From Candidatus Altiarchaeota archaeon (lineage in GTDB: Archaea > Altiarchaeota > Altiarchaeia > IMC4 > QMZM01), in the NCBI GenBank assembly GCA_038891095.1, contig JAWAEV010000001.1, positions 5,248-69,247 of the forward strand: a DNA stretch of 64,000 nucleotides, read 5' to 3'. This document shows positions 1-64,000 of this stretch, piece by piece; positions within the stretch are counted from its first letter, which is position 1; each line of letters begins with the position of its first letter. Both the position numbers and the translations under genes were made by a program. The notes beneath the pieces are model-generated. The model was not told where the DNA came from. It made no database searches and worked only from the letters and a program-made list of their open reading frames with translations.

Positions 1-257
1 CAAAGGAATTCGATGCAAACACTAGGAAGAAATTTTTGCCTGAAAGAAAATGGCCATGGAATATAAATGACGCAGGGTGGTATATACGCTATACTCTTCT
101 TTTAGAAGATTAACAAAGCAGGCATTTATTTATTAAATTAGGAATATTTGGGAGGTAGTAAACATATGCGATATACTCTCTACAGATTGAATATGCTCGT
201 CACTAAGTGTTATATCTTGCCGATTAATCAACTTTAATTCTACTGTTTAATATTGCA

Positions 258-2849
258 ATGATAAGTCACCAAACTAAACCTTACTCAGATGAAGAAATTT
301 TTCAAGAGATGCATCCATTAGTTAGAGAATGGTTTCAGAAGAAATTTAAGGAATTTGCATTACCGCAAAAATTTGCAATTCTTAACATTCACAGAAGGGA
401 GAATACCCTTGTTTCAGCTCCAACTGGCTCAGGAAAAACTTTGACTGCTTTCTTGTCTATAATAAATGAACTTGTAAAACTTTCTGGGAATAATAATCTT
501 GAGGATAAAGTTTACTGCGTTTATGTCTCACCATTAAAAGCTCTGAATAACGATATTGAAAAAAATTTAAATTCTCCATTAAAGGAAATTGAAAATTTAG
601 CAGGAAAAAATTTAGGAATAAGGGTTATGGTTAGAACTGGTGATACATCAACATCAACAAAAGCAAGAATGCTTTCCAAGCCACCGCATATATTAATAAC
701 AACTCCAGAAACATTAGCAATAATTTTAAATGCACCAAAATTCAGAAAATTTTTAAAAGATGTAAAATGGGTCATTGTTGATGAAATTCATTCTTTAGCT
801 GAAAACAAAAGAGGAGTTCATTTAACTTTATCTTTAGAAAGACTTCAAAATTTAGCTGGTAGATTTACAAGAATTGGCCTTTCTGCTACAATTTCTCCCC
901 TTGAAGAAGTTGCAAAATTTTTAGTTGGTTATGAAAATTCAGAGCTGAGAGATTGTAAAGTTGTAGATGTGCAATTTATAAAAAAACTTGATATGAAGGT
1001 CCTCACACCTGTGCCAAATTTGATGAAAACGACACAAAAGGAATTGCACGATTCTCTTTATAATTTACTTTATGAATTAATTTCACAGCATAAAACGACT
1101 TTGATTTTCACTAACACAAGAAGTGGCACTGAAAGAGTTATCCATAATTTAAAGGAAAAATTTCCAAAGGAGTATAATGAAGCAACTATAGGAGCACATC
1201 ATTCTTCACTTTCAAAAGGTCATCGCTTGGATATTGAGAATAGACTAAAAAATGGTGAGCTAAGATGTGTGGTTTCTTCTACATCCTTAGAATTAGGAAT
1301 TGATATTGGCTACATAGACTTAGTTATTCTTTTAGGTTCTCCTAAATCTGTTGCAAGAGCATTACAAAGAGTTGGACGCTCAGGTCATAAATTGCATGAT
1401 ACTGCAAAAGGAAGAATTATAGTTCTTGACAGAGATGACCTAATTGAATGCTCTGTTCTTTTGAAAAATGCACTTGAAGGTAAAATTGATAAGGTGCACA
1501 TACCAAAAAATTGTTTAGATGTTTTAGCTCAGCATTTGTATGGAATTGCAATTGAAGAAAAGCAGAATATTGATAATATTTATGCTCTTATAAGGAGGAG
1601 CTATTGCTATAAAGATCTTGAATTTAGTGACTATGAAGCAGTACTTGATTATCTTTCTGGGAAATATGTTGAATTGGAGCAAAGAAATGTATATGCAAAA
1701 ATTTGGATTGATAAAGAAGCAAGAACATTTGGAAGAAGAAGTAAATTAGCAAGAGTGTTGTATTCAACAAATGTAGGTACAATTCCAGATGAGTCTTATA
1801 TAACAGTAAAAAAACAAGATATAAAAGTTGGTACTATAGAAGAGGACTTTCTTGAAAGATTAAAGAAAGGGGATATTTTTGTTTTAGGTGGCAGATGCTA
1901 TAAATTTCTCTATTCAAGAGGACAAACTGCTCATGTTATGCCTTATGAGGGTGTGCCCACAGTGCCATCATGGTTTTCAGAGCAACTACCTTTGAGTTTT
2001 GACTTGGCTATAGAAATTGGGAAGTTTAGAAAACTTATTGAAGAAAAATTAGAAAAAAATGAAAAGAAAGAGCAAATTGTAAATTTTATTCTCAAGTACC
2101 TTTATGTTGATAAGAATTCTGCAAATTCAATTTTTGAATACATAAGAGAGCAGTTTCTTTATGCAAAAATACCAACTGATAAAAAAATTGTGATTGAATT
2201 CTACCAAGGTTTTAAAAGAAAGTATGTGATATTTCATACAATTTATGGCAGGAGAGTTAATGATGCACTTTCAAGAGCGATAGCTTATTTGATATCAAAA
2301 AGACAACAGAGGGATGTTATGGTATCTCTCAGCGACAATGGTTTCTATCTATATTCAAGTAAGGGGGAAATTCAAGTTTTACAGGCAATAGAAGACCTTA
2401 AAAAATTTTCTTTGAAGGAAATTGCAACAAAAGCAATTGAAAAAACAGAAGTTCTTGAAAGAAGGTTTAGGCATTGTGCAACTCGCGCTTTAATGATACT
2501 ACGCTCATACAAAGGAAAAAGAAAGTCAGTCGGTAAACAACAAGTTGGCTCAAAAATGCTTCTGAATTTTATTAGAAAATTTCAGGAGGAATTTCCAATT
2601 TTGAAAGAAGCTCGTAGGGAGGTTTTAGAGGATCTAATGGATATTGAAAATGCTGAAAAAATTGCAGAGATGATAAAAAAAGGTGAAATAAAAATAGAAA
2701 CAATTTCGACAGATATACCATCGCCATTTGCTTTGAATTTAATTGCTCAAGGTTATATGGATGTGATTAAAATGGAAGATCGTCTAGAATTCATTAGAAG
2801 AATGCATGAAGCAGTTCTAAAGAGAATTGAAAGTAGGCAAGATTTTTAG
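258..2849 (+). CDS. lhr: Lhr-like ATP-dependent DEAD/DEAH-box helicase (Lhr core)
   Basis: Walker [12 protein letters not shown] box and SAT-like motif (LSAT). The 863-aa length fits an Lhr core with C-terminal winged-helix and domain-4 regions. Confidence 0.8.
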
Positions 2850-3104
2850 CCAAGTGTTGCTGAGTTTCAAAAACGCAAAATGTAATTTACTATGTGAGTT
2901 AAAAAACTGTCGCATCCACAATAACAATCATAATAGCGAATTTTGGAGCAATCATAATAATGCCCAAAAAATAAGATTACAAATTAATGGAGAACTATTG
3001 AATAGAATAGCTAATATTAGAAGGGTTGCTAAAATTAAGATTGAAAAGATAACTATCCTCATTTTTTGTACCTTATTATAAGCTGTGTATTGTAACATAT
3101 AAAT

Positions 3105-3974
3105 TCAAACTTTAACTCCCTCCTTTTTAAATCTCTCGAGAAGTGCACTCAAAAATTCTGAGATAATTTCATCTTTTTTATGAATTTCTAAAATCCAAAA
3201 ACGGACACTAAATGTTATTTTTGAATCTGAGATTTCTGAGATTAAAACTCTTGGCTTGAAAATTTCCATATTTAAGGGCTTATCTGCAAAAATTTTTTTA
3301 ATATGTGGTAATTGTAGTATTCTCTCTATAGAGGATTTTCCTTTTTTAGTTGTAGTTGAGAGTATACTTCTATTTTCATTTGCAACTTCTAAAATAATTT
3401 CCCTGACTTTTCCATATTCTGGGGTATAGGGAATTTTTATTTGTATTGGCACTTCTGTAAAACCTGCCTTTGTGTAGTTTATTATCTTTGAGGATAAAAG
3501 TGCTGAATTTGGAATATAGACCAATTTACCATCCATGTCCCTTATAGTTGTGCTCGTAAGGGTTATGTCTTTAACTCTGCCTATCCCTGTATCTGGAACT
3601 CCACCAACCTTAACCCAATCCTCAATTTGTATTTGTCCTTGAAATGAAATTAAAATTCCTGCAATCACGTTTTGTATTATCTGCTGTGAAGAAAATGCAA
3701 TTGCGATACCAATAATTCCTAATGAAGCCACAAGAGCAGTTAAATCTAAACCAAGCTCATAGTATATACCATAATACAATCCCGCAAAGATAAAAAAATA
3801 TTGTAAAATTCTTGCGACAATTTTTGAATTTCTAATTGATATCCTTTCATCAAAAAATCTTCTCGCGAGAAAGTTAACTAAATTTCCGAAAATAAGCGTG
3901 ATTATGAATGTAAAAAGGAATAACAGAAAATTTTCTATTGTTACATTACCTATGAGAATTTTACTTTCTGCCAT
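3105..3974 (-). CDS. MscS-family small-conductance mechanosensitive channel
   Basis: N-terminal TM helices followed by an MscS beta-domain-like region (IQIEDWVKVGG...GRVKDITLTSTTIRDMDGKLVYIPNS). Confidence 0.75.
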   Translation of the reverse strand: MAESKILIGNVTIENFLLFLFTFIITLIFGNLVNFLARRFFDERISIRNSKIVARILQYFFIFAGLYYGIYYELGLDLTALVASLGIIGIAIAFSSQQIIQNVIAGILISFQGQIQIEDWVKVGGVPDTGIGRVKDITLTSTTIRDMDGKLVYIPNSALLSSKIINYTKAGFTEVPIQIKIPYTPEYGKVREIILEVANENRSILSTTTKKGKSSIERILQLPHIKKIFADKPLNMEIFKPRVLISEISDSKITFSVRFWILEIHKKDEIISEFLSALLERFKKEGVKV

Positions 3975-4004
3975 TTTATTTGTTTGCTACTGAGATGCTA
4001 ACCA

Positions 4005-5063
4005 TTAAATCCATTTCTTTTTCTTGAAATATGATATCATAATAATTGCCACACTTAACATAATAATTAAAACCAAAGGATAACCAAACTCCCACTCAAG
4101 CTCAGGCATATATTTAAAATTCATTCCATAAATTCCTGCAATAAAGGTAAGTGGAATAAAAACTGTTGCAATTATTGTTAGAACTTTCATCACTTCATTA
4201 AGTTTGTTACTAATGCTTGAAAGATATATGTCAATCATGCCAGAAAGCATTTCTCTAAAAGTTTCTATTGTGTCAATGATTTGGATTATATGATCGTAAA
4301 GATCTCTGAGATAAATACGAGTTTGTTTATGAATAACATTTGATGTGCTTCTTTCAACTCCATTCACAACTTCTCTTAAGGGCCACACACTTTTTCTCAG
4401 TAAGAGCATTTCTCTTTTTAAATTATAAACTTTCTTTAATGTATTTGTTGAGGGGTTAGTTATTATCTCATCTTCAAGTTCTTCTATAATCCCACCAATA
4501 TTTTCCAAAATTATAAAATAATTATCGACTATTACATCTATTAAAGAGTAGAATAGGTAGTCAGCACCCATATTTCTAATGTTGCTTTTCTCTTTTTTGA
4601 GTCTTTCTCTCACAGGATTAAAAACATCTCCAACACTCTCTTGAAATGTAATAAGAAAATTTTGGCCTAAAATTAAACTAACCTGTTCTGATTTTATTCT
4701 ATTTTCATCTCCATAAGATAACATTCTTAAAACAGTGTAGATATAATTACCAAAGTCCTCTATTTTTGGTCTCTGATCCGTTGTTAGTATGTCCTCAAGT
4801 ATTAGTTGGTGAATACCAAATTCTTCTCCTATTCTTTTTATTATACCAACATTACTTAAACCATCGATATTTATCCATTTTATTTTATGTGACTCACTAA
4901 TTTTAAAGCAATCTTCTATGTTCTCTATTCTTTTCTCATGAAAATTTTTCTCATCATATTCAATAAGGGTTATCCTTACTTCTTCAATTTTTTTCTTTCC
5001 TATATGGATTAAAGCACCTGGTGCCAATCCAATTTTTTTAGCTCTTGTTATTTGCTTTTCCAT
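4005..5063 (-). CDS. corA: CorA-family magnesium/cobalt transporter
   Basis: C-terminal two TM helices flank the signature YGMNF (GMN motif). 352 aa is typical of CorA. Confidence 0.85.
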   Translation of the reverse strand: MEKQITRAKKIGLAPGALIHIGKKKIEEVRITLIEYDEKNFHEKRIENIEDCFKISESHKIKWINIDGLSNVGIIKRIGEEFGIHQLILEDILTTDQRPKIEDFGNYIYTVLRMLSYGDENRIKSEQVSLILGQNFLITFQESVGDVFNPVRERLKKEKSNIRNMGADYLFYSLIDVIVDNYFIILENIGGIIEELEDEIITNPSTNTLKKVYNLKREMLLLRKSVWPLREVVNGVERSTSNVIHKQTRIYLRDLYDHIIQIIDTIETFREMLSGMIDIYLSSISNKLNEVMKVLTIIATVFIPLTFIAGIYGMNFKYMPELEWEFGYPLVLIIMLSVAIIMISYFKKKKWI

Positions 5064-5119
5064 TATTAATTTATTAATTCAAGGAAGATAATAAGGGAAC
5101 AAAAATGTAAAGATATGAA

Positions 5120-5884
5120 ATGAAATATAAGATGCCAACCAACACAAAAAATAAAAAAAAGGAAATATTTCCTGGAGTTGAAATTCATGGATTAACACTC
5201 TACTTAAAAAAAGAAAAAGTTCTTGTAATAGGAGACTTACATCTGGGCTATGAAGAAGAACTCAATTCTTTAGGTTTCCTTGTACCTAAATTTCAATACA
5301 GGGAGATTATCACATATCTAAAAAAAATTTTTTCTAAAATTCCTTCTCTTGAGAAAATTGTTATTAATGGTGATTTAAAGCACGAATTTGGTAGGATTTC
5401 CAAACAAGAATGGAACGAAGTCCTTTCTTTTTTAGATTTTTTGAAAAGTAATGTTAACGAAATTTTTTTGATAAAGGGAAATCACGACACAATTCTCGGA
5501 CCTTTAGCTGAAAGAAAAGAATTAAAAGTTTTGGAATATTTCTATATTGCTAATGAGAAAATTTATATTTGCCATGGACATAAAATCCCTGATGATGAAA
5601 ATTTTGAAAGATCTAAGGTTGTTATTATTGCGCATGATCATCCTGCTCTTGGTTTGAGGGAAGGCCTCAGAGTTGAGAAAGTTAAATGCTTTCTGAAAGG
5701 AATGTGGAACGAAAAAATTCTAATTCAAATTCCTTCTTTAAATTTTGTTGTTGAAGGTTCAGATATCTCTCAAGAAAAAATGCTCTCACCATTTATGAAT
5801 GAGATAGAAAATTTTGACATATATTGTATAGAAAGAGAGAATTTATTCTACTTTGGTAAAGTAAAACATATCTATAAACATTAA
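5120..5884 (+). CDS. SbcD/Mre11-related calcineurin-like metallophosphoesterase (archaeal putative phosphoesterase family)
   Basis: Metallophosphoesterase motifs GDLHLG, GDL, GNHD and GH..HDH. The short 254-aa form fits the archaeal SbcD-related family. Confidence 0.6.
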   Translation: MKYKMPTNTKNKKKEIFPGVEIHGLTLYLKKEKVLVIGDLHLGYEEELNSLGFLVPKFQYREIITYLKKIFSKIPSLEKIVINGDLKHEFGRISKQEWNEVLSFLDFLKSNVNEIFLIKGNHDTILGPLAERKELKVLEYFYIANEKIYICHGHKIPDDENFERSKVVIIAHDHPALGLREGLRVEKVKCFLKGMWNEKILIQIPSLNFVVEGSDISQEKMLSPFMNEIENFDIYCIERENLFYFGKVKHIYKH

Positions 5885-6036
5885 AGCCCAATTATACTTT
5901 CCAACGGAAGCACAACAAAAAGAATTAGATTATTTCTTTTTGTGTCTCATCTTTTTTCTTCTTTTCTTAAGTTTATGCTTCCGCATCTTTTGTATTTTTC
6001 TTTTTCTACCGCATGGCATAATTTATTTTAGGAAAT

Positions 6037-6050
6037 TTATAAATAAAAAT
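6037..6050 (+). promoter_or_regulatory. Candidate archaeal TATA box (tttataaata) about 45 bp upstream of the FG-GAP gene start
   Basis: AT-rich TATA-like octamer in an intergenic region. This is positional inference only. Confidence 0.3.
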
Positions 6051-6088
6051 ATATTGTTTTTTTAGATGAAATTACAATTAGTTTACAT

Positions 6089-8266
6089 ATGAAAAAAAAT
6101 TTGCTCGCGCTTGGAATTTTTTACTTTGCATTCCTTCTAATTTTTTCAATTTTTGTTTTTGGAATAGAAGAAGAGCAGTTCAATGAGAAATGGAATTACA
6201 CCACTGGTGGTATGATAACAGATCTATGCATTGGTGATTTTGATAACGATGGTAAAAAAGAAATTGCTACAGTAAAATCAATTGAGACATTAGTTGGCTC
6301 CGGTGGAGATTTTAGAATAGTGAACTCAACTGGGAATTTAATTTGGAAAAAAGATATTGGATGTAAAATTTATTCAATCTTTTGTGAAGATATAGATAAC
6401 GATGGCTATGATGAAATTCTTGTTGGCTCATGCACTCATTTGCATGTTTTCAATTATACTCAAGAAAAAGAATGGCAATTTTTCACTGATCATGGTGCTG
6501 TGAAGATAATTTTTCCTTTTGATTTTGATAATGATGGAAAAAAGGAGTTATTGATTGCTACTACTGACCCAATGTCGAAAAGAAATAACAACATTTACCT
6601 CGTAGATAACAGAGGACAGTTAATATGGAAAAAAAATTTACCTTCTTCTCCAAATTCAATAGATGTCAAGGATATAAATTCTGATGGTTTAAAGGATATC
6701 ATTGTAGCTTCTGGCATTTCATCTATTGGAATTTCTGCATACAAAGGTTGGATTACGGTTTATAATGAAAACGGCACTTTACAATGGGAAGTGAGAATTA
6801 AAAATGGTGCAGAAAGTGTAAAAATTACCGAAATAAATAGGGATAAAAAACCTGAGATAATTGTTGGGTCACTTTATACAATTTACTTGTTTGATAGTAA
6901 TGGAAATGAAAAAAAGCAGTATAATATAAGTGGTCATGCATATGCCTTAGAAGTAATTAATGCCAAAGATGAAATTCTCTTGATCGTAGGAACAAATGAT
7001 CTAATTGCATTAGATTCGAATTTCAAATTTAAGTGGAGTTATAATACTGCTGATGAGGTATATGACATAAAAATTTTTGATATAGACAATGATGGAAATG
7101 AAGAAATTTTTGCCGTTTCTGATAGAGTTTACTTGCTAAGCAATGGAGGTAAATTACTCTGGCAATCTCCAAAAGCAGCGGGGGTGAAAAAAATTGTAAT
7201 TGATGATTTAGAAAATGATAAGTACAATGAGATAATTTTTGGCACTCTTGACGGGAAGATTTATGTATATGAAACAAAAGGGAATGTAAAGGGGAAACTT
7301 GCTGAAGAGAATTTCTTAAAGGCAGAAAAGGCATTTAACGCTGGTAATTATGATAACTCAACCAACTATGCAAAAATTGCTAAGAAACTATATGAAGAGT
7401 TGAATATGAATTCTAAAGCAAAAGAGTGTGATGAGCTGATTAAAAAAATAAATGCAATTATCTCAGAAGATTTAAGAAATAAAAAAGAGGCAGATGAAAA
7501 TTACAACAAATCAATGAATTTTTTTATGAATGAAAATTTCAGTTCTGCATTAACTTTCGCCAGAAAGGCAAAATTGTTGTATTCTGGAATAAAAAAGAAA
7601 ACTCCAGAAATTGAGAAAAACATTGAAAATTGTGATATCATTGTTAAGAATTCTATCGATGGTTTAAAGTTAAGGGCTGCTTTATTATATGAAAATGCTA
7701 CATATTTATACGGAACTAAAAATTATGGACTTTCTTTGAATTTATCAAGAGAGATTTTAGATATTGGAATACTACTCAAAGACAAGAATATTAGCTTAAA
7801 AGCAAATTTAATGATCGCAAATTCTCTGTGCAAAATTTCTGAAATAGAATATAGAGAGAGTAGAATAGAGAGTGCAGTGTTAAATGCAAAAGAGGCGATT
7901 GAAATTTACAATGAGTTAGGGAATGAAACAGCAGGTAATGAAATTTTAGAATGCTCCAAAATTCTTGAGAAAATTGAAAAAAAACAAAGCTATGCAGAAA
8001 AACCAAAGGAAGTTAACATGAGTAATATTACAATAATTCTCATTGTTTTAATTTTAGCAATATTTTTAGCTGTGTTTTTCATTAGAAAAAAACATTATAT
8101 AGTTAGTAAAGATACTACTAAAACTGAAGTCGAAAATAAAGTTGAAGCCGTGGAAATAAAAACAATAGATGAACTAAAAGAAAAATCCGAAAAGAAGGAA
8201 CTTGAACCAATAAAAAAAGATAAGTTTAAAGGTATTGGAAGATCTCTAAAGCCTTTAAAGTTATAA
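6089..8266 (+). CDS. Surface protein with 7 FG-GAP/Ca-binding beta-propeller repeats, a helical TPR-like region, a C-terminal TM anchor and a Lys-rich tail (integrin-alpha-like architecture)
   Basis: N-terminal hydrophobic signal/anchor. Seven spaced DxDxDGxxE loops (DFDNDGKKE, DIDNDGYDE, DFDNDGKKE, DINSDGLKD, INRDKKPE, DIDNDGNEE, DLENDKYNE). TM segment ITIILIVLILAIFLAVFFI followed by a K/E-rich tail. Confidence 0.6.
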   Translation: MKKNLLALGIFYFAFLLIFSIFVFGIEEEQFNEKWNYTTGGMITDLCIGDFDNDGKKEIATVKSIETLVGSGGDFRIVNSTGNLIWKKDIGCKIYSIFCEDIDNDGYDEILVGSCTHLHVFNYTQEKEWQFFTDHGAVKIIFPFDFDNDGKKELLIATTDPMSKRNNNIYLVDNRGQLIWKKNLPSSPNSIDVKDINSDGLKDIIVASGISSIGISAYKGWITVYNENGTLQWEVRIKNGAESVKITEINRDKKPEIIVGSLYTIYLFDSNGNEKKQYNISGHAYALEVINAKDEILLIVGTNDLIALDSNFKFKWSYNTADEVYDIKIFDIDNDGNEEIFAVSDRVYLLSNGGKLLWQSPKAAGVKKIVIDDLENDKYNEIIFGTLDGKIYVYETKGNVKGKLAEENFLKAEKAFNAGNYDNSTNYAKIAKKLYEELNMNSKAKECDELIKKINAIISEDLRNKKEADENYNKSMNFFMNENFSSALTFARKAKLLYSGIKKKTPEIEKNIENCDIIVKNSIDGLKLRAALLYENATYLYGTKNYGLSLNLSREILDIGILLKDKNISLKANLMIANSLCKISEIEYRESRIESAVLNAKEAIEIYNELGNETAGNEILECSKILEKIEKKQSYAEKPKEVNMSNITIILIVLILAIFLAVFFIRKKHYIVSKDTTKTEVENKVEAVEIKTIDELKEKSEKKELEPIKKDKFKGIGRSLKPLKL

Positions 8267-10024
8267 TAAAAATTTTCTTTTCTGATGTTTTAGCAATGAT
8301 GGCTCATATTTCAAAAGCAATTCTTCTTCTTTTATTTTTTCAAGTTTTCTTATTTCTTTTTGTTTTATCTCTGAGAAAAGATATTTATTTCTCTCATAAA
8401 TTTCCAAAAGTTCTGATGTTCTCTCACCACTTTGCATCTCTGGAAATATAACAAAATCTGCTCCTTTCTCATAAAGCTCAAGAGCATTATCAATTGACTC
8501 TGCTCTCACAACAAAAAATGCACCTGAATTTAGCTCTCTAACTTTTTTCAATAGCATTAAGTTATCATCATGTGTAGGAATTGTTGATATCACTAACTCA
8601 GCGCCCTTTAGATTTACCCTTTCTAAAATTTCTAAGTCTTCGATGTCACCGTAAATACAATTTATCCCTTGGGTTAGCAATTTCTTTATTATGTCAGGAT
8701 TATAATCAACTACTAAAAATTTCTTTTTTAGTCTCATTAAAGTTTTCACAATCATATAACCAGTACGATGACACCCAAAAACAATAGTATGATTTTTTAG
8801 AGATTCTGAGATTGATTCAAAATCTTTTTTCTTTGGAATTTTGTTAGAGAAACCAAGAAAAGGAACAAAAATGCGATATAATTTTGATGAATGTATTATC
8901 ATATATGAACTTATCGTCAATGTAATCAATGTCACCCAAGCTATCGAAGAGAGAATATCTTTTTGAATATGCCCAAGTGAAAGTCCTTCTGAAACTAATA
9001 CCAATGAAAATTCAGATACTTGAGCAACAGAAATTGCAGTTAGAAAAGATGTTCTCTTGCTATATCCTAAAAGAGAGGCAATTAAGAACATTATGATTAC
9101 ATTTCCGATTAAAACAAAAAGTGAAAATATAATTACTTCTTCTATAACTAAAGGTTTTATCGAATCATGAATTGTTGCTGAAACTTGCATACCTAAAGAG
9201 GCAAAAAAAATTGTTGCAAAGAAATCTCTCATTGATCTGACTCTACTAACAATTTCTAAATTATATGGAAATGATGCCAATGATAAACCAGCAAGAAATG
9301 CTCCTATGCTGATAGAAAAGCCAAGAAGATATGAGATAAAAGAGAAGACAAAACAAACTGACAAAGCAAATAAAAATAAAAGCTCTAACGACCTTGAGCT
9401 GAATCCTATCAATGGTGGTAAAATAAATCTGCCTATAACTACTGAAATTGAAAAAAATCCAAATCCTTTTACTACAGAGAGTAGCAATGGCACTATAGAA
9501 AAATTTCCTAAATTTGGCAATGCTGCCAATACAACTATTGTTATAACATCCTGAACTAAAAGAATCCCTAAGACAATTTTTCCATGCAAAGTTTGTAACT
9601 CATTTATATCAGAAAGTAATTTCACTACAACAGTTGTCGAACTTATTGTTAATGCAAAGCTAACATAAAATGCTTCTATTTGAGATAAACCAAAAAGAGA
9701 GGATAATAAAAAACCGAAAATAAAGGTAAATAAAATTTGTCCTATTCCACAGGATATTGAAACCCTTCCAACATTCTTTAGCTTTTTAATATCTAACTCC
9801 AAACCAACAAAAAATAGAAGAAATGCTATGCCAAGTTCAGCAAAAATTTTTATAATTTCTTCATTTGTAACTAATCTCAATCCAAAAGGACCAACAACTA
9901 TGCCTGCAATGACATATGCAACTACTAAAGGCTGCTTGAGTATCTTAGCAAAAAAAGCAAATAATGTTGATGAAAATATTATTATGCCTAAATCAAATAA
10001 CAAAAGCATCCCTTGAGCTTCCAT
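8261..10024 (-). CDS. CPA2 (Kef/NapA-type) monovalent cation:proton antiporter with C-terminal RCK/TrkA-N domain
   Basis: About 12 TM helices, then a Rossmann-like TrkA-N segment (HTIVFGCHRTGYMIVKTL...VVDYNPD). Confidence 0.75.
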   Translation of the reverse strand: MEAQGMLLLFDLGIIIFSSTLFAFFAKILKQPLVVAYVIAGIVVGPFGLRLVTNEEIIKIFAELGIAFLLFFVGLELDIKKLKNVGRVSISCGIGQILFTFIFGFLLSSLFGLSQIEAFYVSFALTISSTTVVVKLLSDINELQTLHGKIVLGILLVQDVITIVVLAALPNLGNFSIVPLLLSVVKGFGFFSISVVIGRFILPPLIGFSSRSLELLFLFALSVCFVFSFISYLLGFSISIGAFLAGLSLASFPYNLEIVSRVRSMRDFFATIFFASLGMQVSATIHDSIKPLVIEEVIIFSLFVLIGNVIIMFLIASLLGYSKRTSFLTAISVAQVSEFSLVLVSEGLSLGHIQKDILSSIAWVTLITLTISSYMIIHSSKLYRIFVPFLGFSNKIPKKKDFESISESLKNHTIVFGCHRTGYMIVKTLMRLKKKFLVVDYNPDIIKKLLTQGINCIYGDIEDLEILERVNLKGAELVISTIPTHDDNLMLLKKVRELNSGAFFVVRAESIDNALELYEKGADFVIFPEMQSGERTSELLEIYERNKYLFSEIKQKEIRKLEKIKEEELLLKYEPSLLKHQKRKFLL

Positions 10025-10039
10025 TCTTTTTATTGGGCT

Positions 10040-10528
10040 TTACAAATGAAAAATTTTTGCTTTTAAATTTTTTGTGTCAAGTAATGCTACTGTTTTATTT
10101 CCTGTTAAATATCCGCATGTTTCACCGGGATTTATTATAAGTTTTTTCTTCTCTGCTTTAATTTCTGCCTTATGAGAATGTCCAAGAATTATTATGTCAT
10201 ATTTATTATACTTTATCAACGCTTTTGAGATTTCATCATCAGTACCATGATACAAAGCAATAAATTTTCCATTTTGCTCCAATTCATGAAAATCCTTTAG
10301 CTCACATCCAATTTTTTTATAAACTTCAGCTAAGTGAACTCTATCACCATCATTATTGCCAAAAACTCCTATAAGCTTTGAATTCAAATTTTTAAATTCT
10401 TTTGCTGTAAATGGTGCTACATAGTCTCCAGCATGTAAAACAACTGAAACATTCTGTCTATTAAAAAAATTTACTGCCTTTTTTATTGCATCTAAATTGT
10501 CGTGAGTGTCAGATAATATGCCGATCAT
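10040..10528 (-). CDS. MJ0936/YfcE-family metallophosphoesterase (phosphodiesterase)
   Basis: MIGILSDTHDN...HAGD...GNND...GHSH motif series. 162 aa. Confidence 0.75.
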   Translation of the reverse strand: MIGILSDTHDNLDAIKKAVNFFNRQNVSVVLHAGDYVAPFTAKEFKNLNSKLIGVFGNNDGDRVHLAEVYKKIGCELKDFHELEQNGKFIALYHGTDDEISKALIKYNKYDIIILGHSHKAEIKAEKKKLIINPGETCGYLTGNKTVALLDTKNLKAKIFHL

Positions 10529-10638
10529 TCTTCTTAGATAATTCTCAGATAATTATCTTCTTTACTACTTTAAATACTTTAGAAGAAAGGAAAATTGAAA
10601 CAGCAAAACAAAAAGCAAAATAAGAAAAAATTAAAAGA

Positions 10639-10665
10639 AAAACCGTTAGCTAAACTAACGGTTTT
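10639..10665 (-). terminator. Perfect 11-bp-stem hairpin (AAAACCGTTAG / CTAACGGTTTT, 5-nt loop) followed by a T-run on the minus strand, immediately downstream of MC1
   Basis: Inverted repeat read directly from the sequence. On the transcribed strand it is followed by TTTCTTTTAATTTTTTCTTATTTT. Confidence 0.5.
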
Positions 10666-10683
10666 TAGACTAAAAAGAAATAT

Positions 10684-10974
10684 TTATTTCTTAACTTTTT
10701 CAACCTTCACTTTCTTAACATTTGCTTCCCAGATTTCATCTGGCATCCAAGATGGAGCGTTTTCTGGCTTTTTAACCTTCTTTCGAGAGCCCTTAAACAC
10801 ATGAATTCTCCACATTCCGTCTTTTTTTCTACCATGCTCCCTTAACCTAATGTCTGTATATCCTCTTCTAGCTGCTTTTAAAGCTGCATTTCTTGGTGCT
10901 GTCCCTGTAAAAACAGCCACCTCCTTATTCCCCTCCAAAAGGGAATAATATTTTTTCTTTCCTTTCTTTGCCAT
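10684..10974 (-). CDS. Chromosomal protein MC1 (archaeal non-histone chromatin protein)
   Basis: 96 aa. VFTGTAPRNAALKAARRG...IRLREHGRKK...HVFKG...PENAPSWMPDEIW matches conserved MC1 blocks known from Methanosarcina MC1. Confidence 0.8.
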   Translation of the reverse strand: MAKKGKKKYYSLLEGNKEVAVFTGTAPRNAALKAARRGYTDIRLREHGRKKDGMWRIHVFKGSRKKVKKPENAPSWMPDEIWEANVKKVKVEKVKK

Positions 10975-11193
10975 TTTTCACCACTCTTTTCTTTTATTTA
11001 TTTTTATTTTTTATCATACATATATAAGAAAAAGGAGTATAAAAATAGGCCAACTGTAGGAACACATAAATGTAAGTTTAAATTTTTGTCATGTTATATT
11101 GATAAAGTTCACAAAAATAAAATTTAAATAGAAATGTGAAATTAACATAAAAGTATAGAAACACTGTGGTTTTAACTTATTTTATAAAATTTT

Positions 11194-11931
11194 ATGGATA
11201 TAGAAAAAATAGTTAATTGGATAAGGGAACAAGTTAAAAATGCAAACTCAAAAGGTGTTGTATTAGGCTTATCTGGCGGCATAGATTCTTCAGTCACTGC
11301 TGTTCTCTGCAAAAAGGCCTTTCCTAAAAATACTTTGGCTTTGATAATGCCATGTTTCAGTAACAAAAAAGATATTGAAGATGCAAAATTGATTGCAAAG
11401 AAATTTAAAATTAAATATAAAAAAATTGATTTGGGTTCCACTCTTGAAAAGTTGCTTTATGATATTGATAAAAAGAGATATAACGAAAAATGTGAGAAAA
11501 ATTTAGAAATTGCAAATATGAAAGCAAGATTAAGAATGCTAACTCTTTACTATTTTGCAAATAAGCTGAACTATTTAGTTGTGGGATGTGGAAATAAATC
11601 TGAAATCAAAATTGGTTATTTTACAAAATATGGTGATAGTGCTTGTGATATCATGCCAATAGGAAATTTTCTTAAGAGAGATGTAAAAAAAATTGCAAAA
11701 GAAATTGGAATTCCAAAAGAAATAATTGAAAAACCGCCAAGTGCGGGCTTATGGAAAGAACAGACTGATGAAAAAGAACTTGGGATTTCTTATGATGAGT
11801 TAGACACTGTAATAGAAAAAATTGAAAAAAATGATCTTGAGTGTGTGAATAAAAAAATTCTTAAAAAAGTTCAAGACATGATAAAAAAATCTGAACATAA
11901 AAGGAGGATGCCAAAAATTTTTCTAAGATGA
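11194..11931 (+). CDS. nadE: NH3-dependent NAD+ synthetase
   Basis: PP-loop SGGIDSS. The 245-aa single-domain NadE form. Its stop overlaps the next gene's start (ATGA). Confidence 0.85.
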   Translation: MDIEKIVNWIREQVKNANSKGVVLGLSGGIDSSVTAVLCKKAFPKNTLALIMPCFSNKKDIEDAKLIAKKFKIKYKKIDLGSTLEKLLYDIDKKRYNEKCEKNLEIANMKARLRMLTLYYFANKLNYLVVGCGNKSEIKIGYFTKYGDSACDIMPIGNFLKRDVKKIAKEIGIPKEIIEKPPSAGLWKEQTDEKELGISYDELDTVIEKIEKNDLECVNKKILKKVQDMIKKSEHKRRMPKIFLR

Positions 11932-12842
11932 AAATTCTCGTGACTGGTGGCGCTGGATTTATTGGCTCGCAAATTGTTGATAAATTAGTTGAATTAGGAA
12001 ACTATGTTGTGATTATCGACAATCTCTCAACAGGAAAAAAAGAAAATTTAAACAAGAAGGCAAAATTCTATAAAGCTGATATTTGCTCAGAAAAAATTTT
12101 CGAGATATTTAAAAAGGAAAATTTTGATGTTGTAATTCATCAGGCTGCTCAAACAAGTGTTATTTGCTCAGAAAAGAATCCAGAATTTGATGCAAAAGTT
12201 AATGTTCTTGGCACAATAAATCTTCTTGAATGCTGCAGAAAATTCTCTGTTGAAAAATTTTTATATGCCTCATCAGCTGCGATTTATGGAAACCCAAAAT
12301 ATTTTCCAATTGATGAAGCACACCCAAAAGAACCAATTTCAGTTTATGGTATGAACAAATATGTTGCGGAACTTTACTTAAAATTTTATAATTCAATTTA
12401 TGGGATTAGATATATTTCCTTGAGATATTCAAATGTATATGGTCCAAGACAAAACTATGAGAACGAAAGCGGTGTTGTTACAATTTTTTTGAATAAACTT
12501 ATTAATGGAGAAAAACCAACTATTTATGGCAATGGTTCTCAAACGAGAGATTTCATCTATATTGATGATGTTGTAAATGCAAATATTTTGGCTATTGGAA
12601 AAAAAATTTCTGGAGAGTTTAACATTTCCACAAATAAGGAAACAAGTATTATAGCTCTATACAAAAAAATACAAAAAATTTTAGGGATAGATATCTCTCC
12701 AAAATATGCAAAAGGAAGAAATGTGGAAATTTTCAGAAGCGTTCTTGATAATAGAAAAGCGATTAAGGAACTTGGATGGAAACCAAAAATTTCAATTGAG
12801 GAAGGGTTAAGAAGAACAATAGGTTATATGAAAAAATGCTAA
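11928..12842 (+). CDS. NAD-dependent sugar epimerase/dehydratase (SDR; UDP-glucose 4-epimerase-like), paralog 1
   Basis: N-terminal TGGAGFIGS Rossmann motif and YxxxK (YGMNKYVAE). 304 aa. Confidence 0.8.
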   Translation: MKILVTGGAGFIGSQIVDKLVELGNYVVIIDNLSTGKKENLNKKAKFYKADICSEKIFEIFKKENFDVVIHQAAQTSVICSEKNPEFDAKVNVLGTINLLECCRKFSVEKFLYASSAAIYGNPKYFPIDEAHPKEPISVYGMNKYVAELYLKFYNSIYGIRYISLRYSNVYGPRQNYENESGVVTIFLNKLINGEKPTIYGNGSQTRDFIYIDDVVNANILAIGKKISGEFNISTNKETSIIALYKKIQKILGIDISPKYAKGRNVEIFRSVLDNRKAIKELGWKPKISIEEGLRRTIGYMKKC

Positions 12843-12847
12843 GACTA

Positions 12848-12950
12848 TTTATTTTGTTGTAATAAAAAACTTATGAAAAATCTCAATTTTAAATTTCAAA
12901 ATCAAATTTCTTACTATGAAAATTCTCGTGACTGGTGGCGCTGGATTTAT
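12848..12950. repeat. 103-bp perfect direct repeat, copy A (promoter-like AT-rich leader plus first 35 nt of an epimerase CDS)
   Basis: Identical base for base to 15791-15893. The CDS part (45 nt) is also identical to 11928-11972. Confidence 0.9.
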
Positions 12951-13962
12951 TGGCTCGCATGTTTGCGAGTTTTATGCAAATTCTAACAAAGAGAATGAGA
13001 TCATTTGCTATGACAACCTTTCTAGAGGAACATTACTTAGAAAAAAAATTTCTCAAAGATATAACTTGAATTTTTTGAAAAATTTTTCTAATGTTAAATT
13101 TGTTAGAGGAGATATAAGAAAATTTGAAAATTTAAAGAAAGTTATGAGAGATGCTGAACTTGTGATTCATGCTGCTGCTCAAACTGCTGTTACATCATCA
13201 GTTGAAAATCCAAGGACTGATTTTGAAATAAATGCTTTAGGAACATTTAATGTCTTAGAAGCTGCGAGGCTCTCAAATAATGATCCGGTTGTGATATATT
13301 GTTCAACTAACAAAGTCTATGGTGAAAATGTAAATTCAATCAAAGTGAATGAGCTGGAAAAAAGGTACGAATTTTCTGATAAAAATTTTTCTGAAGGAAT
13401 TCCTGAGAACTTTCCGATAGATGCTAAAGGACATTCACCTTATGGTGTTTCGAAGTTAGCAGGAGACCAATATTGTAGAGACTATTTTGAGGTCTATGGC
13501 TTAAAAACTCTTGTATTTAGAATGAGTTGTATTTATGGCACTCGCCAGTTTGGAGTTGAGGATCAAGGATGGATTGCACATTTTATAATCTCTTCTATTT
13601 TTGAGAGACCTTTAACAATTTATGGTAACGGCAAGCAAGTTAGAGATGTTCTGTATGTCACAGACTTAGTAGAAGCATTCCACTTAGGTTATGAGAATAT
13701 AAACAAATTTAGTGGAGAAGTTTATAATATTGGCGGAGGTAAAACTAACACGCTATCGATCTTAGAACTTATCGAAATTTTAAGAGAATATAACCTAAAT
13801 CCAAATTATAAATTTTCTTCTTGGAGGCCTTCAGACCAGAAAGTTTTCATTTCAGATATTTCAAAAGCAAAAAAAGAACTTTCATGGAAACCAAAGATTT
13901 CAGCCAAGAGAGGGATTAAATTTTTATTTGAATGGGTCAAAGAAAATAAAAATGTCTTCTAA
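12916..13962 (+). CDS. NAD-dependent sugar epimerase/dehydratase (SDR; CDP-paratose/tyvelose epimerase-like), paralog 2
   Basis: TGGAGFIGS and YGVSKLAGD (YxxxK). 348 aa. Confidence 0.75.
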   Translation: MKILVTGGAGFIGSHVCEFYANSNKENEIICYDNLSRGTLLRKKISQRYNLNFLKNFSNVKFVRGDIRKFENLKKVMRDAELVIHAAAQTAVTSSVENPRTDFEINALGTFNVLEAARLSNNDPVVIYCSTNKVYGENVNSIKVNELEKRYEFSDKNFSEGIPENFPIDAKGHSPYGVSKLAGDQYCRDYFEVYGLKTLVFRMSCIYGTRQFGVEDQGWIAHFIISSIFERPLTIYGNGKQVRDVLYVTDLVEAFHLGYENINKFSGEVYNIGGGKTNTLSILELIEILREYNLNPNYKFSSWRPSDQKVFISDISKAKKELSWKPKISAKRGIKFLFEWVKENKNVF

Positions 13963-14638
13963 AATTTCTGTTATAATTCCTGCATACAATGAAGAGGAGA
14001 GTGTTGGAGAAACTATAAAAAGAATCCAAGAAGTGAACTCTGAATATGAGATCATCGTTGTGGATGATGGTTCTAGAGATAAAACAATAGAGATAGCAAA
14101 AAATTCTGGAGCAAAAGTTTTTAAATTTAAAAAAAATCAAGGAAAAGGTGCAGCTTTTAGGAAAGGAATTCAAGAATCTTCTGGAGATATTATAGTTCAA
14201 ATAGATGCTGATTCACAATTTTTGCCAGAGGAGATTCCAAAATTAATTAAACCTTTGATTGAAGGAGAAGCTGATATAACATTTGGTTCTCGTTTTTTAC
14301 CAGGTTCAAGTGTTGAAAAAGGCTCCTTAAGCTTTCGAAACAGAATTGCCAATATAGTAGATTCTTTTCTTGCAAGTTTTTTTTCAGGAATAAAAATCAC
14401 AGATGTTCAAGCAGGATTTAAAGCTTTTACAAGGGATGCTTTAGAAAAGATAAATTTTCAAGAAAATTCCTTTGCTTATGAGCCAGAAATTGCAATTTTA
14501 GCTGGAAAGAGAAAACTTAGAGTGAAGGAAGTGCCTGTGAGTTATAAAGTTAGAAAAGGCGGAATGTCAAACATAAAATTCTTAAGAGACATTTACTTGA
14601 TAATAAAAACTATGATGAAAACATGGTTGTTGAGATGA
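13928..14638 (+). CDS. GT2 glycosyltransferase, dolichol-phosphate sugar (mannose/glucose) synthase-like (DPM1/AglD-like catalytic domain)
   Basis: ISVIIPAYNEEESVGETI...EIIVVDDGSRDKT...DAD (DxD). The soluble 236-aa form has no TM tail. The true start is probably the M at 13952. Confidence 0.75.
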   Translation: MNGSKKIKMSSKISVIIPAYNEEESVGETIKRIQEVNSEYEIIVVDDGSRDKTIEIAKNSGAKVFKFKKNQGKGAAFRKGIQESSGDIIVQIDADSQFLPEEIPKLIKPLIEGEADITFGSRFLPGSSVEKGSLSFRNRIANIVDSFLASFFSGIKITDVQAGFKAFTRDALEKINFQENSFAYEPEIAILAGKRKLRVKEVPVSYKVRKGGMSNIKFLRDIYLIIKTMMKTWLLR

Positions 14639-14907
14639 AAATTTTATATTTGCAAGAGAATGTTCCAAAAAACTTCAAGTTTTATTCATAAGATAGAAAA
14701 TTATAGATATCTGAATTTAAGTACTTTAATCATTGTATACCTTTTAACTCAATATTTCTTGTCTTCGTCATAAATCAAGTCAGCTGGAATAACTCTAGCT
14801 TATTATGTTATGCCTCAGATTGTAAACAACATTGGCGTAACTCGCAATTTGTAGTTCATGGTTTAAACCCATACAAAGTTTGGAAAGAAGAGGGGATAAA
14901 TTTACCT

Positions 14908-15819
14908 TTGCCTTATAGAGCAGATCATCCACCTTTTCTTTATGTTTTAATGCCTATTTTTGTCTGGATTTGGAACAATATTTGGGCCATTATACTTATA
15001 TTCTTCTTTTTTGATTTCTTAAATTTAATTTTAATTTATTCTTTAGCAAAATTTAAAAAAATTTCCTCTTTACTTTATGTATTTTCTCCATCATTGTTTC
15101 GTGGTTTATTATTCTTAGAAGTTGAGATATTTACTATAGCATTTATATTAGCAAGTATTTATTTTTTCTACAGAAAAAGATATTTCCTCTCTACAATAAT
15201 GTTAGCCCTCTCATTTAATCTACAAATTTTTCCAATAGTTTTGTTTCCAGTCTTGTTGCTCAATATGAATTTAATGAGAGAAAATGAAAATAAATTTTTT
15301 CCTAAAGTTGATTATAAAAAAATATTTAGATACTTAATAATTTTTATCTTAACTTCAGTTATATGCCATCTCTTTTTCTTTCCAGAATGGAAAATTTTTT
15401 ATGAATATAGAACTTTTGAGTATACCTTATCACAAAAAGGTACAGGAATTTGGGTGTTATTACAATTGTCACCTTCTAAATTTTATCTACCTATTTTAAT
15501 CATTTCATTAGTCATCTTTTATTTTTTTACTTATATTAAAAATTTAAATATAGAATCAGGTTATTTTCTTGGGAGTTTACTTTTCATTAGTTTGTTCCCA
15601 AAATTCTCAGTTGATCATTTTATTATCATTTCCACATTATTTCTGATTTGGACACAATGGAGTAAAGCAGATGTATTTTTTTGGATTTTTTTCACGGTCG
15701 GAATATTCTTAGAATTTCTTAGTCTTTCAACAATAGGTATTGTTGATAAATTTACAGGAACGCTAATATCTCTTTCAATTTTAATTGGATTTTATTTTGT
15801 TGTAATAAAAAACTTATGA
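14908..15819 (+). CDS. Polytopic membrane protein (GT-C/DUF2029-like?) with a TTG start; possibly N-terminally truncated
   Basis: At least 8 predicted TM helices. The ORF has no in-frame ATG and the first codon is TTG. The in-frame upstream stretch (14812-14907) has no ATG. The last 9 codons are encoded by repeat copy B. Confidence 0.4.
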   Translation: MPYRADHPPFLYVLMPIFVWIWNNIWAIILIFFFFDFLNLILIYSLAKFKKISSLLYVFSPSLFRGLLFLEVEIFTIAFILASIYFFYRKRYFLSTIMLALSFNLQIFPIVLFPVLLLNMNLMRENENKFFPKVDYKKIFRYLIIFILTSVICHLFFFPEWKIFYEYRTFEYTLSQKGTGIWVLLQLSPSKFYLPILIISLVIFYFFTYIKNLNIESGYFLGSLLFISLFPKFSVDHFIIISTLFLIWTQWSKADVFFWIFFTVGIFLEFLSLSTIGIVDKFTGTLISLSILIGFYFVVIKNL

Positions 15820-15893
15820 AAAATCTCAATTTTAAATTTCAAAATCAAATTTCTTACTATGAAAATTCTCGTGACTGGTGGCGCTGGATTTAT
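15791..15893. repeat. 103-bp perfect direct repeat, copy B
   Basis: Identical to 12848-12950. Confidence 0.9.
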
Positions 15894-16971
15894 AGGATCT
15901 TTTTTAGTTGATAAACTGATTGATAAAGGTCATGAAGTTAGGATTTTTGATAATTTAGAAGAGCAGGTACATCAAGGAAAAATTCCTGATTACTTGAATA
16001 AAAAAGCTGAATTTATTAAAGGTGATGTTCTTGAGTATAATGCTTTAAAGGAAGCAATTAAAGATTGCGAAGTTATTTTTCATGAAGCTGCGATGGTTGG
16101 AGTTGGTCAATCTCAATACCAACCAAAAAAATATGTTGATGCTAACATTAGCGGAACTGCGAATTTATTAGATATTCTTGTAAATGAAGAGCATAATGTG
16201 AAAAAATTGATTGTTGCATCATCAATGTCAATCTATGGTGAGGGTAGCTATGAATGTGAAAATTGCGGCGTTATTGCTCCTGAATTAAGAAGTGAGGAAC
16301 AAATGAAAAAAAATGATTGGGAAGTTCATTGCCCGAAATGCAAAAAAATTTTAAAGCCAATTCCGACAAATGAAGAAAAACCTTTACAAAGTAACTCAAT
16401 CTATGCAATAACTAAAAAAACTCAAGAAGAAATGTGCCTTAATATTGGTAAAACTTATTCTTTGCCAGTAGTTGCTCTTCGCTATTTTAATGTATTTGGT
16501 CCAAGGCAAAGTTTAAGTAACCCCTACACAGGAGTTGTTGCAATTTTCCTTAGCAGAATAAAAAACAATAATCCACCATTAATTTTTGAGGATGGTCTAC
16601 AAAGTAGAGATTTCATTTCTGTGCATGATATTGTTGAAGCAAATATTTTAGCAATGGAAAAAAATTCGGCAAATTATGAGAGCTTTAATGTTGGTTCTGG
16701 AAAAAGGATAACAATACTTGAAATAGCAAATATGTTAATTAAACTCCAAAATTCAAATGTTAAGCCAGAAGTAGTTGGAAAATTTAGAAAAGGGGATGTA
16801 AGACATTGCTTTGCAGATATTTCTAAAATTCAGAGAAAACTTGGTTTCAAGCCAAAATTTTCTTTTATTGATGGAATAAAAGAGCTGATATCATGGAGTG
16901 AAAAAGTGAAAGCGTATGATATGGTTGAGAAGGCAACTCAGGAACTGAAAGAAAAAGGATTACTTTCATAG
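15859..16971 (+). CDS. NAD-dependent sugar epimerase/dehydratase (SDR) paralog 3 with an inserted CxxC...CxxC zinc-ribbon-like segment
   Basis: TGGAGFIGS. Catalytic Ser region SSMSIYGEG, then a roughly 45-aa insert (CENCG...HCPKCKK) before YAITK (YxxxK). Confidence 0.75.
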   Translation: MKILVTGGAGFIGSFLVDKLIDKGHEVRIFDNLEEQVHQGKIPDYLNKKAEFIKGDVLEYNALKEAIKDCEVIFHEAAMVGVGQSQYQPKKYVDANISGTANLLDILVNEEHNVKKLIVASSMSIYGEGSYECENCGVIAPELRSEEQMKKNDWEVHCPKCKKILKPIPTNEEKPLQSNSIYAITKKTQEEMCLNIGKTYSLPVVALRYFNVFGPRQSLSNPYTGVVAIFLSRIKNNNPPLIFEDGLQSRDFISVHDIVEANILAMEKNSANYESFNVGSGKRITILEIANMLIKLQNSNVKPEVVGKFRKGDVRHCFADISKIQRKLGFKPKFSFIDGIKELISWSEKVKAYDMVEKATQELKEKGLLS

Positions 16972-18519
16972 TTTACTTTCAACTCTTTTCATAAGTAAAT
17001 TTGTAATGCGTAGAGAAATTTCTCTTGGAAATTTTAACTTTCTCAAAATAGCAGAGATTATTAAAACATCCTCTATCTTAAGCGCTTTAAATAACAGCAG
17101 AAATATTGAATAGGATAATGCCAAAAAAATTCCTGATGTTGTAAGAGAGAGTAAAGAATCCTGAATTAACTTCTTTGTTATTAGAACTATTGGTAAAGTT
17201 AAAAAAGCTGAAATTAAAACTTTCGATACTCTAGAAGAGGAAATTTTTATTTTTATTATTTTTTTAGTTTCAGAATATGAAAGCAAAAGCATTAATAAAG
17301 AGGATAACACTGTGGCAATTGCAGCACCCTCAATTTTTAATATAGGTATTAATAGTAGATTCGCAATTACATTAAAAACAGAGGCTATTCCTTTGATAGA
17401 TGCAACTTTTTTTGGATTTCCAGAAGAGCTCAATATTGTTGTGAATAAACTATCTATTCCATATAAAAACATTGAAAATGCCATTATTTGAAATGCCAAA
17501 GCACCTTCTTCATATTCTCCTCTAAATAAAACAACTAAAATTTCTCTTGGAAAAGAGATAAAAACGGTGAAAATAGGTATAAAAAAAAGAAAGAAATTCT
17601 CCAAGAGATACGAGGATAATTTAGCTGCACCTTCTAAGTCTTTTCTACCGAAATGTTCTGTAATTATCGGAGTAAAAATTGCAAGAAATGCTCCAAAGAA
17701 AATTAGCTCTACAGCAGCAGTTAGATTTGCAATGTAGTAAACTCCCAAAGCAGAAAAACCAACAAAAATTCTTATCATGAACATATCTGCCCAGCCAAGA
17801 ATATTATCTGCTGTTGAAGTCAATGAAAGTGGAAGTCCAAATTTAAAAAATTTTTTTGTTAAATCAAAACTAAACTTTCCATCAAGTCCAAATTTTTTTA
17901 GAACATAAATAGCAGATAACAAAGTTGGGAGTAGAACTGACATAGTTAAGACGAAAACAACATTTTGTATTGAAATAGAAATTCCAAAGATGATAAGGAG
18001 TGCAATAAAAATTGGTCTAAAAATTTCTAAAAGCAATCCAAATAACCTTGATATATGAGGCCTTCTAAAGCCAGAAATAACAGAATTGAAAAAAAGGTAA
18101 AAAGAAAAAACTATAAAAAGAAAACAAACAAGTAAAAATTCTTCTCTCTTCAATGAAAGAAAATTTGGAAAGAAGTTATTTAAGAATAAAAAAATGGATA
18201 AAGATGGAAGAATTAGAAGTATTACTAAAATTATACCTGTATATAAAGAAGAATTAACCTTTTCTTTATCACCTCTGCCACGATAGAATGCAATATATCT
18301 AGAAACAGAAGCAGGTATGCCAAAGAGTAGTATATGAGCAGAGAAGGTTACAATCCCCCAAGCTAATGTGAAAATTCCATAGTTTTCAGTTGAGATGTAT
18401 TTTGTTAGAATCATATTAAACAGCCAACCAGCAAATTTACCAAGAATACTAAGAGATAGTATAAAAATTCCTGTTTTCAATATAATCTTGTTTAACTTTT
18501 CGAAATTTTCTTGTGGCAT
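16966..18519 (-). CDS. Wzx-like oligosaccharide flippase (MOP superfamily polysaccharide biosynthesis protein)
   Basis: 517 aa with about 14 TM helices and MATE/Wzx-like topology. Located in a glycan gene cluster. Confidence 0.7.
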   Translation of the reverse strand: MPQENFEKLNKIILKTGIFILSLSILGKFAGWLFNMILTKYISTENYGIFTLAWGIVTFSAHILLFGIPASVSRYIAFYRGRGDKEKVNSSLYTGIILVILLILPSLSIFLFLNNFFPNFLSLKREEFLLVCFLFIVFSFYLFFNSVISGFRRPHISRLFGLLLEIFRPIFIALLIIFGISISIQNVVFVLTMSVLLPTLLSAIYVLKKFGLDGKFSFDLTKKFFKFGLPLSLTSTADNILGWADMFMIRIFVGFSALGVYYIANLTAAVELIFFGAFLAIFTPIITEHFGRKDLEGAAKLSSYLLENFFLFFIPIFTVFISFPREILVVLFRGEYEEGALAFQIMAFSMFLYGIDSLFTTILSSSGNPKKVASIKGIASVFNVIANLLLIPILKIEGAAIATVLSSLLMLLLSYSETKKIIKIKISSSRVSKVLISAFLTLPIVLITKKLIQDSLLSLTTSGIFLALSYSIFLLLFKALKIEDVLIISAILRKLKFPREISLRITNLLMKRVESKL

Positions 18520-18555
18520 ATCTTAATATTTTATCTAACAGGATATAAATTAATT

Positions 18556-19515
18556 ATGCCGAGAATTTCTGTAATAATTCCAGCATACAATGAAGAGAAA
18601 TACATTTCAAGATGTTTAGATTCCTTATTGAAGCAAACTTATGAAGATTTTGAGATTATAGCGATAGATGATGGTAGTAAAGATAAAACCTCAGAGATCC
18701 TGAAAAGTTATGAAAAAAAATACAAAAAAATAAAGGTTTTGTCTCAAGAGCATAAAGGTCCTGGAGAAGCCAGAAATTTTGGAGCAAAAAAAGCGATTGG
18801 TGAGATTCTCATTTTTGTTGATGCTGATATGGAGTTTGATAAGGATTATGTGAAAAATTTAACAAAACCGATATTAGAAGGAAAGTGCATAGGAACAACA
18901 CATGCTTATGAATATGTAGCTAATAAAGAGAATATCTGGGCAAGATGCTGGGGAACGGCGAACAGAAGTAAAATAGATGAAAATGCTGTTGAATCCAGAT
19001 TTTTCAGAGCAATATTAAAGGAGGAATTATCAAATGTTGGTTTCTTTGAGCCAAGAACAGGATATTTTGACGATTCTAACACTTTTAAGAAAATTAACAA
19101 AAAAGGATTAGTTGTGAGAGATGCTATCTGCTATCATTACAATCCTTCTTCTTTAGCCGAAGTTTTTTTTCATTCTGCTTGGATTGGCGGTTCTGTGCTC
19201 ATTGAGTTAAAAAACAATCTGAGAAGACTTAAAAAACCCAAGTTTTTTTTACCAGTTGTGACAATGTCGTTTCTATTGATTTTTGGCATTTTTTTTAAAC
19301 AGAAATTGTTAGAAATACTTCTAATTTCATCTTTTTTGATGATAATGCTACTGACGCTAAACAGAGTAGTTAAAGAAAAATATGTAAATTATCTGCTATT
19401 CTTACCAATTTTTTACATTGTAAAATTTTTCGGGTTGATTTATGGTGCTATAAGACAGATTCCAAACATAATCATTAAAAAAATTCATGGTTTAGAGCTT
19501 GTATATAAATACTAA
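18556..19515 (+). CDS. GT2 glycosyltransferase with C-terminal TM segments
   Basis: ISVIIPAYNEEKYISRCLDSLLKQTYEDFEIIAIDDGSKDKT and DAD. The ATG at 18556 is preferred over the TTG at 18511. Confidence 0.8.
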   Translation: MPRISVIIPAYNEEKYISRCLDSLLKQTYEDFEIIAIDDGSKDKTSEILKSYEKKYKKIKVLSQEHKGPGEARNFGAKKAIGEILIFVDADMEFDKDYVKNLTKPILEGKCIGTTHAYEYVANKENIWARCWGTANRSKIDENAVESRFFRAILKEELSNVGFFEPRTGYFDDSNTFKKINKKGLVVRDAICYHYNPSSLAEVFFHSAWIGGSVLIELKNNLRRLKKPKFFLPVVTMSFLLIFGIFFKQKLLEILLISSFLMIMLLTLNRVVKEKYVNYLLFLPIFYIVKFFGLIYGAIRQIPNIIIKKIHGLELVYKY

Positions 19516-19516
19516 A

Positions 19517-20575
19517 ATGCCAAAATTATCAGTAGTTATATTAAATTGGAATGGAAGCCATTATACTATTCCATGTATAAAATCCTTGCTAAATTCCTCA
19601 TTTCAAGATTTTGAAATTGTACTAGTGGACAATGGCTCTGAGAGAAAGGATATTAAAGCTATAGAAAATGAATTTGAAGGAAATGAAAAAATAAAAATTA
19701 TAAAGAATAGTGAGAACAAAGGCTTTGCTGAAGGCAATAATATCGGCGTAAGAAATTCCTCTCCTGAAAGTAAATATGTTCTACTGCTGAATAATGATGC
19801 TGTTGTAAAGAAAGATTACCTAAAGGAGATGGTTGAAGCAATTGAAAGTAATAGTAGCATAGGAGCAGTTGGCATTGGTTATAGACCAAATTCAAAAGAT
19901 GTGTTGCTGCATACTCTCTCTTTAGTTGGCTTTGATGTTGTTTATTATAACGAAAAATTTGTAAATGAGGGCATTTATCCAAAATTATATATCTCTGGAG
20001 CAAGATTTATGTTCAATAAATCTCTTATCAAAGAACCTTTTGATCCAGAGTATTTTATTTATTGCGAAGATGTCTATTTAGGTTGGTTAATTTGGCTTAA
20101 AGGTTATAAAGTAATTGCAAAACATACAAAAAATCCTGAAGCAAGAATGATTCACTATGGTGAGCATGTATTGCAAAAGAAAAAATCTTCTTTTTCAGTT
20201 TTCTTAGGAACAAGAAATAGACTTCTTAACATTTTTCTTTTCTATGAATTAAGAACTTTAATAAAATTATTGCCACTAATCTTCATAGCATATTTTATAT
20301 ATTTAATTTCAGAACCAAAATTCATTCTAACAAGAATGAAAGCATATCTTTGGTTCCCTACTAACTTTAAAAAAATTTTAGAAAAAAGAAAAAAAATTCA
20401 AATGCAAAGAAAAGTTCCTGATGAGGAAATTATAAAAGTGATGAGTTGTAAATTCAAAAGCTATTATGATGTGAAAAATCCTTTTTTTAGAGGAGTTATA
20501 ACGTTGATAAATAAAGTTTTTTATGTGTATTGCAAAATGGTTAATTTAAAAACAATAGATATGATTATTTTTTAG
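19517..20575 (+). CDS. GT2 glycosyltransferase (rhamnosyl/galactosyltransferase-like)
   Basis: LSVVILNWNGSHYTIPCIKSL...FEIVLVDNGS...NND. The start at the M 2 nt after the upstream stop is preferred. Confidence 0.75.
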   Translation: MPKLSVVILNWNGSHYTIPCIKSLLNSSFQDFEIVLVDNGSERKDIKAIENEFEGNEKIKIIKNSENKGFAEGNNIGVRNSSPESKYVLLLNNDAVVKKDYLKEMVEAIESNSSIGAVGIGYRPNSKDVLLHTLSLVGFDVVYYNEKFVNEGIYPKLYISGARFMFNKSLIKEPFDPEYFIYCEDVYLGWLIWLKGYKVIAKHTKNPEARMIHYGEHVLQKKKSSFSVFLGTRNRLLNIFLFYELRTLIKLLPLIFIAYFIYLISEPKFILTRMKAYLWFPTNFKKILEKRKKIQMQRKVPDEEIIKVMSCKFKSYYDVKNPFFRGVITLINKVFYVYCKMVNLKTIDMIIF

Positions 20576-21140
20576 CATAGACAATATATCCAAGAACATA
20601 TTCATTAGAGGGTCTATCTAATTTTTTTATTATTGCGTTAAATCTTTGTAAAACTCTTAGGATGCCCCTCGCTATAAGGTTCCAAACTACTGCTAATCTG
20701 CCCCCATGTGCTTCAACTTTAACTCCCTTGAAATTTCTAAATAACAACTTCAAAGAATCTTCAGTAAAGCGCCAATAATCATGAGAACAAGGGTGTATAG
20801 GATATAAGAACGGTACGCTCACTATGCAAATTCCATTAAATTTTAAAACTCTATAAATCTCGTCTACAACTTTTTTTGGATCTTCTACATGTTCTAAAAC
20901 TTCAGTGCAGATTACAGAATTAAATGTTTCGTCTCTAAATGGCAGAGTGTGAGCATCCCCAACAATATCTGGTTTAGAATTTTTACATATATCTATACAT
21001 ATGTATTGATTCTTAATGATGGTCCCATATGTTGCAGTGTTTTTTCCAGCACCTATATTCAGTGTTGGATATTCCAAATTTTTTATTAAATCGCTTATTT
21101 TTTCATTTATGTATGCCCTAGGCAAGGAGTAATAACCCAT
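20565..21140 (-). CDS. Class I SAM-dependent methyltransferase
   Basis: LNIGAGK motif I and post-I acidic residue. 191 aa. Confidence 0.7.
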   Translation of the reverse strand: MGYYSLPRAYINEKISDLIKNLEYPTLNIGAGKNTATYGTIIKNQYICIDICKNSKPDIVGDAHTLPFRDETFNSVICTEVLEHVEDPKKVVDEIYRVLKFNGICIVSVPFLYPIHPCSHDYWRFTEDSLKLLFRNFKGVKVEAHGGRLAVVWNLIARGILRVLQRFNAIIKKLDRPSNEYVLGYIVYAKK

Positions 21141-21147
21141 TTTACTT

Positions 21148-21825
21148 TTAACTTTTTTTTACACCATAGGCAATTAGATGAACCGCTTTCTTTGGTGAAC
21201 ATTCTTTTGTTATTGCTCGCCCTATCTTTGATATGATAGGATAATTCTGATATTTCACAAACTTAAGATATAAGGGGACATATCTTACATACCCAATAAT
21301 TTTTATATCACTAAAATATTTACCTAATATTTCTCTCAATTGTTGCTCTGAGTAGTGTCTGTAGTGTTTTTTATTAACTCTAATTTTATTACTTACTGTT
21401 GAGAGGATAACTAAGCCATTTGGCTTGAGAACCTTTTTTATTTCTCTTAAAGTCTGTTCTTCTTTGTCTTTCTTTAGGTGCTCTATTGTATCTATAAGTG
21501 TAACAACGTCAAAATAACTCGCTTTAAATCCTAATCGATAAGAGTCCATTCTTACAAACTTTGCATTAGGTACTAGGACTTTAGCAAACCTTAATGCTCT
21601 CTCAGAGTAATCTACACCATAAACCTCGGCACCTTCCTTCGCTAAGAACGAAGTAAATCTACCATCACCGCATCCAATATCTAAAATTTTTTTAGATTTT
21701 AGGTTACCAATAATGCGTATTACTATCTGTACTTTTAATAAATATTGCAAATTTGCAACTCCTCCTAACAACCAATGATATGGGCGATCGTACTCTTCTT
21801 CCTGTAGTTTCTCTTTATAATCCAT
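21148..21825 (-). CDS. Class I SAM-dependent methyltransferase
   Basis: ILDIGCGDGRF (motif I), VYGVDYS (motif II). 225 aa. Confidence 0.75.
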   Translation of the reverse strand: MDYKEKLQEEEYDRPYHWLLGGVANLQYLLKVQIVIRIIGNLKSKKILDIGCGDGRFTSFLAKEGAEVYGVDYSERALRFAKVLVPNAKFVRMDSYRLGFKASYFDVVTLIDTIEHLKKDKEEQTLREIKKVLKPNGLVILSTVSNKIRVNKKHYRHYSEQQLREILGKYFSDIKIIGYVRYVPLYLKFVKYQNYPIISKIGRAITKECSPKKAVHLIAYGVKKS

Positions 21826-21831
21826 TTTAAT

Positions 21832-22995
21832 TTAAAGCACGCTCTCAAAAAAATCAAATATTTCCCTTGTCACAATTTTCCAATCATATCTTTTTGCTGT
21901 TTTTTTTGCAGTTTTACCTAATTCCCTTCTCAATTTTTCTGATTCTATTAATTTAGATACTGCATTGACAATCTCATCCGAACTATATCTCGGGATTATC
22001 AACGCGTCCTTATTATTTGTAAGATACTCCTCAACGCCTATTATGTCTGAAATAATTATTGGTAAACCAGAAGCCATTGCCTCTAGAATAGTATTTGGAA
22101 AACCCTCATTCAATGAGGGATATAAATACAGATCTGATGCTGCATAATATTTTGGGATATGCTCCCTTGGAACATTCCCCACACTTATAATATAGTTAGA
22201 ATACTTATGCGGTAATTTGAGGTTATATTGCATTTGTCCAACGATCATAAATCTGACATCCGGATGTATTTTAAATATCTCAGGCAATGCTTCTTCTATA
22301 AAGCCTGCCCCTTTTACAATAGAAAAACCACCAATAAATGATATAATAGTCTTATCATTAAAATTATATTTTTCTCGAATTATTGAGCCATCTGAAGATT
22401 GAAATTTTTTTATATCTACTCCTGTACAGGGTATATGAACTGGCTTATTCTCTATACTATATTCCTTTTTAAATTCCTGCCATAACCCCTTAGACTGACA
22501 CAAAAATCCATTAGCATTTTTAATACACTTTGCCTCCAATAGATACTGCGGATAAAATTTTACATAGGTCGCTATTCTCTTCATAAGACTAGGATAAAGC
22601 CGATTCCACATTTCTACTTCCAGAGAGATTGGAGTACTTCCAGATCTATATACTAATTTGTGACCTAATCCGGCATATGCACCAAATGATATCCCTAAAA
22701 CTAAATCAAAATTTAATTCTTTCTTTAGTTTTTTTAGTAATTTCTGTGCTCTAATCCCAAAGCTTCTATATTCTATAACTCTGCGAAAAGTTTTAGAATG
22801 AATTATCGGAATTCTATAAATCTCCACATCATTAACAACTTCTCTTTCAGGTTCATTTTTTTCTTTAGAAGTAATTACTACTATATCATGCCCTTGAGTA
22901 AGAGCATTTTTAGAAAATTCTGAGATAAAGTTTGGTATGCCTCCCATACCCTCCCTAAAATACGGAAATGTTATAATAACATTCATACTATTCAA
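21832..22995 (-). CDS. GT4 (GT-B) glycosyltransferase
   Basis: C-terminal EGFPNTILEAMASGLPII signature of retaining GT4 enzymes. Confidence 0.8.
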   Translation of the reverse strand: MNSMNVIITFPYFREGMGGIPNFISEFSKNALTQGHDIVVITSKEKNEPEREVVNDVEIYRIPIIHSKTFRRVIEYRSFGIRAQKLLKKLKKELNFDLVLGISFGAYAGLGHKLVYRSGSTPISLEVEMWNRLYPSLMKRIATYVKFYPQYLLEAKCIKNANGFLCQSKGLWQEFKKEYSIENKPVHIPCTGVDIKKFQSSDGSIIREKYNFNDKTIISFIGGFSIVKGAGFIEEALPEIFKIHPDVRFMIVGQMQYNLKLPHKYSNYIISVGNVPREHIPKYYAASDLYLYPSLNEGFPNTILEAMASGLPIIISDIIGVEEYLTNNKDALIIPRYSSDEIVNAVSKLIESEKLRRELGKTAKKTAKRYDWKIVTREIFDFFESVL

Positions 22996-23102
22996 ATCTT
23001 TGTTAGTAAATTCTCCTTACTTAACACTGTAACCTCTCTTAACAAGTTCTATAGTAATATTTGAACCTATGAAACCTGCACCACAAGTTACAAGAACTTT
23101 AC

Positions 23103-24407
23103 TCATTTTGGCATTATTCTTCTATACTCCTCTAAAATCTCTCTCCCAATTTTTTCAGGAGAAAATTCATTTTTGATTTTCTCCTTACAGTTTTTGCTCA
23201 TCTCCTTATAAACATTAGAATTTTCAAGAATATATCTAATAGCTCTCGCTAATTCATCAATTTCAAGATTTTTTAATAAAATTCCATTTTTCCCATCTTC
23301 AACAATCTCGGGATTTCCACCAACATTACTTGCTATTATAGGAATTCCATAACTACATGCCTCAAGTAGCATCCTTGAGAGAGGTTCATAAAAAGTACAC
23401 GGCAATACTACTAAATTTGTAATTGAATAATACTCCTTCATATACTCTGGTTTAACAAAGCCAACAAATTTTACTTTATCTTCCAATTTATATTCCTCTA
23501 CTATTTTTTCTAAAGATCTATAATAAGGGGTTTTAAGTTTAGAGTAACTCCCTCTTCCTACCACTAAAAATACAGAGTCATCTATATATTTCATCGCTTT
23601 TATTACTATATGAACGCCCTTCTCTTGAGTTACTCTACCTGCGTAGAGGATAATTTGCTTATTTTTGGATATACCTAATTTTTCTTTTAGATTTGTTTTT
23701 ACTTTTTCTTGAAGAGGAATAGGGTTGTGTATAATCTTAAGTTTATTCTCATTAAATCCATTTTCAATAAAAAGTTTTTTTATTGCTTCACTAACTGGGA
23801 ATAATTTATCTACTTTTTTAGTAAAGAATTTTCGCTCTTTCATATGAAGGACACCATAGATAAACTTTATGAAACCGACCAGATATTTAATAAGCCCTAT
23901 TCCTTTTTCTTTTTTTATAACACAACGGAGCATTTTTTTGGAAGAGCATTTTGTACATGAATTTCCTTTGTAATCAACACAATTGCCCGTATAGCAAATC
24001 CAAGGACTATTTACAGTCGCAAAACATGGAATTCCTCTTATTTTTAAAATCAATGAAGTTATGATGATTGATTCCATATTGAGAAGATGCACTACATCTG
24101 GCCTAATTTGCTTAATAAATTTATTTGTATGATACGCTATTTGCAGGTACATAAATTCAAGATTGCAGATATGAGATATAAAAGGAAGATCAATATAAAT
24201 TAGAGGGATACGAAAAATTTTTATACCATCCATCTCCTCTTCTTTATATTCTTTAGTGGTAAATGTTAACACAAAAACTTCCTGACCCAAATCTCTTAAA
24301 GCTTTTGTAATATAATACGCAGAAATTTGTCCTCCACCAGTTATATCAGGATAAAACCTTCTTGATATGAATAGAATTTTCAATTTTCTGCCTTTCTTTT
24401 TTTGCAA
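23103..24407 (-). CDS. GT4 glycosyltransferase with a Cys-rich insertion in the N-terminal domain
   Basis: EPLSRMLLEACSYGIPIIASNVGG (GT4 signature). Insert PWICYTGNCVDYKGNSCTKCSSKKMLRC has 6 Cys. Confidence 0.75.
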   Translation of the reverse strand: MQKKKGRKLKILFISRRFYPDITGGGQISAYYITKALRDLGQEVFVLTFTTKEYKEEEMDGIKIFRIPLIYIDLPFISHICNLEFMYLQIAYHTNKFIKQIRPDVVHLLNMESIIITSLILKIRGIPCFATVNSPWICYTGNCVDYKGNSCTKCSSKKMLRCVIKKEKGIGLIKYLVGFIKFIYGVLHMKERKFFTKKVDKLFPVSEAIKKLFIENGFNENKLKIIHNPIPLQEKVKTNLKEKLGISKNKQIILYAGRVTQEKGVHIVIKAMKYIDDSVFLVVGRGSYSKLKTPYYRSLEKIVEEYKLEDKVKFVGFVKPEYMKEYYSITNLVVLPCTFYEPLSRMLLEACSYGIPIIASNVGGNPEIVEDGKNGILLKNLEIDELARAIRYILENSNVYKEMSKNCKEKIKNEFSPEKIGREILEEYRRIMPK

Positions 24408-24569
24408 TTAAAATTTTATTGGAAATGTTAATATTAAATCCCTCTCTTTTTAATATGTCAATGATATCTTCAAGATAGATTAAATTTGACCATTCAAGTA
24501 TTACCTTTTGTGTTTTTTTTAAAATTTCGTTTGATCCTCTGAGGACATTTAACTCTGCCCCTTCAACAT

Positions 24570-25190
24570 CTATATTTTTAGTAAATCTATAATTGGTTCT
24601 TTTTCCAATGCCTCATTCAAAGTTATAAGTTCGATATTTTCAAAACCATTTCCTGGCAATTTTTTAATTATAGAATGAGTTTCTGAGCCCCCTAAATAAA
24701 GTTTTACTTTCCCTTTCCTATCCGAAACTGCTAAGTTATGTATTATTATATTCTTGCATTCATTTACTTCTTTATTTTTTTTAAGTAACTTAAAGTTGTT
24801 GGAACATGGCTCAAAAGATATTACTTTCTTAGCATTAAATCCTTTTGAAGATAGAACTGAAACTAAGCCAACATGGGCTCCAACATCCACTACAATGCTC
24901 CCTCTCTTTAATTTTTTCAGTTCATAGATATCGTCCAATACTACTTCAAAAAAGATAGTATACGCGTCTAAAGGGTGATATATGCATATATCATCCTTTA
25001 ATTGTATCTTCAATGGTAAACTCCCTATCTTGAAATACCTAAATATATACTTAGTTACATTTCTAGAAAGTATTCTTGAGAAAATACCAAATGAGAGATA
25101 GTAACATAATGTCATGAATTTATGGAATATTAACCAACCTTTCGTTTCTTTTTTATAGAATTCTCTTAACAATTTTAAGTTTTCAAGCAT
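24570..25190 (-). CDS. FkbM-family methyltransferase
   Basis: VVDVGAHVG...FEP (FkbM motif). 206 aa. Confidence 0.65.
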   Translation of the reverse strand: MLENLKLLREFYKKETKGWLIFHKFMTLCYYLSFGIFSRILSRNVTKYIFRYFKIGSLPLKIQLKDDICIYHPLDAYTIFFEVVLDDIYELKKLKRGSIVVDVGAHVGLVSVLSSKGFNAKKVISFEPCSNNFKLLKKNKEVNECKNIIIHNLAVSDRKGKVKLYLGGSETHSIIKKLPGNGFENIELITLNEALEKEPIIDLLKI

Positions 25191-26259
25191 TTTGCAGATT
25201 ATCTATCGCTTTTTTAATTCCTTCAATAAATTTATCTTCAGAAAATTTTTTTGCTCTTTCTTCGCATGCTTTTCTCATTTCTTTAGCTCTTTCTGGAGTT
25301 AGCCATTCAACAGCTTTTATTATATTCTCTACTGTTGGTTCAATTAGTACGCCTGTTTTTCCATGAATGATTGTTTCTTTCATGCCTCCATCATTAGAGC
25401 CAATACAGGGTTTCCCTGAAGACATTGATTCTAAAGGGATAATCCCAAAATCCTCTTTATAAGAGACATATATTGTTGCTATACATCTACCATAAAGCTC
25501 GCTTAGCTCTTTCTCACTTGATACCCAACCAATTACTTTAATATTTTCATATCCTTTAGCTAAGGATTTTATCTCTTCATATGATGGCCCTCCACCTGCT
25601 ACAATAAGCTTTTTATTAGGCATTTTTTGGAATGCTCTCACAACCAAATCGACTCTTTTTATTGGATCTAACCTTGCAGTAGAAAGATAAAAGTCACCAT
25701 GCTCAATAAATTTAAATTTTTTAATATCTACTGGTGGATAAACGACATCTGATTCCCTGCCATAGAAGCTCTTTATCCTATCTTGAACATTTTTTGAGTT
25801 TGCTATTATCTTATCAACATTTCTAACACATTTCTGATCTTCTGCTCTAAGAAAATATGCAAAAATCTTGAATAAGTGCCTTTTTAAAAATTTTCTTTTT
25901 TTAAGTTCATCTTCATAGAGGTCATAAAGCCATCTTATTGGAGCATTACAGTACCATATATTTGGATGATATTTCTTCGCTACACTTAGAGAATGCGATC
26001 CAAAAAAGAGGTAAGCATCATAATCCTCTGCTATTTTTAGATTACTAAATTTAAATCTTATGTAAAGAGAATTTAAACCATGTCTCAATCTTTTCCTTGT
26101 GAATGACACCAGGTTATAATCTCTGAACTCGTTAAATGTTGTTTCCTTGATATAATAACCAGAATATATATCAGCATTGAAATATTTTGCTAATGTAATA
26201 ATTTCTCTTTCAACCCCTCCAAAATTTTCAAGTCTGTCAACGAGAATTGCAATTTTCAT
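25183..26259 (-). CDS. GT4 glycosyltransferase
   Basis: EDFGIIPLESMSSGKPCIGSNDGG signature. Confidence 0.8.
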   Translation of the reverse strand: MKIAILVDRLENFGGVEREIITLAKYFNADIYSGYYIKETTFNEFRDYNLVSFTRKRLRHGLNSLYIRFKFSNLKIAEDYDAYLFFGSHSLSVAKKYHPNIWYCNAPIRWLYDLYEDELKKRKFLKRHLFKIFAYFLRAEDQKCVRNVDKIIANSKNVQDRIKSFYGRESDVVYPPVDIKKFKFIEHGDFYLSTARLDPIKRVDLVVRAFQKMPNKKLIVAGGGPSYEEIKSLAKGYENIKVIGWVSSEKELSELYGRCIATIYVSYKEDFGIIPLESMSSGKPCIGSNDGGMKETIIHGKTGVLIEPTVENIIKAVEWLTPERAKEMRKACEERAKKFSEDKFIEGIKKAIDNLQNA

Positions 26260-27521
26260 CTCCCAATTCCTTTATAATCAATACCTAAATTTTGGATTTT
26301 TTTCTTGTTAAGACAATTTTTTCCATCAATAATTACCTTTATATTATTTTCTCTCAATTTTCTTAAGTTCATTCTTTTGAATTCTCTATGATCTGTTGCT
26401 AAGATAAGGTAGTTAACTTTTTTTAATAATTCATCTAAGGAGGGAACACTACTTTTCTCTGGAACTAAAGGATCGAAAGAAAAAACATCTGCTCCTTTTT
26501 TCTTTAAAATTTCTAAAATTTTCAATGCAGGACTTTCTCTTATGTCGTCAACATTTGCTTTGTAAGCTAAACCCAAAACTCCAATTTTTTTTCCTTTTAA
26601 ATTCCCAACTTTTTGTTCTAGCAAGCTTACTGTATATTGAGGCATTGAGTTATTGATTTCTCTTGCTAACTTCAGGAATTTATGATTAAAGCCGATATTT
26701 TTTGCCTTTTCAATTAGATAGTAAGGATCAACAGGGATGCAATGGCCACCTACACCACATCCAGGATAGAATGCCATGAAACCAAAAGGTTTTGTTTTTG
26801 CACCCTCTATAACTTCTTTGATGTCAATTTCAAATTTATCGAAAGATTTTGCTAATTCGTTTATGAAAGCTATATTTATATCTCTGAAAGTATTTTCAAC
26901 TATTTTGACTGCTTCTGCAGCTTTTACAGTGCTAAGTTCTTTCACTTCTGCATTTATAATCTCCCTATAAAATTTAGCTGCTTTTTTTCTTCCTCTTTTA
27001 CTTAGAGCTCCGAGGACTCTTGGGATATTCTCTATATTCCACTTTTTATTTCCAGGATCAATTCTCTCAGGGCAATGAGCTAAGAAGAAATCTTTTTCAG
27101 ATTTTAAACCAGAATTTTCAAGAATTTTCTTTACTATCTCTCCAGTTGTTCCTGGATAAATTGTTGATTCTATTATCACTAAGTGACCTTTCTTTAAAAA
27201 TTTTGAGATTTCTCTTGCTGCTGACTTTAAAGGCTCTAAATCTGGCTTATGTTTTTTATTTACTGGAGTAGGAACACAAACAATAATGATATCTACATTT
27301 TTAATCTTACTGAAATCTCTTGTTGCGAAAATTTTCCCCTTACTCTTTTTTACTTCTCTCTCTAATTTTTTATCTTTTATATGGCTTATTCCTTCGTTAA
27401 CTTTTTTTACAATTTCAGGATTTTTATCTATGCCAATAACATCATAACCTTTTTTTGCACATAAACATGCCAATGGCAAGCCAACATAACCTAAACCAAT
27501 TATAGCTATACTTTTGCTCAT
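26256..27521 (-). CDS. Nucleotide-sugar dehydrogenase (UDP-N-acetyl-D-mannosamine/UDP-GlcNAc 6-dehydrogenase-like)
   Basis: IAIIGLGYVGLPLA Rossmann start, catalytic Cys region GGHCIP. 421 aa. Confidence 0.8.
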   Translation of the reverse strand: MSKSIAIIGLGYVGLPLACLCAKKGYDVIGIDKNPEIVKKVNEGISHIKDKKLEREVKKSKGKIFATRDFSKIKNVDIIIVCVPTPVNKKHKPDLEPLKSAAREISKFLKKGHLVIIESTIYPGTTGEIVKKILENSGLKSEKDFFLAHCPERIDPGNKKWNIENIPRVLGALSKRGRKKAAKFYREIINAEVKELSTVKAAEAVKIVENTFRDINIAFINELAKSFDKFEIDIKEVIEGAKTKPFGFMAFYPGCGVGGHCIPVDPYYLIEKAKNIGFNHKFLKLAREINNSMPQYTVSLLEQKVGNLKGKKIGVLGLAYKANVDDIRESPALKILEILKKKGADVFSFDPLVPEKSSVPSLDELLKKVNYLILATDHREFKRMNLRKLRENNIKVIIDGKNCLNKKKIQNLGIDYKGIGR

Positions 27522-27559
27522 AACTATAAAATTTATCTTTTTAGGTTAAATAGCTAAAT

Positions 27560-28525
27560 ATGAGGGTTTTGATTTTTGGAGCTGAAGAAGGAAAGTTTCC
27601 AAGCTTTTCTTATCAATGTAAAAAAGCATTTGAGGAGTTAGGCCATGAGGTAAAAGTTTTAAGCTATAGAAAATTCAAGTTTCATAAGATAAAATTCACA
27701 AATTTTTTACTTAACAAATATCTTCTTCACTTTGCTGAAAACTATAATCCAGATTTGTTATTTGTTAATAAAGGTGCAAACATTCTTCCAGGCATTATTG
27801 AAAAACTATCCAAAAGAGGAATTAAAACAGCTAACTGGACATTAGACGATCCTTTTGGAAATTTCAATAAAGAGAATAGGATTAACAACATTCGGGAATA
27901 TGATTACTTCTTTGTTTTTGATCCTTATTATTTACCTGAGCTTAGAGATATCAATCCTAATTCTTACTATCTTCCATGCTGTGCTTCAAAACATGTACAT
28001 ACTGAGATAATTCCTTTAAATGAGAGGGAGTATAAATATGATGTCTCGTTTATTGGTTCTCATGAAAAAAAGAGGGAAAAACTCTTTAGCGAGTTAATAG
28101 ATTATAATCTTAGAATTAGCGGTTATAGATGGGAGAAAATTAAAAGTAAGCTGAAAGAGAAAATAGATAAAAAAATTTATATTGGTTATGAAATGTGCAA
28201 GGAGTTAAATTTGTCAAAGATAAATTTGAATGTTCACAGTGCGCATTCCTATAGAGGAGCAAACTTAAGAACTTTTGAAATTCCTGCAACAAATAGTTTT
28301 ATGTTATCTGACTATATTGAAGAGATTAAAAATTTATTCAGAATAGGCAAGGAAGTTATTTGCTACCATAATGTTTCTGAACTAAAGGAGTTAATAGATT
28401 ACTATCTAAACAAGGAGAATGAAGAGGAAAGAAATAAAATTACAAAAGCAGGGCATGAAAGAGTTTTGAAAGAGCATAGTATGAAGCACAGGATTGAAAG
28501 AATAGTTAGAATAGCAGGTATTTAA
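27560..28525 (+). CDS. CgeB-like/DUF3880-type putative glycosyltransferase
   Basis: Soluble 321-aa protein on the opposite strand within the glycan island. Only weak resemblance to the CgeB family (spore-coat glycosylation). Uncertain. Confidence 0.4.
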   Translation: MRVLIFGAEEGKFPSFSYQCKKAFEELGHEVKVLSYRKFKFHKIKFTNFLLNKYLLHFAENYNPDLLFVNKGANILPGIIEKLSKRGIKTANWTLDDPFGNFNKENRINNIREYDYFFVFDPYYLPELRDINPNSYYLPCCASKHVHTEIIPLNEREYKYDVSFIGSHEKKREKLFSELIDYNLRISGYRWEKIKSKLKEKIDKKIYIGYEMCKELNLSKINLNVHSAHSYRGANLRTFEIPATNSFMLSDYIEEIKNLFRIGKEVICYHNVSELKELIDYYLNKENEEERNKITKAGHERVLKEHSMKHRIERIVRIAGI

Positions 28526-30183
28526 TTTTCTATTCTTTTTAGTATCAATATAGTTGGATTAACAAATTCAGGATTTGGTTTTAGAGTAAGAGAGCGAAGT
28601 ATAACACTATCTAACTTCTCTATTGATCCAAATCCCGGTGAGCCTCCACTATTGTAAATCCCTCTCCCAAATTTTGCAACTATTCTGTAATTTTTTCTTT
28701 CATTTATTAAGTCTGAGAAGTATTTTGTTCTTTCTGGAAATGCGTTAGTATCAACGAGGTATCTTTCATAATATAAACTACTTAAGATGATGTAATCTGA
28801 TTTTCTTGATTCCAATCCACTTATGAAATCTTCAATAGATCCATTGTTTTTTGGTTGGAATACTGTTATATTTTCTGGTATATTTGGATTATAGTAATAT
28901 AACTCAATCGTTGAATTTTTATCAATGTTTCTCTCTATCCATTCCGTTGCGAGATATCTTGAGTCATTAATGAAGAGTATGTCAGCAGAGATAGTATAAC
29001 AGAAAGAGTAGGGTATAATGAATGCTAGCACAAAGATTGTAATTTTCTTTTTAAATTTTAGCATATCATAGAAAAATTTTCCATTTAAAATTGCTATAAA
29101 TGGAAGTAAAGGGACAGTATATCTCATCGGTGCAAAATTCCATTTTCCTACTATGAGGTAAAATAGAACAATAAATAAGAAAAATAACAGAGTATATTTA
29201 TATGAATTATCTTCTATTCTGATTAATTTGAGTGCTGTATAAGTTAAAGCAATAATAGAAACTAAAAATAATGGTAATCCCATACCATTTATCAAGTTTA
29301 CTATATGAGATATATAACCGGGATAAGGATTTCTTATTCCTTTGTATAGTTGAACATCAGTTATCGCGGTAATTACATCTTTTTTAAAATTTGAAAAATC
29401 GATTATTGCAAATGGAGTTCCAATTAAAAAACCTATGAATATCATTGAAAATCCTAAGGAAAATTGTTTATTAATAAGAGAATTAAGCGAAATTTTTTCT
29501 TTGAACAGCAGATGAGAGATAAAAAAGAGGAGTATCATCAAACCAGCTGTGTATTTAGTTGAGATAGCAAAACCTATAAATAAACCTGAGAGTAGATAGT
29601 ACCCCATATCCTGTTTTTTGATAAGTTTTATTATGAACAACATAGATAAGATAATCCAAAATGTCGTTGATATGTCAACTGTTGCGAAATGAGAGAAATT
29701 TACAAAACTCATTGTAAATGCTAAAAGAATAGATGAGATAATTGCTGATCTCTTGTTGTATACTTCGCGTGCTATGAGATAAACAAAAAGGACAATTAAT
29801 GCTCCCATAACCACTGAAATAGCTCTTGAAATAAGAAGCGCATTTGTCATTAATTTAAATTGTTCATTTGTATAGGGAGGTTTGAGAGTGAGAGGTATTT
29901 TATCTAACTCGCCGGTTAGTTTTAGTTTGAGATAATAGGGCAACAAAGCCAGTCCGACAGTATATTTGTGTAGTGAGCCTGATATGAAATTATGTGGGTT
30001 TGGATCCATTTGCTTAGCCATAGTTAGTACATAGATTGTAACCTCATCTGGATGCCATTTATATGGAGTCCCCCACCAAATACCAATAACATTTAAGAGA
30101 AAACTTATTATGCAAATTACTATTATGATTTTATTTTCTTTACTTCTTAATTTTTCAGTTAATAAAGAAAATTTTATATTCAT
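28522..30183 (-). CDS. GT-C glycosyltransferase of the PMT/ArnT type (GT39/GT83-like, lipid-carrier dependent)
   Basis: 553 aa and polytopic. First extracytoplasmic loop carries HPDEVTIY (PMT-type DE motif). Hydrophobic core typical of the PMT_2 family. Confidence 0.6.
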   Translation of the reverse strand: MNIKFSLLTEKLRSKENKIIIVICIISFLLNVIGIWWGTPYKWHPDEVTIYVLTMAKQMDPNPHNFISGSLHKYTVGLALLPYYLKLKLTGELDKIPLTLKPPYTNEQFKLMTNALLISRAISVVMGALIVLFVYLIAREVYNKRSAIISSILLAFTMSFVNFSHFATVDISTTFWIILSMLFIIKLIKKQDMGYYLLSGLFIGFAISTKYTAGLMILLFFISHLLFKEKISLNSLINKQFSLGFSMIFIGFLIGTPFAIIDFSNFKKDVITAITDVQLYKGIRNPYPGYISHIVNLINGMGLPLFLVSIIALTYTALKLIRIEDNSYKYTLLFFLFIVLFYLIVGKWNFAPMRYTVPLLPFIAILNGKFFYDMLKFKKKITIFVLAFIIPYSFCYTISADILFINDSRYLATEWIERNIDKNSTIELYYYNPNIPENITVFQPKNNGSIEDFISGLESRKSDYIILSSLYYERYLVDTNAFPERTKYFSDLINERKNYRIVAKFGRGIYNSGGSPGFGSIEKLDSVILRSLTLKPNPEFVNPTILILKRIEN

Positions 30184-31598
30184 TTTAAATATCCCCTCTC
30201 AAAATATTTCTGCTCTGAGCCAATTTCTTCAATATTATATTTTCTCCCTTCAATTATATTTCTCGCAGCCAGTATCCCCATTTCTAATGCATGATCTTGA
30301 TTATTGTATCTAAAACTACCTGCTCTACCAATAAGCTGTAAATTTTCAAATTGATTGAGATAATCTTTAACTTTTTTTAAATTTTCTTTGTATTTTAAAT
30401 CATAAACAGGGTAGGCATATTTTTCCCTATGAACAAAAAGGTCAATAATTTCTTCTCTTTTAATGAATTCAAGTTTCTCTAAGTGTTTAATACTTAAGTC
30501 AAGTAACTCCTCTCTGCTGGAATTCCAAATTTTATCATTCTCCCAACAGAAAAATTCCAAAAGCAAAGAAGTTTTATCTTTTGGTGAAAGCCTCTTGCTG
30601 AAATTTTTAGGCTCCATTACTCTGCCAAATGGGATCTCTTTATCTGGAAAGTAAATCCATTGATCAGGAAATATTTTTGGTTTATTTAATGTTAGGAAAA
30701 GAGAAACATGAGATCTAAATTTTAACTTCCCGGCAGAGTTAAGAACATCTTCTGGTGCATTTGGTTCTAAAAGATTTACAAATTCTGTTATAGGTATCGA
30801 AGAAACCACATGTATTGGATTTACATTAATTATATCTCTTCCTATGTTTATGTCAATGCCAATTATCTCTTTATTGTTATGATGTATTTTAATAGGATAA
30901 CTTTTTAACAATATAGAATTTTCACTATCACTCAAAACTCTTTCTTTAATTTTTTCATAAATCAAACCGGTACCTAAATCAGGATAATAAAATTGGTCAA
31001 CTAAAGTTTTTGGACCTTTTTTTGATTTTATAAGAGCTTTTTTGAGTATTGCAATAAAAGATAGCCCTCTTATTCTTTGTTTTGACCAATCTGGTGAAAT
31101 CTCTGAGCAAGGCAACCCCCAAATTTTTTCTGTGTAGTTGAGCATATTAAGCTCCGCTAAACTTCTACCAAATTCTGAGACAATTTGTTCTTCAAACGAA
31201 ATTGCTTTTCTATTTGATAAGACTTTTTTTACTCTCTCTTTTAAATAGTCAGAAATAATTTTAAATGCTTTATATGGGCCAACATTTATGAGAGCATTTG
31301 AAATCTCGATAGGGTAAAGAAAGTATTTTCCATTTATATAGAATCTCGTTAAACGGTCAACTTTTATCCAATGCTTACCGAGTAAATCCTCTATAAGGTT
31401 ATAGAGATATTGATTTTGACTAAAAAACCTGTGAGGACCAACATCTGTTATAAAGTCACCATAGTGAAAAGTTCTTGCTAAACCACCAACTTGATCATTT
31501 TTTTCAATTACAATGAAATGTTTATCCGATTTATATAGCTCAAATGCTGTTGCAATTCCTGCAGGACCTGCACCAAGTATTAAAATTTCTTTTTTCAA
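30180..31598 (-). CDS. FAD/NAD(P)-binding oxidoreductase (amine-oxidase/UDP-galactopyranose-mutase-like fold)
   Basis: N-terminal ILGAGPAGIATAFEL...EKNDQVGGLA dinucleotide-binding motif. 472 aa. Confidence 0.65.
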   Translation of the reverse strand: MKKEILILGAGPAGIATAFELYKSDKHFIVIEKNDQVGGLARTFHYGDFITDVGPHRFFSQNQYLYNLIEDLLGKHWIKVDRLTRFYINGKYFLYPIEISNALINVGPYKAFKIISDYLKERVKKVLSNRKAISFEEQIVSEFGRSLAELNMLNYTEKIWGLPCSEISPDWSKQRIRGLSFIAILKKALIKSKKGPKTLVDQFYYPDLGTGLIYEKIKERVLSDSENSILLKSYPIKIHHNNKEIIGIDINIGRDIINVNPIHVVSSIPITEFVNLLEPNAPEDVLNSAGKLKFRSHVSLFLTLNKPKIFPDQWIYFPDKEIPFGRVMEPKNFSKRLSPKDKTSLLLEFFCWENDKIWNSSREELLDLSIKHLEKLEFIKREEIIDLFVHREKYAYPVYDLKYKENLKKVKDYLNQFENLQLIGRAGSFRYNNQDHALEMGILAARNIIEGRKYNIEEIGSEQKYFERGYLK

Positions 31599-31622
31599 TT
31601 TTCATTTAGTGTGATAAAATTT

Positions 31623-32525
31623 TTAGTTTACCTTCTTTAGTACATATATGTCGATATAGGTGTTCCCCATGTGGGAAAAATATTTTAGTTTATCTAAAAT
31701 AAAATAGCCGGGTAATTCTGAAAGAGAGATTACATAGTCATTATTTACAACGCATATCCTTTGAGTAATATTTTTATTTCCCGGATAGATAGGATCGATA
31801 TTACCAAACTTTTTTAGACAATAGTCATACAAAAACCAGCAATTAAATTCAAATCCGCCGTCTATATCCTCTGGTGATATTCCAGACTCCATCAACTTGT
31901 TTAGTGCAGTCCATAAAGTTCTATTATAATTTAAGAAGTCATATGTACCAACTACTGAAAAAATAGCAAAAATAACTAAAATAATTCCTAAAATAGCTGA
32001 GAAAAATGGAAGTTCTCTTACTCTCTCTATTGAACTTAGCAAAAGCACGAGAATAATTGGAATTAAGGGAAGTATATATCTATCAAATAACCCAGGTAAA
32101 ATAGCTAAACTAGTGAAATATGATAAGCCAATAAAATAAACCAGAGCTATAGAAGAGCTTTCTTTTTTTCTAATCTGAATTTCATTGTAAATTAATAGTA
32201 GTGTTATAGCTGTAGAGATTATAACCAAAACGGTGAGAGATAATATATATACTGAGTTATAGGGAGTATTATCGACAATGCTAATAGGTCCAAAACCATA
32301 TTGATTTATAATTCCGCCGAAAAAATGTGATTGATTTCCTTGTTTAATCAAAAAACCTAAAAAACCAAGTGAGAGTATGCTTGATATAATACAAAATAAA
32401 TACTTTACATTACTTGCATACGCCCAATCATCATTTATCGGGAACTCCCCATCTGGAGGGACTATAAAAACTAACAGCAAGTAGATTATTGCTATTATGA
32501 TAAAACTTTTGAATTCTGTTTTCAT
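31623..32525 (-). CDS. Polytopic membrane protein of unknown function (glycan-island member)
   Basis: About 8 TM helices. No recognizable catalytic motif. Confidence 0.45.
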   Translation of the reverse strand: MKTEFKSFIIIAIIYLLLVFIVPPDGEFPINDDWAYASNVKYLFCIISSILSLGFLGFLIKQGNQSHFFGGIINQYGFGPISIVDNTPYNSVYILSLTVLVIISTAITLLLIYNEIQIRKKESSSIALVYFIGLSYFTSLAILPGLFDRYILPLIPIILVLLLSSIERVRELPFFSAILGIILVIFAIFSVVGTYDFLNYNRTLWTALNKLMESGISPEDIDGGFEFNCWFLYDYCLKKFGNIDPIYPGNKNITQRICVVNNDYVISLSELPGYFILDKLKYFSHMGNTYIDIYVLKKVN

Positions 32526-32751
32526 TTCTTTTTATTATATTGCATTTATTTAAATTGTTTTTATTATTTAATTTGAAAAATTTGAATTATTGTGGAATAT
32601 TTTGGATATACATTTTTAATTTCTTCCCTATTACATCATTACAAAAATTTTCCTTAAACAATTTGTAACCTTCTTCTGCTATTTTTTCTCTTAAATTTGG
32701 ATTGTTTTTTAATAATAAAATTGCATTGGCTATCGCTGTTGGATTTCTACC

Positions 32752-33843
32752 TCATTTATTTAGCATACTTTCAACAATTTTCTTTAATTTTTGTTTTCTT
32801 AGCTCTTTTGAAAAATTATTTTTAACTCTTTCGATTCCTTTTTTACTCAATTTTTCACAGAGGTGGTCATCAGTAATCAACATCTCTATTTTTTCTACTA
32901 AATCATCTATGTTTCCTTTTTCTATACTGCCTCTATCAGCAATTAATCCTGCATCACCCAAAATTTCAGGAAGTGCGGTTCTGTTTGATGCTATCACAGG
33001 AATTCCACAAGCCATTGCTTCACACATAGCAACACCAAACGTTTCATTCCAGCTATATTGAACATAAATTTTACATTGATTTAAAAATTTTACATAATCT
33101 TTAGCTGTCTTAAAAAAATTCATAAATATTACTTTATCTAAAATTCCGAGTTCCTCTGCTCTTCTTTTGATAATCTCTTTTCCACCAATACTCTCAATTT
33201 CGTCACCCACATATATAAGAAAATATTCTGGATATTTATTGATAATTCTACTAAAAGCTTCCAATAAAGGCAATAATCCTTTCTTATTTAGTCTAAGTTT
33301 GGATATCCAACAAACAGTTGTTATGTATGGTTTTTTTTCTATTCTTATTGGCTTGAAAATATTGATGTCTACCGAATTATAAACAACTTCGTTTGTAGGA
33401 TTTCTTACTATTTTATCTGCACTATCTTTCGCATATTTAGAAACTGATATCACTTTATCTGCAAATTTTAAAGTTAAGTTTGTTATCGCCTTCTTAAAGA
33501 TAGATTTATTTTCATAACATGGATATTCCCTTGGAAGTTCCCCTCTTTCAATTTCAGCACCAGCAGCAACTATTATACAAGGTTTCCTGAAAATTTTTGA
33601 CAATAAGACTATATCAAATGATATAGCCCACCAAGCAAAGAATATATCAACACTCTTAAGTTTTTTATACCACTCAAACCATTTAGATATTCCTCTTAAA
33701 TATCTGAAAATTTCTGATGGATAAAATAAAGATTTAGAAGAACAAACTATGACATTATATCCAAGTTCTCTAAAAATTTCTGCATCTCTCTCACCAAAAT
33801 TTGATCTAGTTGCTATGAATATGGTTACTTTCCTTTTTTTCAT
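32752..33843 (-). CDS. GT4 glycosyltransferase
   Basis: ETFGVAMCEAMACGIPVIASN signature. Confidence 0.8.
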   Translation of the reverse strand: MKKRKVTIFIATRSNFGERDAEIFRELGYNVIVCSSKSLFYPSEIFRYLRGISKWFEWYKKLKSVDIFFAWWAISFDIVLLSKIFRKPCIIVAAGAEIERGELPREYPCYENKSIFKKAITNLTLKFADKVISVSKYAKDSADKIVRNPTNEVVYNSVDINIFKPIRIEKKPYITTVCWISKLRLNKKGLLPLLEAFSRIINKYPEYFLIYVGDEIESIGGKEIIKRRAEELGILDKVIFMNFFKTAKDYVKFLNQCKIYVQYSWNETFGVAMCEAMACGIPVIASNRTALPEILGDAGLIADRGSIEKGNIDDLVEKIEMLITDDHLCEKLSKKGIERVKNNFSKELRKQKLKKIVESMLNK

Positions 33844-35105
33844 CTTACATTTTTCACACTCTCATAAATTTTAACTAATTCTCTTGCAATTTTCTCCTCA
33901 GAATAATCTTTCGCTTTTTCTCTTGCTTCCTCACATAAAACCTCTCTAAATTTTCTATTTTGAATTATAGTTTTTATGCTGTATATCAGACCATTTACAT
34001 CTCCTGGTTCAATTAAAAATCCATCCTTTCCATTCTCAATTATATCAACAACTCCCCCTATCTTTGATGCAATTACAATTTTTCCAGAAGCCATTGCCTC
34101 TAAGGCAACTCTTCCAAATGCTTCCCCTATCAGAGAAGGAAAAACAACTATGTCATTCTCTTCATAAATTTGAGGAATTTTCTCATAGGTAACTTCACCA
34201 CAAATTTTAATTTTCTCTTGCAAGTTATTCTCCTTTACAAAATTTTTCATCCATTTTTCTAATGAACCTGCACCATAGAAATTTGCTCTATAGTCCATTT
34301 TTATTTCCCTTAACGCTTCTAACAAAATTTGAGGTCCTTTAAATTTTTCATAATTACCAATGTAAAGAATTCTCGCAGGATCATGTTGCTCAACTTTCAA
34401 TTTCGAGAATTTTCCTAACTCAACCATGTTAGGCACTACAGCAATTCTCTCTTCTGGAATTCCTTCTCTTAATAAGAGATTTTTCATAAAGTTGCTGACT
34501 GCAATGAAAAAATCCATCTCCCTTAGAGACTTTTTTCTTTTTTTAAACCGATGATAAACATAAAAAACAAAAAAAGGGTTATACTGAAGGTAAAATTTTT
34601 TCTCAACTTTTGAAATTTTTCCAGATCTTAAGAAACATTTAAAAAATTTCAGAAAGGAACAGGTTTCATTACAAAGTTTATTTTCCCTTACAAGTGTTCC
34701 CAAAGGGCAAAAAAGTTGAGGTGAATTAATATGTGCTATCATTGGCTTTCTAACTTTTTCTTTTGCTTTTGCTGCTCCAATTATTGAATTGATATTCATG
34801 CAATGTATTAAATCAAAATTTTCCTTCTTGTCAAGTTTTATTAACTCTTTCTCAGTTGTGAAAGGAAATACAACTGCTCTTTTAAAATTTTCAATAACAG
34901 AATTGGGATTTTTTCCAGTTAGCAAATTTCTATAAATTTTTACACCTTCATGTTCTTCATATTTTTTTGGCTCATTAAAGTGGGAGGTTAGAATGGATAC
35001 ATCAATTCCTTGGTTAGATAAATTCTTTGCTAATAGCCAAGAAGAAATTTCACCTCCACCAAAGATTTTTGGAGGAAAATATTCTGAGATGAGAAGGATT
35101 TTCAT
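33840..35105 (-). CDS. GT4 glycosyltransferase
   Basis: EAFGRVALEAMASGKIVIASKIGG signature. Overlaps the downstream gene by 4 nt. Confidence 0.8.
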   Translation of the reverse strand: MKILLISEYFPPKIFGGGEISSWLLAKNLSNQGIDVSILTSHFNEPKKYEEHEGVKIYRNLLTGKNPNSVIENFKRAVVFPFTTEKELIKLDKKENFDLIHCMNINSIIGAAKAKEKVRKPMIAHINSPQLFCPLGTLVRENKLCNETCSFLKFFKCFLRSGKISKVEKKFYLQYNPFFVFYVYHRFKKRKKSLREMDFFIAVSNFMKNLLLREGIPEERIAVVPNMVELGKFSKLKVEQHDPARILYIGNYEKFKGPQILLEALREIKMDYRANFYGAGSLEKWMKNFVKENNLQEKIKICGEVTYEKIPQIYEENDIVVFPSLIGEAFGRVALEAMASGKIVIASKIGGVVDIIENGKDGFLIEPGDVNGLIYSIKTIIQNRKFREVLCEEAREKAKDYSEEKIARELVKIYESVKNVR

Positions 35106-35122
35106 TTTTTCTGTTTAGCTAA

Positions 35123-36079
35123 TTATTCCAAAATTCCTTTTTTTAGCATATCAAAAATCCACTCAACCTCTTTCTTTAAACCTTCTTTAATTTTAACTTT
35201 TGGTTTGTAGCCAAGAATTTTTCTTGCCTTTGAAATGTCAGCAATTGTATCAGCCATATCGCCCTTTTGTTTTTCTATATATGAGACATCTGCCTTTCTA
35301 TTAGTAATCTCTTCCAAAATTTTTATTATTTCATTTATTGAAATTCTTGAGCCTCCGCCAATATTGAAAATTTCTCCTTCTGCATTAGAATTCATTGCAA
35401 GTATATTTGCCTCAACAATATCTGAAACAAAAGTAAAGTCTCTTGTCTGCTCTCCAGAACCATAAACTTCAAAATTTTTTCCAAGAAGTATGGCCTTAAT
35501 AAATTTATGGAAAGCCATATCTGGTCTTTGTCTTGGCCCATAGACTGTAAAATATCTCAGAGAGATGCAAGGCACAGAAAAATTTTTCCAGTAAAGTTGA
35601 CACAAATTCTCAGCTGCTAATTTAGAAACACCATAAGGAGAAATAGGCTTTGTAATAGAATTTTCCTTCATTGGAAATTTTTTTACATCACCATAAACTG
35701 ATGATGAAGATGCATAAATGAATTTTTTAATTTTCAATTCCTTACAGGCTTCTAAAAGTTTTTGAGTTGCAAGGATGTTATTTTGAGTATAAATTTCAAA
35801 ATCTTTTCCCCAAGATTTTCTCACACCACCTTGAGCTGCTTCATGGAAAATATATTCTATGTTAGATAAAATTTTTTTCAGATTTAAATTTAGGATATTT
35901 GCTTCAATAAATTTAAAATTTCTATTTTGTTTAGCTTTTTCTATATTGCTCTCCTTTATCTTTCTCGCATAATAGTCAGTGAAACAATCTATTCCAATGA
36001 CCTCGTGACCTAAATCTAAAAGTTTCTCAACTATGTGTGAACCTATAAAACCTGCACATCCCGTTACAAAACATCTCAT
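35123..36079 (-). CDS. NAD-dependent sugar epimerase/dehydratase (SDR), first gene of the minus-strand glycan operon
   Basis: VTGCAGFIGSH and YGVSKLAAE (YxxxK). Start placed at the MRCFVTG methionine. Confidence 0.8.
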   Translation of the reverse strand: MRCFVTGCAGFIGSHIVEKLLDLGHEVIGIDCFTDYYARKIKESNIEKAKQNRNFKFIEANILNLNLKKILSNIEYIFHEAAQGGVRKSWGKDFEIYTQNNILATQKLLEACKELKIKKFIYASSSSVYGDVKKFPMKENSITKPISPYGVSKLAAENLCQLYWKNFSVPCISLRYFTVYGPRQRPDMAFHKFIKAILLGKNFEVYGSGEQTRDFTFVSDIVEANILAMNSNAEGEIFNIGGGSRISINEIIKILEEITNRKADVSYIEKQKGDMADTIADISKARKILGYKPKVKIKEGLKKEVEWIFDMLKKGILE

Positions 36080-36129
36080 TTTTCTATTTTTTGTATTTTT
36101 ATTAATTCCCGAACTAAAGTTAATAAGAC

Positions 36130-36822
36130 ATGAATAATATTGAACTAGCAAAGAAATTATCTGCAAAGAAGGCAATTGAATTTGTTAAGGAGGGTATGAG
36201 TATCGGCTTAGGTACAGGGACAACCACAGAGTATTTTATCTATGGATTATCTAAGCTAATTGCAAAAGAGAAAATAAAAATTGTTGGAATTCCAACTTCT
36301 CTAAACACAGAAAAGTTAGCTAAAAAATTAAAAATTCCAATTTCAACTCTTGATAAATATCCCGAAGTAGATCTATGCATTGATGGTGCTGATCAAATTG
36401 ACTTTAAATTTAATATGATTAAAGGTGGTAAAGGAGCGCATACAAGAGAGAAGATAATTGCAAAAGCATCAAAGAAGTATGTTGTCATTGTTGACTATAC
36501 AAAAATTTCAAGAATCCTTAACAGAGAAGTTCCGGTTGAAATTTTAAATTTTTCAAAGGGATTTGTTGAGAAAGAGCTGATCAAAATTGGTGGGACTCCA
36601 AAATTGAGGGAAAATTTTATAACTGACAATGGATGCATCATCTTAGATACAAAATTTAAGAGGATTGATAATGCTAAAAAAACTGAGTTAATGATAAATT
36701 CAATTCCAGGAGTAATTGAAAATGGAATTTTCTCGATGAGAAAGCCAGATATTGTAATTGTTGGTTATCCTGAAAAAGTTGAAATTTTAGAAAGAAGATA
36801 TTTAAAAAGAAATTCAAAATGA
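36130..36822 (+). CDS. rpiA: Ribose-5-phosphate isomerase A
   Basis: GLGTGTT and DGADQID motifs. 230 aa. Confidence 0.85.
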   Translation: MNNIELAKKLSAKKAIEFVKEGMSIGLGTGTTTEYFIYGLSKLIAKEKIKIVGIPTSLNTEKLAKKLKIPISTLDKYPEVDLCIDGADQIDFKFNMIKGGKGAHTREKIIAKASKKYVVIVDYTKISRILNREVPVEILNFSKGFVEKELIKIGGTPKLRENFITDNGCIILDTKFKRIDNAKKTELMINSIPGVIENGIFSMRKPDIVIVGYPEKVEILERRYLKRNSK

Positions 36823-37910
36823 AAAAATTTGAGCTTTTTTATGACACTGAAACTGGAGAAGCATTTTTTCAGGGAATAAATGTTGCAATAGAAGGTGAAC
36901 ACACAATGTTGAGTGAAATTCAGAAAGAATGTGAAAAGATAGTTGGACCTTCAACAAAGATAATGATGTATAATGCAGCAAAAAAATTTTCGAAAGAAAT
37001 TTTTCCTTATTATTTATCATACAAAGGTACGAAAGGGGAAGCAACTAATAGAGAGATTACTTTAGAACTTTTAGATTTATTGTCTAACTTAGGTTATGGC
37101 CTTTTTTCTATAGAAAGTTATGATGAAAAAAATCTTGAATTTGGTGTTAAAGTAAAAAATTGTTGTAATGCACTAATTCATGGAAAATCTAACAAACAAA
37201 TATGTTATGCAATTTCTGGAGTTTTAGCATGCCTATTTGAACTCGTATTTAGAAAAGAGATGTTTTGTGAAGAGATATCTTGCAACTCTCAAGGACATGA
37301 ATTTTGCAGATTTAAAATCACCTCTTCTGGAAGAGATATCAAAACAATTAAAGGGGAATGTAAAATAAAAATTCAAAAAGAAAAGGCTAAGAGAGAGTAT
37401 ATTTATTTTGATGAGAGTACCGGTAAAATTAAAGTGAGAGGAATGAATGTACTTATCTTTCCTAGATGTTGGATTGCAGAAATTCAGAAAGAGTTTGAGA
37501 GGATTATCGGACCAGCAACAAAAACAATATTTTACAATATAAACAAAAAATGTACTATTAACGATCTACCTAGCATTATCAACTCTAACATTATTGCTAA
37601 AATTTTAAAGAAACTATCAAAGAGAAAACTTATGTTTGAGTTATTTAGAGACGCAAATATGCTTGGGTATGGTATCATAGAACTTCAAGAGTTTAATGAA
37701 GATAGTGCTGAAATTAAGATAAAAATAAAAAATTGTTATAATTCTGTAGGTTATATAAATACAAAAAAACCGATATGTTATTACACCACTGGACTAATCT
37801 CAGGCGCTTCAGAAGTTATTTTTGAAAGAGGAATGGATTGTATTGAAACAAAATGTAAAGGCAAAGGAGATGATTATTGTGAATTTTATGCTCATCCAAC
37901 AAAATATTAA
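36819..37910 (+). CDS. Tandem V4R (4-vinyl reductase) domain protein
   Basis: Internal duplication of two roughly 180-aa halves, each ending in a Cys-rich V4R-like block (C..C..C..C..C). Confidence 0.55.
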   Translation: MKKFELFYDTETGEAFFQGINVAIEGEHTMLSEIQKECEKIVGPSTKIMMYNAAKKFSKEIFPYYLSYKGTKGEATNREITLELLDLLSNLGYGLFSIESYDEKNLEFGVKVKNCCNALIHGKSNKQICYAISGVLACLFELVFRKEMFCEEISCNSQGHEFCRFKITSSGRDIKTIKGECKIKIQKEKAKREYIYFDESTGKIKVRGMNVLIFPRCWIAEIQKEFERIIGPATKTIFYNINKKCTINDLPSIINSNIIAKILKKLSKRKLMFELFRDANMLGYGIIELQEFNEDSAEIKIKIKNCYNSVGYINTKKPICYYTTGLISGASEVIFERGMDCIETKCKGKGDDYCEFYAHPTKY

Positions 37911-37919
37911 TTAAGGAAA

Positions 37920-38294
37920 ATGCCAGAAACAAAAAAAGACAGATTATTGGGAATTTTGAAAACTCTCACAGCAATAGGCGACATAGAAGGTTCAGCAATT
38001 GTTACAAGGGATGGTCTGCTTATTGCTTCAGATCTTCCAAGAGATGTTGATGCTGAGACATTTGCAGCAATGTCAGCAACAATGTTAGGAGCAGCAGAAA
38101 CTGCTGTAAGTGAGCTAAAGAGAGGTATAGTTGAAAGAGTCATTGCTGAAGGCAAGCAATCAAAGTTAATTGCAAAAGGCGCTGGTGCTTCAGCGGTTTT
38201 AGTTTCAATGGTAAGGCCTGATGCTAATCTTGGTTTAGTTTTAGTAGAGATAGGCAAAGCATCTGAGAAAATTGAGAAGGAGATGAGTGCATAA
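37920..38294 (+). CDS. Roadblock/LC7 (MglB-like) domain protein
   Basis: 124-aa alpha-beta-alpha protein with the conserved GSAIVTRDGLLIAS block. Markedly GC-richer than its neighbours. Confidence 0.75.
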   Translation: MPETKKDRLLGILKTLTAIGDIEGSAIVTRDGLLIASDLPRDVDAETFAAMSATMLGAAETAVSELKRGIVERVIAEGKQSKLIAKGAGASAVLVSMVRPDANLGLVLVEIGKASEKIEKEMSA

Positions 38295-38728
38295 TGGAAA
38301 AAAATAAATTAAAACTGCAAGAGGAATTACAAAGGAATCTATTAGAGTTAGAAATTTACAAGAAAAAATTTGAAAATTTAACTCAGGAAATGCAAATGGT
38401 TGAGTTATCCATAGTTGAATTAGACAACACTAAGAAAGCAATAAACATATTGAAAAATGAAAAATCCTCTGGAGAAACTCTCGTTTCTATAGGCTCTGGA
38501 GTTTACTCAAAAGCAAATAATTTAGATAATGAAAAAGTTCTTCTTGGTATTGGCGCAGGTTTTTATGTAGAGAAAACAATTGATGAAGCATCTAAAATTT
38601 TAGATGAAAGAATGGAAAAGTTGAGCAAAGTTGCTAATGAGATACAGAAAAATGCCTCAGATGTAAGTGATAAAATCTCGGAGTTAAATAACCTATCTGA
38701 AGATCTGCTGAGAGAATTACAAAAATAA
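38294..38728 (+). CDS. pfdA: Prefoldin alpha subunit
   Basis: 144 aa. Two coiled-coil arms flank a central beta-hairpin region (VSIGSGVY...LLGIGAGFYVEK). Confidence 0.75.
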   Translation: MEKNKLKLQEELQRNLLELEIYKKKFENLTQEMQMVELSIVELDNTKKAINILKNEKSSGETLVSIGSGVYSKANNLDNEKVLLGIGAGFYVEKTIDEASKILDERMEKLSKVANEIQKNASDVSDKISELNNLSEDLLRELQK

Positions 38729-38744
38729 TATCCCTAATTTTAAA

Positions 38745-39719
38745 ATGTTTGATTCTCTGAGAAAGAAAGTAGAGTCTTTCATTGGTGTTATCAGAAAAAC
38801 TAAGGAAGAAGAAAGCGAAAAAGAAGTTATAGAGTTGGGAAAAATAACAAAAATAAAGTATACTCTCAGTGATAAGATAAAATTTTCTAAGGAGGATATA
38901 GAGAGCATAATTGAAAATTTTCGGTTTGAATTAATTCAAGCAGATGTTGCTTATGAAACCTCAGAGAGAATAGCAGATATGATAAAAGAGGAATTATCAG
39001 GAAAAGAGATCCAAAAAAATGAATTGAATTCATTTGTAAGAGGAATATTTAGAAAGGTACTTCTTGAAATTTTAAATTCTGCTGAGGATTTAGATTTTTT
39101 TGATAAAGTTAAAAATTCTGAAAAACCATTTAAAATTATCTTTTTTGGGATAAACGGCTCTGGAAAAACAACAACAATTGCAAAAGTTGCATATCTTTTG
39201 TTGAAAAAAAATTTTTCAGTTGTATTTGCAGCTGCGGATACATTTAGAGCAGGAGCAATAGAGCAAATTGAAAAACATGCGCAAAATTTGAATGTTAGAG
39301 TTATAAAACATAAAAAAGGTGCTGATTCTGCTGCTGTAATTTATGATGCGATAGCACATGCAAAATCTAAGGGTATTGATGTAGTATTAGCCGACACTGC
39401 AGGAAGAATGCAAACTAACATAAATTTAATGGATGAAATGAAAAAGATCTGCAGAGTTAATAAACCAGATATGAAAATTTTTGTAGGTGACGCCCTAACA
39501 GGTAACGATGCAATTTCTCAAGCAGAAATGTTTGAAAAAGAGATTGGCATAGATGCTGTGATACTGACAAAAATGGACGCAGATGTAAAAGGTGGCTGTG
39601 CTCTCTCAATAATTAACACAATAAAAAAACCAATAATTTTTATTGGTGTGGGCCAGAGATACGAAGACTTGGTAGAGTTTGACAAGGAATGGTTTGTAGA
39701 TAAGATTGTGGGAAAGTAA
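38745..39719 (+). CDS. ftsY: Signal recognition particle receptor FtsY
   Basis: SRP GTPase motifs GINGSGKTTT, DTAGR, TKMD. Confidence 0.85.
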   Translation: MFDSLRKKVESFIGVIRKTKEEESEKEVIELGKITKIKYTLSDKIKFSKEDIESIIENFRFELIQADVAYETSERIADMIKEELSGKEIQKNELNSFVRGIFRKVLLEILNSAEDLDFFDKVKNSEKPFKIIFFGINGSGKTTTIAKVAYLLLKKNFSVVFAAADTFRAGAIEQIEKHAQNLNVRVIKHKKGADSAAVIYDAIAHAKSKGIDVVLADTAGRMQTNINLMDEMKKICRVNKPDMKIFVGDALTGNDAISQAEMFEKEIGIDAVILTKMDADVKGGCALSIINTIKKPIIFIGVGQRYEDLVEFDKEWFVDKIVGK

Positions 39720-40127
39720 GAAAAGTCATGATTAGTTTTTGGTATATAAGAGATTTATCATTCCATAATTAGTTATTTTACACTATGGGCTTTTTAAAGA
39801 AGACCGCCATATTTTTTTCAGTTTTGGTATTATTGATGTGATTGTTATGATTCCTAAGGTCAGAATAATTGATGATATCTCCAAAGTCGGATTACTTCGC
39901 ATAAGAGGTAAGGTAGCACAGATATACCCCGGAGTACATCCATATTGTTTTTCGCAATCTGCCAAGGGAAAGAGAGATTATTAGTTATGGCCCAATTAAA
40001 ACTTAAAAAAGAGCAACATTACAACCAGTGTAATTATTGCTGCTTTTGCTGCATCTGAATATTTTATAAAGAATAGAGCAAACTACTAAATAAAGGATAA
40101 AAGATAGGTAGAATAAATGATCTTGAA

Positions 40128-40151
40128 CCCGCAGTCTTTTTAGACTGCGGG
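40128..40151 (-). terminator. 10-bp perfect-stem hairpin (CCCGCAGTCT tttt AGACTGCGGG) about 75 nt downstream of the 40225-40701 gene
   Basis: Inverted repeat read from the sequence. The downstream tail is T-rich but not a clean T-run. Confidence 0.35.
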
Positions 40152-40224
40152 CGGAGGTGGTTGGTCTTGGCTCTCGGAGGTGGTTTGTTTAAGAAACCTC
40201 ACGAGCTTGATTCATGAACAAAAC

Positions 40225-40701
40225 TTATGACTTAATTTCTGATTTAATTTTGTAGTAAACTTTCCTTCCAACATATACCTTCTCCAAGATATTATCTTTG
40301 AATAGCTTACTCATTCTTGCTGATGCTGCATTTCTACCACGATATGCAAACTCTCTTTTTATATCATCTGCACAAACTTTGCCTTTTTCTTTTATGAAAT
40401 TTAATATTTCTATGTCCCTCTCTGAAAGCATTTCTGTTTTTGCTATGCCCATCTGGTTATTTTCAAATTTTTTATTTAGTATTGCTATCTGTTCGCATAG
40501 CATATTTAACTTTTCAATAATTGCATCAAATTTCGTGTTAATTTCCTTCACTATAAGATTTGTGCTATTCTTCTCTTTCTCTATGACATGAAGAAGCGCA
40601 GCTCCAGCAAATGGGTCCTCCATTGCCTCTATTATTTCAGATAACGGCCCGTATTGCGCTTTTAGATTTTCTTTATATTCTTCAACAGTTGGATTTTTCA
40701 T
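40225..40701 (-). CDS. Putative winged-helix (MarR/TrmB-like) transcriptional regulator
   Basis: 158 aa with a C-terminal wHTH-like segment (RDIEILNFIKEKGKVCADDIKREF...RMSKLFKDNILEKVYVGRKVYY). Divergent from the DUF58-radB operon. Confidence 0.45.
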   Translation of the reverse strand: MKNPTVEEYKENLKAQYGPLSEIIEAMEDPFAGAALLHVIEKEKNSTNLIVKEINTKFDAIIEKLNMLCEQIAILNKKFENNQMGIAKTEMLSERDIEILNFIKEKGKVCADDIKREFAYRGRNAASARMSKLFKDNILEKVYVGRKVYYKIKSEIKS

Positions 40702-40765
40702 GACTATTATGATTTAGTCATGATTCTATATAAATAGTTATCGTTTTTTAGCCAGTTTTTAGCCA

Positions 40766-40781
40766 AATTTTTGCAAAAATT
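40766..40781. promoter_or_regulatory. 16-bp perfect palindrome AATTTTTGCAAAAATT embedded in phased T5-tracts (TTTTTAGCCA x2, TTTTTAC, TTTTTAG) in the divergent intergenic region
   Basis: Self-complementary sequence read directly. T-tracts recur at roughly 10-11 bp spacing across 40745-40815. Confidence 0.35.
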
Positions 40782-40825
40782 AGGGTTTTTACCCAATTTT
40801 TCAGGATTTTTAGAGAATTTTCATA

Positions 40826-40859
40826 GGTTTTATATGTTAGGAACACATATATAAAAATT
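40826..40859 (+). promoter_or_regulatory. Candidate TATA boxes (ttttatatg / atatataaaaa) 15-45 bp upstream of the DUF58 start
   Basis: AT-rich TATA-like elements. Positional inference only. Confidence 0.3.
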
Positions 40860-40873
40860 AACAGGTAAAAAAG

Positions 40874-41755
40874 ATGATAGATACTGAGTTTTTAGAAAAT
40901 TTAAAAAATTTAAATTTCATAGCTCGGAAGAAAATTACAAGTGTATACATAGGTTCAAGAAGCTCAGTGATGCAAGGTCGTGGCTTAGAAATTTTTGACC
41001 ATAGAGAGTATTTCCCAGGAGATGATTTTAGAGCGATAGACTGGAAATTATATGGTAGAACTGAAAAATTATTCATTCGTCGCTTTGAGGAAGAAAAAAA
41101 TCTCACATTACATGTATTAATTGATTCAAGTAGAAGTATGGATTTTTCTCTTGGTGGAAAGAGAAAATTTGATTATGCAGAAAGTATTGCTATGGGCTTT
41201 ACATATTTAGCGATGATAAAATATGAAAAATTTTCAACAGCTTTATATGCTGAGAAAATTAGAGAAGTTACAGCAGCAAAAAAAGGGAAAAAACATTTCT
41301 TTAGTATTTTAGATTTGTTAAATAAAGTTGAACCATATGGCCAAAGTAAATTAAAAGAATCAATGGAACAGTATAGGAATTTTATAAAGACAAAATCCTT
41401 TGTTGTGTTAATATCTGACTTCTTAGAGGAGCTATCTTCAATAGAAGAAGGGCTTTACAGACTTGCAAAAAATTCAAAAGAATGTATTGCAATACAAATT
41501 TTAGATCCAAGTGAAATTTATCTTAAGTGGAATGAGGACATAAAATTTGAGGATTTAGAGACATATAGGACAGAGGTAGCTTACATAAGCCCAGGATTTA
41601 GAGAGGAATATAGAAGAAGAATAAAAGAGCACATATTCAAAATACAAAAAATTTGTGATGATTTAGATATAGAATTTTTTTTACTCACTACAGATATGCC
41701 ATTATTTGATTCATTTCTGAATATTTTAAGATTGAAAAAGAAGGTTATAATATAA
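40874..41755 (+). CDS. DUF58 domain protein (MoxR-associated, vWA-like fold)
   Basis: LEIFDHREYFPGDDFRAIDWKLYGRTEKLFIRRFEEEKNLTLHVLIDSSRSM matches the DUF58 core. Confidence 0.7.
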   Translation: MIDTEFLENLKNLNFIARKKITSVYIGSRSSVMQGRGLEIFDHREYFPGDDFRAIDWKLYGRTEKLFIRRFEEEKNLTLHVLIDSSRSMDFSLGGKRKFDYAESIAMGFTYLAMIKYEKFSTALYAEKIREVTAAKKGKKHFFSILDLLNKVEPYGQSKLKESMEQYRNFIKTKSFVVLISDFLEELSSIEEGLYRLAKNSKECIAIQILDPSEIYLKWNEDIKFEDLETYRTEVAYISPGFREEYRRRIKEHIFKIQKICDDLDIEFFLLTTDMPLFDSFLNILRLKKKVII

Positions 41756-42453
41756 TGGAAAAATTCATTTCAATACAAAAGGATTTTGATAAATTGATTG
41801 GTGGAGGTTTAATTTCAGGTAACATAACACATATTTATGGTCCGCCCGCATCTGGAAAAACAAATTTTGCTATGATAGCAATGAAAAATGCTGCCAAAGA
41901 AGGCAAAGTTATCTTCATCGACTCAGAAGGTGGTTTCTCCATAGAGAGACTAAAGCAAATTTCTGGTGAGGAATTTGAAAATGTTTTGAAAAATTTATTA
42001 TTAATTGAACCAACTGATTATGATGAGCAGAAAGTTGCAATTAAAAAGTTAGATGAACTTGTGCCAAAAGTAAGTGCAAAATTAGTCATTGTTGATTCAA
42101 TTGCTGTTCTTTATCGCTTAGAAGAGGAGAAAGATGTTAAGGAACTTGGAAGACAATTAGCTCAATTATTGAAAGTTGCAAGAAAGAATAATATTCCTGT
42201 GCTTATAACAAATCAAGTTTATACAGATATTAACACACAAAAAGTAGTGCCAATCGGTGGAGACATCTTGAGATATTGGGCAAAAATTGTAATTTCATTA
42301 GAAAAATTCAATGACCGAAGATTTGCAATTCTTGAAAAACATAAATTTCTTCCTGAAGGAGCAAAATTAGAATTTAAAATTTGTGAAAAAGGAATTGAGA
42401 TTATTGAAGAAGAAGTCGAAAGCTCTAAAACACAACAACCTTCACTCATTTGA
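41755..42453 (+). CDS. radB: DNA repair and recombination protein RadB (RecA-superfamily ATPase)
   Basis: 232 aa. GGGLISGNITHIYGPPASGKTNFA (Walker A). Reads collinear with Pyrococcus RadB along its length. Its start overlaps the DUF58 stop by 1 nt (TAATG). Confidence 0.8.
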   Translation: MEKFISIQKDFDKLIGGGLISGNITHIYGPPASGKTNFAMIAMKNAAKEGKVIFIDSEGGFSIERLKQISGEEFENVLKNLLLIEPTDYDEQKVAIKKLDELVPKVSAKLVIVDSIAVLYRLEEEKDVKELGRQLAQLLKVARKNNIPVLITNQVYTDINTQKVVPIGGDILRYWAKIVISLEKFNDRRFAILEKHKFLPEGAKLEFKICEKGIEIIEEEVESSKTQQPSLI

Positions 42454-42575
42454 GTAATAGAAAATAGTAAAGAATGAGCACGCTACATAAGCAATTGGGA
42501 CATCTCTATTGAACGCAGAACAAACTACAAAAGGTTGAAACATTAGAAGAGGTATATTGCTTTCTTACTGCTTTC

Positions 42576-43853
42576 TCACCAAGCAAGCCCTTCATAATCT
42601 ATACCCTCTTTATTTCTAACAATATTTCTGCCATCAACAACAATTTTATTCTTCATTACTGAAAAATCCAAATTTTCAAATTCTTTCCAATCAGTTAAAA
42701 TTAAGGCTATGTCCGCATCTTTTAAAGCTTCCTCTGCTGAATTTGCATATTGTATATTAGAAAAAATTTTTTTCATATTAATCATGGCTTTTGGGTCATA
42801 TGCTGAAATTTTTGCTTTTTCCTTGAGTAAAATTTTTATGACAGGTATTGACTGAGATTCACGGATATCATCAGTATCTGCCTTAAAAGCTAAACCAAGA
42901 ACTGCAACTTTCTTTCCTGAGAAATTTTTAACTTTCTTTTTTGCTAACTCAATTAGCTTATAAGGCTGTTTGGAATTTACTTTCATAACTGAACTTAGAA
43001 GTTCAGGATTATAGTTAACTTTCTTTGCTTCATGAATTAAAGCTTTTAAATCTTTTGGAAAACAACTACCACCAAAACCTAAGCCAGCATTTAAAAAGTA
43101 TGGTGAAATTCTATGATCTAACGAAATTCCTTTTGCTACATCATAAGTATCAATTCCTAATTTCTTGCAAATGTTCCCAATTTCATTAATGAAAGAAATT
43201 TTTGTTGCTAAGAAAGCGTTAGAAGCATATTTAATCATTTCAGCAGTTTTTATATCAGTTCTGAAAATTTTTGAATTGAAGTCCTTATATAGATCCTCTA
43301 CTATATCACCACTCTTTTTGTCAATTGACCCAATAACAATTCTGTCAGGCTTTAAGAAATCATCAAGAGCTATACCCTCCCTTAAAAATTCGGGATTCAT
43401 TACTAAGCCAAAATCTTTCTTACAAATTTTTCCAGAAATTTTTTCTATTATCGGCTTCACAATATTCTCAGTAGTTCCGGGAACAACAGTACTTTTAACA
43501 ACAACAACATGATATGTTTTTTCTTTTAAATTTTTTGCAATATCAGCAGATACTTTTTTAACATATTTTAAATCAGATGAACCATCTTTATCAGTAGGGG
43601 TTCCAACACAGATAAAGGTGATATCAGAATTTAAAATTGCTTCACTCAAATTTAAAGTAGCGAATAAATTTTTTCCTATTCTATTCTCTAAAATTTCTTG
43701 TAACCCTTTTTCATATATTGGAGCTTTTTTTTCATTTATAAGCTCTATTTTTCTCTTATCAATATCAACACAGAAAACCCTGTGTCCTTTTTCAGCAAAT
43801 CCTGCAGCGGTGATTAAGCCCACATAACCTGCACCAATAACTGCAATATTCAT
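42576..43853 (-). CDS. ugd: UDP-glucose 6-dehydrogenase
   Basis: MNIAVIGAGYVGL Rossmann start and catalytic GFGGSCFPKD. Start set at MNIAV, giving 425 aa. Confidence 0.85.
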   Translation of the reverse strand: MNIAVIGAGYVGLITAAGFAEKGHRVFCVDIDKRKIELINEKKAPIYEKGLQEILENRIGKNLFATLNLSEAILNSDITFICVGTPTDKDGSSDLKYVKKVSADIAKNLKEKTYHVVVVKSTVVPGTTENIVKPIIEKISGKICKKDFGLVMNPEFLREGIALDDFLKPDRIVIGSIDKKSGDIVEDLYKDFNSKIFRTDIKTAEMIKYASNAFLATKISFINEIGNICKKLGIDTYDVAKGISLDHRISPYFLNAGLGFGGSCFPKDLKALIHEAKKVNYNPELLSSVMKVNSKQPYKLIELAKKKVKNFSGKKVAVLGLAFKADTDDIRESQSIPVIKILLKEKAKISAYDPKAMINMKKIFSNIQYANSAEEALKDADIALILTDWKEFENLDFSVMKNKIVVDGRNIVRNKEGIDYEGLAW

Positions 43854-43890
43854 TTTGTGAAATTTACTTATATCCTTAGAATAATAAATT

Positions 43891-44238
43891 ATGAATGTGG
43901 AAGTAAAAAAACCCAAAATTGTCAAAAAACCATGGGGCAGAGAAATTTGGATTGCTAATGAGCAGGAATATGCCGGAAAAATTCTAGAAATTAAAAGAGG
44001 TTTTAGCACATCTCTTCATTATCATAAAGAAAAGAAAGAGACAATGTATGTTCTTAAAGGGAACGCAAAAATAAAATTTGAGAAAAAAGATATTAGCTTG
44101 AAAGAAGGTCAGAGCATAGTCATTAACAGGAGTGAAATGCATAAGATAATTGCCATAACAGATTTAAAAATTTTAGAAGTTAGCACTCCTCAACTTGATG
44201 ATGTTACTAGAGTAGAGGACAACTATGGTAGAGTTTAG
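43891..44238 (+). CDS. Small cupin-domain protein (mannose-6-phosphate isomerase type-II C-terminal-like)
   Basis: 115-aa cupin_2-like sequence with His-containing motifs (HYHKEKKETMYVLKG ... MHKIIA). Confidence 0.5.
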   Translation: MNVEVKKPKIVKKPWGREIWIANEQEYAGKILEIKRGFSTSLHYHKEKKETMYVLKGNAKIKFEKKDISLKEGQSIVINRSEMHKIIAITDLKILEVSTPQLDDVTRVEDNYGRV

Positions 44239-44289
44239 TAGAATTTAGTAAAAGAAGTTAAATTCTAAGTAAATAAATTCTAAGTAAAA

Positions 44290-45372
44290 ATGACAAATGT
44301 TAGTGTTATAGTAGGCGGTTTTTTCGGAGATGAAGGTAAAGGCAAAATTATTTCATATCTTGCAAAAAAAGATAAACCAGAAGTGATAGCAAGAGCAGGT
44401 GTTGGTCCTAATGCAGGCCATACGGTATATCATAAAGGAAAAAAATTTGGCCTAAGGCTTATTCCTTCAGGTTTTGTTAATGAGAAAGCAAAACTTTTCA
44501 TTGGGGCAGGAGTTTTGATTGATGTGGAGAGATTTCTCTATGAGGTTGAGCTAACAAATACTTATGGCAGAATTTTTATTGATAAGAGATGTGGGATAAT
44601 TGAGCAAAAACATAAAGAACTTGACTCAAGTAACAATTTTCTAAAAAAAACTATCGGCACTACAGGCTCAGGTTGTGGGCCGGCAAATGCTGATAGAGCA
44701 AATAGAAAGTTAAAATTAGCTTCTCAAATTCCTGAGCTTAAGGATTTTCTTATTGATGTTCCTTTAGAGCTAAATGATGCTATTGAAAGAGGTGAAAAAA
44801 TTTTGGTTGAAGCATCTCAAGGCTTTGGATTATCACTTTTTTATGGAACTTATCCCCAGGTCACATCTAAGGATACAACAGCTTCAATGGCTTTAGCTGA
44901 TGTTGGAATTGGACCAACAAAAGTTAAAGAAGTTATAGTTGTCTATAAAGCTTACTTAACGAGAGTTGGAGAAGGCGAAATGAGAGAGATGATAACTGAA
45001 GAAAATGTTTCAAGATATGATTATTGGTTGGAAATTTTAAATAAAGCAAAGGAGAGAGGTATAAAAGGTTCAGTGAATGAAATAATTGCAGAATATTTTA
45101 ATGAGAAAGGAACAGTCACGCAGAGATTAAGACGCATAGGCAACTTTGATTTTTCATTAGCGAGATATTCAGCAATGATTAATGGTGCAACTCAAATAGC
45201 AATAACCTGCTTAGATAGATTATTTCCTGAAGTTAATGGCATGAAAAAATATGAAAATTTATCTGAAAGAGCAAAATCTTACATAGAGAAAATTCAAAAA
45301 GAAGTAAAAGTAAAGATCACTTTAATTTCTACAGGTCCTGAAGCTGGGGATATTGTTGATTTGAGAAAATAA
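44290..45372 (+). CDS. purA: Adenylosuccinate synthetase (short archaeal form)
   Basis: GDEGKGKI P-loop, GPNAGHT and TTGSGCGP motifs. Confidence 0.85.
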
Positions 45373-45412
45373 AGAGTAATAAAAAGTTAAAAAGAATTTC
45401 TATAGTTTAAGA

Positions 45413-46489
45413 ATGATCTCAATAATTGGTGCTGGCCCAGTAGGATGTTTTTCTGCGATATCTGCTATTGAAAATGGCAACGATGTGGAAATTTTCGAAG
45501 CACAAAAAATTGAGAATAGGAAAGTAAAGTGCTCAGGGCTTGTTTCCGTTTCTGGGATTTTTCAGCTTTCATTATCTTTACCAAACGATTGCATTCTCAA
45601 TAAAGTTCGTGGAGCAAAAATTTTCTCTCCATCTGGAAAGGAAATTTTAATTAATGCTAAAGAAGAGAAAGCCTTTGTTTTAGACAGAAGGAAATTTGAT
45701 AATTTTCTTTTGAATAGGGCGATAGATAGAGGTGCAGTATTTAAAAATGAAAAAATTTCAGATTTAAAAAAGATAAAAGGCAAGAGAATTGTATTGGCAA
45801 CAGGAACAAACTATAATTTGCAAAAAAAATTAAATTTACCAACTCCAAAAAAATTTCTCATTGGTGCGCAGTATGAGATGAAAATCTCTTGCGAAAAAGA
45901 ATTTGTTGAACTGTATTTTGGAAAAAAAATTGCACCAAATTTTTTCTCTTGGATTATTCCTATTGATGATAACTATGGCAGAGTAGGTTTATGCACTGAA
46001 AAAGAAACAATTTTTTACTTAAAAAATTTTTTGAGAAAATTGAAAAAAAAAGGTAGGATAAAAAATGAAAAAATTTTTGAGAGAAATTTTGGGATAATTC
46101 CAATTTATGACCCAAAAATGAAAACGCAATTTGATAACATTGCCATAGTTGGAGATGCTGCTGCTCAAGTAAAAGCAACAACTGGTGGCGGGATTATTCT
46201 TGGTTGTATTGCTGCAAAATTCTCTCATGATGAGGACTATGAAAAAAAATGGAGAAAAGAAATTGGTAAGGAGCTATATCTTCATTTACAAATAAGAAAA
46301 TTTCTAAATAAACTATCTGACAAAAATCTTGAAAGGCTTTTTTCATTAATTGATGAGAATAAGGAAATTATTCAGGAGAAAGGCGATATGGATTTGGCAT
46401 CAAGAATAATTTTTCCCTTAGCAAAAGAACCAAGATTCATTCTAAATTTTCTTTCAAAATTGCCATATTTTGTGTGTGATTTATTATAA
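45413..46489 (+). CDS. Geranylgeranyl reductase-family FAD-dependent oxidoreductase
   Basis: IIGAGPVGCFSA dinucleotide motif and internal GDAA motif (VGDAAAQV). 358 aa. Confidence 0.65.
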   Translation: MISIIGAGPVGCFSAISAIENGNDVEIFEAQKIENRKVKCSGLVSVSGIFQLSLSLPNDCILNKVRGAKIFSPSGKEILINAKEEKAFVLDRRKFDNFLLNRAIDRGAVFKNEKISDLKKIKGKRIVLATGTNYNLQKKLNLPTPKKFLIGAQYEMKISCEKEFVELYFGKKIAPNFFSWIIPIDDNYGRVGLCTEKETIFYLKNFLRKLKKKGRIKNEKIFERNFGIIPIYDPKMKTQFDNIAIVGDAAAQVKATTGGGIILGCIAAKFSHDEDYEKKWRKEIGKELYLHLQIRKFLNKLSDKNLERLFSLIDENKEIIQEKGDMDLASRIIFPLAKEPRFILNFLSKLPYFVCDLL

Positions 46490-46510
46490 AGTAGCATAAT
46501 TATATTTAAC

Positions 46511-46786
46511 ATGGAATTATTTACAATTATCTGGGTGAGTATTGGCATATTGCTTTTATTGTTAATTCCAGGTGTAGCAATGAGTTTTGCAATTTTTCCA
46601 AAAAAAGATGATTTAGAATTGCTTTATAGATTCGGGATAAGTCTTGTCTTAGGTTTCACACCTTTTTTCTTGCTTTACTTTGCTGAAAAAAATTTTTTTA
46701 TGCCTGTAAATCTTGAAACAACTTCTGCTGCAATTTTATTTGTATTTTTTATTAGTATGATAATATGGTTTCTCAGGAGGATGTAA
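46511..46786 (+). CDS. Small membrane protein (2-3 TM)
   Basis: Hydrophobic 91-aa ORF. Overlaps the downstream HD gene by 22 nt. Confidence 0.3.
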   Translation: MELFTIIWVSIGILLLLLIPGVAMSFAIFPKKDDLELLYRFGISLVLGFTPFFLLYFAEKNFFMPVNLETTSAAILFVFFISMIIWFLRRM

Positions 46787-47964
46787 CTACTCCTATAGAA
46801 ATGAAAAAAGGTAAGATAATTCGTGACCCAATTCATGGGAATATAAAAGCTGATGAGTTAGAGATAAAGCTTATTGACACGCCAGAAATGCAAAGATTGC
46901 GGAGAATAAAACAAAATGGTTTTTGCTATTTGATTTATCCTGCAATGACTTCAAGTAGATTTGAGCATTCCCTTGGAGTTATGCATCTTGCAGGTTTAAT
47001 TTCTGATCATTTAGGATTGAATAAAGAGCAAAGAAAATTTTTAAGAGTTTCTGCATTGCTTCATGATATAGGGCATTTTCCATTTTCTCATAGTTCTGAG
47101 GAAGTATTGAAAAAATATGGTTTCTCGCACGAGGAAAATTCAGCTGAGATTATAACGAAAAGTGAAATTTCAGAAATTTTAGAAGATGAAGGTATTAGCC
47201 CTAAGGAAGTGGCAGATTTTATAAAAGGTAAGGGAGAACTATCAAAATTATTATCCTCAGAAATTGACATTGATAAGATGGATTATTTAATAAGAGATTC
47301 ATATTATGCTGGTGTAGCATATGGCGTTATTGACCTACAGAGGGTAATTCATGGAATAAAAATTTTTGATGATAAAGTTGTGGTAAAAAAAAGTAGTTTA
47401 GAGGCAGTTGAATCCTTGCTAATTTCAAGAAATTTGATGTATCAAACAGTTTATAGACATCACACAAAGAGAATTGTCGAAAGTATGTTTAAGCATGCAT
47501 TAGAGTTTCTATTTAAAACAAAAAAATTAAACTACAAAGATTTTGTAAATTTTGATGATTTTGATATAGTATCTTTGCTTAGAAAATCAAAAGGCTATGG
47601 CAAAGAGATGATAGAAAGGATTGATAACAGAGCACTTTTTAAGATTTTTTTTCAACAGAATGTAAAGGAACTTCCAGAAAATTTTATAAAAAAAATTAAA
47701 GAAAATTCTGAGAGCATAGAGAAAAAAATATCAGATGATTTTGGAATTTCTCAAGGTTATGTTTTGATTGATTTCCCAAATACAAAATTGTCTGAATTCG
47801 AAATTGTATTTGAAACAGAAAATAGCTTAAGAAAAATTGATGAAATTTCATCACTCGCAAATGCATTGAAAAACTCAGAACAAGAAAAGTTAACATTTTG
47901 CATTTATACTCCATTAGAAATGAAGGAAAAATTTAAGGATTTTAACATTGCTAATTATTTTTAA
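46765..47964 (+). CDS. HD-domain phosphohydrolase (dNTP triphosphohydrolase/SAMHD1-like)
   Basis: FEHSLGV...LLHDIGHFPFSH (HD motif) and DYLIRDSYY. Confidence 0.75.
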   Translation: MVSQEDVTTPIEMKKGKIIRDPIHGNIKADELEIKLIDTPEMQRLRRIKQNGFCYLIYPAMTSSRFEHSLGVMHLAGLISDHLGLNKEQRKFLRVSALLHDIGHFPFSHSSEEVLKKYGFSHEENSAEIITKSEISEILEDEGISPKEVADFIKGKGELSKLLSSEIDIDKMDYLIRDSYYAGVAYGVIDLQRVIHGIKIFDDKVVVKKSSLEAVESLLISRNLMYQTVYRHHTKRIVESMFKHALEFLFKTKKLNYKDFVNFDDFDIVSLLRKSKGYGKEMIERIDNRALFKIFFQQNVKELPENFIKKIKENSESIEKKISDDFGISQGYVLIDFPNTKLSEFEIVFETENSLRKIDEISSLANALKNSEQEKLTFCIYTPLEMKEKFKDFNIANYF

Positions 47965-47984
47965 CTTTCAAATTTTGTGAGCAT

Positions 47985-48941
47985 TTAAGAGCTCAATCCT
48001 TGAATTATTCCTGCCTCAATGTGGAGAGTGCTCTCACCTATGATTTTTTCCTGATAGTTAAATGTTAAAGGCACATAAAATTTTCCTCTTGGAAGATATT
48101 TCTTTGAGCAGTTATAAATCCTCACTTCAGTTGTTGGATTTAATGGATCTAATATTATAAAGGTCTCAATTCTATCTGTGTTTTTATTTAAGTCAACTAC
48201 GCCCTGAGAACAATCCCCTTTCGGAATTAACTCTGTTAATATCAAACTTTTATTAAGTTTACTTAAAATTGAAAATTCAAATATGTCTTCTTTGTAAGAT
48301 ATACTTGATGGGTCTACAACGAAATTTTTAAATCCATCAGAAGTTGTTTTAAAATCAAAAAAAACAAAAATTCCTGTTTGCCATAAAAAAATCAGGACTA
48401 ACAAAAAAGCTAAAAAAAGCAGAATTAAGAAAAGTAGAAATGTAAGAACCACTTTTCTCGAATCAAATTTATGCGATATCTTTATTAATATCAAAATAGG
48501 TCTTGCAGAATAGAGTAGAATAAGATACAATGCAAATTTTCCTATAAAAGGTAAAAATTGTATGAGGCTAGATAATATTAAAGCAGATGACAGCAGTGAT
48601 AATAAATGGCTCTGAGTTGAAAAATTTCCATATCCATTAAAAATTCTTGCTGATATGTAAAGCAAAAAAGAAAGAAAAATAAATAGAATAAGACATAGTG
48701 CAGGCATGGAGAAAAGATATAGAAAAGGGGAATAAATAGTTAGACTGTTTATTAAAATTTTTGATATGAAGTCAATTTCTATGGAGGGATATATAAGTGA
48801 GATGGTTAAAATTATAGCAGCATAAATGAAGCTTGCTTTTAGAATATTTCTAACTGCCTGAGAAGTTGAACCTCGGTCTTTTTCAGCATTGAAAGTATCA
48901 TGTGGATAGATTAAAGAATCAAAAAAGAGCACGATATCCAT
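47985..48941 (-). CDS. Membrane protein (Yip1-like?) with an extracytoplasmic C-terminal domain
   Basis: Multiple TM helices, then a roughly 120-aa hydrophilic tail. No diagnostic motif. Confidence 0.4.
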   Translation of the reverse strand: MDIVLFFDSLIYPHDTFNAEKDRGSTSQAVRNILKASFIYAAIILTISLIYPSIEIDFISKILINSLTIYSPFLYLFSMPALCLILFIFLSFLLYISARIFNGYGNFSTQSHLLSLLSSALILSSLIQFLPFIGKFALYLILLYSARPILILIKISHKFDSRKVVLTFLLFLILLFLAFLLVLIFLWQTGIFVFFDFKTTSDGFKNFVVDPSSISYKEDIFEFSILSKLNKSLILTELIPKGDCSQGVVDLNKNTDRIETFIILDPLNPTTEVRIYNCSKKYLPRGKFYVPLTFNYQEKIIGESTLHIEAGIIQGLSS

Positions 48942-48975
48942 GTTAGATATTTGAAATGCAAAATTTAAAACATTG

Positions 48976-49920
48976 CTATGACCTCATAGGTTCCAAAATT
49001 TCTATCAACGCCTCAGCAACAGCATTTTTTAAATCCTGAGGATGTAACTTGCCATCAAGATAGTAGCGCTCCAATTCATCATAGGAATTAAAAAATATGT
49101 CTCCTCCAAATTTCTCTTTGCGTTCAATTTCTATTTTCCCTTTTTTTGGGAAAATCAAATATTCACAAATTTGAAGAACTACATTGCTACTTACATCTTT
49201 TGGAGGACAATATGCTGATGCAATTTTTTTTCTAATGCTCTCTGGTTTTTCATCAACTGCAATTATTGTCTCTGGTTTTGAACTTGACATCTTCTGCTCT
49301 GGACCTTGAAGAGAAGATAAAAGTGGTGTATGTATACAAACAAATTTTTTATAATTTAATTCTGGCAATATCTCTCTTGCTAACATGTGAATTTTTCTTT
49401 GCTCCAAACCACCATGAGCAATGTCAACATCTAAGGCCTTTATATCTGCAATTTGCATTAAAGGATAGATCACTTGAGAAACTCTTGCGTGCTCTAAATC
49501 ACGAGCAATTTCCTGCATACTTCTTCTTGCTCTCATAAGTGTTGTCTTTAAACCTAATGTTAACACATCTCTTATGTAGTCTCTATTAAATTGGAAATCA
49601 GTGCCTTTTATAAATTCTGCCTCCCGCAAGCCAGCCTTCATTAATGTTTCTTTCCATATCTGCAACTGTTCCTCAATAAATTTTTCATCACCTTTTCTGT
49701 TAAGAAATGTATGCAAATCTGCAAGAAGAACTTTGACTTTCAACCCAGCATTTTGAAAATCAACTTGCTTTTGAATTGCAACAAGAGTGCCGATATGCAC
49801 AGGGCCAGATACCTCATAACCACAATATGTTATCGCTAATGGCTTTTTCTTAAGTAATTCATAAAGTTCTTCATGTGTTATAATTTCCTTTGTATTTCTT
49901 TCGATTAATGAGAGATCCAT
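48976..49920 (-). CDS. tyrS: Tyrosyl-tRNA synthetase (archaeal type)
   Basis: HIGT and KMSSS class I motifs. Start placed at MDLSLIERNTKEII. Confidence 0.8.
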   Translation of the reverse strand: MDLSLIERNTKEIITHEELYELLKKKPLAITYCGYEVSGPVHIGTLVAIQKQVDFQNAGLKVKVLLADLHTFLNRKGDEKFIEEQLQIWKETLMKAGLREAEFIKGTDFQFNRDYIRDVLTLGLKTTLMRARRSMQEIARDLEHARVSQVIYPLMQIADIKALDVDIAHGGLEQRKIHMLAREILPELNYKKFVCIHTPLLSSLQGPEQKMSSSKPETIIAVDEKPESIRKKIASAYCPPKDVSSNVVLQICEYLIFPKKGKIEIERKEKFGGDIFFNSYDELERYYLDGKLHPQDLKNAVAEALIEILEPMRS

Positions 49921-50165
49921 TAAATCACCCTTTCGAGTTCTCCAATTAAATTCCACAAAATTGTTTTTATATCCACTGGGATACTACTATCGTTAGATAT
50001 TGTATCTAATTCATATATTGCAGATGTCACTCTAACACCGATATCTTGCTTTTCATCTTTAAGATCAGAACAAATTTTATTTAACTTGTCTTTAACTCTC
50101 TTTGATAATTCTACATTTTCAGAAACTTCTTCTATTTTCTCTATTATTCTGTCCAAATCTGCCAT
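49920..50165 (-). CDS. Small conserved archaeal protein (UPF0147-like)
   Basis: 81 aa, helical, with NDSSIPVDIK motif. Its stop overlaps the tyrS start by 1 nt. Confidence 0.4.
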   Translation of the reverse strand: MADLDRIIEKIEEVSENVELSKRVKDKLNKICSDLKDEKQDIGVRVTSAIYELDTISNDSSIPVDIKTILWNLIGELERVI

Positions 50166-50238
50166 TTTATCTGTATTACTTATTAATTTTATTTAAAAAA
50201 CTATTTAAAAATTTAAATTAGAATATCAGAATGTTGAA

Positions 50239-50868
50239 ATGACAAAACAGACAAAACATCGCAAAAAAGAGATAATTGCAAAAGGTGCTGAAGCTATTCT
50301 TTATAGGGAAGGTGAAAAACTTGTTAAAGATAGAGTTAGGAAAAGGTATAGATTAGAGGAAATTGACAAAAAACTCAGAGAGAGAAGGACAAAACACGAA
50401 GCAAAAATTTTAAAAAGCGCTAACGAAGTTATTCCCGTACCAAAAATTTTCAAATTTTCAGAAAAAGAATGTAAAATTGAGATGGAGTTTCTCTATGGAA
50501 AAACACTTAAAGATTTTTTCGAAAGTTGCAGTGAAAACGACATTGTAGAAAAAAGTAGAAAAATTGGAGCTTTTATAGCAAAGTTACATTCTAAGAATAT
50601 TGTGCATAATGATCTAACAACATCTAACATGCTTCTTTCCAATAGTGAAATTTACTTCATAGATTTTGGCTTAGCTATACACTCAACAAGAATTGAAGAT
50701 AAAGCCATGGACTTAGTTGTTTTGAAGAAAGCAATTAAAGCGACACATCCAAAAAAATTTCAAGTTATATGGAAGGAAATTCTGAGAGGGTACAAAACAA
50801 TAGCCGAAAGATATAGCGAAATTATTGCAAGAATTGAAAATATCGAAAAAAGGGCAAGATATCTTTAA
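50239..50868 (+). CDS. KEOPS complex kinase Bud32
   Basis: Minimal RIO-like kinase, 209 aa. HNDLTTSNML and DFGLA motifs. Confidence 0.75.
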   Translation: MTKQTKHRKKEIIAKGAEAILYREGEKLVKDRVRKRYRLEEIDKKLRERRTKHEAKILKSANEVIPVPKIFKFSEKECKIEMEFLYGKTLKDFFESCSENDIVEKSRKIGAFIAKLHSKNIVHNDLTTSNMLLSNSEIYFIDFGLAIHSTRIEDKAMDLVVLKKAIKATHPKKFQVIWKEILRGYKTIAERYSEIIARIENIEKRARYL

Positions 50869-50870
50869 AT

Positions 50871-52058
50871 TTATCTGTTAAATATCCTTTGCAAGAGCAC
50901 AGTCGCATAACTCCCTTTTTTTAATATGAATGACAGAGTAACTTTAAACCTTCTTTTTTTCCATCTATCATTTATCTCATCAACTTGCGCTTCTGAAATT
51001 TCAAAATTTTCTGGCATTGCAACAATTTCTCTGTCATAGAGTTTGAAAAAATTCCCTGTCTCTTTTTGGATATCAAAATCCTTAATGCGTATACCTTCGG
51101 AGGATAGCACCTCTTCTACAATTTCTTTTTCAAAATCTGTAAGCTTTACATTATGGCTTAACATCTTGAAAGTTCTTGGGATTTTCCTTATCTCATTAGG
51201 AGTTAAATTTCTATAGAAAATCAACTCACCTAGGCTATATTTTGAAGTGTAAAGTTTTCTATTATCTATACATCTCTTCAGAATTAATTTTACGCATTCA
51301 TTCCATAGATAGCTTTGATATGCAGAAACAAAAATCTCTCTTAAATTTTTAGGTATCTTTTTATATGCTAAAAGCCAACTCTCTGTCTTTCTATATTCCT
51401 CCAAAATTTCTGAAAAAAGTTTGTTCTCTGTTTTCAGAGTTTTTATTTCATTCCATTTCTTTGCTATTTTCCGCTTCTCTTCCTTTCTCTTCCTATTTTC
51501 GTGTTTTGTATAACTTGTGAGGAAAATTTTAACTGCCTCCTCATAATTTTTTTTCATTATAAATTTCGCAATAAATTTACCGTGGATAACACTCCCAAAT
51601 CTCTGAGAGCCAAAATAATTCACAAAACCACATTTTTTAACATCATTAGCATTTTCCTCTATAGCTTTCAATTCTTCATTCTTTATGTCTCTAACTGTAA
51701 TCATAAATTTATTTCCTTTCAAAAGACCTATTTTTATTGGTTTTTCTACATATCCTAAAAATGTTAATTTTAGATTTCTTTCATCTAAATTTTTCAGTTC
51801 ATATTTTGAAGGTATTGTTAAGTATTGCTTTGTTATTGCGTGTCTATCCTTCAAACCAGCAATTTTAAATTCAGAAAGAGGAATTTTATTATTTCTTGAA
51901 AGATATTTCAAAACAAAAAAAGTTTCTAAGCCTCTTTTCTCAAGAAGGTAAATTTTATATTTCGCTTTAGTAGAGCTATTTTCAAGAATTTCAAATTTAT
52001 TTATCTCCTCAACTTGAAAGTCATCAACTCTTTGCCTAAGTTTCACTTTTGTCCTCAA
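50871..52058 (-). CDS. truD: tRNA pseudouridine(13) synthase TruD/Pus7 family
   Basis: N-terminal DFQVEE and the TruD motif NYFGSQRFG. Confidence 0.75.
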   Translation of the reverse strand: MRTKVKLRQRVDDFQVEEINKFEILENSSTKAKYKIYLLEKRGLETFFVLKYLSRNNKIPLSEFKIAGLKDRHAITKQYLTIPSKYELKNLDERNLKLTFLGYVEKPIKIGLLKGNKFMITVRDIKNEELKAIEENANDVKKCGFVNYFGSQRFGSVIHGKFIAKFIMKKNYEEAVKIFLTSYTKHENRKRKEEKRKIAKKWNEIKTLKTENKLFSEILEEYRKTESWLLAYKKIPKNLREIFVSAYQSYLWNECVKLILKRCIDNRKLYTSKYSLGELIFYRNLTPNEIRKIPRTFKMLSHNVKLTDFEKEIVEEVLSSEGIRIKDFDIQKETGNFFKLYDREIVAMPENFEISEAQVDEINDRWKKRRFKVTLSFILKKGSYATVLLQRIFNR

Positions 52059-53181
52059 TTAAAACTCGCTCATACAAATTAATTAATTTCCCAACAACTT
52101 TGTCTTTTGTGAAATTTTCTTCAACTCTAATTCGAGCTTTTTTTCCAAGTTCATTAGCAAAAGTTTTATTTGAAAGTATAGAGATTATTGCTTCGCTTAA
52201 CTGCTTAGAATTCTTTGGTTCAACTAAAATTCCTGCGTCTCCTAAAACAAAAGGCATTCCAGAAATTTTTGTTGAAATACAAGCAACTCCTGAACTCATT
52301 GCCTCAAGTAATGCAATCCCAAATGCTTCCTGTCTTGTGATAGATGGCAAAACAAAAACATCTGCAGATCTAAAAATCAATGGCAGCTCATCAGCATTTG
52401 CATTTATGAAAGTAATGTCATCTACACCTCTACTTTTTTCTTTTAATTTCTTTTCCAACGGTCCCGAACCAGAAATTACAAGTTTTGCATTTTTTATTTT
52501 TTTCTTCACTTCTTTAAATGCCTCTATGAGATAAGAGATTCCTTTGTATGGAACTAATCTGCCAACAAACAAGATTACTTTTTTGTTAGTTAAAGAATAT
52601 TTTTCTTTTACTTTTCTCAATTTTTCTAGATTTATTTCAGGAGAAAATTTTTTCTCATCAACAAAATTTGGAATTATCTCAATTTTATTAATAAATTTTC
52701 TTAGAATTTCTGATTCATTCACATAATTTGGTGAGGTCGCAATTATAACCTTTGAATGCTTTAAGAGAACTTCCTGAAAGAAACCATAGAAAAATTTTAG
52801 AATTTTGTAATGCAGACCTTCTTTTATTATATCAGCGTGGTATGTCACAATTAATGGTTTTTTTCTTATGATAGAGGCAAAAAATGCAAAAAAAGAACTG
52901 AATGGATCAGGTAAATGCAGGTGTATTAGATCATAATCTTTCTTTAGTAGATTTATCAACATGCCTAAAGCAAATGGATCCCTAAAAACTGTAAACAAAA
53001 TCCTACTGCGATGAATTTCTACACCATGATAAATTTCATATTTAGCACTCTTTGGAAAATTTGATGAAAGCACAATAACTTTATGTTTCCTTTCAACAAG
53101 TCCTTCTGAAATTCCCAATACATTGTTCTCAATGCCACCCGAATGAGGATAAAAATATTTGGTTATCTGTAAAATTTTCAT
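52036..53181 (-). CDS. GT4 glycosyltransferase
   Basis: EAFGIALLEAMSSGVACISTKISG signature. Confidence 0.8.
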   Translation of the reverse strand: MKILQITKYFYPHSGGIENNVLGISEGLVERKHKVIVLSSNFPKSAKYEIYHGVEIHRSRILFTVFRDPFALGMLINLLKKDYDLIHLHLPDPFSSFFAFFASIIRKKPLIVTYHADIIKEGLHYKILKFFYGFFQEVLLKHSKVIIATSPNYVNESEILRKFINKIEIIPNFVDEKKFSPEINLEKLRKVKEKYSLTNKKVILFVGRLVPYKGISYLIEAFKEVKKKIKNAKLVISGSGPLEKKLKEKSRGVDDITFINANADELPLIFRSADVFVLPSITRQEAFGIALLEAMSSGVACISTKISGMPFVLGDAGILVEPKNSKQLSEAIISILSNKTFANELGKKARIRVEENFTKDKVVGKLINLYERVLIEDKSET

Positions 53182-53964
53182 TTGATATTAAAAATTTATA
53201 CTTCAAATCAATATATTTACTTCAACATTAAAATGAATCTTGAAAAAATGAGGGAAAATCTTATAGGGTTCTTAAGAGAAATTTCCGAGGTTATCTTAAC
53301 TCTGTTAATAATAATTTTAGTTTCAAGATTAGTTTTTGGAGCAAATATGTTAGTACCTTTAGTTGCAGTAAGTTCTAAAAGTATGTTACATCAAAGCGAT
53401 TCATGGAAAAGTTGGTTGATTTCACAAGGTTTTTCAGAAAAAGAAATAGAAAAATTTCCAATGCAGAATGGATTTGATAAAGGGGATATGATCTTAGTTA
53501 TCACACCAAATGGAAAAGGAAAAATTTTTAATTTTGAATTTCCAACATTGTTTCCAGAAACAAAGTTAGGGGATGTTATAATTTATGAGCGAGATCTTGC
53601 CCATTTTGGTGGTGAGCCGATAATTCATAGAGTTGTTGGCATAGCACATATAAAAAATTGGAATTTAGAACGCATTGATGGCACTCTCAGCTGCATAAGT
53701 GCTGAAGAAATAGAGAAGAAATTTATACCTATGGTTGTAGATTGCATAAATAGAAAGCAAAATTGCCCATATAAGAGCTATCCAAAAAAAGGGGATTTCA
53801 ACTTTTACATAACAAAAGGAGATAATAATGCTGCAGTTGACCAATGCGGAACAATTGCCTACCCAGTAAATGACGAACAACTTCTCGCAAGAGGATGGAT
53901 ACGGCTTCCTTACATTGGTTGGTTAAAACTTCTCTTGAATGAAATTATAAATTTGTTCTTATAA
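53182..53964 (+). CDS. Signal peptidase I (S26B, Sec11-like)
   Basis: N-terminal TM, Ser box VSSKSM, KGDMILV box and IIHRVVG His box. Long C-terminal extension. Confidence 0.55.
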   Translation: MILKIYTSNQYIYFNIKMNLEKMRENLIGFLREISEVILTLLIIILVSRLVFGANMLVPLVAVSSKSMLHQSDSWKSWLISQGFSEKEIEKFPMQNGFDKGDMILVITPNGKGKIFNFEFPTLFPETKLGDVIIYERDLAHFGGEPIIHRVVGIAHIKNWNLERIDGTLSCISAEEIEKKFIPMVVDCINRKQNCPYKSYPKKGDFNFYITKGDNNAAVDQCGTIAYPVNDEQLLARGWIRLPYIGWLKLLLNEIINLFL

Positions 53965-53990
53965 TTCCGTGTTGTGTTTATGTGCAAGGG

Positions 53991-54209
53991 TTATGGTAAA
54001 ATTTTTATCTTCATTGTATTGCCCTGCTTTAGGACTTGGATTTTACCCTCTCTAGCAAGCCAGCCAACTGCCATTTCAAAAAGTTCCTTCTTACTGACTT
54101 TCTTTTTCGCATCAGAAAGTTTCACTTCCCCCTTATTAACAAAATTCACATAGACTTCACCAGCAGTTTTTCCTATCTCAGCCCATAAATCAGTTATGTT
54201 TGCATTCAT
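53991..54209 (-). CDS. Small winged-helix-like protein
   Basis: 72-aa ORF. Weak call. Confidence 0.3.
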   Translation of the reverse strand: MNANITDLWAEIGKTAGEVYVNFVNKGEVKLSDAKKKVSKKELFEMAVGWLAREGKIQVLKQGNTMKIKILP

Positions 54210-54264
54210 TTTTAGATTTTAATTTTTTTAAGGTTATCATTTTATTTTTATAGAAGTATATTAT

Positions 54265-54897
54265 ATGATGCATTTATATAAATTATATAACAAATATTTT
54301 TTGTGGTATATGATGGATATTACATTTGTTTTGTTATCATATATCCTTGGACCAATCGCATCTGTTCCTTATGCAATTAAATTTTTGAATTTAAGTCCTG
54401 TTGAAATTTTTCTTTACTTATCTTTTTTGTATCTTGCTGCTCTTCCTTTAATTTTTAAAATATTTGAATTTTTCAGACACAAAGAAATTTATGAGGAAAG
54501 TATAATAAGAAAAATTTGTAGAGTATGTGATATAAAAGCAAAGGAGGAGATTGAAAAAGTTAGAAAAACAGGTAATGTGTTGATAGAAAATTTTGAAAAT
54601 AAGTTGGGACATTTAGGTTTTTATGTTGCAATTTCAATATTCACATTTTTATTTGGAATTTTTCTTGCCTCAATTCTTGCTTATTTTTTGAAGATTAGAA
54701 AAGATAGGGCAATGTTATGCATTTCAATAGGGGCACTCATAGGAAATTTTTTTTGGGTTTTGGTTATAACATACTCATTACCAAGGCTTCAATCTGAATT
54801 TACGCTTATTCTCTTTATTCTTGCATTTCTGTTATATGGAAAAAGAAGGGAAATTGAAATTTTAAGAAAAGTTTCAGGAAAATTATTACATTCATAG
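54265..54897 (+). CDS. Membrane protein of unknown function
   Basis: 210 aa, 4-5 TM helices. Confidence 0.4.
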   Translation: MMHLYKLYNKYFLWYMMDITFVLLSYILGPIASVPYAIKFLNLSPVEIFLYLSFLYLAALPLIFKIFEFFRHKEIYEESIIRKICRVCDIKAKEEIEKVRKTGNVLIENFENKLGHLGFYVAISIFTFLFGIFLASILAYFLKIRKDRAMLCISIGALIGNFFWVLVITYSLPRLQSEFTLILFILAFLLYGKRREIEILRKVSGKLLHS

Positions 54898-54959
54898 ATT
54901 TTTCATAACATTTCAGAACTTTTAGCCTTTTTTAGTTTTTTATTTTATATAAATATATA

Positions 54960-56279
54960 ATGGCTCAAAACTCAAAGTCAAAGTCGCAGGGAGCAACTGA
55001 GTATCTTCTGAATTATGGTTGGGCTATTATATTAATTGCTGCGATTGGTGTATCTATGTATTACCTTGGAATTTTCAACTTAAGTTCTCAATCAACTCTA
55101 GTAAAAGCATCTGGATTTTCAAAGATAAAACCATTAGAACCAAGTATAATTTTAACCCCTTCATGTGAATTTACTGGAATTTTCGTTAATGGTGCCGGAA
55201 GCGTTGTAAATATTTCAAAAATAGAAATTTATAATGTTGTTGATAAGAAAAATTGTGATACTTCGAAAGGAACAGGACTTTTTGATCCAGGCGATGCTAT
55301 TGAAGTAAAAGCAGAAAATTGTTGCTCTCAAGACCATAAACCAGAGGAGCAATATAATCTCAAGATAAATATTAGCTACACAAGCCAAATTGCTGGAGTT
55401 AGATTTGATACTTTAGACCAAGGTGTTATCTATGGGGCTTATTCTAAAGGATATAAACTTCCTAAATGTGAAGAACAAGGCGGTTTTTGTTGTGCACCAC
55501 CGTTTAACACTTGTAAACCAGGAAAAATGCTAAGTGCTTCAGATTGCTCACCTTGCTGTCAAGGTCCTGGAAATTCAAATTGTGATAAACTAACTACTAC
55601 GACTACAAGCACAACAACTACTTCTGTTACTACAACTACAACAACATCAACTACTACATCAACAATTACAACAACAAAAATGAGTACGACAACAACGACT
55701 TCCAGCACTACTACAACTACGACTAGTACGACGACAACAACTATACCTTGTTACACTTATGATAGTTGTAATGATTGTGTAAGTCATAGTTGTGTGTGGA
55801 ACATTAGAATTGTGCATGTGCCACCACCAGAGGGTCCTGAAATAATTGAATGGTGTGCAGAATCTTGTTTGGGATTAGCAACATGGTGCGCTCCTCCAAA
55901 CTCTTGCGGTGGTTTTATAACAACGACTACAACAACCACAACAAGCACTACTACAGTCACTACAACTACAACCACAAAGACCACTACCACAACGACAAGC
56001 ACGACATCGACAACAACAACTGTAAAGACATTATGTTGGAGTAGTAGCTACTTATACAGAACAGCTGCTAATATGTACAAATTCTGTAAGTGCACAACAA
56101 ATACATATGGATACTCAGGCTATACCAATGCAGGGTATACCTCAGGAAGAAGATATTTAGATACAGGAAATAATCTAAATTGGGGCACTACATCAATCAC
56201 TAGTTATATGGTCTCTCAAGTTAGATGCCCAAACGGAGCGTGGTATACTACATCCCAAAATTACTATTACCCACCATAA
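54960..56279 (+). CDS. Secreted archaeal type-IV-pilin-like (class III signal peptide) protein with two poly-Thr mucin-like linkers and Cys-rich modules
   Basis: N-terminus KSKSQG/ATEYLLNYGWAIILIAAIGV resembles the archaeal prepilin (DUF361) signal. TTTTSTTTT... runs of about 50 and 34 residues. At least 20 Cys, including CCSQDH, CCAPPFNTC and CSPCCQGPGNSNC. Confidence 0.5.
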   Translation: MAQNSKSKSQGATEYLLNYGWAIILIAAIGVSMYYLGIFNLSSQSTLVKASGFSKIKPLEPSIILTPSCEFTGIFVNGAGSVVNISKIEIYNVVDKKNCDTSKGTGLFDPGDAIEVKAENCCSQDHKPEEQYNLKINISYTSQIAGVRFDTLDQGVIYGAYSKGYKLPKCEEQGGFCCAPPFNTCKPGKMLSASDCSPCCQGPGNSNCDKLTTTTTSTTTTSVTTTTTTSTTTSTITTTKMSTTTTTSSTTTTTTSTTTTTIPCYTYDSCNDCVSHSCVWNIRIVHVPPPEGPEIIEWCAESCLGLATWCAPPNSCGGFITTTTTTTTSTTTVTTTTTTKTTTTTTSTTSTTTTVKTLCWSSSYLYRTAANMYKFCKCTTNTYGYSGYTNAGYTSGRRYLDTGNNLNWGTTSITSYMVSQVRCPNGAWYTTSQNYYYPP

Positions 56280-56381
56280 GAATTACCTGTGAGTATAAAA
56301 AAACAGTAAACTCAAAAATTGAAATCTTCAAGTGAGATATGAGATTTCTCCCTTAAATTCTAAATTTTAATTATTATTAGA

Positions 56382-58628
56382 ATGCAACTTTTGCACTTAT
56401 CTTTAGAAAATTGGGCATGTCATGATTCCTTATCAATAGACCTTTCAAAAGGTTTGCAAATAGAAGGCAGAAATGGTACAGGTAAGAGTAGCATCCTTGA
56501 AGCAATAAAATTTATCTTCACTGAACAGTCCCGCGGCTATAGAAATAAAATAAAAAATGGTAAAGACTTTGCAAAAGTTAGATTGATGCTAAAAAAAGAG
56601 TCTGATACTTTCCTCATTGAAAAAATTTTGCCAAGAAACAAAACTGTAAAAGCAAAAATTTTCAAGAATACTCTGCTTATAGCTGATAGTTTAACAGCAG
56701 TGCATTCTCAGCTAAAAGAGATTTTAGATGAAGAAATTTTGGAGAAGTTGCTTTACATCCCGCAAGGAAGATTAACCGAAATCTTAGATGCGCTAAAAAT
56801 TAAAGGTGGTAGACAAGAGTTGGATTCTCTACTTGGCTTAGATAAATTTGAGAAAATTTATAATTCTGCAGGAGAGGAAATTTTAAAGAAAAGGGAAAAA
56901 CTCTTGCTCTTGAAAGATGAATTAAAAAAATTTCCAGAGGATGATAATTTCTTTAAAAATGAGATAGAGAAAATTCAGAGGAATATAGAAAAGAGCTTAG
57001 TAGAGAGTGAAAAGCTTGAAGCTGAAATTTTTTCTATCAGAGAAAAATTAGAGAAGGTGAAAGAAAAAATTTCTGAAATTGAAAAGATAAAAAAAGCAAG
57101 AGAGATAACTGAGAGAGAGTTGAATGAGTTAAATTTAAAGATAGTTAAAATTGGGGATGAAATAAACTCAAATGTTAAATTATTAGAAACATTAAATGAA
57201 AAAAAAGTTGAATTTTCTGCTCTTACCAAGGAAATTGAGAAACTTAAGAACTATCCAAAAATTAGGGAGCTCCTCTTGGAAAAGAAAAATTTAGAAGAGA
57301 GAATTAAAGAACTTTTAGTTGCAGAGGATAAAGAAAGAATTAAATTGCTTGAAACTGAACTCAAAAATTTCCATGAATTACAGATAGTGTGCAATAAAAA
57401 AGAGAAAGAACTCATTGAATTAGAGAAGGAATTTGCAATTCAGAAAGAAAAAATTTTGGAGAAGATGAATTTTCTTAAAGATTTAGAAGAATTGAAAAAA
57501 CAACAGAGATGCCCAAGATGTGGACAAATCTTGACTATAGAGCATATAGAAAGAGAAAAGGAAGAAACATACAAAGAGATAGATGAAATAAAAGAGAAGG
57601 GCGTTGAACTTGAAAGAAGGCTAAATATTGAAAGGGAAATTTTTGAAAAGCAAAAGAAAGAGGTTGAAATTTTAAAAAGAAAAGAAGTTGAGCTAATAAC
57701 TCTCAAAAGTCAAATTGATAAGAAAAACATAGAAAGGCGAAATTCAGAAAAAAAGATATGTGATATTGAAAAGGAACTTTTTGATATTGGTTATAAAAAT
57801 GAATCTCTTAATGAAGTAGAAAAGCAAGTTAACAATCTTAACAATTTTCAAGGCAGGATAAATGAATTGCAAAAAGATGTTAAAAAAATTTCTGAAATTG
57901 AAGAAAAGCTCCCTAAGTTAAAAGAAGAGCTTTCAACAGCAGAAAGAGAAAAATTTTCAATTGAGAAAAGAGCAAAAGAGCTCGTATATGATGAAAATCT
58001 CTTTGAGAATCTGAAAAAAGAAAAAGAAACCTTAAATGAGAATTTTTATAAACTACAAGTAGAACTTAAGAGCCAAAATTTTAGAGTTAACGAAATGAAA
58101 ACACAATTGAAAAAAATTGAAGACGAAAGAAAAAATTTCTTAGATTTGAAAGAGGAAGTTAGAAATTTAGAGAGGGAACTAAATCTTCTTGAAAAAGCAA
58201 GAGACCTTTTCCATACAGACAAAGGAATCCCAAAATATTTAAGAGAAAAATACATAGCAAAATTGAATTTTCTCCTTACGAGTTACTTTCATAAGATAAA
58301 TCAAAATCCAAATTACAAAGAAGTTTATTTTAACAAAGAGTATGAACTTGAATTAAAAGCAAATGATGGATCTCTTAGCATTGAGCAAATTTCTGGTGGT
58401 GAAAAAACACAACTTGCAATTGCTTTCAGGCTCTCTCTAATAGATTTGCTCTCTCCAATAAGACTTTTAATTTTAGATGAACCTTTTGGAAGTCTTGACC
58501 AGGAGCATAGAGAAATGTTAGGAGGAGTACTCAATAAAATTGCAGAGGAAGGCCAAGTAATTTTGGTTACACATATACCTGTAGAAACATTAAATTTGTA
58601 TGAGAAGTTGAATTTGGGCGAGTACTAA
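56382..58628 (+). CDS. Rad50/SbcC-like SMC-family ATPase with zinc hook
   Basis: Walker A GRNGTGKSS, long coiled coils with central CPRCG hook, signature LSGGEKTQ, Walker B LLILDEPF. 748 aa. Confidence 0.7.
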   Translation: MQLLHLSLENWACHDSLSIDLSKGLQIEGRNGTGKSSILEAIKFIFTEQSRGYRNKIKNGKDFAKVRLMLKKESDTFLIEKILPRNKTVKAKIFKNTLLIADSLTAVHSQLKEILDEEILEKLLYIPQGRLTEILDALKIKGGRQELDSLLGLDKFEKIYNSAGEEILKKREKLLLLKDELKKFPEDDNFFKNEIEKIQRNIEKSLVESEKLEAEIFSIREKLEKVKEKISEIEKIKKAREITERELNELNLKIVKIGDEINSNVKLLETLNEKKVEFSALTKEIEKLKNYPKIRELLLEKKNLEERIKELLVAEDKERIKLLETELKNFHELQIVCNKKEKELIELEKEFAIQKEKILEKMNFLKDLEELKKQQRCPRCGQILTIEHIEREKEETYKEIDEIKEKGVELERRLNIEREIFEKQKKEVEILKRKEVELITLKSQIDKKNIERRNSEKKICDIEKELFDIGYKNESLNEVEKQVNNLNNFQGRINELQKDVKKISEIEEKLPKLKEELSTAEREKFSIEKRAKELVYDENLFENLKKEKETLNENFYKLQVELKSQNFRVNEMKTQLKKIEDERKNFLDLKEEVRNLERELNLLEKARDLFHTDKGIPKYLREKYIAKLNFLLTSYFHKINQNPNYKEVYFNKEYELELKANDGSLSIEQISGGEKTQLAIAFRLSLIDLLSPIRLLILDEPFGSLDQEHREMLGGVLNKIAEEGQVILVTHIPVETLNLYEKLNLGEY

Positions 58629-59185
58629 AATTAATTATGGAAAACGAATATGTTTTTAGGATATCCTGTTTGCCTTTTATTTCTATTTGACAGAATAAGT
58701 TGAATAGCAAGATAGAAATTCACATAAAAGAAGTTACGATGAATGCAAATTTTGGAAGTTCTAAGGAAGTTATAAAAAATTTATTCTATGAAAGAATTGC
58801 TGAAATAACATTTAGTTCAGTTATTAAAAATGTTAGTTCACAAAATTAAAGGAGGAGGTATTTTAATAATTTTTATAAATTTAAAATTTATAAGGTTGGC
58901 AGTGACCATAGTCCATCTTCTGTCAGCTTTTTAAGCCACGCTTAAGTTAGCTGTTTTGGCATTCGTCTAAGCGTTTTAAAAAACTTGCACCCAACGCAAC
59001 ATTTGTCTCACAAGATTTTGCAATTTTCTCTCAGATAGGATACTTCATAGAAATTGCAAAATCATCTCATCTCTCGTATGTTGCTTTGCCTCTCGGCAAT
59101 TAAAAATTTATTGGGTGGATGGAGCTTCCTCATTCTCATTTAAGAGAACGGTAGCCAAATGAGTCACTACCTCCGAATATTTCTT

Positions 59186-62170
<2,985 letters not shown>

Positions 62171-62298
62171 ACCCAAAACACTTTGGTTTTGAGTTGCATC
62201 TAAATTTTTATTAATAAATTTTTATAATGAAATTAAGTAAGTATATTAAAATTTTATTTATTTTAACCATATCAATTAAATCCCGACGAGCAGAGATT

Positions 62299-62370
62299 GG
62301 ACCCGTCGGGATTTGAACCCGAGGCCTTCCGCTTGCAAAGCGGACGATCTACCAGACTGATCTACGGGCC
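62299..62370 (-). tRNA. tRNA-Ala (anticodon UGC) in the 16S-23S spacer
   Basis: Reverse complement folds as a cloverleaf: GGCCCGT acceptor, GTTCAAATCC T-loop, CUUGCAA anticodon loop. CCA is not encoded. Confidence 0.9.
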
Positions 62371-62537
62371 CGTATAAGGCCTAAAGCCATCATGGCCCAA
62401 AATAGTAACATAAAGCAAATTATTCTTTTTAATTGTTTTTTATTTTCTCTGTTCTCTAAGCTCTTAACTCTTAATCTATCTTTACTCTACTTTACTTAAT
62501 AGTAGGGTCCTATTTTGGCATCCAGTGTGAACAGATA

Positions 62538-64000
<1,463 letters not shown>

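Follow-up and report, generated by a model that had tools for sequence, protein, structure and literature searches.

How do three strongly diverged epimerase genes come to begin with the same nucleotides, and why do two of these starts lie within longer perfect repeats that bracket a 2.9-kb glycan cassette? The window (the whole 64-kb stretch of Candidatus Altiarchaeota DNA that was analyzed) holds the pair of 103-bp perfect direct repeats reported in a preliminary description of this DNA. A window-wide exact-repeat comparison found the pair again, identical at 103/103 positions and with a mismatch directly beyond each border. Copies A and B have the same orientation, are 2943 bp apart and, together with the shared epimerase starts, are the only exact repeats of at least 25 nt in the window (Table 1). 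The repeat is probably what a recent ectopic (non-allelic) gene conversion left behind, with paralogous genes for sugar-nucleotide epimerases as the partners.

Table 1. Features of the repeat-bracketed locus, in window positions.
Feature	Position	Strand	Remarks
nadE	11194-11931		Upstream of epi1; stop overlapped by epi1 start
epi1, SDR epimerase/dehydratase, 304 aa, GalE-like	11928-12842	+	Pfam PF01370, 4.9e-62
epi1, first 44 nt	11928-11971	+	Same as epi2 over 44 nt and as epi3 over 35 nt
Repeat copy A	12848-12950	+	103/103 identical to copy B; starts 5 nt past epi1 stop
TATA-like TTTTAAATTT, copy A	12887-12896	+	-29 to -20 from epi2 ATG; from sequence
epi2, SDR, 348 aa, first cassette gene	12916-13962	+	PDB 9rl0, 1orr; Pfam
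Cassette GT2, 228 aa	13952-14638	+	PF00535, 1.9e-37; overlaps epi2 stop
GT-C-fold membrane glycosyltransferase gene, pseudogene in window strain	14635-15819	+	Frameshifts relative to intact homologue
Repeat copy B, native context	15791-15893	+	103/103 identical to copy A
TATA-like TTTTAAATTT, copy B	15830-15839	+	-29 to -20 from epi3 ATG; from sequence
epi3, SDR, 370 aa, Cys-rich insertion	15859-16971	+	Pfam

The cassette had been described as an epimerase, a Dol-P-sugar synthase-like GT2 and a membrane protein. This was broadly right and can be sharpened to a TyvE-like 2-epimerase, a Dol-P-hexose synthase-like GT2 and a GT-C transferase. The closest solved relatives of epi2 are CDP-tyvelose 2-epimerases (9rl0, E = 1.8e-95; 1orr, E = 2.8e-79). 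Epi2 aligns with both from end to end, as expected of a putative member of the TyvE family, whereas its NCBIfam matches are all generic SDR models below their cutoffs, and its activity and nucleotide specificity are predictions. The top NCBIfam match of epi1 is GalE, also under the cutoff. The GT2 matches AglJ (1.1e-45), Dol-P-hexose transferase (4.8e-30) and ArnC-type (1.2e-23) models, all below the curated cutoffs, and is a predicted polyprenyl/dolichyl-phosphate hexose synthase-like protein. The GT-C protein is matched by no NCBIfam model, and the window fragment has weak Pfam matches to PMT_2 and GT87 (about 1e-3). An AF2 model of the GT-C homologue P0002 (pLDDT 82.9) is structurally most similar to Dol-P-Man-dependent GPI mannosyltransferase I and then to PIG-U, followed by ALG6, ArnT, PimE and ALG3. 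PIG-U belongs to the GPI transamidase as a subunit and has a related fold.

The TTG start that had been assigned to the membrane protein is an artefact. The true start is the ATG at 14635, which overlaps the GT2 stop, and the gene is broken in the window strain by two indels (+1 at 14659 and -1 at 14750). They shift invariant residues out of frame and create a stop, and the open frame is back only from about 14908. The gene is intact (394 aa) in a second Altiarchaeota MAG (GCA_038850485.1, contig JAWCLT010000018.1, here L001, positions 8777-9961). This independent assembly is 99.4% identical to the window (over 14.7 kb the two differ by 83 SNPs and 4 indels) and has the identical repeat pair in the same places. 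Homology between the two strains breaks off at about 20522. The four repeat copies in the two strains show 0 differences where about 1.2 would be expected (P about 0.3), which is compatible with a recent origin of the repeat and also with ongoing homogenisation or selection.

Both copies of the repeat are composite. Copy B opens with the final 29 nt of the GT-C gene (stop included), continues through a promoter-like intergenic spacer of 39 nt and ends 35 nt into epi3; it does supply the end of the membrane-protein gene, as had been claimed (the final codons, for (F)YFVVIKNL, with their stop). Copy A has the same 29 nt as an orphan GT-C 3' end including the TGA, then 39 nt of promoter-like spacer, and ends 35 nt into epi2. 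The placement of the predicted TATA-like box relative to each ATG suggests a leaderless or near-leaderless transcript. The module had been presented as common to three epimerases. Its 35-nt start is indeed found in all three, but its promoter part precedes two genes only, and the 40-nt upstream part of the repeat has two exact occurrences in the window. Epi1 is without the promoter part. It starts via an ATGA overlap with nadE and is predicted to be translationally coupled to it.

The window has three exact copies of the 35-nt start, ATGAAAATTCTCGTGACTGGTGGCGCTGGATTTAT (at 11928, 12916 and 15859), and 0 matches are expected in shuffled sequence even when 3 mismatches are allowed. The identity reported between the starts of epi1 and epi2 holds, over 44 nt rather than 45. 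Beyond the starts the genes are as diverged as had been noted: overall protein identity among the three is 30-34%, and nucleotide identity drops to the random level within about 60 nt. Given the shared peptide and the codon usage of the window, the probability that two of the genes make the same codon choice throughout codons 2-11 is ~8e-5, and that all three do so is ~2.5e-8. The identity includes synonymous codons that are rare within their families (CTC, 7%; GTG, 13%; GGC, 16%; TCG, 3%). The window has two further SDR genes that encode the same VTG-AGFIGS motif, and these have just 29-31 of 45 nt in common.

The closest outgroup, contig L018, has 79% nucleotide identity to the window (amino acid identity 78% for nadE, 75% for epi1 and 83% for epi2) and the same gene order, nadE-epi1-epi2-GT2. 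The epi1-epi2 spacer is 34 nt in L018 versus 73 nt in the window, and the two spacers are not alignable (score 18 versus 17.3 +/- 3.2 for shuffles, p = 0.42). The epi1 and epi2 starts of L018 match at 36 of 45 nt, the first 17 of which are identical. The 103-bp repeat is absent from L018 and from 12 other related loci, and the module is absent from the orthologues of all three epimerases in every related contig examined. Upstream DNA and codons differ both in epi2 orthologues (L005, L007, L009-11, L013) and in epi3 orthologues (L013, L014, L016). A 23-nt core taken from the shared start has no copies in the other related loci examined, the second MAG excepted. The identity has sharp borders, and the derived state is confined to this genome lineage.

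The left part of the repeat indicates which copy is the older. Its 29 nt encode (F)YFVVIKNL and a stop, which align to the C-terminal helix that is conserved in 10 GT-C homologues, and the invariant residues F386 and Y387 of the family fall within this alignment. Because these 29 nt are a conserved GT-C C-terminus, copy B is in its native place and copy A, just past the epi1 stop, is a relic. This relic argument and the single 2.4-kb outgroup contig (L018) are the basis of polarity, and they show a direction from copy B to copy A for the upstream 68 nt. For the 35-44 nt coding part, codons 12-13 favour transfer from epi2 to epi1 and codon 14 the opposite.

We propose that the source was the GT-C/epi3 junction, in which the TATA-like box lies about 26 nt before the ATG. 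Recombination or repair was probably primed in the coding sequence of the Rossmann motif, where the paralogues would already have been about 80% identical. The junction would then have been copied over the spacer and start of epi2, leaving the GT-C tail 3' of epi1, and a second short tract would account for the identical 44 nt with which epi1 and epi2 begin. Both tracts would postdate the split from the L018 lineage and predate the divergence of the two sequenced strains. We found neither flanking homology nor obvious microhomology at the left end of the repeat. A simple two-sided conversion is therefore insufficient, and a one-sided or template-switch event is assumed, i.e., homology-primed copying with a non-homologous left end. 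As a result, the epi2-GT2-GT-C operon and epi3 would now share one promoter sequence and one start of the leaderless type. The earlier preference for recent gene conversion over old duplication is borne out by the synonymous and non-coding identity, the sharp ends, the absence from orthologues and the relic. The alternative of a mobile regulatory module is not supported: no extra copies were found in the window, in the other related loci examined (the second MAG excepted), in JGI metagenome contigs or in IMG/VR, and in L018 the cassette is already beside epi1.

Selection could instead maintain the identity if the genes had a regulatory unit in common, either a promoter with a leaderless start or the target of a common regulator or antisense RNA, so that the three epimerase starts would be a functional regulon signal and not a neutral scar. 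The TATA-like box before both ATGs and the unstructured start (folding computation for the repeat module as RNA, z = +1.43) fit a complete expression signal for a leaderless mRNA; the start is common to three genes of one pathway class, and the similarity of the epi1 and epi2 starts is already somewhat raised in L018. Nevertheless, we consider this quite unlikely. Promoters and codons differ in the orthologues, identity at every synonymous site is impossible without copying, and the identity takes in a 29-nt piece of foreign coding sequence with no evident role 3' of epi1. The module has no Rfam family match and no complement elsewhere in the window, even with up to 3 mismatches. It is very unlikely that the repeats are the joints of a mobile cassette, in which a circular epi2-GT2-GT-C unit would have been integrated by a Campbell-type crossover or a site-specific recombinase with duplication of the attachment sequence. 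A compact three-gene unit does lie between direct repeats that run from a GT-C 3' end to an epimerase 5' end, the joint expected of a circularised unit, and in one relative (L013) the order is circularly permuted (epi3-epi2-GT2-GT-C). However, L018 has adjacent epi1-epi2-GT2 with a shorter, different spacer and without the repeat. There is no integrase or transposase within or beside the cassette and no tRNA target (the sole tRNA is at 62298), the repeat ends have no terminal inverted repeats or target-site duplication, and the module was not found in the viral (IMG/VR) or metagenome (JGI) collections.

An assembly artefact, i.e., a chimeric join or collapsed strain variation that made the repeat or the gene order, is extremely unlikely. 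The source is a MAG, and if no reads spanned the repeats, epi1-R-epi2...GT-C-R-epi3 and a deletion chromosome plus circle would consist of the same graph nodes. Against this, misjoins reuse repeats that are already there and create none. Typical reads, and the large k-mers that common assemblers use, are also longer than 103 bp. The second MAG was assembled separately and has the same structure, which makes an artefact improbable. A further reading, the one offered in the preliminary description, is about what the repeats do, and it could hold alongside a gene-conversion origin. Recurrent recombination at the repeats would excise or amplify the 2.9-kb cassette and so toggle Dol-P-sugar surface decoration, with epi3 staying expressed from the same promoter. 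Two direct repeats that match perfectly over 103 bp would allow this. If the repeats recombined, epi3 would be fused to the promoter of copy A; by sequence logic a promoter and a complete epi3 remain in the deletion product, and epi2, GT2 and the GT-C 3' end stay intact in the unit that is excised or duplicated. The cassette is also a self-contained trio, conserved in several lineages in varying contexts, and recombination between direct repeats removes intervening DNA in archaea (PMC3370424; PMC7002104). We nonetheless regard such a switch as unlikely. Both sequenced strains have the cassette, and exact-protein look-ups of epi1 and epi3 led to only one other contig, which has no deletion junction; none with a deletion or circle junction was on record. 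The 32-nt module core was not found in JGI metagenome contigs. The absence of the repeat from L018 and 12 other loci points to a one-off event and no conserved design, and what disabled the cassette in the window strain was the pair of GT-C indels, not a repeat-mediated deletion. With gene conversion as the preferred origin, the repeats would be no dedicated switch but would passively allow the cassette to be deleted or duplicated now and then.

Ectopic gene conversion and concerted evolution of paralogues are known from tufA/tufB in enterobacteria. The Altiarchaeota locus is similar in its sharp, perfect tract within diverged paralogues, which includes synonymous sites, is lineage-specific and is missing from orthologues. 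It differs in that the tracts are very short (103 and 44 nt), homology is one-sided, the paralogous proteins are only about 30% identical, and the longer tract crosses a gene boundary (3' end, spacer and next 5' end). Gene conversion in archaea has been reviewed (Soppa, 2011, as cited in PMC7002104).

The locus also resembles repeat-flanked polysaccharide loci, in that direct repeats bracket glycan genes and unequal recombination would delete or duplicate these and leave the flanks intact. The cap locus of Haemophilus influenzae, which lies between IS1016 copies, amplifies and deletes by homologous recombination. In place of IS elements of at least 1 kb, the Altiarchaeota locus has 103-bp repeats made up of a promoter and gene ends, and no copy-number or presence/absence variant was seen in contig-level look-ups. 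In archaea, DNA between engineered direct repeats is popped out by recombination in Thermococcus kodakarensis (PMC3370424), and ISH3C copies mediate deletions in Halobacterium salinarum populations (PMC7002104).

The epi2-GT2-GT-C trio is syntenic in several lineages, in contexts that differ among relatives. With the break in homology between strains, this makes the locus a predicted recombination-prone surface-glycan island. Lipid-phosphate-sugar decoration systems include GtrB/GtrC of enterobacterial phages, ArnC/ArnT, and AglD/AglS of Haloferax volcanii. As in these, a hexose synthase-like GT2 adjoins a GT-C transferase, a gene for a nucleotide-sugar modifying enzyme precedes the GT2, and the best structural matches of the GT-C protein use Dol-P-sugars. 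Unlike them, the cassette has no GtrA-like flippase, and the family matches of its two transferases are below cutoff (GT2) or weak (GT-C, Pfam). Short shared stretches are also seen in GT2 genes: paralogues in the window have 32/34 nt in common, a weaker example of the same kind, and those of L005 share 52/54 nt across the start codon, beyond which similarity is random.

The window carries two identical 103-bp repeats in direct orientation, one at 12848-12950 between the SDR epimerase genes epi1 and epi2 (copy A) and one at 15791-15893 between the membrane glycosyltransferase gene GT-C and epi3 (copy B). The preliminary description had reported this pair, and it was confirmed at 103/103 positions. 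The flanking base is mismatched at both borders. The copies are separated by 2943 bp, and no other exact repeats of at least 25 nt exist in the whole 64-kb window. The repeat, here called the module, consists of the 29-nt 3′ end of GT-C, a 39-nt promoter-like spacer and the first 35 nt of an epimerase gene, and its two copies bracket a cassette of three genes, epi2-GT2-GT-C.

The first 35 nt of the epimerase coding sequence occur in three exact copies, at 11928, 12916 and 15859, and the 40-nt upstream part of the repeat occurs in two. By chance no sharing of a 35-nt start is expected, even when three mismatches are allowed. The starts of epi1 and epi2 are identical over 44/44 nt and mismatched at the border (44/45 over the first 45 nt); the shared start previously noted is thus real, with its length corrected from 45 to 44 nt. 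The tract contains codons that are seldom used in this genome, given as their share of the family (CTC 7%, GTG 13%, GGC 16%, TCG 3%). Given the same peptide, the probability of identical codons 2-11 is ~8e-5 per pair and 2.5e-8 for the triple. Two further SDR genes of the window encode the same VTG-AGFIGS motif and have only 29-31/45 nt in common. The epi1, epi2 and epi3 proteins are 30-34% identical, and nucleotide identity among their genes drops to random within ~60 nt. The codon odds, the other SDR genes and the protein divergence therefore place the repeat far beyond chance. No antisense or second-site target of the shared 35 nt was found in the window at up to three mismatches.

The window is archaeal, with 31.5% G+C, and the repeat locus sits at the start of a surface-glycan gene island.

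Genes of the repeat locus and other window features (window coordinates)
Feature	Position	Strand	Remarks
MC1 chromatin protein gene	10684-10974	minus	PF05854
nadE	11194-11931		
epi1	11928-12842		GalE-like SDR; start overlaps nadE by ATGA
epi2	12916-13962		SDR, closest to CDP-tyvelose 2-epimerases
GT2 (cassette)	13952-14638		dolichyl/polyprenyl-phosphate hexose synthase-like; matches below curated cutoffs
GT-C membrane protein	14635-15819		frameshifted in the window
epi3	15859-16971		
Wzx/MurJ-like flippase	16966-18519	minus	outside the cassette
Further GT2, methyltransferase and GT4 genes			downstream
RNase P RNA gene	58898-59171	minus	
23S gene	59208-62126	minus	

The exact epi1 and epi3 proteins are also encoded on contig JAWCLT010000018.1 (L001) of a different assembly, GCA_038850485.1. 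This contig, from a second MAG, aligns to window positions 5862-20532 with 99.4% identity (83 substitutions and 4 indels) and carries the same three repeats in the corresponding places. Since two assemblies with different consensus sequences have the same structure, an assembly artefact is unlikely. The density of SNPs between the two strains is 0.70% in the cassette and ~0.53% in the flanks, which is not a meaningful difference. All four repeat copies of the two strains are identical, where ~1.2 differences would be expected; this deficit is not significant. Exact-protein look-ups of epi1 and epi3 for contigs with an alternative junction returned the second MAG only. The same look-up with epi2 was empty, as the proteins differ at one residue.

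The two near-identical strains differ in which glycan gene is broken, namely GT-C in the window and the GT2 gene of window 18511-19515 in the other MAG, where a 1-nt deletion at window 18760 (~12901 on L001) splits the gene. Provided that the indels are not consensus errors, this points to pseudogenisation as a source of glycan variation between strains. At ~20522 (~14663 on L001), some 50 nt short of the end of the GT2 gene at 19499-20575, the 99.4% identity of the strains breaks off abruptly. Beyond this point the other strain has a GT4-like gene that is only 25% identical to window 22234-22959. The position looks like a recombination breakpoint that replaced the distal part of the glycan island.

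Full-length similarity marks epi2 as a probable CDP-tyvelose 2-epimerase-like SDR, with matches to solved TyvE enzymes (9rl0, E=1.8e-95; 1orr, E=2.8e-79) that cover residues 1-343. The cassette GT2 has a clear PF00535 domain and matches the AglJ, Dol-P-hexose transferase, PpgS and ArnC models at 1e-45 to 1e-23, below their curated cutoffs. The third gene, GT-C, is intact in the second MAG, where it encodes 394 aa from an ATG that overlaps the GT2 stop. In the window copy, an A inserted at 14659 and a G lost at 14750 put 91 nt out of frame and create a stop codon. The "TTG-start membrane protein" of the preliminary description is the tail of this broken gene. The shifted segment holds N27, L36, T38 and R39, which are invariant in ten homologues; of the two forms, that of the window is thus derived and inactive. 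The GT-C protein has no NCBIfam match, and the window fragment gave only weak Pfam matches to PMT_2/GT87 (~1e-3). An AlphaFold (AF2) model of P0002, a homologue 63% identical to GT-C, has a mean pLDDT of 82.9. Its best PDB match, and the sole one with E ≤ 0.001, is the Dol-P-Man-bound GPI mannosyltransferase I (TM 0.66), followed by PIG-U (a GPI transamidase subunit with a related fold) and then ALG6, ArnT, PimE and ALG3. The model supports the membrane protein as a GT-C-fold transferase, with a lipid-phosphate sugar as its probable substrate.

Several related contigs have the trio of a TyvE-like epimerase, GT2 and GT-C, with the order kept and the surroundings different (L005, L007, L009-L011, L013 and L018). 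GtrB/GtrC, ArnC/ArnT and AglD/AglS are lipid-phosphate-sugar decoration systems. The cassette is similar to these in that its GT2 is encoded alongside a GT-C-fold membrane transferase. Unlike decoration modules of the GtrB/GtrC type, it has three genes only and lacks a small GtrA-like flippase. By analogy, the cassette probably modifies a nucleotide hexose, loads it onto dolichyl phosphate and transfers it to a surface glycan outside the membrane.

The two copies of the module can be polarized in part. The repeat starts at the second base of the GT-C F386 codon, and its first 29 nt encode (F)YFVVIKNL and the stop. Ten GT-C homologues have the pattern GFY-hydrophobic-...-L at this point, with F386 and Y387 invariant, which makes copy B the native context of the first 29 nt. 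Copy A has these 29 nt at a distance of 5 nt past the epi1 stop, with no gene attached. This orphan GT-C tail indicates that the upstream part of copy A was copied from a B-type sequence. Donor and recipient are distinguishable only for the upstream 68 nt; over the coding 35-44 nt, the codons of orthologues give conflicting signals as to the direction of transfer.

The closest outgroup, L018, is a 2.4-kb Logan contig (SRR32459166) with the nearest relative found for epi1 (75% amino acid identity). Its alignment to window 11578-13953 shows 79% nucleotide identity and an unchanged gene order, nadE-epi1-epi2-GT2. Its epi1-epi2 spacer is 34 nt, compared to 73 nt in the window, and the two do not align beyond chance (p = 0.42). 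The L018 epi1 and epi2 starts have 36/45 nt in common, versus 44/45 in the window. Since L018 has this gene order without the repeat, the cassette adjoined epi1 before the repeat arose. The repeat would then be a later overwrite of the epi1-epi2 spacer and the epi2 start. In more distant contigs, the epi2 and epi3 orthologues have unrelated upstream DNA and different synonymous codons. GTDB species representatives scanned with the GT-C protein and with nadE yielded no close relative.

On L013 (ENA ERZ23498525 scaffold_1117), positions 191-4305 carry epi3-epi2-GT2-GT-C, a circular permutation of the window's epi2-GT2-GT-C-epi3. The contigs L014 and L015, from two JGI samples, end at the same base (1-142 in both), 141 nt upstream of an epi3 orthologue that is 82% identical. 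The coincident ends may reflect an unresolved repeat at the promoter of the epi3 orthologue in that organism.

The preliminary description read the identity as recent gene conversion. This reading is supported by the sharp borders, by identity at synonymous and non-coding positions, and by absence of the tract from the outgroup and the orthologues. The identity is between loci of one genome and is derived, as orthologues and L018 are without it. From sequence comparison, the likely origin of the repeat pair is ectopic gene conversion, over a short tract, between paralogues of a polysaccharide gene island. It would take no fewer than two non-reciprocal exchanges. One would have carried 103 bp (the GT-C tail, the spacer and the first 35 nt) from the GT-C/epi3 junction to the epi2 start region, and the other would have brought epi1 and epi2 to identity over their first 44 nt. 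The coding sequence of the Rossmann motif, conserved and ~80% identical between the outgroup paralogues, probably supplied the priming homology. No homology flanks the 103-bp tract at its left end, which makes it necessary to postulate one-sided or template-switch repair. Both exchanges would have come after the L018 lineage branched off and before the two strains separated. A literature search yielded no earlier account of this locus or of gene conversion within the glycan islands of Altiarchaeota.

Two GT2 paralogues of the window (13963-13996 and 18564-18597) have 32/34 nt in common near their 5′ ends. On L005, two GT2 paralogues (5-58 and 2121-2174) share 52/54 nt across the start codon, with similarity that is random further in. 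These may be weaker traces of the process proposed for the epimerase starts. The glycan island appears to be mosaic in other ways, as in the end of strain homology at ~20522 and the permuted order on L013.

The spacer contains TTTTAAATTT at -29 to -20 from both the epi2 and the epi3 ATGs. This spacing is as expected for an archaeal TATA box with a leaderless or nearly leaderless transcript, and the epi2 operon and epi3 would now have one common promoter and start signal. When the upstream regions of 26 window genes were scanned by position for TATA-like hexamers, no genome-wide leaderless pattern could be established; this set is too small and too AT-rich, and the leaderless start is thus something we infer. 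Folding of the module shows less structure than in shuffled controls (z = +1.43), and there is no credible family match in Rfam; a structured RNA, a riboswitch and a known RNA family were rejected on these grounds.

Perfect 103-bp direct repeats that flank a cassette could also serve as a switch, in which RadA-mediated excision, re-integration or tandem amplification toggles or boosts the Dol-P-sugar surface decoration. The repeats are of sufficient length for homologous recombination, which would cause loss or duplication of the cassette while epi3 retains its promoter, and from the logic of the junctions the genes would be intact in both products. Repeat-mediated excision is well documented in archaea (PMC3370424; PMC7002104). 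The locus would then act as a phase-variation device, promoter-embedded and recombinase-free, of an uncultivated archaeon, with the common promoter and leaderless start keeping both recombination products expressed. However, no junction or copy-number variant was found: both strains carry the cassette, and the protein look-ups and the metagenome scan yielded no variant. The repeat is also not conserved with the cassette, being absent from L018 and, in a self-comparison of 14 related loci, present in the two near-identical strains only. Frameshifts account for the only inactive cassette observed. We consider switching to be improbable.

A mobile regulatory module, suggested in the preliminary description, is not supported. 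Outside the two strains, the module is absent from all loci compared, and its 32-nt core has 0 matches in JGI metagenome contigs and 0 in IMG/VR. An integrated mobile element with the repeats as att sites was rejected as well, with no recombinase, no tRNA target and an L018 cassette without the repeat. The ORFs from 6 to 24 kb are all accounted for and include no recombinase or integrase. Neither an empty site in relatives (L018) nor the element on other replicons (IMG/VR and JGI contigs) was found. That the cassette already lies beside epi1 in L018 argues against cassette insertion as the origin of the repeat.

Taken as gene conversion, the locus would be a clean and datable case of very short-tract ectopic exchange in an uncultivated and little-studied lineage, the Altiarchaeota. 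A complete promoter and start signal would have moved from one gene to its paralogue, so that one promoter/start sequence would serve both the three-gene glycan-decoration operon and a separate epimerase gene. The process is known and the instance is new and well resolved; with one lineage and no switching observed, a new kind of system is not established. The case is further evidence that recombination at conserved 5′ motifs of SDR and GT2 paralogues remodels surface-glycan islands in archaea. For population data it gives a simple prediction of four possible junctions across the 103-bp repeat.

Just upstream of the glycan island is a gene for the archaeal chromatin protein MC1, which is in the same relative place in the distant relative L007. 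The right end of the window has a 16S-tRNA(Ala)-23S operon together with an archaeal RNase P RNA. In the usual place of 5S, 36 nt past the 23S gene and on the same strand, is the RNase P RNA gene, giving the operon order 16S - tRNA-Ala(TGC) - 23S - RNase P RNA.

Follow-up and report, generated by a model that had tools for sequence, protein, structure and literature searches.

A PMT/ArnT-clan GT-C glycosyltransferase in an archaeal surface-glycan island and its possible role in glycan modification

The window, as we call the whole 64,000-nucleotide stretch of Candidatus Altiarchaeota DNA analyzed here, encodes a 553-aa GT-C glycosyltransferase within a surface-glycan biosynthesis island (Table 1). 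This protein belongs to the ArnT/PMT clan and may well be a catalytically intact enzyme that adds a lipid-phosphate-borne sugar to a surface glycan outside the membrane, a role for which we consider the case evenly balanced. The enzyme would act on the external side of the cytoplasmic membrane, taking one sugar from a dolichyl- or polyprenyl-monophosphate-sugar, with D46/E47 and D170 serving as its pair of catalytic acids and K210 holding the lipid phosphate. The sugar would go onto the surface glycoconjugate made by the surrounding 24-kb island. A glycan is a more likely acceptor than bare protein, and it would be a protein-bound N-glycan, or a polysaccharide or lipid-linked oligosaccharide, rather than bare Ser/Thr. 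Such a logic would resemble that of AglD/AglR/AglS in Haloferax, GacI/J/K/L in streptococci and the Gtr systems. Fold, family, residue conservation, gene coupling and synteny are demonstrated here, while the type of donor, the membrane side, the sugar and the acceptor are inferred. The host is archaeal: the window contains LSU rRNA, SSU rRNA and RNase P RNA of archaeal type. The carrier of the island is an uncultured DPANN-type archaeon.

Table 1. Features of the window discussed in the text
Feature	Coordinates	Strand	Basis
Surface-glycan biosynthesis island (~24 kb)	11928..36175	.	Pfam scans
SDR sugar epimerase/dehydratase, 348 aa, first triad gene	12916..13962	+	Pfam Epimerase, 166.7 bits
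GT2 without TM, polyprenyl/dolichyl-phosphate sugar synthase-like	13928..14638	+	Pfam Glycos_transf_2, 129 bits
PIG-M/PimE (GT87)-like GT-C, third triad gene	14660..15819	+	Homologues and family model
Wzx/MOP-type flippase candidate, 517 aa	16966..18519	-	Pfam Polysacc_synt, 71.9 bits, plus MatE and MurJ
Intact GT-C glycosyltransferase, PMT_2 (ArnT/PMT) clan, 553 aa, ATG start	28522..30183	-	Pfam, model
HPDEVTIY motif, residues 44-51 of the 553-aa GT-C	30031..30054	-	Residue indexing; start of first external loop
UDP-galactopyranose-mutase (UGM)-like flavoenzyme, 472 aa	30180..31598	-	NCBIfam NF005548, 457 bits (cut-off 389)
Second PMT_2 GT-C paralogue, remnant, 300 aa	31623..32525	-	Comparison with L005
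Thr-rich, Cys-rich secreted or anchored protein, 439 aa	54960..56279	+	Composition

The original prediction of a PMT/ArnT-type GT-C with an HPDEVTIY motif in the first external loop is borne out by profile searches and structural modeling. The protein matches both Pfam PMT_2 (E=8e-19, 68.9 bits, cut-off 26.1) and Pfam PMT (E=3.8e-13, 50 bits, cut-off 22.7) far beyond chance, with the higher score for PMT_2. It is already annotated at NCBI under the name "glycosyltransferase family 39", in a 100% identical entry entitled 'MAG: glycosyltransferase family 39 protein [Candidatus Altiarchaeota archaeon]'. The AlphaFold2 model (pLDDT 86.5, pTM 0.90) has a GT-C fold followed by an alpha/beta soluble domain of ~130 residues after the last TM, and its matches among PDB structures were GT-C enzymes only (AglB, ALG9/12, ArnT and Pmt4). 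When the family profile was compared with the PDB, the best match was yeast Pmt1 (E=6.6e-14, 54.7 bits, over TM1-TM7), ahead of AglB (34.6 bits) and ArnT (28.7 bits).

The HPDEVTIY motif directly follows the first transmembrane segment (TM1), a hydrophobic stretch of residues 19-37, and lies just ahead of a helix formed by residues 47-57 in the model. Its D46-E47 are a putative acidic pair for catalysis. The acidic loop proved to be conserved, with D46 kept in at least 90% of 27 homologues, among which R120 and K210 are invariant. In profile alignments, D46-E47 correspond to D77-E78 of Pmt1 and to P-D55-E of ArnT, R120 to R138 of Pmt1, D170 to the LLD/TLD aspartate (D197 of ctPmt4, D158 of ArnT), and K210 to the conserved STK/LTK lysine. 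The ctPmt4 enzyme uses K244 to bind the Dol-P phosphate and has D84/D197 placed for metal-ion binding (PMC12705809). The DE motif had been taken earlier as a mark of protein O-mannosylation. That reading is not supported, since PDE and D170 align equally to D55 and D158 of ArnT, and the motif thus marks the clan. Among the sequence and structural features of the protein that we examined, none specified the acceptor.

Among characterized clan members, those that combine a DE/PDE motif with the conserved lysine take their sugar from monophosphate-linked monosaccharides. This argues against the improbable reading that the enzyme glycosylates a membrane lipid or lipoglycan anchor in the manner of ArnT, or that it ligates or polymerizes a lipid-linked oligosaccharide. 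Such functions would agree with the ArnT-like PDE motif and the soluble domain past the last TM, with a conserved D407-x-R409...W415...N419 segment that aligns to the AglB region past TM13, and with the Pfam scans, which detected neither a Wzy-type polymerase nor AglB in the window. However, the 553-aa protein has no WWD motif, scores 20.6 bits with the NCBIfam archaeal STT3 model (cut-off 450), and has no match to the NCBIfam ArnT model. Of the NCBIfam models, only TIGR03663 ('flippase activity-associated protein Agl23') gave a noteworthy match (49.5 bits, residues 106-231). Purified Agl23 translocated lipid-linked oligosaccharide in vitro (PMC11182771), and the 553-aa protein could likewise be mainly a Dol-P-sugar facilitator or scramblase, as proposed for Agl23 of Haloarcula hispanica, and not a transferase. 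We regard this as highly improbable: the score is far under the TIGR03663 cut-off of 126.25, the conservation of the putative catalytic acids points to catalysis, and the island already has a Wzx-type flippase candidate.

The genomic context is that of glycan biosynthesis. The island is bounded by housekeeping genes, one for NAD synthase (at 11194) and one for ribose-5-P isomerase (at 36130). Within it, Pfam scans revealed five SDR epimerases/dehydratases, one UDP-sugar dehydrogenase, three methyltransferases, a Wzx-like flippase and the UGM-like enzyme, together with three GT2, six GT4-type and one Glyco_trans_1_2 proteins and three GT-C genes. The UGM-like gene and the 553-aa GT-C gene are joined by an ATGA overlap (AAATGAAT) and are translationally coupled. 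The UGM-like product matches Pfam GLF, Amino_oxidase and NAD_binding_8, and its top PDB matches are eukaryote-type UGMs (E=1e-28), with the GRxGSxRY..NQDH region aligned. On the strength of this coupling, the sugar transferred by the 553-aa enzyme may be a furanose; the UGM-like enzyme may also do no more than supply a cytoplasmic transferase, and we know of no characterized lipid-phosphate-galactofuranose donor. The second PMT_2 paralogue has lost its catalytic core by an in-frame deletion. At the orthologous position, an 89%-identical relative (L005) encodes a 539-aa PMT_2 protein, of which the remnant corresponds to residues 1-42 (100%) and 275-539 (80%), and lacks residues 43-274 with the PMT_2 match at 66-216.

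The GT2 at 13928-14638 had been proposed as a DPM1-like enzyme that could make the donor. It is indeed soluble, with no hydrophobic TM segment, and its best solved relative is the P. furiosus Dol-P-Man synthase (5mlz, E=6.7e-28, residues 9-225), with ArnC second. Its dedicated partner, however, is the GT-C at 14660-15819, to which it is translationally coupled and linked by conserved synteny. The epimerase-GT2-GT-C triad recurs in three other contigs (L083, L084 and L085), where the orthologous products are 46-75% identical. There the SDR orthologues (71-75% identity) lie directly 5' of the GT2, and no PMT_2 gene was called within 7 kb of the triad; across triads the GT2 overlaps or abuts its GT-C partner gene. 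An orthologue of the flippase candidate (65% identity) adjoins the triad in L083. Since the sole DPMS-like GT2 in the window is bound by synteny to the other GT-C, no candidate donor source for the 553-aa enzyme was found in the window, a point against its proposed role. The island contains two lipid-P-sugar/GT-C modules, or three if the gutted paralogue is counted. Orthologue alignments of the GT2 open only at residue 9-12, so translation probably begins at the ATG at 13952.

The NCBIfam matches of this GT2 are all below their cut-offs: AglJ (TIGR04182, 156 bits, cut-off 325), DolP-hexose transferase (104), PpgS (93) and ArnC (84). With AglJ as the best match and no phosphoglycosyl-transferase initiator detected by Pfam scans in the island, the GT2 could be an AglJ-like initiator rather than a donor maker for a GT-C, placing the first N-glycan sugar onto Dol-P for extension by the GT4 and GT2 enzymes of the island. 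AglJ does that job in Haloferax (PMC3871713), and AepG, which is also DPMS-like, charges Dol-P for exopolysaccharide synthesis (PMC9943897). We find this doubtful in view of the sub-threshold AglJ score and of the GT2 overlapping or abutting the GT-C gene within a triad shared with three other contigs, an arrangement expected of a donor-synthase/GT-C pair.

The partner GT-C gene is frameshifted in this assembly at a T3 run (14755-14757), and one added T yields a 386-aa ORF; homologues of 380-418 aa also cover the stretch 5' of the annotated start. No Pfam model reached threshold (GT87 16.7 bits vs 25), and distant matches of the family bear Pfam GT87 and PIG-M. The family is very small, archaeal and metagenomic, and has an invariant Asp in the first loop, inside YxxDC. 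Its model (pLDDT 82.4) best matched GPI mannosyltransferase I with Dol-P-Man bound (9wno_A, TM 0.67/0.69), followed by PIG-U, PimE, ALG6 and ALG3.

As a general logic, the predicted route of a lipid-P-sugar and a GT-C is supported by homologues of the 553-aa enzyme, as in 19 of 60 genomic loci a DPMS-like GT2 gene is found no more than 10 kb from the GT-C (adjacent in 3). Synteny around the GT-C is retained in L005. Neighbors in a 44%-identical relative (L001) are a GT2 with DUF2304 (the GacI/GacJ pairing), an FAD oxidase, epimerases and Wzx; those in L009 are a DPMS-like GT2, an SDR, a radical SAM enzyme, methyltransferases and a carbamoyltransferase; and P0008 is located within a Wzx/Wzy/GT4 polysaccharide cluster. 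Two distant bacterial homologues (P0018 and P0022) come directly after the gene for the major pilin in type IV pilus operons of the order PilB-PilT-PilC-PilS-PilR-pilin-GT2-MT-GT-C, which suggests that some family members glycosylate proteins.

These pilin operons bear on whether the 553-aa enzyme is a protein O-glycosyltransferase, moving a hexose from Dol-P-sugar to Ser/Thr of surface proteins, for example in the poly-Thr linkers of the 54960-56279 product. If so, archaea would have a PMT-like O-glycosylation route; archaeal PMT-domain proteins and the same speculation on them have already been published (PMC4973528; 10.1101/2023.02.01.526569). The top PDB sequence match, Pmt1, is a true protein O-mannosyltransferase, with functionally important residues aligned to the acidic motif, R120 and K210, and no archaeal Ser/Thr O-glycosyltransferase was found in the literature searched. 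The proposed acceptor is Thr-rich as predicted (20.7% Thr vs 2-6% in every other ORF of the window), with two poly-Thr/Ser tracts (residues 211-262 and 320-355) and no Pfam family. Its N-terminus, charged and then hydrophobic with a Glu, forms the single hydrophobic segment and loosely resembles a type IV pilin-like signal. The supposed link to the GT-C did not stand: 25 kb that include housekeeping genes separate the ORF from it, and none of the 82 homologue loci scanned has a Thr-rich ORF. Furthermore, the motif and residues align equally to ArnT, which acts on lipid A; MIR and PMT_4TMC domains are absent from all 27 family members; the operon partner is a sugar mutase and the neighbors build glycans; the pilin-linked homologues are bacterial and just 24-26% identical; and AglS, the characterized archaeal enzyme called distantly PMT-related, modifies a glycan (PMC3871713; PMC4973528). 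As a whole we consider the protein O-mannosylation reading possible but unlikely, preferring transfer to a surface glycan.

PIG-M (GPI mannosyltransferase I, GT50) and PimE (GT87) are among the best structural matches of the 14660-15819 family, which, unlike them, is below Pfam thresholds, is rare, and shares its operon with SDR and GT2 genes. With GT39 (yeast Pmt1/Pmt2/Pmt4; M. tuberculosis PMT), the 553-aa enzyme shares equivalents of the DE motif, R138, the LLD aspartate and the STK lysine, its best solved relative and a Pfam PMT match above cut-off, but it carries the C-terminal alpha/beta domain in place of MIR and PMT_4TMC. ArnT (GT83, undecaprenyl-P-L-Ara4N:lipid A transferase, PDB 5ezm/5f15) likewise has a GT-C fold with a C-terminal soluble domain (Foldseek TM ~0.5 against our model), P-D-E after TM1, a second Asp in xTxD and the TK lysine, and receives its monophosphate-linked monosaccharide from a DPMS-like GT2, ArnC. 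The profile score to ArnT is, however, just 28.7 bits, its NCBIfam model is unmatched, and the context here is a glycan island; to our knowledge, lipid A is not expected in archaea. The likeness to Agl22/Agl23 of H. hispanica is a weak TIGR03663 match over the PMT_2 core, whose score excludes membership, and Agl23 is described as a flippase. In three-component systems (GacI/J/K/L; Gtr; GT136), a TM-less GT2 makes sugar-P-polyprenol with a DUF2304 helper, a Wzx/MATE flippase and a polysaccharide-decorating GT-C (10.1101/180810; PMC11127046). These are bacterial. The scans of the window revealed no DUF2304 gene, and the likeness is by gene set (as in L001). AglS of Haloferax volcanii, reportedly a distant relative of PMTs (PMC4973528), transfers mannose to a tetrasaccharide bound to Asn and is likened here by description rather than sequence. 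The AglD/AglR/AglS system nevertheless provides the archaeal scheme, in which a GT2 makes DolP-sugar, a Wzx-like protein aids flipping, and an external membrane transferase puts the final mannose on the Asn-linked glycan outside the cell (PMC3871713).

The protein that the original prediction had described as a PMT-type GT-C, that is, a member of the membrane glycosyltransferase fold class using lipid-linked donors, is encoded by an ORF of 553 aa. An identical protein, from a contig of 382,704 bp, is already public at NCBI under the name 'MAG: glycosyltransferase family 39 protein [Candidatus Altiarchaeota archaeon]', and with it both the gene and its assignment to a broad family. The 553-aa GT-C matched Pfam PMT_2 (PF13231; the ArnT/PMT-like GT-C clan) over residues 111-235 with 68.9 bits against a gathering threshold of 26.1, and 27 of 27 family members matched the same model. 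Pfam PMT (PF02366, the N-terminal domain) was matched with 50 bits against a cut-off of 22.7, only over profile positions 84-238 of 245, with the DE region outside. The HPDEVTIY motif occupies residues 44-51, directly after the first hydrophobic segment (residues 19-37). In an alignment of 27 sequences D46 is conserved in at least 90%, and R120, G204, A206, K210 and P257 are invariant. The predicted family assignment by profile HMM and the conservation of the acidic loop are both borne out by these results.

An AlphaFold2 model built from the 27-sequence alignment (pLDDT 86.5, pTM 0.90) has, after TM1, an external loop whose two helices start directly after D46, about ten more TM helices and, from approximately residue 420, an alpha/beta domain at the C-terminus. 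Foldseek comparison of this model with the PDB returned GT-C enzymes only (AglB, ALG9/12, STT3, ArnT, PglB, Pmt4, and Pmt1/2), with TM scores of 0.44-0.56 that single out no nearest enzyme. As judged from the model, the GT-C fold class is certain.

The best solved sequence for the family profile is yeast Pmt1 (E=6.6e-14); the alignment places D46-E47 on D77-E78, R120 on R138, D170 on the LLD aspartate and K210 on the SSK lysine. In the model, D46-E47 lies just ahead of the first loop helix. In ctPmt4, K244 (the counterpart of K210) binds the Dol-P phosphate, and D84/D197 are placed for a metal ion (PMC12705809). The HMM alignment on ctPmt4 puts HPDE on the upstream HPDQ and not on FDE. The profile also aligns to ArnT, where the counterparts are a literal P-D55-E behind TM1, aspartate D158 of HFNTLD and the lysine of LTK. 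Because ArnT, whose substrate is lipid A, shares the same PDE, the motif is not GT39-specific, and by these alignments it marks the ArnT/PMT clan and not protein O-mannosylation. The family and the motif of the original prediction therefore stand, but the motif does not serve as a mark of PMT enzymes.

The clan was further resolved by searches for domains and signatures of its better known members. PMT_4TMC (PF16192), the C-terminal four-TM module supplying phosphate ligands, had no match at E<=1 in the query and 27 homologues. The MIR beta-trefoil domain, lumenal between TM7 and TM8 in eukaryotic GT39 members, had no match in the query or the 27 members, and residues 256-290 of the model form short loops and helices only. 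No curated ArnT (GT83) model was present among the NCBIfam matches at E<=0.01, and the ArnT PDB entry matched the family profile with 28.7 bits only; a lipid acceptor or a ligase role, of which the residues in common with ArnT might be reminiscent, is in our estimate quite unlikely. The sole NCBIfam match of note was Agl23 (TIGR03663), at 49.5 bits short of the cut-off of 126.25, and we regard an Agl23-like flippase role as highly improbable. An oligosaccharyltransferase role was rejected for the missing WWD motif and the negligible STT3 score (AglB/STT3 model TIGR04154, 20.6 bits against 450). Since PMT_4TMC and MIR are absent, WWD is lacking and the STT3 score is negligible, the protein is assigned to the PMT_2-clan GT-Cs only, and it is not a demonstrable GT39 PMT, ArnT, Agl23 or AglB.

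The second element of the predicted route was a DPM1-like soluble GT2 as the maker of the donor for the PMT-type GT-C. This protein matches the Pfam GT2 family with 129 bits, and its best solved relative is the Dol-P-Man synthase of P. furiosus (5mlz, E=6.7e-28, residues 9-225), followed in the PDB by ArnC over residues 10-226. The alignment to DPMS takes in the GT-A catalytic domain and the interface-helix region. Its best NCBIfam models all stay below their equivalog cut-offs: AglJ (156 bits against 325), DolP-hexose transferase (104 against 375), PpgS (93 against 370) and ArnC (84 against 529). With the P. furiosus enzyme as best match and no TM segment, the DPM1-like soluble label is fair. 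The two other GT2s of the island are unlikely donor synthases, with DPMS, ArnC and AglJ scores of at most 42 bits.

The membrane-protein ORF directly downstream of the DPM1-like GT2 proved to be part of a longer gene. Homologues found with its stop-to-stop translation are 380-418 aa long and cover the upstream start-less stretch, while a small ORF in another frame matches their N-terminus; with one T added to the T3 run (14755-14757), an ORF of 386 aa is regained. The gene is thus a frameshifted member of a very rare GT-C family of about 390 aa that has no Pfam model, and its membership in this family, with its GT-C fold, rules out a DUF2304/GacJ-type helper. The model of the family (pLDDT 82.4) gave as its best Foldseek match GPI mannosyltransferase I with Dol-P-Man (9wno_A, TM 0.67/0.69, prob 1.00), followed by PIG-U, PimE, ALG6 and ALG3. 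The first loop carries an invariant D within YxxDC, and by this model the family would share both structure and a first-loop acidic residue with GT50/GT87 enzymes. Its Pfam GT87 score is short of the threshold. An exhaustive profile search among 1.84 billion representatives found 5 clusters only at E<=1e-10, with a weak tail of matches to the Pfam families GT87 and PIG-M. In every case the family is encoded in an operon with an SDR epimerase and a GT2.

Orthologues of the epimerase-GT2-GT-C triad were identified in three unrelated contigs (L083, L084, and L085), with an epimerase of 349 aa, a GT2 of 227-229 aa and a membrane protein of 387-393 aa, at 71-75%, 58-75% and 46-53% identity to the window proteins, respectively. 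The triad genes of L083 and L084 overlap or all but abut, and in L085 a methyltransferase gene stands between those for the GT2 and the membrane protein. No PMT_2 gene was called within 7 kb of the triad in any of the three, and L083 also retains a 517-aa Wzx-like gene (65% identity) and a 334-aa GT2 (52% identity). Because the triad recurs without a PMT_2 gene nearby, and because of the fold of the partner, we assign the GT2 to the triad GT-C, and predict from gene order that it is the dedicated donor synthase of this PIG-M/PimE-like enzyme and not of the PMT_2 enzyme. The proposed pairing with the PMT-type GT-C is accordingly abandoned, the latter lying 14 kb away.

Coordinates and products of the features discussed in the window
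Coordinates	Strand	Feature	Size	Remarks
6089-8266	+	FG-GAP/beta-propeller protein	725 aa	upstream of island
13928-14638	+	DPM1-like GT2		triad member; probable start 13952
14660-14773		small ORF		frame other than that of 14908-15819
14660-15819	+	triad GT-C		frameshifted
14908-15819		membrane-protein ORF	289 aa	NCBI name: hypothetical protein
15859-16971	+	SDR epimerase/dehydratase
16966-18519		Wzx-like flippase candidate
18511-19515		GT2
19499-20575		GT2
28522-30183	-	553-aa GT-C	553 aa	PMT_2 clan
30180-31598	-	UGM-like flavoprotein	472 aa	NCBIfam NF005548, 457 bits vs cut-off 389
31623-32525	-	second PMT_2 paralogue remnant	300 aa	membrane ORF, upstream of UGM-like gene
54960-56279	+	Thr-rich protein	439 aa
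58898-59171	-	RNase P RNA gene

The start codon of the 553-aa GT-C gene overlaps the stop codon of the UGM-like gene (ATGA; AAATGAAT). The product of the latter aligns to eukaryote-type UDP-galactopyranose mutases (E=1e-28), including the WxxxR, FxR and GRxGSxRY..NQDH segments. The presence of such a eukaryote-type UGM-like enzyme in an archaeon hints that the surface glycan contains a furanose. At the position of the paralogue remnant, the 89%-identical syntenic locus L005 encodes a 539-aa PMT_2 protein; from the window copy residues 43-274 have been lost by an in-frame deletion, with its junction near 32397-32400. In L005 itself the UGM-like gene is broken into pieces of 287 aa and 134 aa. 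Two of the three GT-C genes of the island are damaged in this assembly, one by the frameshift and one by the deletion. The contig of the syntenic locus, JAWCMS010000006.1 (L005/L008), is labelled Pacearchaeota and the window record Altiarchaeota, and one of the two taxonomic labels is probably wrong.

The island (11.9-36.2 kb) includes five SDR enzymes, a UDP-sugar dehydrogenase, three GT2 and six GT4-type enzymes, a Glyco_trans_1_2 protein, three methyltransferases and Wzx; AglB, Wzy and a phosphoglycosyl-transferase were not found within the window. A putative lipid-P-sugar synthase, a Wzx-like flippase candidate and GT-C enzymes are all encoded here, and by gene content the island is predicted to hold the set of a three-component extracytoplasmic glycosylation system. 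In one SDR enzyme, the epimerase/dehydratase next to the triad, an insert of about 35 residues, with two CxxC pairs (CENC...CPKC) and a zinc-ribbon-like look, interrupts the Pfam domain. The FG-GAP protein may be a surface protein. The window is archaeal, with archaeal LSU and SSU rRNA, tRNA-Ala and archaeal RNase P RNA at 58.9-64 kb, and its coding part has about 30% G+C. Beside the 16S-tRNA(Ala)-23S operon, the RNase P RNA gene follows the 23S rRNA gene on the same strand after some 40 nt; a 5S rRNA was not detected anywhere in the window. A promoter and terminator scan gave counts close to the shuffled expectation, with a sigma-70 consensus that is not applicable to archaea.

Homologues of the 553-aa GT-C occur in varied genomic contexts. 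In Altiarchaeota locus L001 (44% identity) the GT-C is accompanied by a GT2, DUF2304, a methyltransferase, an FAD oxidase, a radical SAM protein, two epimerases and Wzx; GacI and GacJ form such a pair of GT2 and DUF2304 protein (10.1101/180810). In Aenigmatarchaeota locus L009 (35% identity) two PMT_2 genes stand beside a DPMS-like GT2, an SDR, a radical SAM enzyme, methyltransferases and a carbamoyltransferase, the gene for the last (15834-18548) carrying an intein/LAGLIDADG insertion, and the homologue P0008 lies within a Wzx/Wzy/GT4 cluster. Across the 60 genomic loci with adequate flanks, a DPMS-like GT2 lies within 10 kb in 19, within 3 kb in 10 and adjacent in 3, counts that are descriptive and stand without a control set. 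Two high-GC bacterial loci (L006 and L086, 24-26% identity) have PilB-PilT-PilC-PilS-PilR-pilin-GT2-MT-GT-C operons, in which the GT2-methyltransferase-PMT_2 GT-C set (5979-9563 in L006, 6957-10647 in L086) follows the major pilin gene and is a candidate pilin glycosylation module. These operons are circumstantial evidence that some family members act on pilins.

A protein acceptor within the window had been proposed in the Thr-rich ORF. Its product is indeed Thr-rich (20.7% Thr), with two poly-Thr/Ser linkers, one of them at residues 211-262, between Cys-rich modules, but the gene lies 25 kb from that of the 553-aa GT-C, beyond FtsY, prefoldin, RadA, TyrRS, TruD and other housekeeping genes. 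The N-terminus (KSQGATEYLLNYGWAIILIAAIGV) has a loose likeness to the type IV pilin-like signals of archaea. The protein has no Pfam match, and because its N-terminus matched no Pfam pilin or class III signal model even at E<=1, 'pilin-like' is an impression only. Poly-Thr or Thr-rich ORFs were found near GT-C homologues in 0 of 82 loci scanned, a weak negative for a protein acceptor. Direct protein O-glycosyltransferase activity of the 553-aa GT-C, to which the Pmt1 alignment and the pilin operons would be congenial, is on balance unlikely. The same holds for a broader proposal, improbable when taken as a whole, that the 553-aa GT-C or its family is the missing archaeal protein O-glycosyltransferase, with which DPANN archaea would transfer a Dol-P-monosaccharide, possibly a furanose, to the Thr-rich linkers of surface proteins, pilin-like ones among them, with the same activity on type IV pilins in the bacterial pilin-operon homologues and, separately, the rare triad defining a new GT-C family. 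Archaeal enzymes that attach O-linked sugars to Ser/Thr appear to be unidentified; if a PMT-clan GT-C does act on protein, it would supply such an enzyme and inform the question of how eukaryotic O-mannosylation arose. Archaeal PMT-domain proteins and speculation on O-glycosylation have already been published (PMC4973528; 10.1101/2023.02.01.526569), and Haloarcula has been proposed to use DolP-hexose in making its extracellular N- and O-glycans (PMC11182771).

The reading that we favour, with middling confidence, is that the 553-aa GT-C would carry out an extracytoplasmic decoration step, from lipid-P-sugar through GT-C, on the glycan made by the island, and a furanose may be involved. We are far surer of the enzyme class (a GT-C with a monophosphate-lipid donor) than of the acceptor. 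Three things are gained: the pairing of the GT2 is corrected to another GT-C; a rare PIG-M/PimE-like GT-C family, so far unannotated, is recognized together with its conserved operon; and a DE/PDE motif in the loop should not be taken to identify a protein O-mannosyltransferase. The locus presents an uncultured Altiarchaeota-type archaeon with several lipid-phosphate-sugar/GT-C modules that would finish surface glycans outside the cell, a pattern already known in haloarchaea and bacteria. The decoration proposed here parallels that by AglD/AglR/AglS (PMC3871713), by GacI/J/K/L (10.1101/180810) and by the three-component systems (PMC11127046).

Follow-up and report, generated by a model that had tools for sequence, protein, structure and literature searches.

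MoxR genes head operons that also encode DUF58, VWA and TPR proteins (PMC11834572), and such a MoxR-DUF58-BatA (Bat/MRP-type) operon is the nearest described setting for the DUF58 gene considered here. RadB, a Rad51/RadA paralogue, functions in Haloferax volcanii as a mediator of recombination, and its gene lies in an operon with polD1 in Pyrococcales (PMC5480776). Further points of comparison are provided by autoregulated repressors of the ArsR/SmtB or MarR type and by the curved DNA of phased A/T-tracts upstream of promoters.

At the present locus, in a Candidatus Altiarchaeota genome, a DUF58 gene is flanked by a divergent winged-helix gene upstream and by radB downstream. A first-pass annotation had proposed that DUF58 and RadB are functionally coupled and that the winged-helix protein regulates the pair from a palindromic operator set in bent DNA. 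The three genes and the intergenic spacer were checked within a 64-kb window, which is the whole stretch of DNA that was analysed. The explanation considered probable for the locus as a whole combines a rearranged gene order, an autoregulated winged-helix gene and an architectural curved element.

Genes and features of the locus

The gene calls of the first-pass annotation are upheld for all three proteins by the open reading frames (ORFs), PF01882, TIGR02237 and AF2/Foldseek (Table 1). The DUF58 ORF matches PF01882 in Pfam with 145.4 bits (cut-off 23.4) and, weakly, vWA models as well, and its MIDAS-type residues D84, S86 and S88 do not vary among 21 orthologues in the family alignment. Its orthology to the DUF58 proteins of MoxR-DUF58-BatA operons is clear: identity is 43-60%, length is unchanged and the invariant MIDAS residues are shared. 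Against the relative L163 its dN/dS is 0.09, indicative of purifying selection. The RadB ORF (232 aa) scores 250.8 bits with TIGR02237 (recomb_radB; equivalog cut-off 172.4) over model positions 2-210 of 210, and the Rad51 Pfam match spans residues 9-215. In common with archaeal RadB, the protein is short and comprises the RecA core only, with Walker A (GPPASGKT) and Walker B (LVIVDS) motifs; RadA models match solely in their C-terminal core (positions 85-314), and the RadA-type N-terminal HhH domain is absent. A convergent UDP-glucose dehydrogenase (UGDH) gene follows radB. No MoxR, BatA-like or Mre11-like gene was found by tblastn within the 64-kb window, and a tRNA scan detected no tRNA near the locus. 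Rfam searches of the whole window, with permissive E-values over 39650-40900, assigned the intergenic region to no RNA family, the top match, an Enterococcus sRNA (E = 0.43), being judged due to chance.

Table 1. Position, strand and character of the features at the winged-helix/DUF58-radB locus.
Feature	Position	Strand	Remarks
Winged-helix gene	40225-40701	-	158 aa; ArsR-like; family appears restricted to Altiarchaeota
Inverted repeat TCATGA-N14-TCATGA (TCATGACTA-N8-TAGTCATGA)	40698-40723	.	Candidate autoregulatory operator
Intergenic region, winged-helix/DUF58	40702-40873		172 nt
Winged-helix gene core promoter	40727-40746	-	TTTATATA (40734-40727), presumed TATA box; BRE-like AAAACGATAAC before it
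Array of eight phased T4-T6 tracts	40744-40831	+	Fills the gap between the divergent TATA boxes; TTTTTAGCCA at 40745 and 40756
Perfect 16-bp palindrome AATTTTTGCAAAAATT	40766-40781	.	Embedded in the T-tract array
Putative DUF58-radB promoter region	40828-40866	+	Predicted from sequence; TATA-like TTTTATAT 40828-40835 and TATATAAA 40848-40855; Shine-Dalgarno-like AGGT 40863-40866
DUF58 gene	40874-41755	+	vWA-like, MIDAS DxSxS; Pfam, family alignment
DUF58/RadB junction	41742-41757	+	Shine-Dalgarno-like AGGT 41742-41745; TAATG 41753-41757 (stop TAA 41753-41755, start ATG 41755-41757)
radB	41755-42453	+	RecA/Rad51-family paralogue; TIGR02237 over cut-off, Rad51 Pfam match

The winged-helix protein and its promoter

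The AF2 model of the winged-helix protein (pLDDT 81.6) consists of a long N-terminal helix, residues 30-82, and an ArsR/SmtB-like winged helix at approximately residues 94-152, this C-terminal domain being modelled with pLDDT >90. Its best Foldseek matches are the ArsR/SmtB proteins AntR, HlyU and SmtB, with E-values of 1.6e-3 to 7e-3 and target-normalised TM scores of 0.55-0.67 over 75-82 residues. The model supports a winged-helix fold class for the C-terminal domain, short of establishing membership of ArsR/SmtB. The protein scores 21.9 bits with the NCBIfam ArsR/SmtB model HTH_metalloreg (NF033788; cut-off 55), and a Pfam search gave no match to an HTH family. The protein resembles the autoregulated ArsR/SmtB- or MarR-type repressors in the predicted fold of its C-terminal domain and differs from them in having no family match by sequence and in the replacement of the ArsR dimerisation helices by the 53-residue N-terminal helix. 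A further difference is its distribution, as every named protein among its 38 homologues is from Altiarchaeota, to which the family appears to be restricted.

In the promoter of the winged-helix gene, a TCATGA pair in inverted repeat follows the TATA box and overlaps the start codon. The position of a conserved inverted repeat between a gene's own TATA box and start codon is a second likeness to autoregulated repressors. TCATGA-N14-TCATGA is unique in the window, where 0.02-0.04 occurrences are expected by chance, and nine of the 11 orthologous promoters carry the pair at the corresponding position. These nine promoters retain the BRE/TATA block together with the pair, though the proteins that they serve are just 44-57% identical, and the block AAACGAAAAGTATTTATAT is conserved across the orthologous winged-helix gene promoters. 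TTTATATA and AAAACGATAAC are taken to be TATA and BRE on the basis of the general archaeal promoter consensus. As the TATA centre is approximately 29.5 nt away from the ATG, little or no leader is expected in the mRNA. Conservation of the TCATGA pair over the gene's own start codon suggests autoregulation. From the conservation and position of TCATGA-N14-TCATGA, it is most likely that the winged-helix protein dimerises and represses its own gene, and it would do so by binding this element, which overlaps both the transcription and translation starts. A search of the window for regulon candidates, in the form of additional copies of the TCATGA pair, GTCATGAC or TTTTTAGCCA, found none beyond chance. 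Scans for sigma-70 promoters and intrinsic terminators, models that are uninformative for an archaeon, gave counts at or below shuffle expectation, and the sole 'terminator' that they called between the winged-helix gene and DUF58 coincides with the TCATGA inverted repeat.

The genomic context of the winged-helix gene does not bear out its proposed role as a dedicated regulator of DUF58 and radB. Both here and at five other loci (L164, L167, L169, L172, L173) the gene converges on ftsY-prefoldin. Its conserved synteny is with ftsY/prefoldin and not with DUF58, and the gene on its promoter side varies. Apart from the window, a single relative, with 90% identical proteins, has the divergent arrangement with DUF58-radB, and at seven other loci an unrelated gene is present on the promoter side.

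The phased T-tract array

Bent DNA had been suggested from T-tracts in phase. The tracts are indeed phased and strongly bent DNA is again predicted, for an array larger than the one first noted, comprising eight tracts. Successive tract starts are spaced by 12, 12, 18, 11, 10, 11 and 10 nt, a total of 84 bp or 8 x 10.5. The A/T-tract periodicity of 10-11.5 bp is stronger here than anywhere else in the 64-kb stretch (rank 1 of 12,780 windows). Predicted curvature is also at its highest (rank 1 of 63,896) in an AA-wedge model, with an end-to-end/contour ratio of 0.43 at the array, against 0.76 for the next best position and a median of 0.96. With eight tracts in phase, more than the minimum of four, and predicted curvature far over background, the array shares the defining features of phased A-tract DNA. 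It resembles the curved DNA found upstream of promoters in the approximately 10.5-bp phasing of its T4-T6 tracts and in its extreme predicted curvature; it differs in lying between two back-to-back archaeal BRE/TATA promoters, in being lineage-specific, and in that its bending is predicted.

Comparison with L163 reveals no substitutions over the 111 nt at 40702-40812, whereas synonymous sites of the flanking genes differ by 35-45% (pS 0.35-0.45) and two other spacers are only approximately 35% alignable. Extreme predicted curvature is limited to the window and L163. Strong curvature as a general trait of winged-helix promoters was accordingly rejected, the other orthologous promoters having ratios of 0.85-0.95 as opposed to 0.43. 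By these comparisons, the array is a lineage-specific promoter element, predicted to be curved, under strong purifying selection. Its role is most likely architectural and would concern the geometry or occupancy of the back-to-back core promoters. On the DUF58 side, the two TATA-like sequences are both kept in L163, whereas the Shine-Dalgarno-like AGGT is not; the 16S 3' end reads GGATCACCTCC.

Alternatively, the T-tracts could act mainly via their sequence and not via curvature, either as oligo-T terminators or as an array for the binding or positioning of a chromatin protein or the winged-helix protein. Oligo-T is an archaeal termination signal, all eight tracts are T on the plus strand, with at least five T in six of them, and ftsY upstream is transcribed towards the array; plus-strand read-through, antisense to the winged-helix gene, would on this account be stopped before the DUF58 promoter. 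Termination requires no helical phasing, yet the tracts closely fit 10.5 bp. Action through sequence is also favoured by the likeness of the repeat units beyond the T-run, since TTTTTAGCCA occurs twice and is accompanied by TTTTTACCCA and TTTTTAGAGA, and by the presence in relatives of AAAAATCATG units, containing the TCATGA motif, at corresponding positions. Against this, 13 matches to TTTTTAGCCA are present in the window where 16.8 are expected, so the motif shows no enrichment elsewhere. Such a role is considered unlikely, and the architectural role is preferred.

The 16-bp palindrome

Dimeric wHTH proteins typically bind palindromes, and the proposal that the winged-helix protein acts through AATTTTTGCAAAAATT as the operator of both divergent promoters has some attraction. 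The palindrome is present as first described: it is perfect, located about midway between the two TATA boxes, and within the 111 nt that are free of substitutions relative to L163, such that it may still function in this lineage. The operator role fares less well. In a window of 30% GC, perfect palindromes of at least 16 bp are expected by chance (3.1 +/- 1.7 in dinucleotide shuffles), and the 6 that were observed leave this one at chance level. In L163 a 1-nt deletion within the palindrome has abolished its perfect symmetry. Moreover, it has no counterpart in orthologous winged-helix gene promoters, nine of which have conserved TCATGA pairs instead, and the regulator itself is not syntenic with DUF58-radB. 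Control of both promoters through the palindrome is consequently judged to be rather improbable, and the TCATGA pair is favoured as the candidate operator.

Gene order around DUF58 and radB

The earlier statement that MoxR and vWA proteins are the normal partners of DUF58 is in agreement with both the loci surveyed and the published operons (PMC11834572): among 53 assessable DUF58 loci, 38 have MoxR directly upstream, and a BatA-like gene is downstream in 24. The DUF58 gene of the window departs from this pattern, with neither MoxR upstream nor BatA/vWA downstream. Elsewhere in archaea the neighbours of radB vary. Where radB is 61-68% identical to that of the window (L001, L002, L174, L175), an Mre11/SbcD-like metallophosphoesterase gene comes before it and the UGDH/cupin/purA genes come after it, just as the latter do in the window, and the order radB-UGDH-cupin-purA is kept in other Altiarchaeota. 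The RadB of the window differs from archaeal RadB described elsewhere in its partner, which is DUF58 here, polD1 in Pyrococcales and the Mre11-like nuclease in other Altiarchaeota.

Conservation of the DUF58-radB adjacency was assessed in the best 80 matches each for radB loci and DUF58 loci. The radB loci were from distinct species, and included Altiarchaeales, Methanosarcinales, Methanobrevibacter, Methanocaldococcus, Methanomicrobiales, Halobacteriales, Hydrothermarchaeales and many DPANN lineages. By tblastn and HMM searches, DUF58 was within 6 kb of radB in 0 of the 80 best-matching archaeal radB loci, and radB was near DUF58 in 1 of the 80 best-matching DUF58 loci (L081, DUF58 77% identical). 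The pair is present in three relatives, L163 (90% identical), L081 (77%) and L162 (71%), and is same-strand with short spacing in all four genomes of this clade. Among the loci surveyed it is limited to a shallow subclade with DUF58 at least 71% identical and is already gone at 69% (L176/L177), where TreT precedes DUF58 and a convergent beta-propeller gene follows; at 60% (L082) and 57% (L083) the order is MoxR then DUF58. The first-pass annotation had named lack of conservation in relatives as pointing to chance juxtaposition, and conservation is in essence lacking below 71% identity. Its confinement to a handful of very close relatives makes the pairing look like an accident of recent change in gene order, and the functional coupling of DUF58 and RadB that had been put forward is not supported. 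In the library searched, no paper was found to mention DUF58 together with RadB, consistent with the accompanying remark that no such coupling has been described.

The stop/start overlap and the origin of the pair

DUF58 and radB overlap by 1 nt, as first reported, the last A of the DUF58 stop codon being the first base of the RadB start codon. Both lie on the plus strand, no terminator separates them, and a Shine-Dalgarno-like AGGT sits within the 3' end of DUF58. One transcript very probably covers both genes here, and translational coupling of radB to DUF58 is possible; such joint expression would represent genome compaction and not common function. Overlaps are common in the window: among its 34 same-strand gene pairs, 11 overlap, eight of these by 1 or 4 nt, and the Roadblock/prefoldin pair is one example. 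The overlap (-1) occurs in the window and in L163, and is replaced by gaps of 21 nt in L162 and approximately 65 nt in L081. In the preferred account, a rearrangement in a shallow Altiarchaeota subclade would have parted DUF58 from MoxR and placed it directly upstream of radB, in the slot held by the Mre11-like nuclease gene elsewhere in Altiarchaeota. A further rearrangement in the lineage of the window would have brought the ftsY/winged-helix block beside DUF58.

A clade-specific link is nevertheless conceivable, since the pair is tightly spaced on one strand down to 71% identity and DUF58, with no MoxR gene nearby in this clade, is under purifying selection. DUF58 and RadB could form a genuine subclade module, in which a vWA/MIDAS protein without MoxR works with a RecA-fold ATPase, replaces the Mre11-like partner and is co-translated with RadB at fixed stoichiometry. 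Such a module would account for the same-strand, closely spaced genes in four genomes, for the retention in the two closest genomes of the TAATG overlap with its Shine-Dalgarno-like element inside DUF58, for purifying selection in the absence of MoxR/BatA neighbours, and for the occupation by DUF58 of the exact slot of the Mre11-like gene. The pair is, however, missing from the sister lineage at 69% identity and from the best 80 radB loci of other species. The flanking radB-UGDH-cupin-purA synteny is kept equally well, so that no special selection need be invoked for the persistence of the pair. In the window, unrelated genes frequently overlap, the DUF58/RadB overlap is itself lost at 77% and 71% identity, and DUF58 retains all the invariant residues of its MoxR-linked orthologues. 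A genuine module is accordingly regarded as highly doubtful. The yet more elaborate notion that in this subclade a DUF58 bereft of its MoxR ATPase was captured as RadB's partner in place of the Mre11-like nuclease, and is expressed from a promoter shaped by the unusually curved and constrained element of approximately 90 bp, is very improbable, although if true it would constitute a vWA-RecA-paralogue repair module loosely recalling the vWA domains of Ku.

Implications

A functional DUF58-RadB link would be the first role of DUF58 outside MoxR systems and would give RadB a new partner. As the comparative data are against such a link, the gene pair should not be read as a lead on the function of either protein. 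A point of lasting value concerns radB in Altiarchaeota, where the gene that recurs upstream of it encodes an Mre11-like nuclease. The T-tract array is a clean natural case of extreme predicted curvature, combined with constraint, between two archaeal core promoters, and could be used for testing the effect of DNA shape on TBP/TFB recruitment. In addition, TCATGA-N14-TCATGA offers a testable candidate operator for an uncharacterised winged-helix family that appears to be restricted to Altiarchaeota.

Organisation of the locus

The 16S and 23S rRNA genes and the RNase P RNA mark the window as archaeal; its G+C content is about 30% and its coding share about 92%. Its DUF58 and RadB proteins have identical entries at NCBI, assigned there to a Candidatus Altiarchaeota MAG. 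The three ORFs of the locus, the stop/start overlap, the palindrome and the T-tract repeats are all present as described in the first-pass annotation (see table). The winged-helix protein was modelled by AlphaFold2 (29 homologues, pLDDT 81.6) with a 53-residue helix and, C-terminal to it, a winged helix, and the solved folds nearest to the predicted model are those of the ArsR/SmtB proteins AntR, HlyU and SmtB. Elsewhere in the window, the RNase P RNA (archaeal family RF00373; 90.4 bits against a gathering score of 84) begins 36 nt past the 23S rRNA 3' end of a 16S-tRNA(Ala)-23S operon, at a frequent site of the 5S gene; no 5S rRNA was detected by Rfam in the whole window.

Features of the window and of the related loci compared with it (L numbers)
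Feature	Position	Strand	Remarks
DUF58 gene	40874-41755	+	PF01882, 145 bits; weak vWA matches besides
radB	41755-42453	+	TIGR02237, 250.8 bits (cut-off 172.4)
Winged-helix gene	40225-40701	-	ORF without Pfam family match
Divergent intergenic region	40702-40873		172 nt
TAATG overlap, DUF58/RadB	41753-41757
16-bp palindrome	40766-40781
TTTTTAGCCA	40745, 40756		two copies
T-tract array	40744 to 40831		eight T4-T6 tracts
TATA box, winged-helix gene	40727-40734
First TATA-like element, DUF58 side	40828-40835
TCATGA element	40698-40723		start codon within second hexamer
ftsY/winged-helix spacer	39720-40224		505 nt
Hairpin in this spacer	40128-40151		GC-rich
Roadblock-LC7-like/prefoldin	37920-38294 / 38294-38728		1-nt overlap, apparently unrelated genes
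Aminoacyl-tRNA synthetase (PF00579, tRNA-synt_1b)/UPF0147	48976-49920 / 49920-50165		1-nt overlap, apparently unrelated genes
RNase P RNA	58898-59171	-
23S rRNA	59208-62126	-
Mre11/SbcD-like gene	L001:4923-5996, L002:4791-5954, L174:3689-4777, L175:413-1519		same strand as radB
TPS/TPP fusion	L162:5679-7892		directly upstream of DUF58
TreT	L176:3489-4691 (also L177)		directly upstream of DUF58
Extra TCATGA hexamers	L164:3849-3992, L169:3916-3992, L173:1867-1965		both sides of TATA box

Among the same-strand adjacent ORF pairs of the window, 11/34 overlap, eight of these by exactly 1 or 4 nt, and the two further 1-nt stop/start overlaps between apparently unrelated genes are a sign of genome compactness. 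The DUF58/RadB overlap is weak evidence of functional coupling, and is retained only in L163, the nearest relative. In addition, a Shine-Dalgarno-like AGGT belonging to radB itself (AGGAG in L163) lies 9 nt before the ATG and is complementary to the 16S 3' end GGATCACCTCC. Co-transcription of DUF58 and radB is very likely and translational coupling possible, but neither implies a common function.

Partners of DUF58 and radB

A MoxR gene (AAA_3 plus AAA_lid_2) lies immediately upstream of DUF58 in 38 of 53 assessable loci and a BatA-N/vWA membrane protein gene downstream in 24, in agreement with published MoxR-led operons containing DUF58 and VWA proteins (PMC11834572). No MoxR or BatA-like gene was found by tblastn in the whole 64-kb window. 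In two of the compared loci, MoxR-less DUF58 genes are preceded by trehalose-synthesis enzymes of different types (TPS/TPP in L162, TreT in L176), with an MscS channel gene nearby.

The neighbours of radB vary across other archaea, with no dominant partner; in Pyrococcales it is in an operon with polD1 (Wardell et al., PMC5480776). In four altiarchaeotal loci with RadB 61-68% identical (L001, L002, L174, L175), the immediately upstream gene encodes a 357-387-aa metallophosphoesterase, whose best NCBIfam matches are the Mre11 and SbcD models, far under equivalog cut-offs. This gene, absent from the 64-kb window by tblastn, is a recurrent partner of radB in other Altiarchaeota, and is functionally plausible as such. 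These four loci and the window share the genes downstream of radB (UDP-glucose dehydrogenase, cupin, purA and a GGR-like gene). In the window, DUF58 thus has the position that belongs to the Mre11-like gene in those loci, bordering a synteny block that is conserved in other respects.

Conservation of the DUF58-radB pair

The best 80 radB loci, one per species, were drawn from a GTDB-based genome collection and span two other Altiarchaeales, Methanosarcinales, Methanobrevibacter, Methanocaldococcus, Methanomicrobiales, Methanocella, Halobacteriales, Hydrothermarchaeales, Methanomassiliicoccales and many DPANN lineages. In none of the 80 did tblastn, or a DUF58 HMM applied to the called ORFs, find DUF58 within 6 kb of radB. 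Among the best 80 DUF58 loci, from metagenomes, radB lies downstream only in L081 (DUF58 77% identical to that of the window), where about 65 nt separate the two genes.

How far the pair extends was determined by exact-protein look-ups. The arrangement of the window recurs in L163 (DUF58 90% identical), and in L162 (71%) DUF58 and radB are separated by 21 nt, with the winged-helix gene 5 kb off. At 69% identity (L176/L177), TreT and DUF58 are followed by a convergent beta-propeller gene, without radB, and at 60% and 57% (L082, L083) MoxR and DUF58 are followed by unrelated genes. This distribution argues for a single origin of the adjacency within a shallow subclade, where the general synteny kept among such close relatives fully explains its retention. 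A functional coupling of DUF58 to RadB, as first proposed, is thus unsupported, the adjacency being largely unconserved in relatives, which is the outcome that the first-pass annotation had itself named as refuting the idea. Nevertheless, a link limited to this clade stays conceivable, because the DUF58 of the window has no MoxR nearby but is subject to purifying selection (dN/dS 0.09 against L163). The literature searched holds no mention of DUF58 together with RadB, so the pairing has gone undescribed; judged by the evidence so far, however, it is not meaningful.

The winged-helix gene and its candidate operator

The winged-helix protein has 38 detectable homologues, and all named ones are from Altiarchaeota. 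Its gene is conserved beside a convergent ftsY-prefoldin(-rpiA-thrS) block (window, L164, L167, L169, L172, L173), whereas the neighbour on its promoter side varies by genome (fibrillarin, ribD, aconitase, uvrC, mscS or DUF58), being DUF58 only in the window and L163. The protein is therefore unlikely to be a dedicated regulator of DUF58-radB, a role for which this variation leaves no support. Neither a convincing ORF nor an Rfam match was found in the spacer that separates ftsY from the convergent winged-helix gene; this spacer contains a hairpin, CCCGCAGTC-N6-GACTGCGGG. Its counterpart in L163 measures 1138 nt and shows practically no alignment to it.

Alignment of the upstream regions of eleven winged-helix orthologues (proteins 44-57% identical) revealed a strongly conserved non-coding block in 9/11 promoters, comprising a BRE/TATA element (AAACGAAAAGTATTTATAT) and then (G)TCATGAC-TAAATCATAAT-AN-TCATGA, with its two palindromic hexamers 20 nt apart. 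The TCATGA element occurs once in the 64 kb, against a chance expectation of 0.02-0.04. In several relatives (L164, L169, L173) another TCATGA pair precedes the TATA box, at a position taken in the window by GGCTAAAAAC repeats, and the extra hexamers, at 20- and 31-nt spacings, suggest that two or more operators are bound cooperatively. Archaeal repressors that block polymerase recruitment classically have their operator downstream of TATA, over the transcription start. Because the TCATGA element sits at this site, the preferred model is that the winged-helix protein would repress its own gene through it. The 16-bp palindrome, previously proposed as the operator, is a poor candidate: palindromes of this class number six in the AT-rich window against about three by chance, the aligned orthologous promoters contain no counterpart, and L163 has lost one A from it.

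The T-tract array

The genuinely unusual feature of the locus is the T-tract array, which spans 84 bp (8 x 10.5 bp), its sole 18-nt interval being filled by the A5 half of the palindrome, and takes up all the space from the winged-helix TATA box to the nearer of the TATA-like elements that precede DUF58. Its A/T-tract periodicity at 10-11.5 bp is the strongest in the window (rank 1 of 12,780; power 5.5 against 3.4 at the next independent site). Under an AA-wedge model with assumed parameters, its predicted curvature is by far the highest (rank 1 of 63,896): the end-to-end/contour ratio is 0.43, whereas the next site has 0.76 and the median is 0.96. Both ranks agree with the earlier suggestion of bent DNA.

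Compared with L163, 35-60% of the synonymous sites are changed in the seven flanking genes (35-45% when the cupin gene is set aside; dS about 0.5-1.2), and the two remaining spacers of the locus can scarcely be aligned. Positions 40702-40812 show zero substitutions and two single-base deletions, both in homopolymer runs, and the array is under selection. Only the window and L163 (0.595) have an extreme predicted curvature; the ratios predicted for other promoters of the winged-helix regulator are 0.85-0.95, and L162 has three phased A-tracts made of AAAAATCATG units. The conclusion is that an A-tract feature upstream of the winged-helix gene has expanded into the array in this lineage specifically. 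The array may terminate plus-strand read-through by its oligo-T runs, or may bind a chromatin protein or the winged-helix regulator itself. It now lies between two promoters arranged back to back, and its role is most economically explained as an architectural one.

Follow-up and report, generated by a model that had tools for sequence, protein, structure and literature searches.

The analysed stretch of DNA (the window, 64 kb) is archaeal: it contains LSU and SSU rRNA and an archaeal RNase P RNA, and its G+C content is about 30%. An open reading frame of 439 codons plus a stop, beginning with ATG, encodes a predicted modular type IV pilin-like protein with the N-terminus MAQNSKSKSQGATEYLLNYGWAIILIAAIGV. 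The protein is identical to NCBI entry MEM4347016.1 ('hypothetical protein QW802_00290, Candidatus Altiarchaeota archaeon'). Because of this entry, a syntenic orthologue in a sister strain and homologues at 45-66% identity, the gene is considered real. Its parts, and two further genes of the window that bear on its interpretation, are listed here.

54960..56279, forward strand: whole gene of the modular type IV pilin-like protein, from the open reading frame list
54960..54986, forward strand: predicted class III leader, residues 1-9 (MAQNSKSKS), from the family motif in 222 relatives
54987..55064, forward strand: hydrophobic N-terminal alpha-helix, residues 10-35, QGATEYLLNYGWAIILIAAIGVSMYY, from AlphaFold (pLDDT 87-97) and hydropathy
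55104..55439, forward strand: globular pilin domain, residues 49-160, a beta-sandwich with nine predicted beta segments
55467..55583, forward strand: module A, 8-Cys knot, residues 170-208, C-x6-CC-x6-C-x10-C-x2-CC-x7-C, directly after the pilin domain
55593..55742, forward strand: stalk 1, Thr/Ser tract, residues 212-261 (50 aa)
55749..55907, forward strand: module B, 8-Cys, residues 264-316, C-x5-C-x2-C-x4-C-x20-C-x3-C-x6-C-x5-C
55920..56021, forward strand: stalk 2, Thr/Ser tract, residues 321-354 (34 aa)
56022..56276, forward strand: module C, distal 4-Cys module rich in Tyr, Thr, Ser, Asn and Gly, residues 355-439
53182..53964: signal peptidase I candidate (TIGR02228, 42.8 bits, below the 51.85-bit cut-off)
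28522..30183, reverse strand: PMT-family GT-C glycosyltransferase (Pfam PMT_2, E 8e-19; PMT, E 3.8e-13)

The protein thus runs in the order pilin module, 8-Cys knot, stalk, 8-Cys module, stalk, 4-Cys module. An initial annotation of this DNA had described Cys modules, with at least 20 Cys, split by two Thr/Ser linkers of about 50 and 34 residues; the architecture is as described, the tract lengths were exactly reproduced and 24 Cys were counted. Cysteine makes up 5.5% of the protein (1.24% in the window proteome) and its 91 Thr residues 20.7% (4.0% in the window proteome). No other open reading frame of the window has such a Thr/Ser tract, and none has a higher Cys content. The cysteines are distributed as 4 in the pilin module, 8 in residues 170-208, 8 in residues 264-316 and 4 in residues 359-423. 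Every count is even, which speaks in favour of putative disulfides within the modules. There is a single hydrophobic stretch (residues ~16-39).

The N-terminus had been likened to archaeal class III prepilin signals, and this is supported by membership in a protein family and by a cleavage motif kept across 222 relatives. The leader of 9 residues, two of them Lys, is short, positively charged and located at the extreme N-terminus, as is described for class III leaders (PMC3875500). The EppA substrates of Methanococcus maripaludis have leaders of 5-13 residues followed by Gln+1 and Glu+5 (PMC3875500). The window protein and its family follow this rule: Gln10 and Glu14 of the QGATE motif occupy the two positions, and the leaders of the relatives are 4-12 residues long. 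Position -2 is Lys or Arg in 213 of the 222 relatives; at position -1, G occurs 182 times, A 33 times and S 6 times (221 in all); and Tyr+6 is present in 221. These 222 proteins are the part of 256 retrieved proteins that match a search pattern in which Gln+1 and Glu+5 were fixed, so the counts are not independent at those two positions. In an alignment of 60 sequences that does not depend on the pattern, Q10 and E14 are nearly invariant (at least 90%).

The window protein itself has Lys at -2 and Ser at -1. Published EppA-type leaders end in Gly (PMC3875500) and most relatives have Gly or Ala, but the same Ser is found in P0006, the closest relative outside the sister strain. Judging from the motif, a prepilin peptidase likely cuts between Ser9 and Gln10 (KSKS/QGATEY), which leaves Gln+1, Glu+5 and Tyr+6. 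The cut proposed initially (KSKSQG/ATEY) is probably two residues off, as 215/222 relatives have Gly or Ala before the Gln, and in 213 Lys or Arg comes one position earlier. The signal peptidase I candidate 1 kb upstream had also been offered as support. For class III signals the processing enzyme is a prepilin peptidase and not signal peptidase I, so this gene is irrelevant as evidence, and a functional tie to it was dropped.

Behind the leader, the AlphaFold model of the pilin module consists of the helix (residues 10-35) and the beta-sandwich (residues 49-160), with a pLDDT of 91.2. Hydropathy agrees with this pilin-like arrangement of a helix and a globular head. The helix presumably serves in polymerisation and as a membrane anchor. 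An alignment of 60 relatives shows hardly any variation at Q10, E14, Y15, Y19, W21 and G30, and the globular domain carries the conserved motifs SGFSKIKPLE and GIFVNGAG together with a conserved Cys99/Cys121 pair. Archaeal pilins and archaellins are among the structural matches of the model. Sequence identity to the solved archaeal pili (S. acidocaldarius AapB 8q30, S. solfataricus 8fjs, Pyrobaculum 8fk7/6w8u) and archaellins is 7-14%, and unlike the window protein these have no C-terminal extension, stalks or Cys-rich modules. Sulfolobus pilins also lack Glu+5 (PMC3875500). The full-length AlphaFold model was left out of fold searching because its C-terminal pLDDT was below 50.

With a threshold of E<=1e-3, a profile of residues 1-168 detected 4,267 cluster representatives, and 443 with a threshold of E<=1e-10. 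Family members are mostly 150-190 aa long and align end to end, which corresponds to pilin size. Members with a taxonomic name are nearly all from Altiarchaeota/Altiarchaeales, and several paralogues share single contigs. Short members have a median of 2 Cys. Within this pilin-like family, the window protein represents a long paralogue whose gene stands by itself. No curated pilin or class III model of Pfam or NCBIfam (PF04021 Class_IIIsignal/DUF361, PF07790 Pilin_N and NCBIfam equivalents were counted as such) matched the window protein, its first 60 residues or 60 relatives. The matches to these databases were compositional or sub-threshold (Mucin, MAP_0585, CAL67264_fam), and the sole family annotation found was the JGI name 'UPF0333 family' given to P0226. 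An HMM of this unmodelled family could re-annotate thousands of hypothetical proteins as pilins.

The genomic surroundings of the short members point to a type IV pilus (T4P). In all four Altiarchaeota loci looked up (4/4), short members lie within about 1 kb of one T2SSE and two T2SSF genes. The machinery locus is conserved, its short paralogues are 155-170 aa long, and one locus (L005) contains four of them. Two separate one-domain platform genes are a hallmark of Epd/Tad-like systems (PMC6668835). Together with the confident helix and beta-sandwich model and the archaeal pilin and archaellin matches, this linkage supports the pilin-like part of the initial proposal, which was an attachment fibre subunit. 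The role of main fibre subunit was not upheld: because of the size of the protein and the presence of short paralogues beside the machinery, a minor modular pilin is more likely.

A quite different explanation denies any relation to pilins and takes the protein for an ordinary glycoprotein, either secreted or of the type II membrane kind, for example one that is S-layer- or hamus-associated or carbohydrate-binding, with an N-terminus that is similar to class III signals by chance. The missing Pfam/NCBIfam match and the generic nature of an Ig-like sandwich would agree with this, and the hami for which Altiarchaeota are known consist of an S-layer-like protein (PMC4460559). However, hundreds of relatives share the motif, in agreement with the [KR][GA]/Q...E5 rule, and the T2SSE/T2SSF linkage was found at every locus looked up. 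The S-layer-like N-terminus of the hamus subunit is not seen in the window protein. This explanation is therefore most improbable. The hamus of Candidatus Altiarchaeum hamiconexum does come from the same phylum and is extracellular, filament-forming and probably glycosylated (PMC4460559), but its protein is S-layer-like, whereas a class III signal and a pilin head characterise the window protein, so these are separate systems. A relation of the protein to the hamus was considered and rejected, the hamus subunit having been reported to be without similarity to pilus proteins (PMC4460559).

Among the closest described systems are the EppA-dependent (Epd) type IV-like pilins of M. maripaludis, which likewise have a short basic leader, Gln+1, Glu+5 and then a hydrophobic helix (PMC3875500). 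As in the Epd/Tad clade, one T2SSE gene and two single-domain T2SSF genes are present in the related Altiarchaeota loci (PMC6668835), and as in M. maripaludis, larger pilin-like paralogues are encoded away from the machinery. There are also differences. The leader of the window protein ends in Ser, and the conserved Tyr+6, which is Flp-like, is absent from the M. maripaludis pilins. The head is a beta-sandwich of ~120 aa, compared with a total of ~55-65 aa in Epd/Flp major pilins, and the DUF361/PF04021 model does not match here. The gene order in the Altiarchaeota loci, ATPase followed by platform genes, differs from that of Epd. No Epd pilin has been described with Thr stalks or Cys modules. 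The data nonetheless point to an Epd/Tad-like type IV pilus system in Altiarchaeota, apart from the hami; no description of this pilin family or pilus system was found in the searchable literature.

Module A is kept in a long subfamily (P0001, P0006, P0007, P0008, P0156), and the similarity to P0006 ends at residue ~202. No Pfam or PDB sequence match was found for it. Module B weakly resembles the PSI/plexin repeat PF01437 (E 0.013, 16.2 bits vs a cut-off of 23.1 bits) over residues 3-20 of the module; as the gathering threshold is not reached, this is a resemblance and not an assignment. A word-indexed search revealed no homologues of module B outside the sister strain and none of module C, for which the PDB sequence search likewise returned no solved relative. 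PDB sequence searches with the three modules yielded nothing meaningful, and Pfam searches with the isolated modules gave only the sub-threshold PSI hint. Structure prediction of the Cys modules had been suggested initially; in the full-length AlphaFold model, built with 4 sequences, the C-terminal modules and stalks have pLDDT below 50.

Both stalks consist of at least 88% Thr+Ser and are without Pro, unlike classical PTS mucin domains, though as long Ser/Thr-rich tracts (50 and 34 residues) they are mucin-like. Stalk 1 gave a weak match to Pfam 'Mucin' (E 0.066, below the cut-off) that reflects composition only. The Thr residues are encoded by a mixture of ACA, ACT, ACG and ACC codons, and the DNA contains only imperfect repeats (65-78% matches). 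The tracts are therefore kept at the protein level and do not represent a simple slippage run.

Comparison with the sister strain shows that the two ends of the protein change at different rates. The orthologue P0257 (sister assembly GCA_038850485.1) is syntenic and identical over residues 1-250, and it retains all Cys residues, including all 8 of module B. Its stalk 2 is 84 aa long, 50 residues longer than in the window protein; misassembly of repeats could account for this length difference. Module C differs by 9 amino-acid changes in 85 residues vs 0 in residues 1-211 (Fisher p 1e-5), and the pilin module has 0 changes in 168 codons. Nonsynonymous to synonymous differences in module C stand at Nd 9 : Sd 1, a signal that comes from 10 substitutions between two MAGs; for 11 neighbouring genes, in which pN is 0 to 0.01, the ratio is 21.5 : 43.5 (p 0.001). 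No other part of the protein evolves as fast as module C. An unchanged carrier with a fast-changing tip is the pattern expected of a recognition or adhesion surface, and the changing tip could mark strain-specific interactions of uncultured subsurface archaea.

These data also bear on whether the protein enters a filament. It might instead be a cell-anchored surface protein that never polymerises, its class III-type N-terminus, cleaved or not, acting as an anchor only, and form part of a glycoprotein 'brush'. In the Sulfolobus bindosome, sugar-binding proteins with class III signals are anchored at the cell surface. With about 400 aa, the extracellular part of the window protein is large; Ser at -1, which few relatives have (6/222), might reduce cleavage; and proteins with class III signals include non-pilus components (PMC4858521). 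The gene stands alone: no T2SSE, T2SSF or prepilin peptidase gene, nor any other T4P gene, was found within the 64 kb. A24-type prepilin peptidases were recognised neither in the window nor in the related loci scanned, and a contig scan with a T2SSE alignment recovered the two query loci alone and not the machinery of this genome. Stand-alone pilin genes are, however, common in archaea (PMC4858521). The pilin module is moreover intact, with Glu+5, Tyr+6 and all residues nearly invariant in the family, and its lack of change between the strains indicates very strong constraint. A cell-anchored role is accordingly unlikely, although it is the most probable of the alternatives to a filament-borne pilin.

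Incorporation of the protein into a filament as a modular pilin is the better explanation of its layout, in which a pilin module (residues 1-168) is followed by three Cys modules and two linkers (residues 170-439). The bacterial modular pilins (S. sanguinis PilB/PilC, ETEC CofB, V. cholerae TcpB) similarly consist of an N-terminal pilin carrier and C-terminal modules. They are minor pilins, probably located at the tip, and their effectors bind ligands, are highly variable and often lectin-like (PMC8179133). The survey in question covers bacterial IPR012902 pilins only and nowhere mentions archaea; the present case would extend the modular-pilin idea, so far surveyed only in bacteria, to Archaea. 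In contrast to the bacterial proteins, the head is an archaeal beta-sandwich without sequence homology to them, the linkers are poly-Thr tracts of 34-50 residues and not short loops, and the cargo is three small Cys-rich orphan modules in place of one recognisable domain. Poly-Thr stalks with tiny Cys-knot modules are an unusual design. In other long members of the family, Lcl_C, DUF2341, ConA-like lectin/LamG or beta-propeller domains follow the same pilin module.

It is also conceivable, if improbable, that the protein is the major subunit of a 'bottle-brush' filament, each subunit carrying the three modules so that a thick mucin-coated fibre results. Archaeal pilin domains have their C-terminus on the outside, and long flexible linkers could relieve steric clashes, a possibility acknowledged for modular pilins (PMC8179133). 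The stalk and terminal Cys module design is shared by 11/222 members. Yet members of at least 220 aa are a minority (30/222), and the neighbours of the machinery are the short paralogues, not the long ones. Module A, with 8 Cys, follows the pilin domain without a linker and would crowd neighbouring subunits, and bulky modular pilins have been modelled as fitting only the tip (PMC8179133).

The stalks are candidates for O-glycosylation. Long, almost homopolymeric Thr/Ser tracts between folded, disulfide-rich extracellular modules invite comparison with eukaryotic mucins, with glycoside-hydrolase linkers and with the Thr-rich O-glycosylated region of haloarchaeal S-layer glycoproteins; in the window protein the tract length differs between strains and glycosylation is proposed by analogy. 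To our knowledge, the enzymes for archaeal O-glycosylation are not established. A candidate enzyme for the stalks may be encoded by the PMT-family gene of the window, which is unlinked: it lies 25 kb from the pilin-like gene, inside a glycosylation gene island. At L005 a PMT_2 gene is located directly beside a family pilin, and at L006 a gene of matching size and position is present, with no Pfam match on record. For work on O-glycosylation in archaea, the window protein offers a concrete candidate substrate.

With moderate confidence, the window gene can be read as encoding a modular type IV pilin-like protein, likely of low abundance and filament-borne, that binds an external ligand via its distal module. 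The precursor would be inserted in the membrane by its N-terminal hydrophobic helix, and a class III prepilin peptidase encoded elsewhere would remove the 9-residue leader at Ser9/Gln10. The exposed helix (Gln1...Glu5-Tyr6) would then let the beta-sandwich module enter a type IV pilus machine, presumably the Epd/Tad-like T2SSE ATPase with its two T2SSF platform proteins whose genes lie next to short paralogues in other genomes of Altiarchaeota. Everything behind the pilin module would be cargo displayed outside the cell, with the 8-Cys knot sitting on the pilin module and the 8-Cys and 4-Cys modules, probably stabilised by disulfides, held off the filament by the two stalks. Mucins extend by about 0.25 nm per residue. 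As the stalks are probably O-glycosylated, they would be extended, with a reach of roughly 20 nm. The protein would be placed at the tip or decorate the surface of the pilus, and ligand binding by the distal modules is assumed from the architecture.

A more far-reaching interpretation, which is rather doubtful, unites the window protein and its stalked relatives (~10) in an archaeal class of 'fishing-line' adhesins. These would be pilus-borne and present strain-specific, disulfide-knotted recognition modules on glycosylated poly-Thr stalks of variable length. Module C would be under diversifying selection, through recognition of a partner, host or surface or as a virus target, and the PMT-family GT-C enzymes encoded beside family pilins would attach the glycans of the stalks. 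If true, a substrate and its enzyme would for the first time be defined for protein O-glycosylation in Archaea, and Altiarchaeota would have a second appendage system distinct from the hamus.

Three secreted proteins are encoded ahead of long relatives at L001 and L009, and the window lacks counterparts of them. A membrane-protein gene (PF06695) located directly upstream of the pilin-like gene was considered as a dedicated partner because PF06695 genes are found inside the T4P locus at L005, L006 and L011. This was rejected as unsupported, since the upstream gene and those of the T4P locus share only ~21% identity and no such gene lies beside P0006.

The gene studied here stands where the initial annotation had placed it, and its product is an outlier in composition among the window ORFs. 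Cys makes up 5.5% of this protein versus 1.24% in the other window ORFs, Thr 20.7% versus 4.0%, and a Thr/Ser-rich 30-residue stretch is found in this product only. By our own count it contains 24 Cys and 91 Thr; the initial annotation had given at least 20 Cys.

54960..56279, forward strand: ORF of the window protein, ATG start, 439 codons
residues 212-261 (50 aa) and 321-354 (34 aa): Thr/Ser tracts, counted from the sequence

These tracts agree with the two linkers of about 50 and 34 residues described earlier, and they lie between Cys modules as proposed. The Cys fall into four groups, all of them even: 4 (69-122), 8 (170-208), 8 (264-316) and 4 (359-423). The Thr codons are mixed (ACA, ACT, ACG, ACC) and the DNA of the tracts forms imperfect tandem repeats only. 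A single hydrophobic segment is located near the N-terminus. An identical protein in the database, annotated as "hypothetical protein", belongs to a Candidatus Altiarchaeota MAG and is encoded on a 382,704-bp contig; the window (G+C about 30%) carries archaeal markers in its LSU rRNA, SSU rRNA and archaeal RNase P RNA.

Four relatives came out of a word-indexed search with residues 1-211; in three of them a Thr/Ser tract and a terminal Cys module accompany the complete N-terminal domain. The shared domain was made into a profile and compared, with no word index, to 1.84 billion cluster representatives: 4,267 proteins passed E<=1e-3 and 443 passed E<=1e-10, most of them 150-190 aa long and aligned at full length. 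A further indexed search returned 2,732 matches. Nearly all named matches are from Altiarchaeota or Altiarchaeales MAGs, often with several paralogues on one contig. Neither the window protein nor any of 60 family members matched a pilin or class III model of Pfam or NCBIfam, and one JGI entry in the family is labeled "UPF0333 family".

Judged by sequence, the N-termini of the family are strikingly uniform. The search pattern was fitted by 222 of 256 retrieved proteins, but it had Gln+1 and Glu+5 fixed, so this tally is no test of those two positions; Q10 and E14 are nearly invariant in a pattern-free 60-sequence alignment.

N-terminal features in the tally of 222 family members
leader: 4-12 residues
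position -2: Lys/Arg in 213/222
position -1: Gly in 182, Ala in 33, Ser in 6
positions +2 and +3: Gly, Ala
position +6: Tyr in 221/222
after +6: hydrophobic helix; consensus KG/QGAMEYLMTYGWAILVVMIVG (slash, cleavage site)

The window protein possesses the leader, Gln+1/Glu+5, the helix and a globular head; the proposed class III prepilin-like start is supported. The proposed cut after Gly11 is probably misplaced: by the family pattern the site lies two residues closer to the N-terminus, behind Ser9 (KS/QGATEYLLNYGWAIILIAAIGV), so that Glu falls at +5 and Tyr at +6. Few family members have Ser at -1, but it is also present in P0006, the closest relative outside the sister strain. EppA-processed pilin-like proteins of Methanococcus maripaludis have a 5-13 aa leader ending in Gly, followed by Gln+1 and Glu+5 (PMC3875500). 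The predicted N-terminus of the window protein matches this published signature, but with Ser at -1. In comparison with Epd/EppA pilins, the Flp-like Tyr+6 is an addition of this family.

AlphaFold modeled residues 1-168 with 60 family sequences at a mean pLDDT of 91.2, as a helix (10-35) followed by a beta-sandwich (49-160). The top match of a PDB profile search was 8q30 (E 0.016), the S. acidocaldarius Aap pilus subunit (identified via PMC11178815). The first twelve Foldseek matches include a Halobacterium archaellin, 8q30 and a Pyrobaculum pilin, with weak E-values of about 3e-3 to 9e-3. The modeled fold alone is thus compatible with an archaeal pilin and non-diagnostic; signal motif, helix and sandwich are diagnostic when taken together. 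A secreted glycoprotein unrelated to pilins is a highly improbable identity.

Locus comparison covered four short family members on long contigs, and all four (4/4) are located in the same type IV pilus locus.

Conserved type IV pilus locus (L005 1-17471; L006 1-10492; L010 1-11536; L011 1-11007), in gene order
gene 1: FG-GAP beta-propeller protein, 680-820 aa
next: uncharacterised proteins, mostly secreted or membrane-anchored
next: T2SSE ATPase
next: two separate single-domain T2SSF platform genes
next: NERD gene, opposite strand
last: 1-3 pilin-family genes

Two contiguous single-domain platform genes are a hallmark of the Epd/Tad-like type IV filament clade (PMC6668835), and both the signal of the window protein and the related loci resemble this class. 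The linkage to T2SSE and T2SSF is the strongest evidence that the family members are pilins. In L005 four paralogues flank PMT_2 GT-C, GT4 and GT2 genes. The leading beta-propeller might have a PilY1-like role. One protein of the uncharacterised group (L005 3973-5289) has a class III-like N-terminus and a weak cupredoxin match (E 0.0021).

Machinery linkage is found for the family in 4/4 loci, but not for the window gene itself. TBLASTN searches with the L005 machinery detected no T2SSE or T2SSF in the 64-kb window, and the window gene was the sole family member to be detected (34% identity, E 2e-23). Neither the window nor the related loci scanned had a recognisable prepilin peptidase. Archaea commonly have stand-alone pilin genes (PMC4858521). 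A surface protein that is anchored by its pilin module and does not polymerise would suit the solitary gene, and is unlikely.

Neighbors of the window gene
50871-52058, reverse strand: TruD
52036-53181, reverse strand: GT4 glycosyltransferase
53182-53964, forward strand: archaeal-type signal peptidase I candidate (TIGR02228, below NCBIfam cut-off)
54265-54897, forward strand: PF06695 ("Sm_multidrug_ex") membrane protein, directly upstream
neighboring: DUF2582 winged-helix protein
downstream: Rad50-like ATPase

The signal peptidase I gene reported upstream survives as a candidate of archaeal type, with a TIGR02228 match in three separate stretches that scores 42.8 versus a cut-off of 51.85 bits. 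At 243-260 aa versus 158 model positions it appears to carry insertions, and at the protein level it is identical to the sister-strain copy. PF06695 genes also occur inside the pilus locus (L005 2812-3276, L006 2172-2666, L011 2422-2907). Since identity between these and the copy in the window is only ~21% and the P0006 locus lacks a PF06695 gene, a functional link to the pilin is unproven. The TruD and GT4 ORFs overlap by 23 nt with the longest TTG-start TruD, and by 11 nt with the 391-aa TruD of the sister-strain annotation.

Module A (170-208, 8 Cys) is kept in the closest relatives. The pilin module, an optional module A, a Thr/Ser stalk and a terminal Cys module are found together in 11/222 family members, where the terminal module is usually a ~35-aa ..CGxSDGxCP...C.C..DPDC unit; the window protein has no unit of this type. 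Two stalks with three modules occur only in the window protein, its sister-strain orthologue P0257 and P0006, and similarity to P0006 stops at residue ~202. A word-indexed search of 5.8 billion proteins gave no homologue for modules B (264-316) and C (355-439). Both lack a PDB relative and have an AlphaFold confidence of <50; module B shows a sub-threshold likeness to the start of a PSI repeat. In other long members the same pilin module is followed by Lcl_C, DUF2341, ConA-like lectin or beta-propeller domains. In two loci (L001 7769-10720; L009 7056-10921) a conserved cassette of four genes ends with a long stalked relative, P0003 or P0156. The three secreted proteins preceding these relatives are homologous across the two loci (E 1e-10 to 1e-34), with no counterpart in the window and no Pfam match on record.

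P0257 (489 aa) is the second Altiarchaeota protein in the 90% cluster of the window protein. Its gene (L012 10001-11470, compared with window 54960-56279) is in a locus syntenic with window 46.7-58.6 kb. Residues 1-250 are identical. Stalk 2 has 84 residues in P0257 versus 34, with a ~22-aa unit (KITTTTTTTTTSTTTATTTTTT) duplicated internally; the length gap could be a genuine polymorphism or a short-read assembly artefact. There are 2 amino-acid changes in module B and 9 in module C, with all Cys kept. Nei-Gojobori counting gave 9 nonsynonymous and 1 synonymous changes in module C (pN/pS about 2.3) and 21.5 and 43.5 in 11 pooled neighboring genes (Fisher's exact test, p = 0.001). Nine changes in the 85 residues of module C versus 0 in residues 1-211 gave p = 1e-5, with the caveat that the strain comparison rests on small numbers. 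Such a pattern, in which the carrier is frozen, the stalk variable and the distal module fast to change, would be expected of an exposed recognition surface.

By analogy, the window protein would work like a modular type IV pilin. Its carrier-plus-effector architecture is common to S. sanguinis PilB and PilC and ETEC CofB, which are thought to be tip-located and ligand-binding (PMC8179133, a survey with bacterial pilin signatures only). The hamus subunit (PMC4460559) is unrelated, and no description of this family was found in the literature searched for Altiarchaeota pili or pilins. The window protein would be an archaeal modular pilin that combines poly-Thr stalks with orphan Cys-knot modules and belongs to a large pilin family lacking annotation. 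While the concept of the modular pilin is established, lineage, architecture and strain-level tip variation are new and testable.

The precursor would be inserted in the membrane and lose its MAQNSKSKS leader to a prepilin peptidase, and the helix with Glu5-Tyr6 would then allow uptake into a type IV pilus built by a T2SSE/T2SSF machine. Three modules would be displayed on the Thr stalks, each probably closed by internal disulfides, because its Cys count is even. Glycosylated mucin-like stalks extend about 0.25 nm per residue. If O-glycosylated, the two stalks would be stiff and extended, roughly 12 + 8 nm. A major subunit seems less likely to us than a minor pilin that sits at the tip or decorates the filament, given the size of the protein, the position of module A right against the pilin head and the short paralogues that lie beside the machinery in other genomes. 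On the same grounds, a major pilin whose stalks give the filament a bottle-brush form is quite doubtful.

In a ~25-kb island (window ~11000-36100) most genes are for sugar-nucleotide epimerase/dehydratase-like proteins, glycosyltransferases of the GT2 and GT4 families, a membrane protein predicted to be flippase-like, methyltransferases and one PMT/PMT_2 GT-C enzyme (window 28522-30183). With part of its ORFs scanned against Pfam, it is likely a surface glycan or protein glycosylation cluster. This PMT-family GT-C enzyme and the PMT_2 GT-C gene directly adjoining a family pilin in L005 are only candidates for stalk glycosylation.

Elsewhere in the window, a secreted 725-aa FG-GAP beta-propeller (6089-8266, forward strand) is 21-26% identical to the first gene of the pilus locus, but the gene next to it encodes a Na+/H+ exchanger and pilus genes do not follow. 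The rRNA operon (59208-64000, reverse strand) is arranged as SSU - tRNA-Ala(TGC) - LSU, with no 5S rRNA reported in the window. The archaeal RNase P RNA gene (58898-59171) is located downstream on the same strand, 36 nt from the LSU rRNA 3' end.
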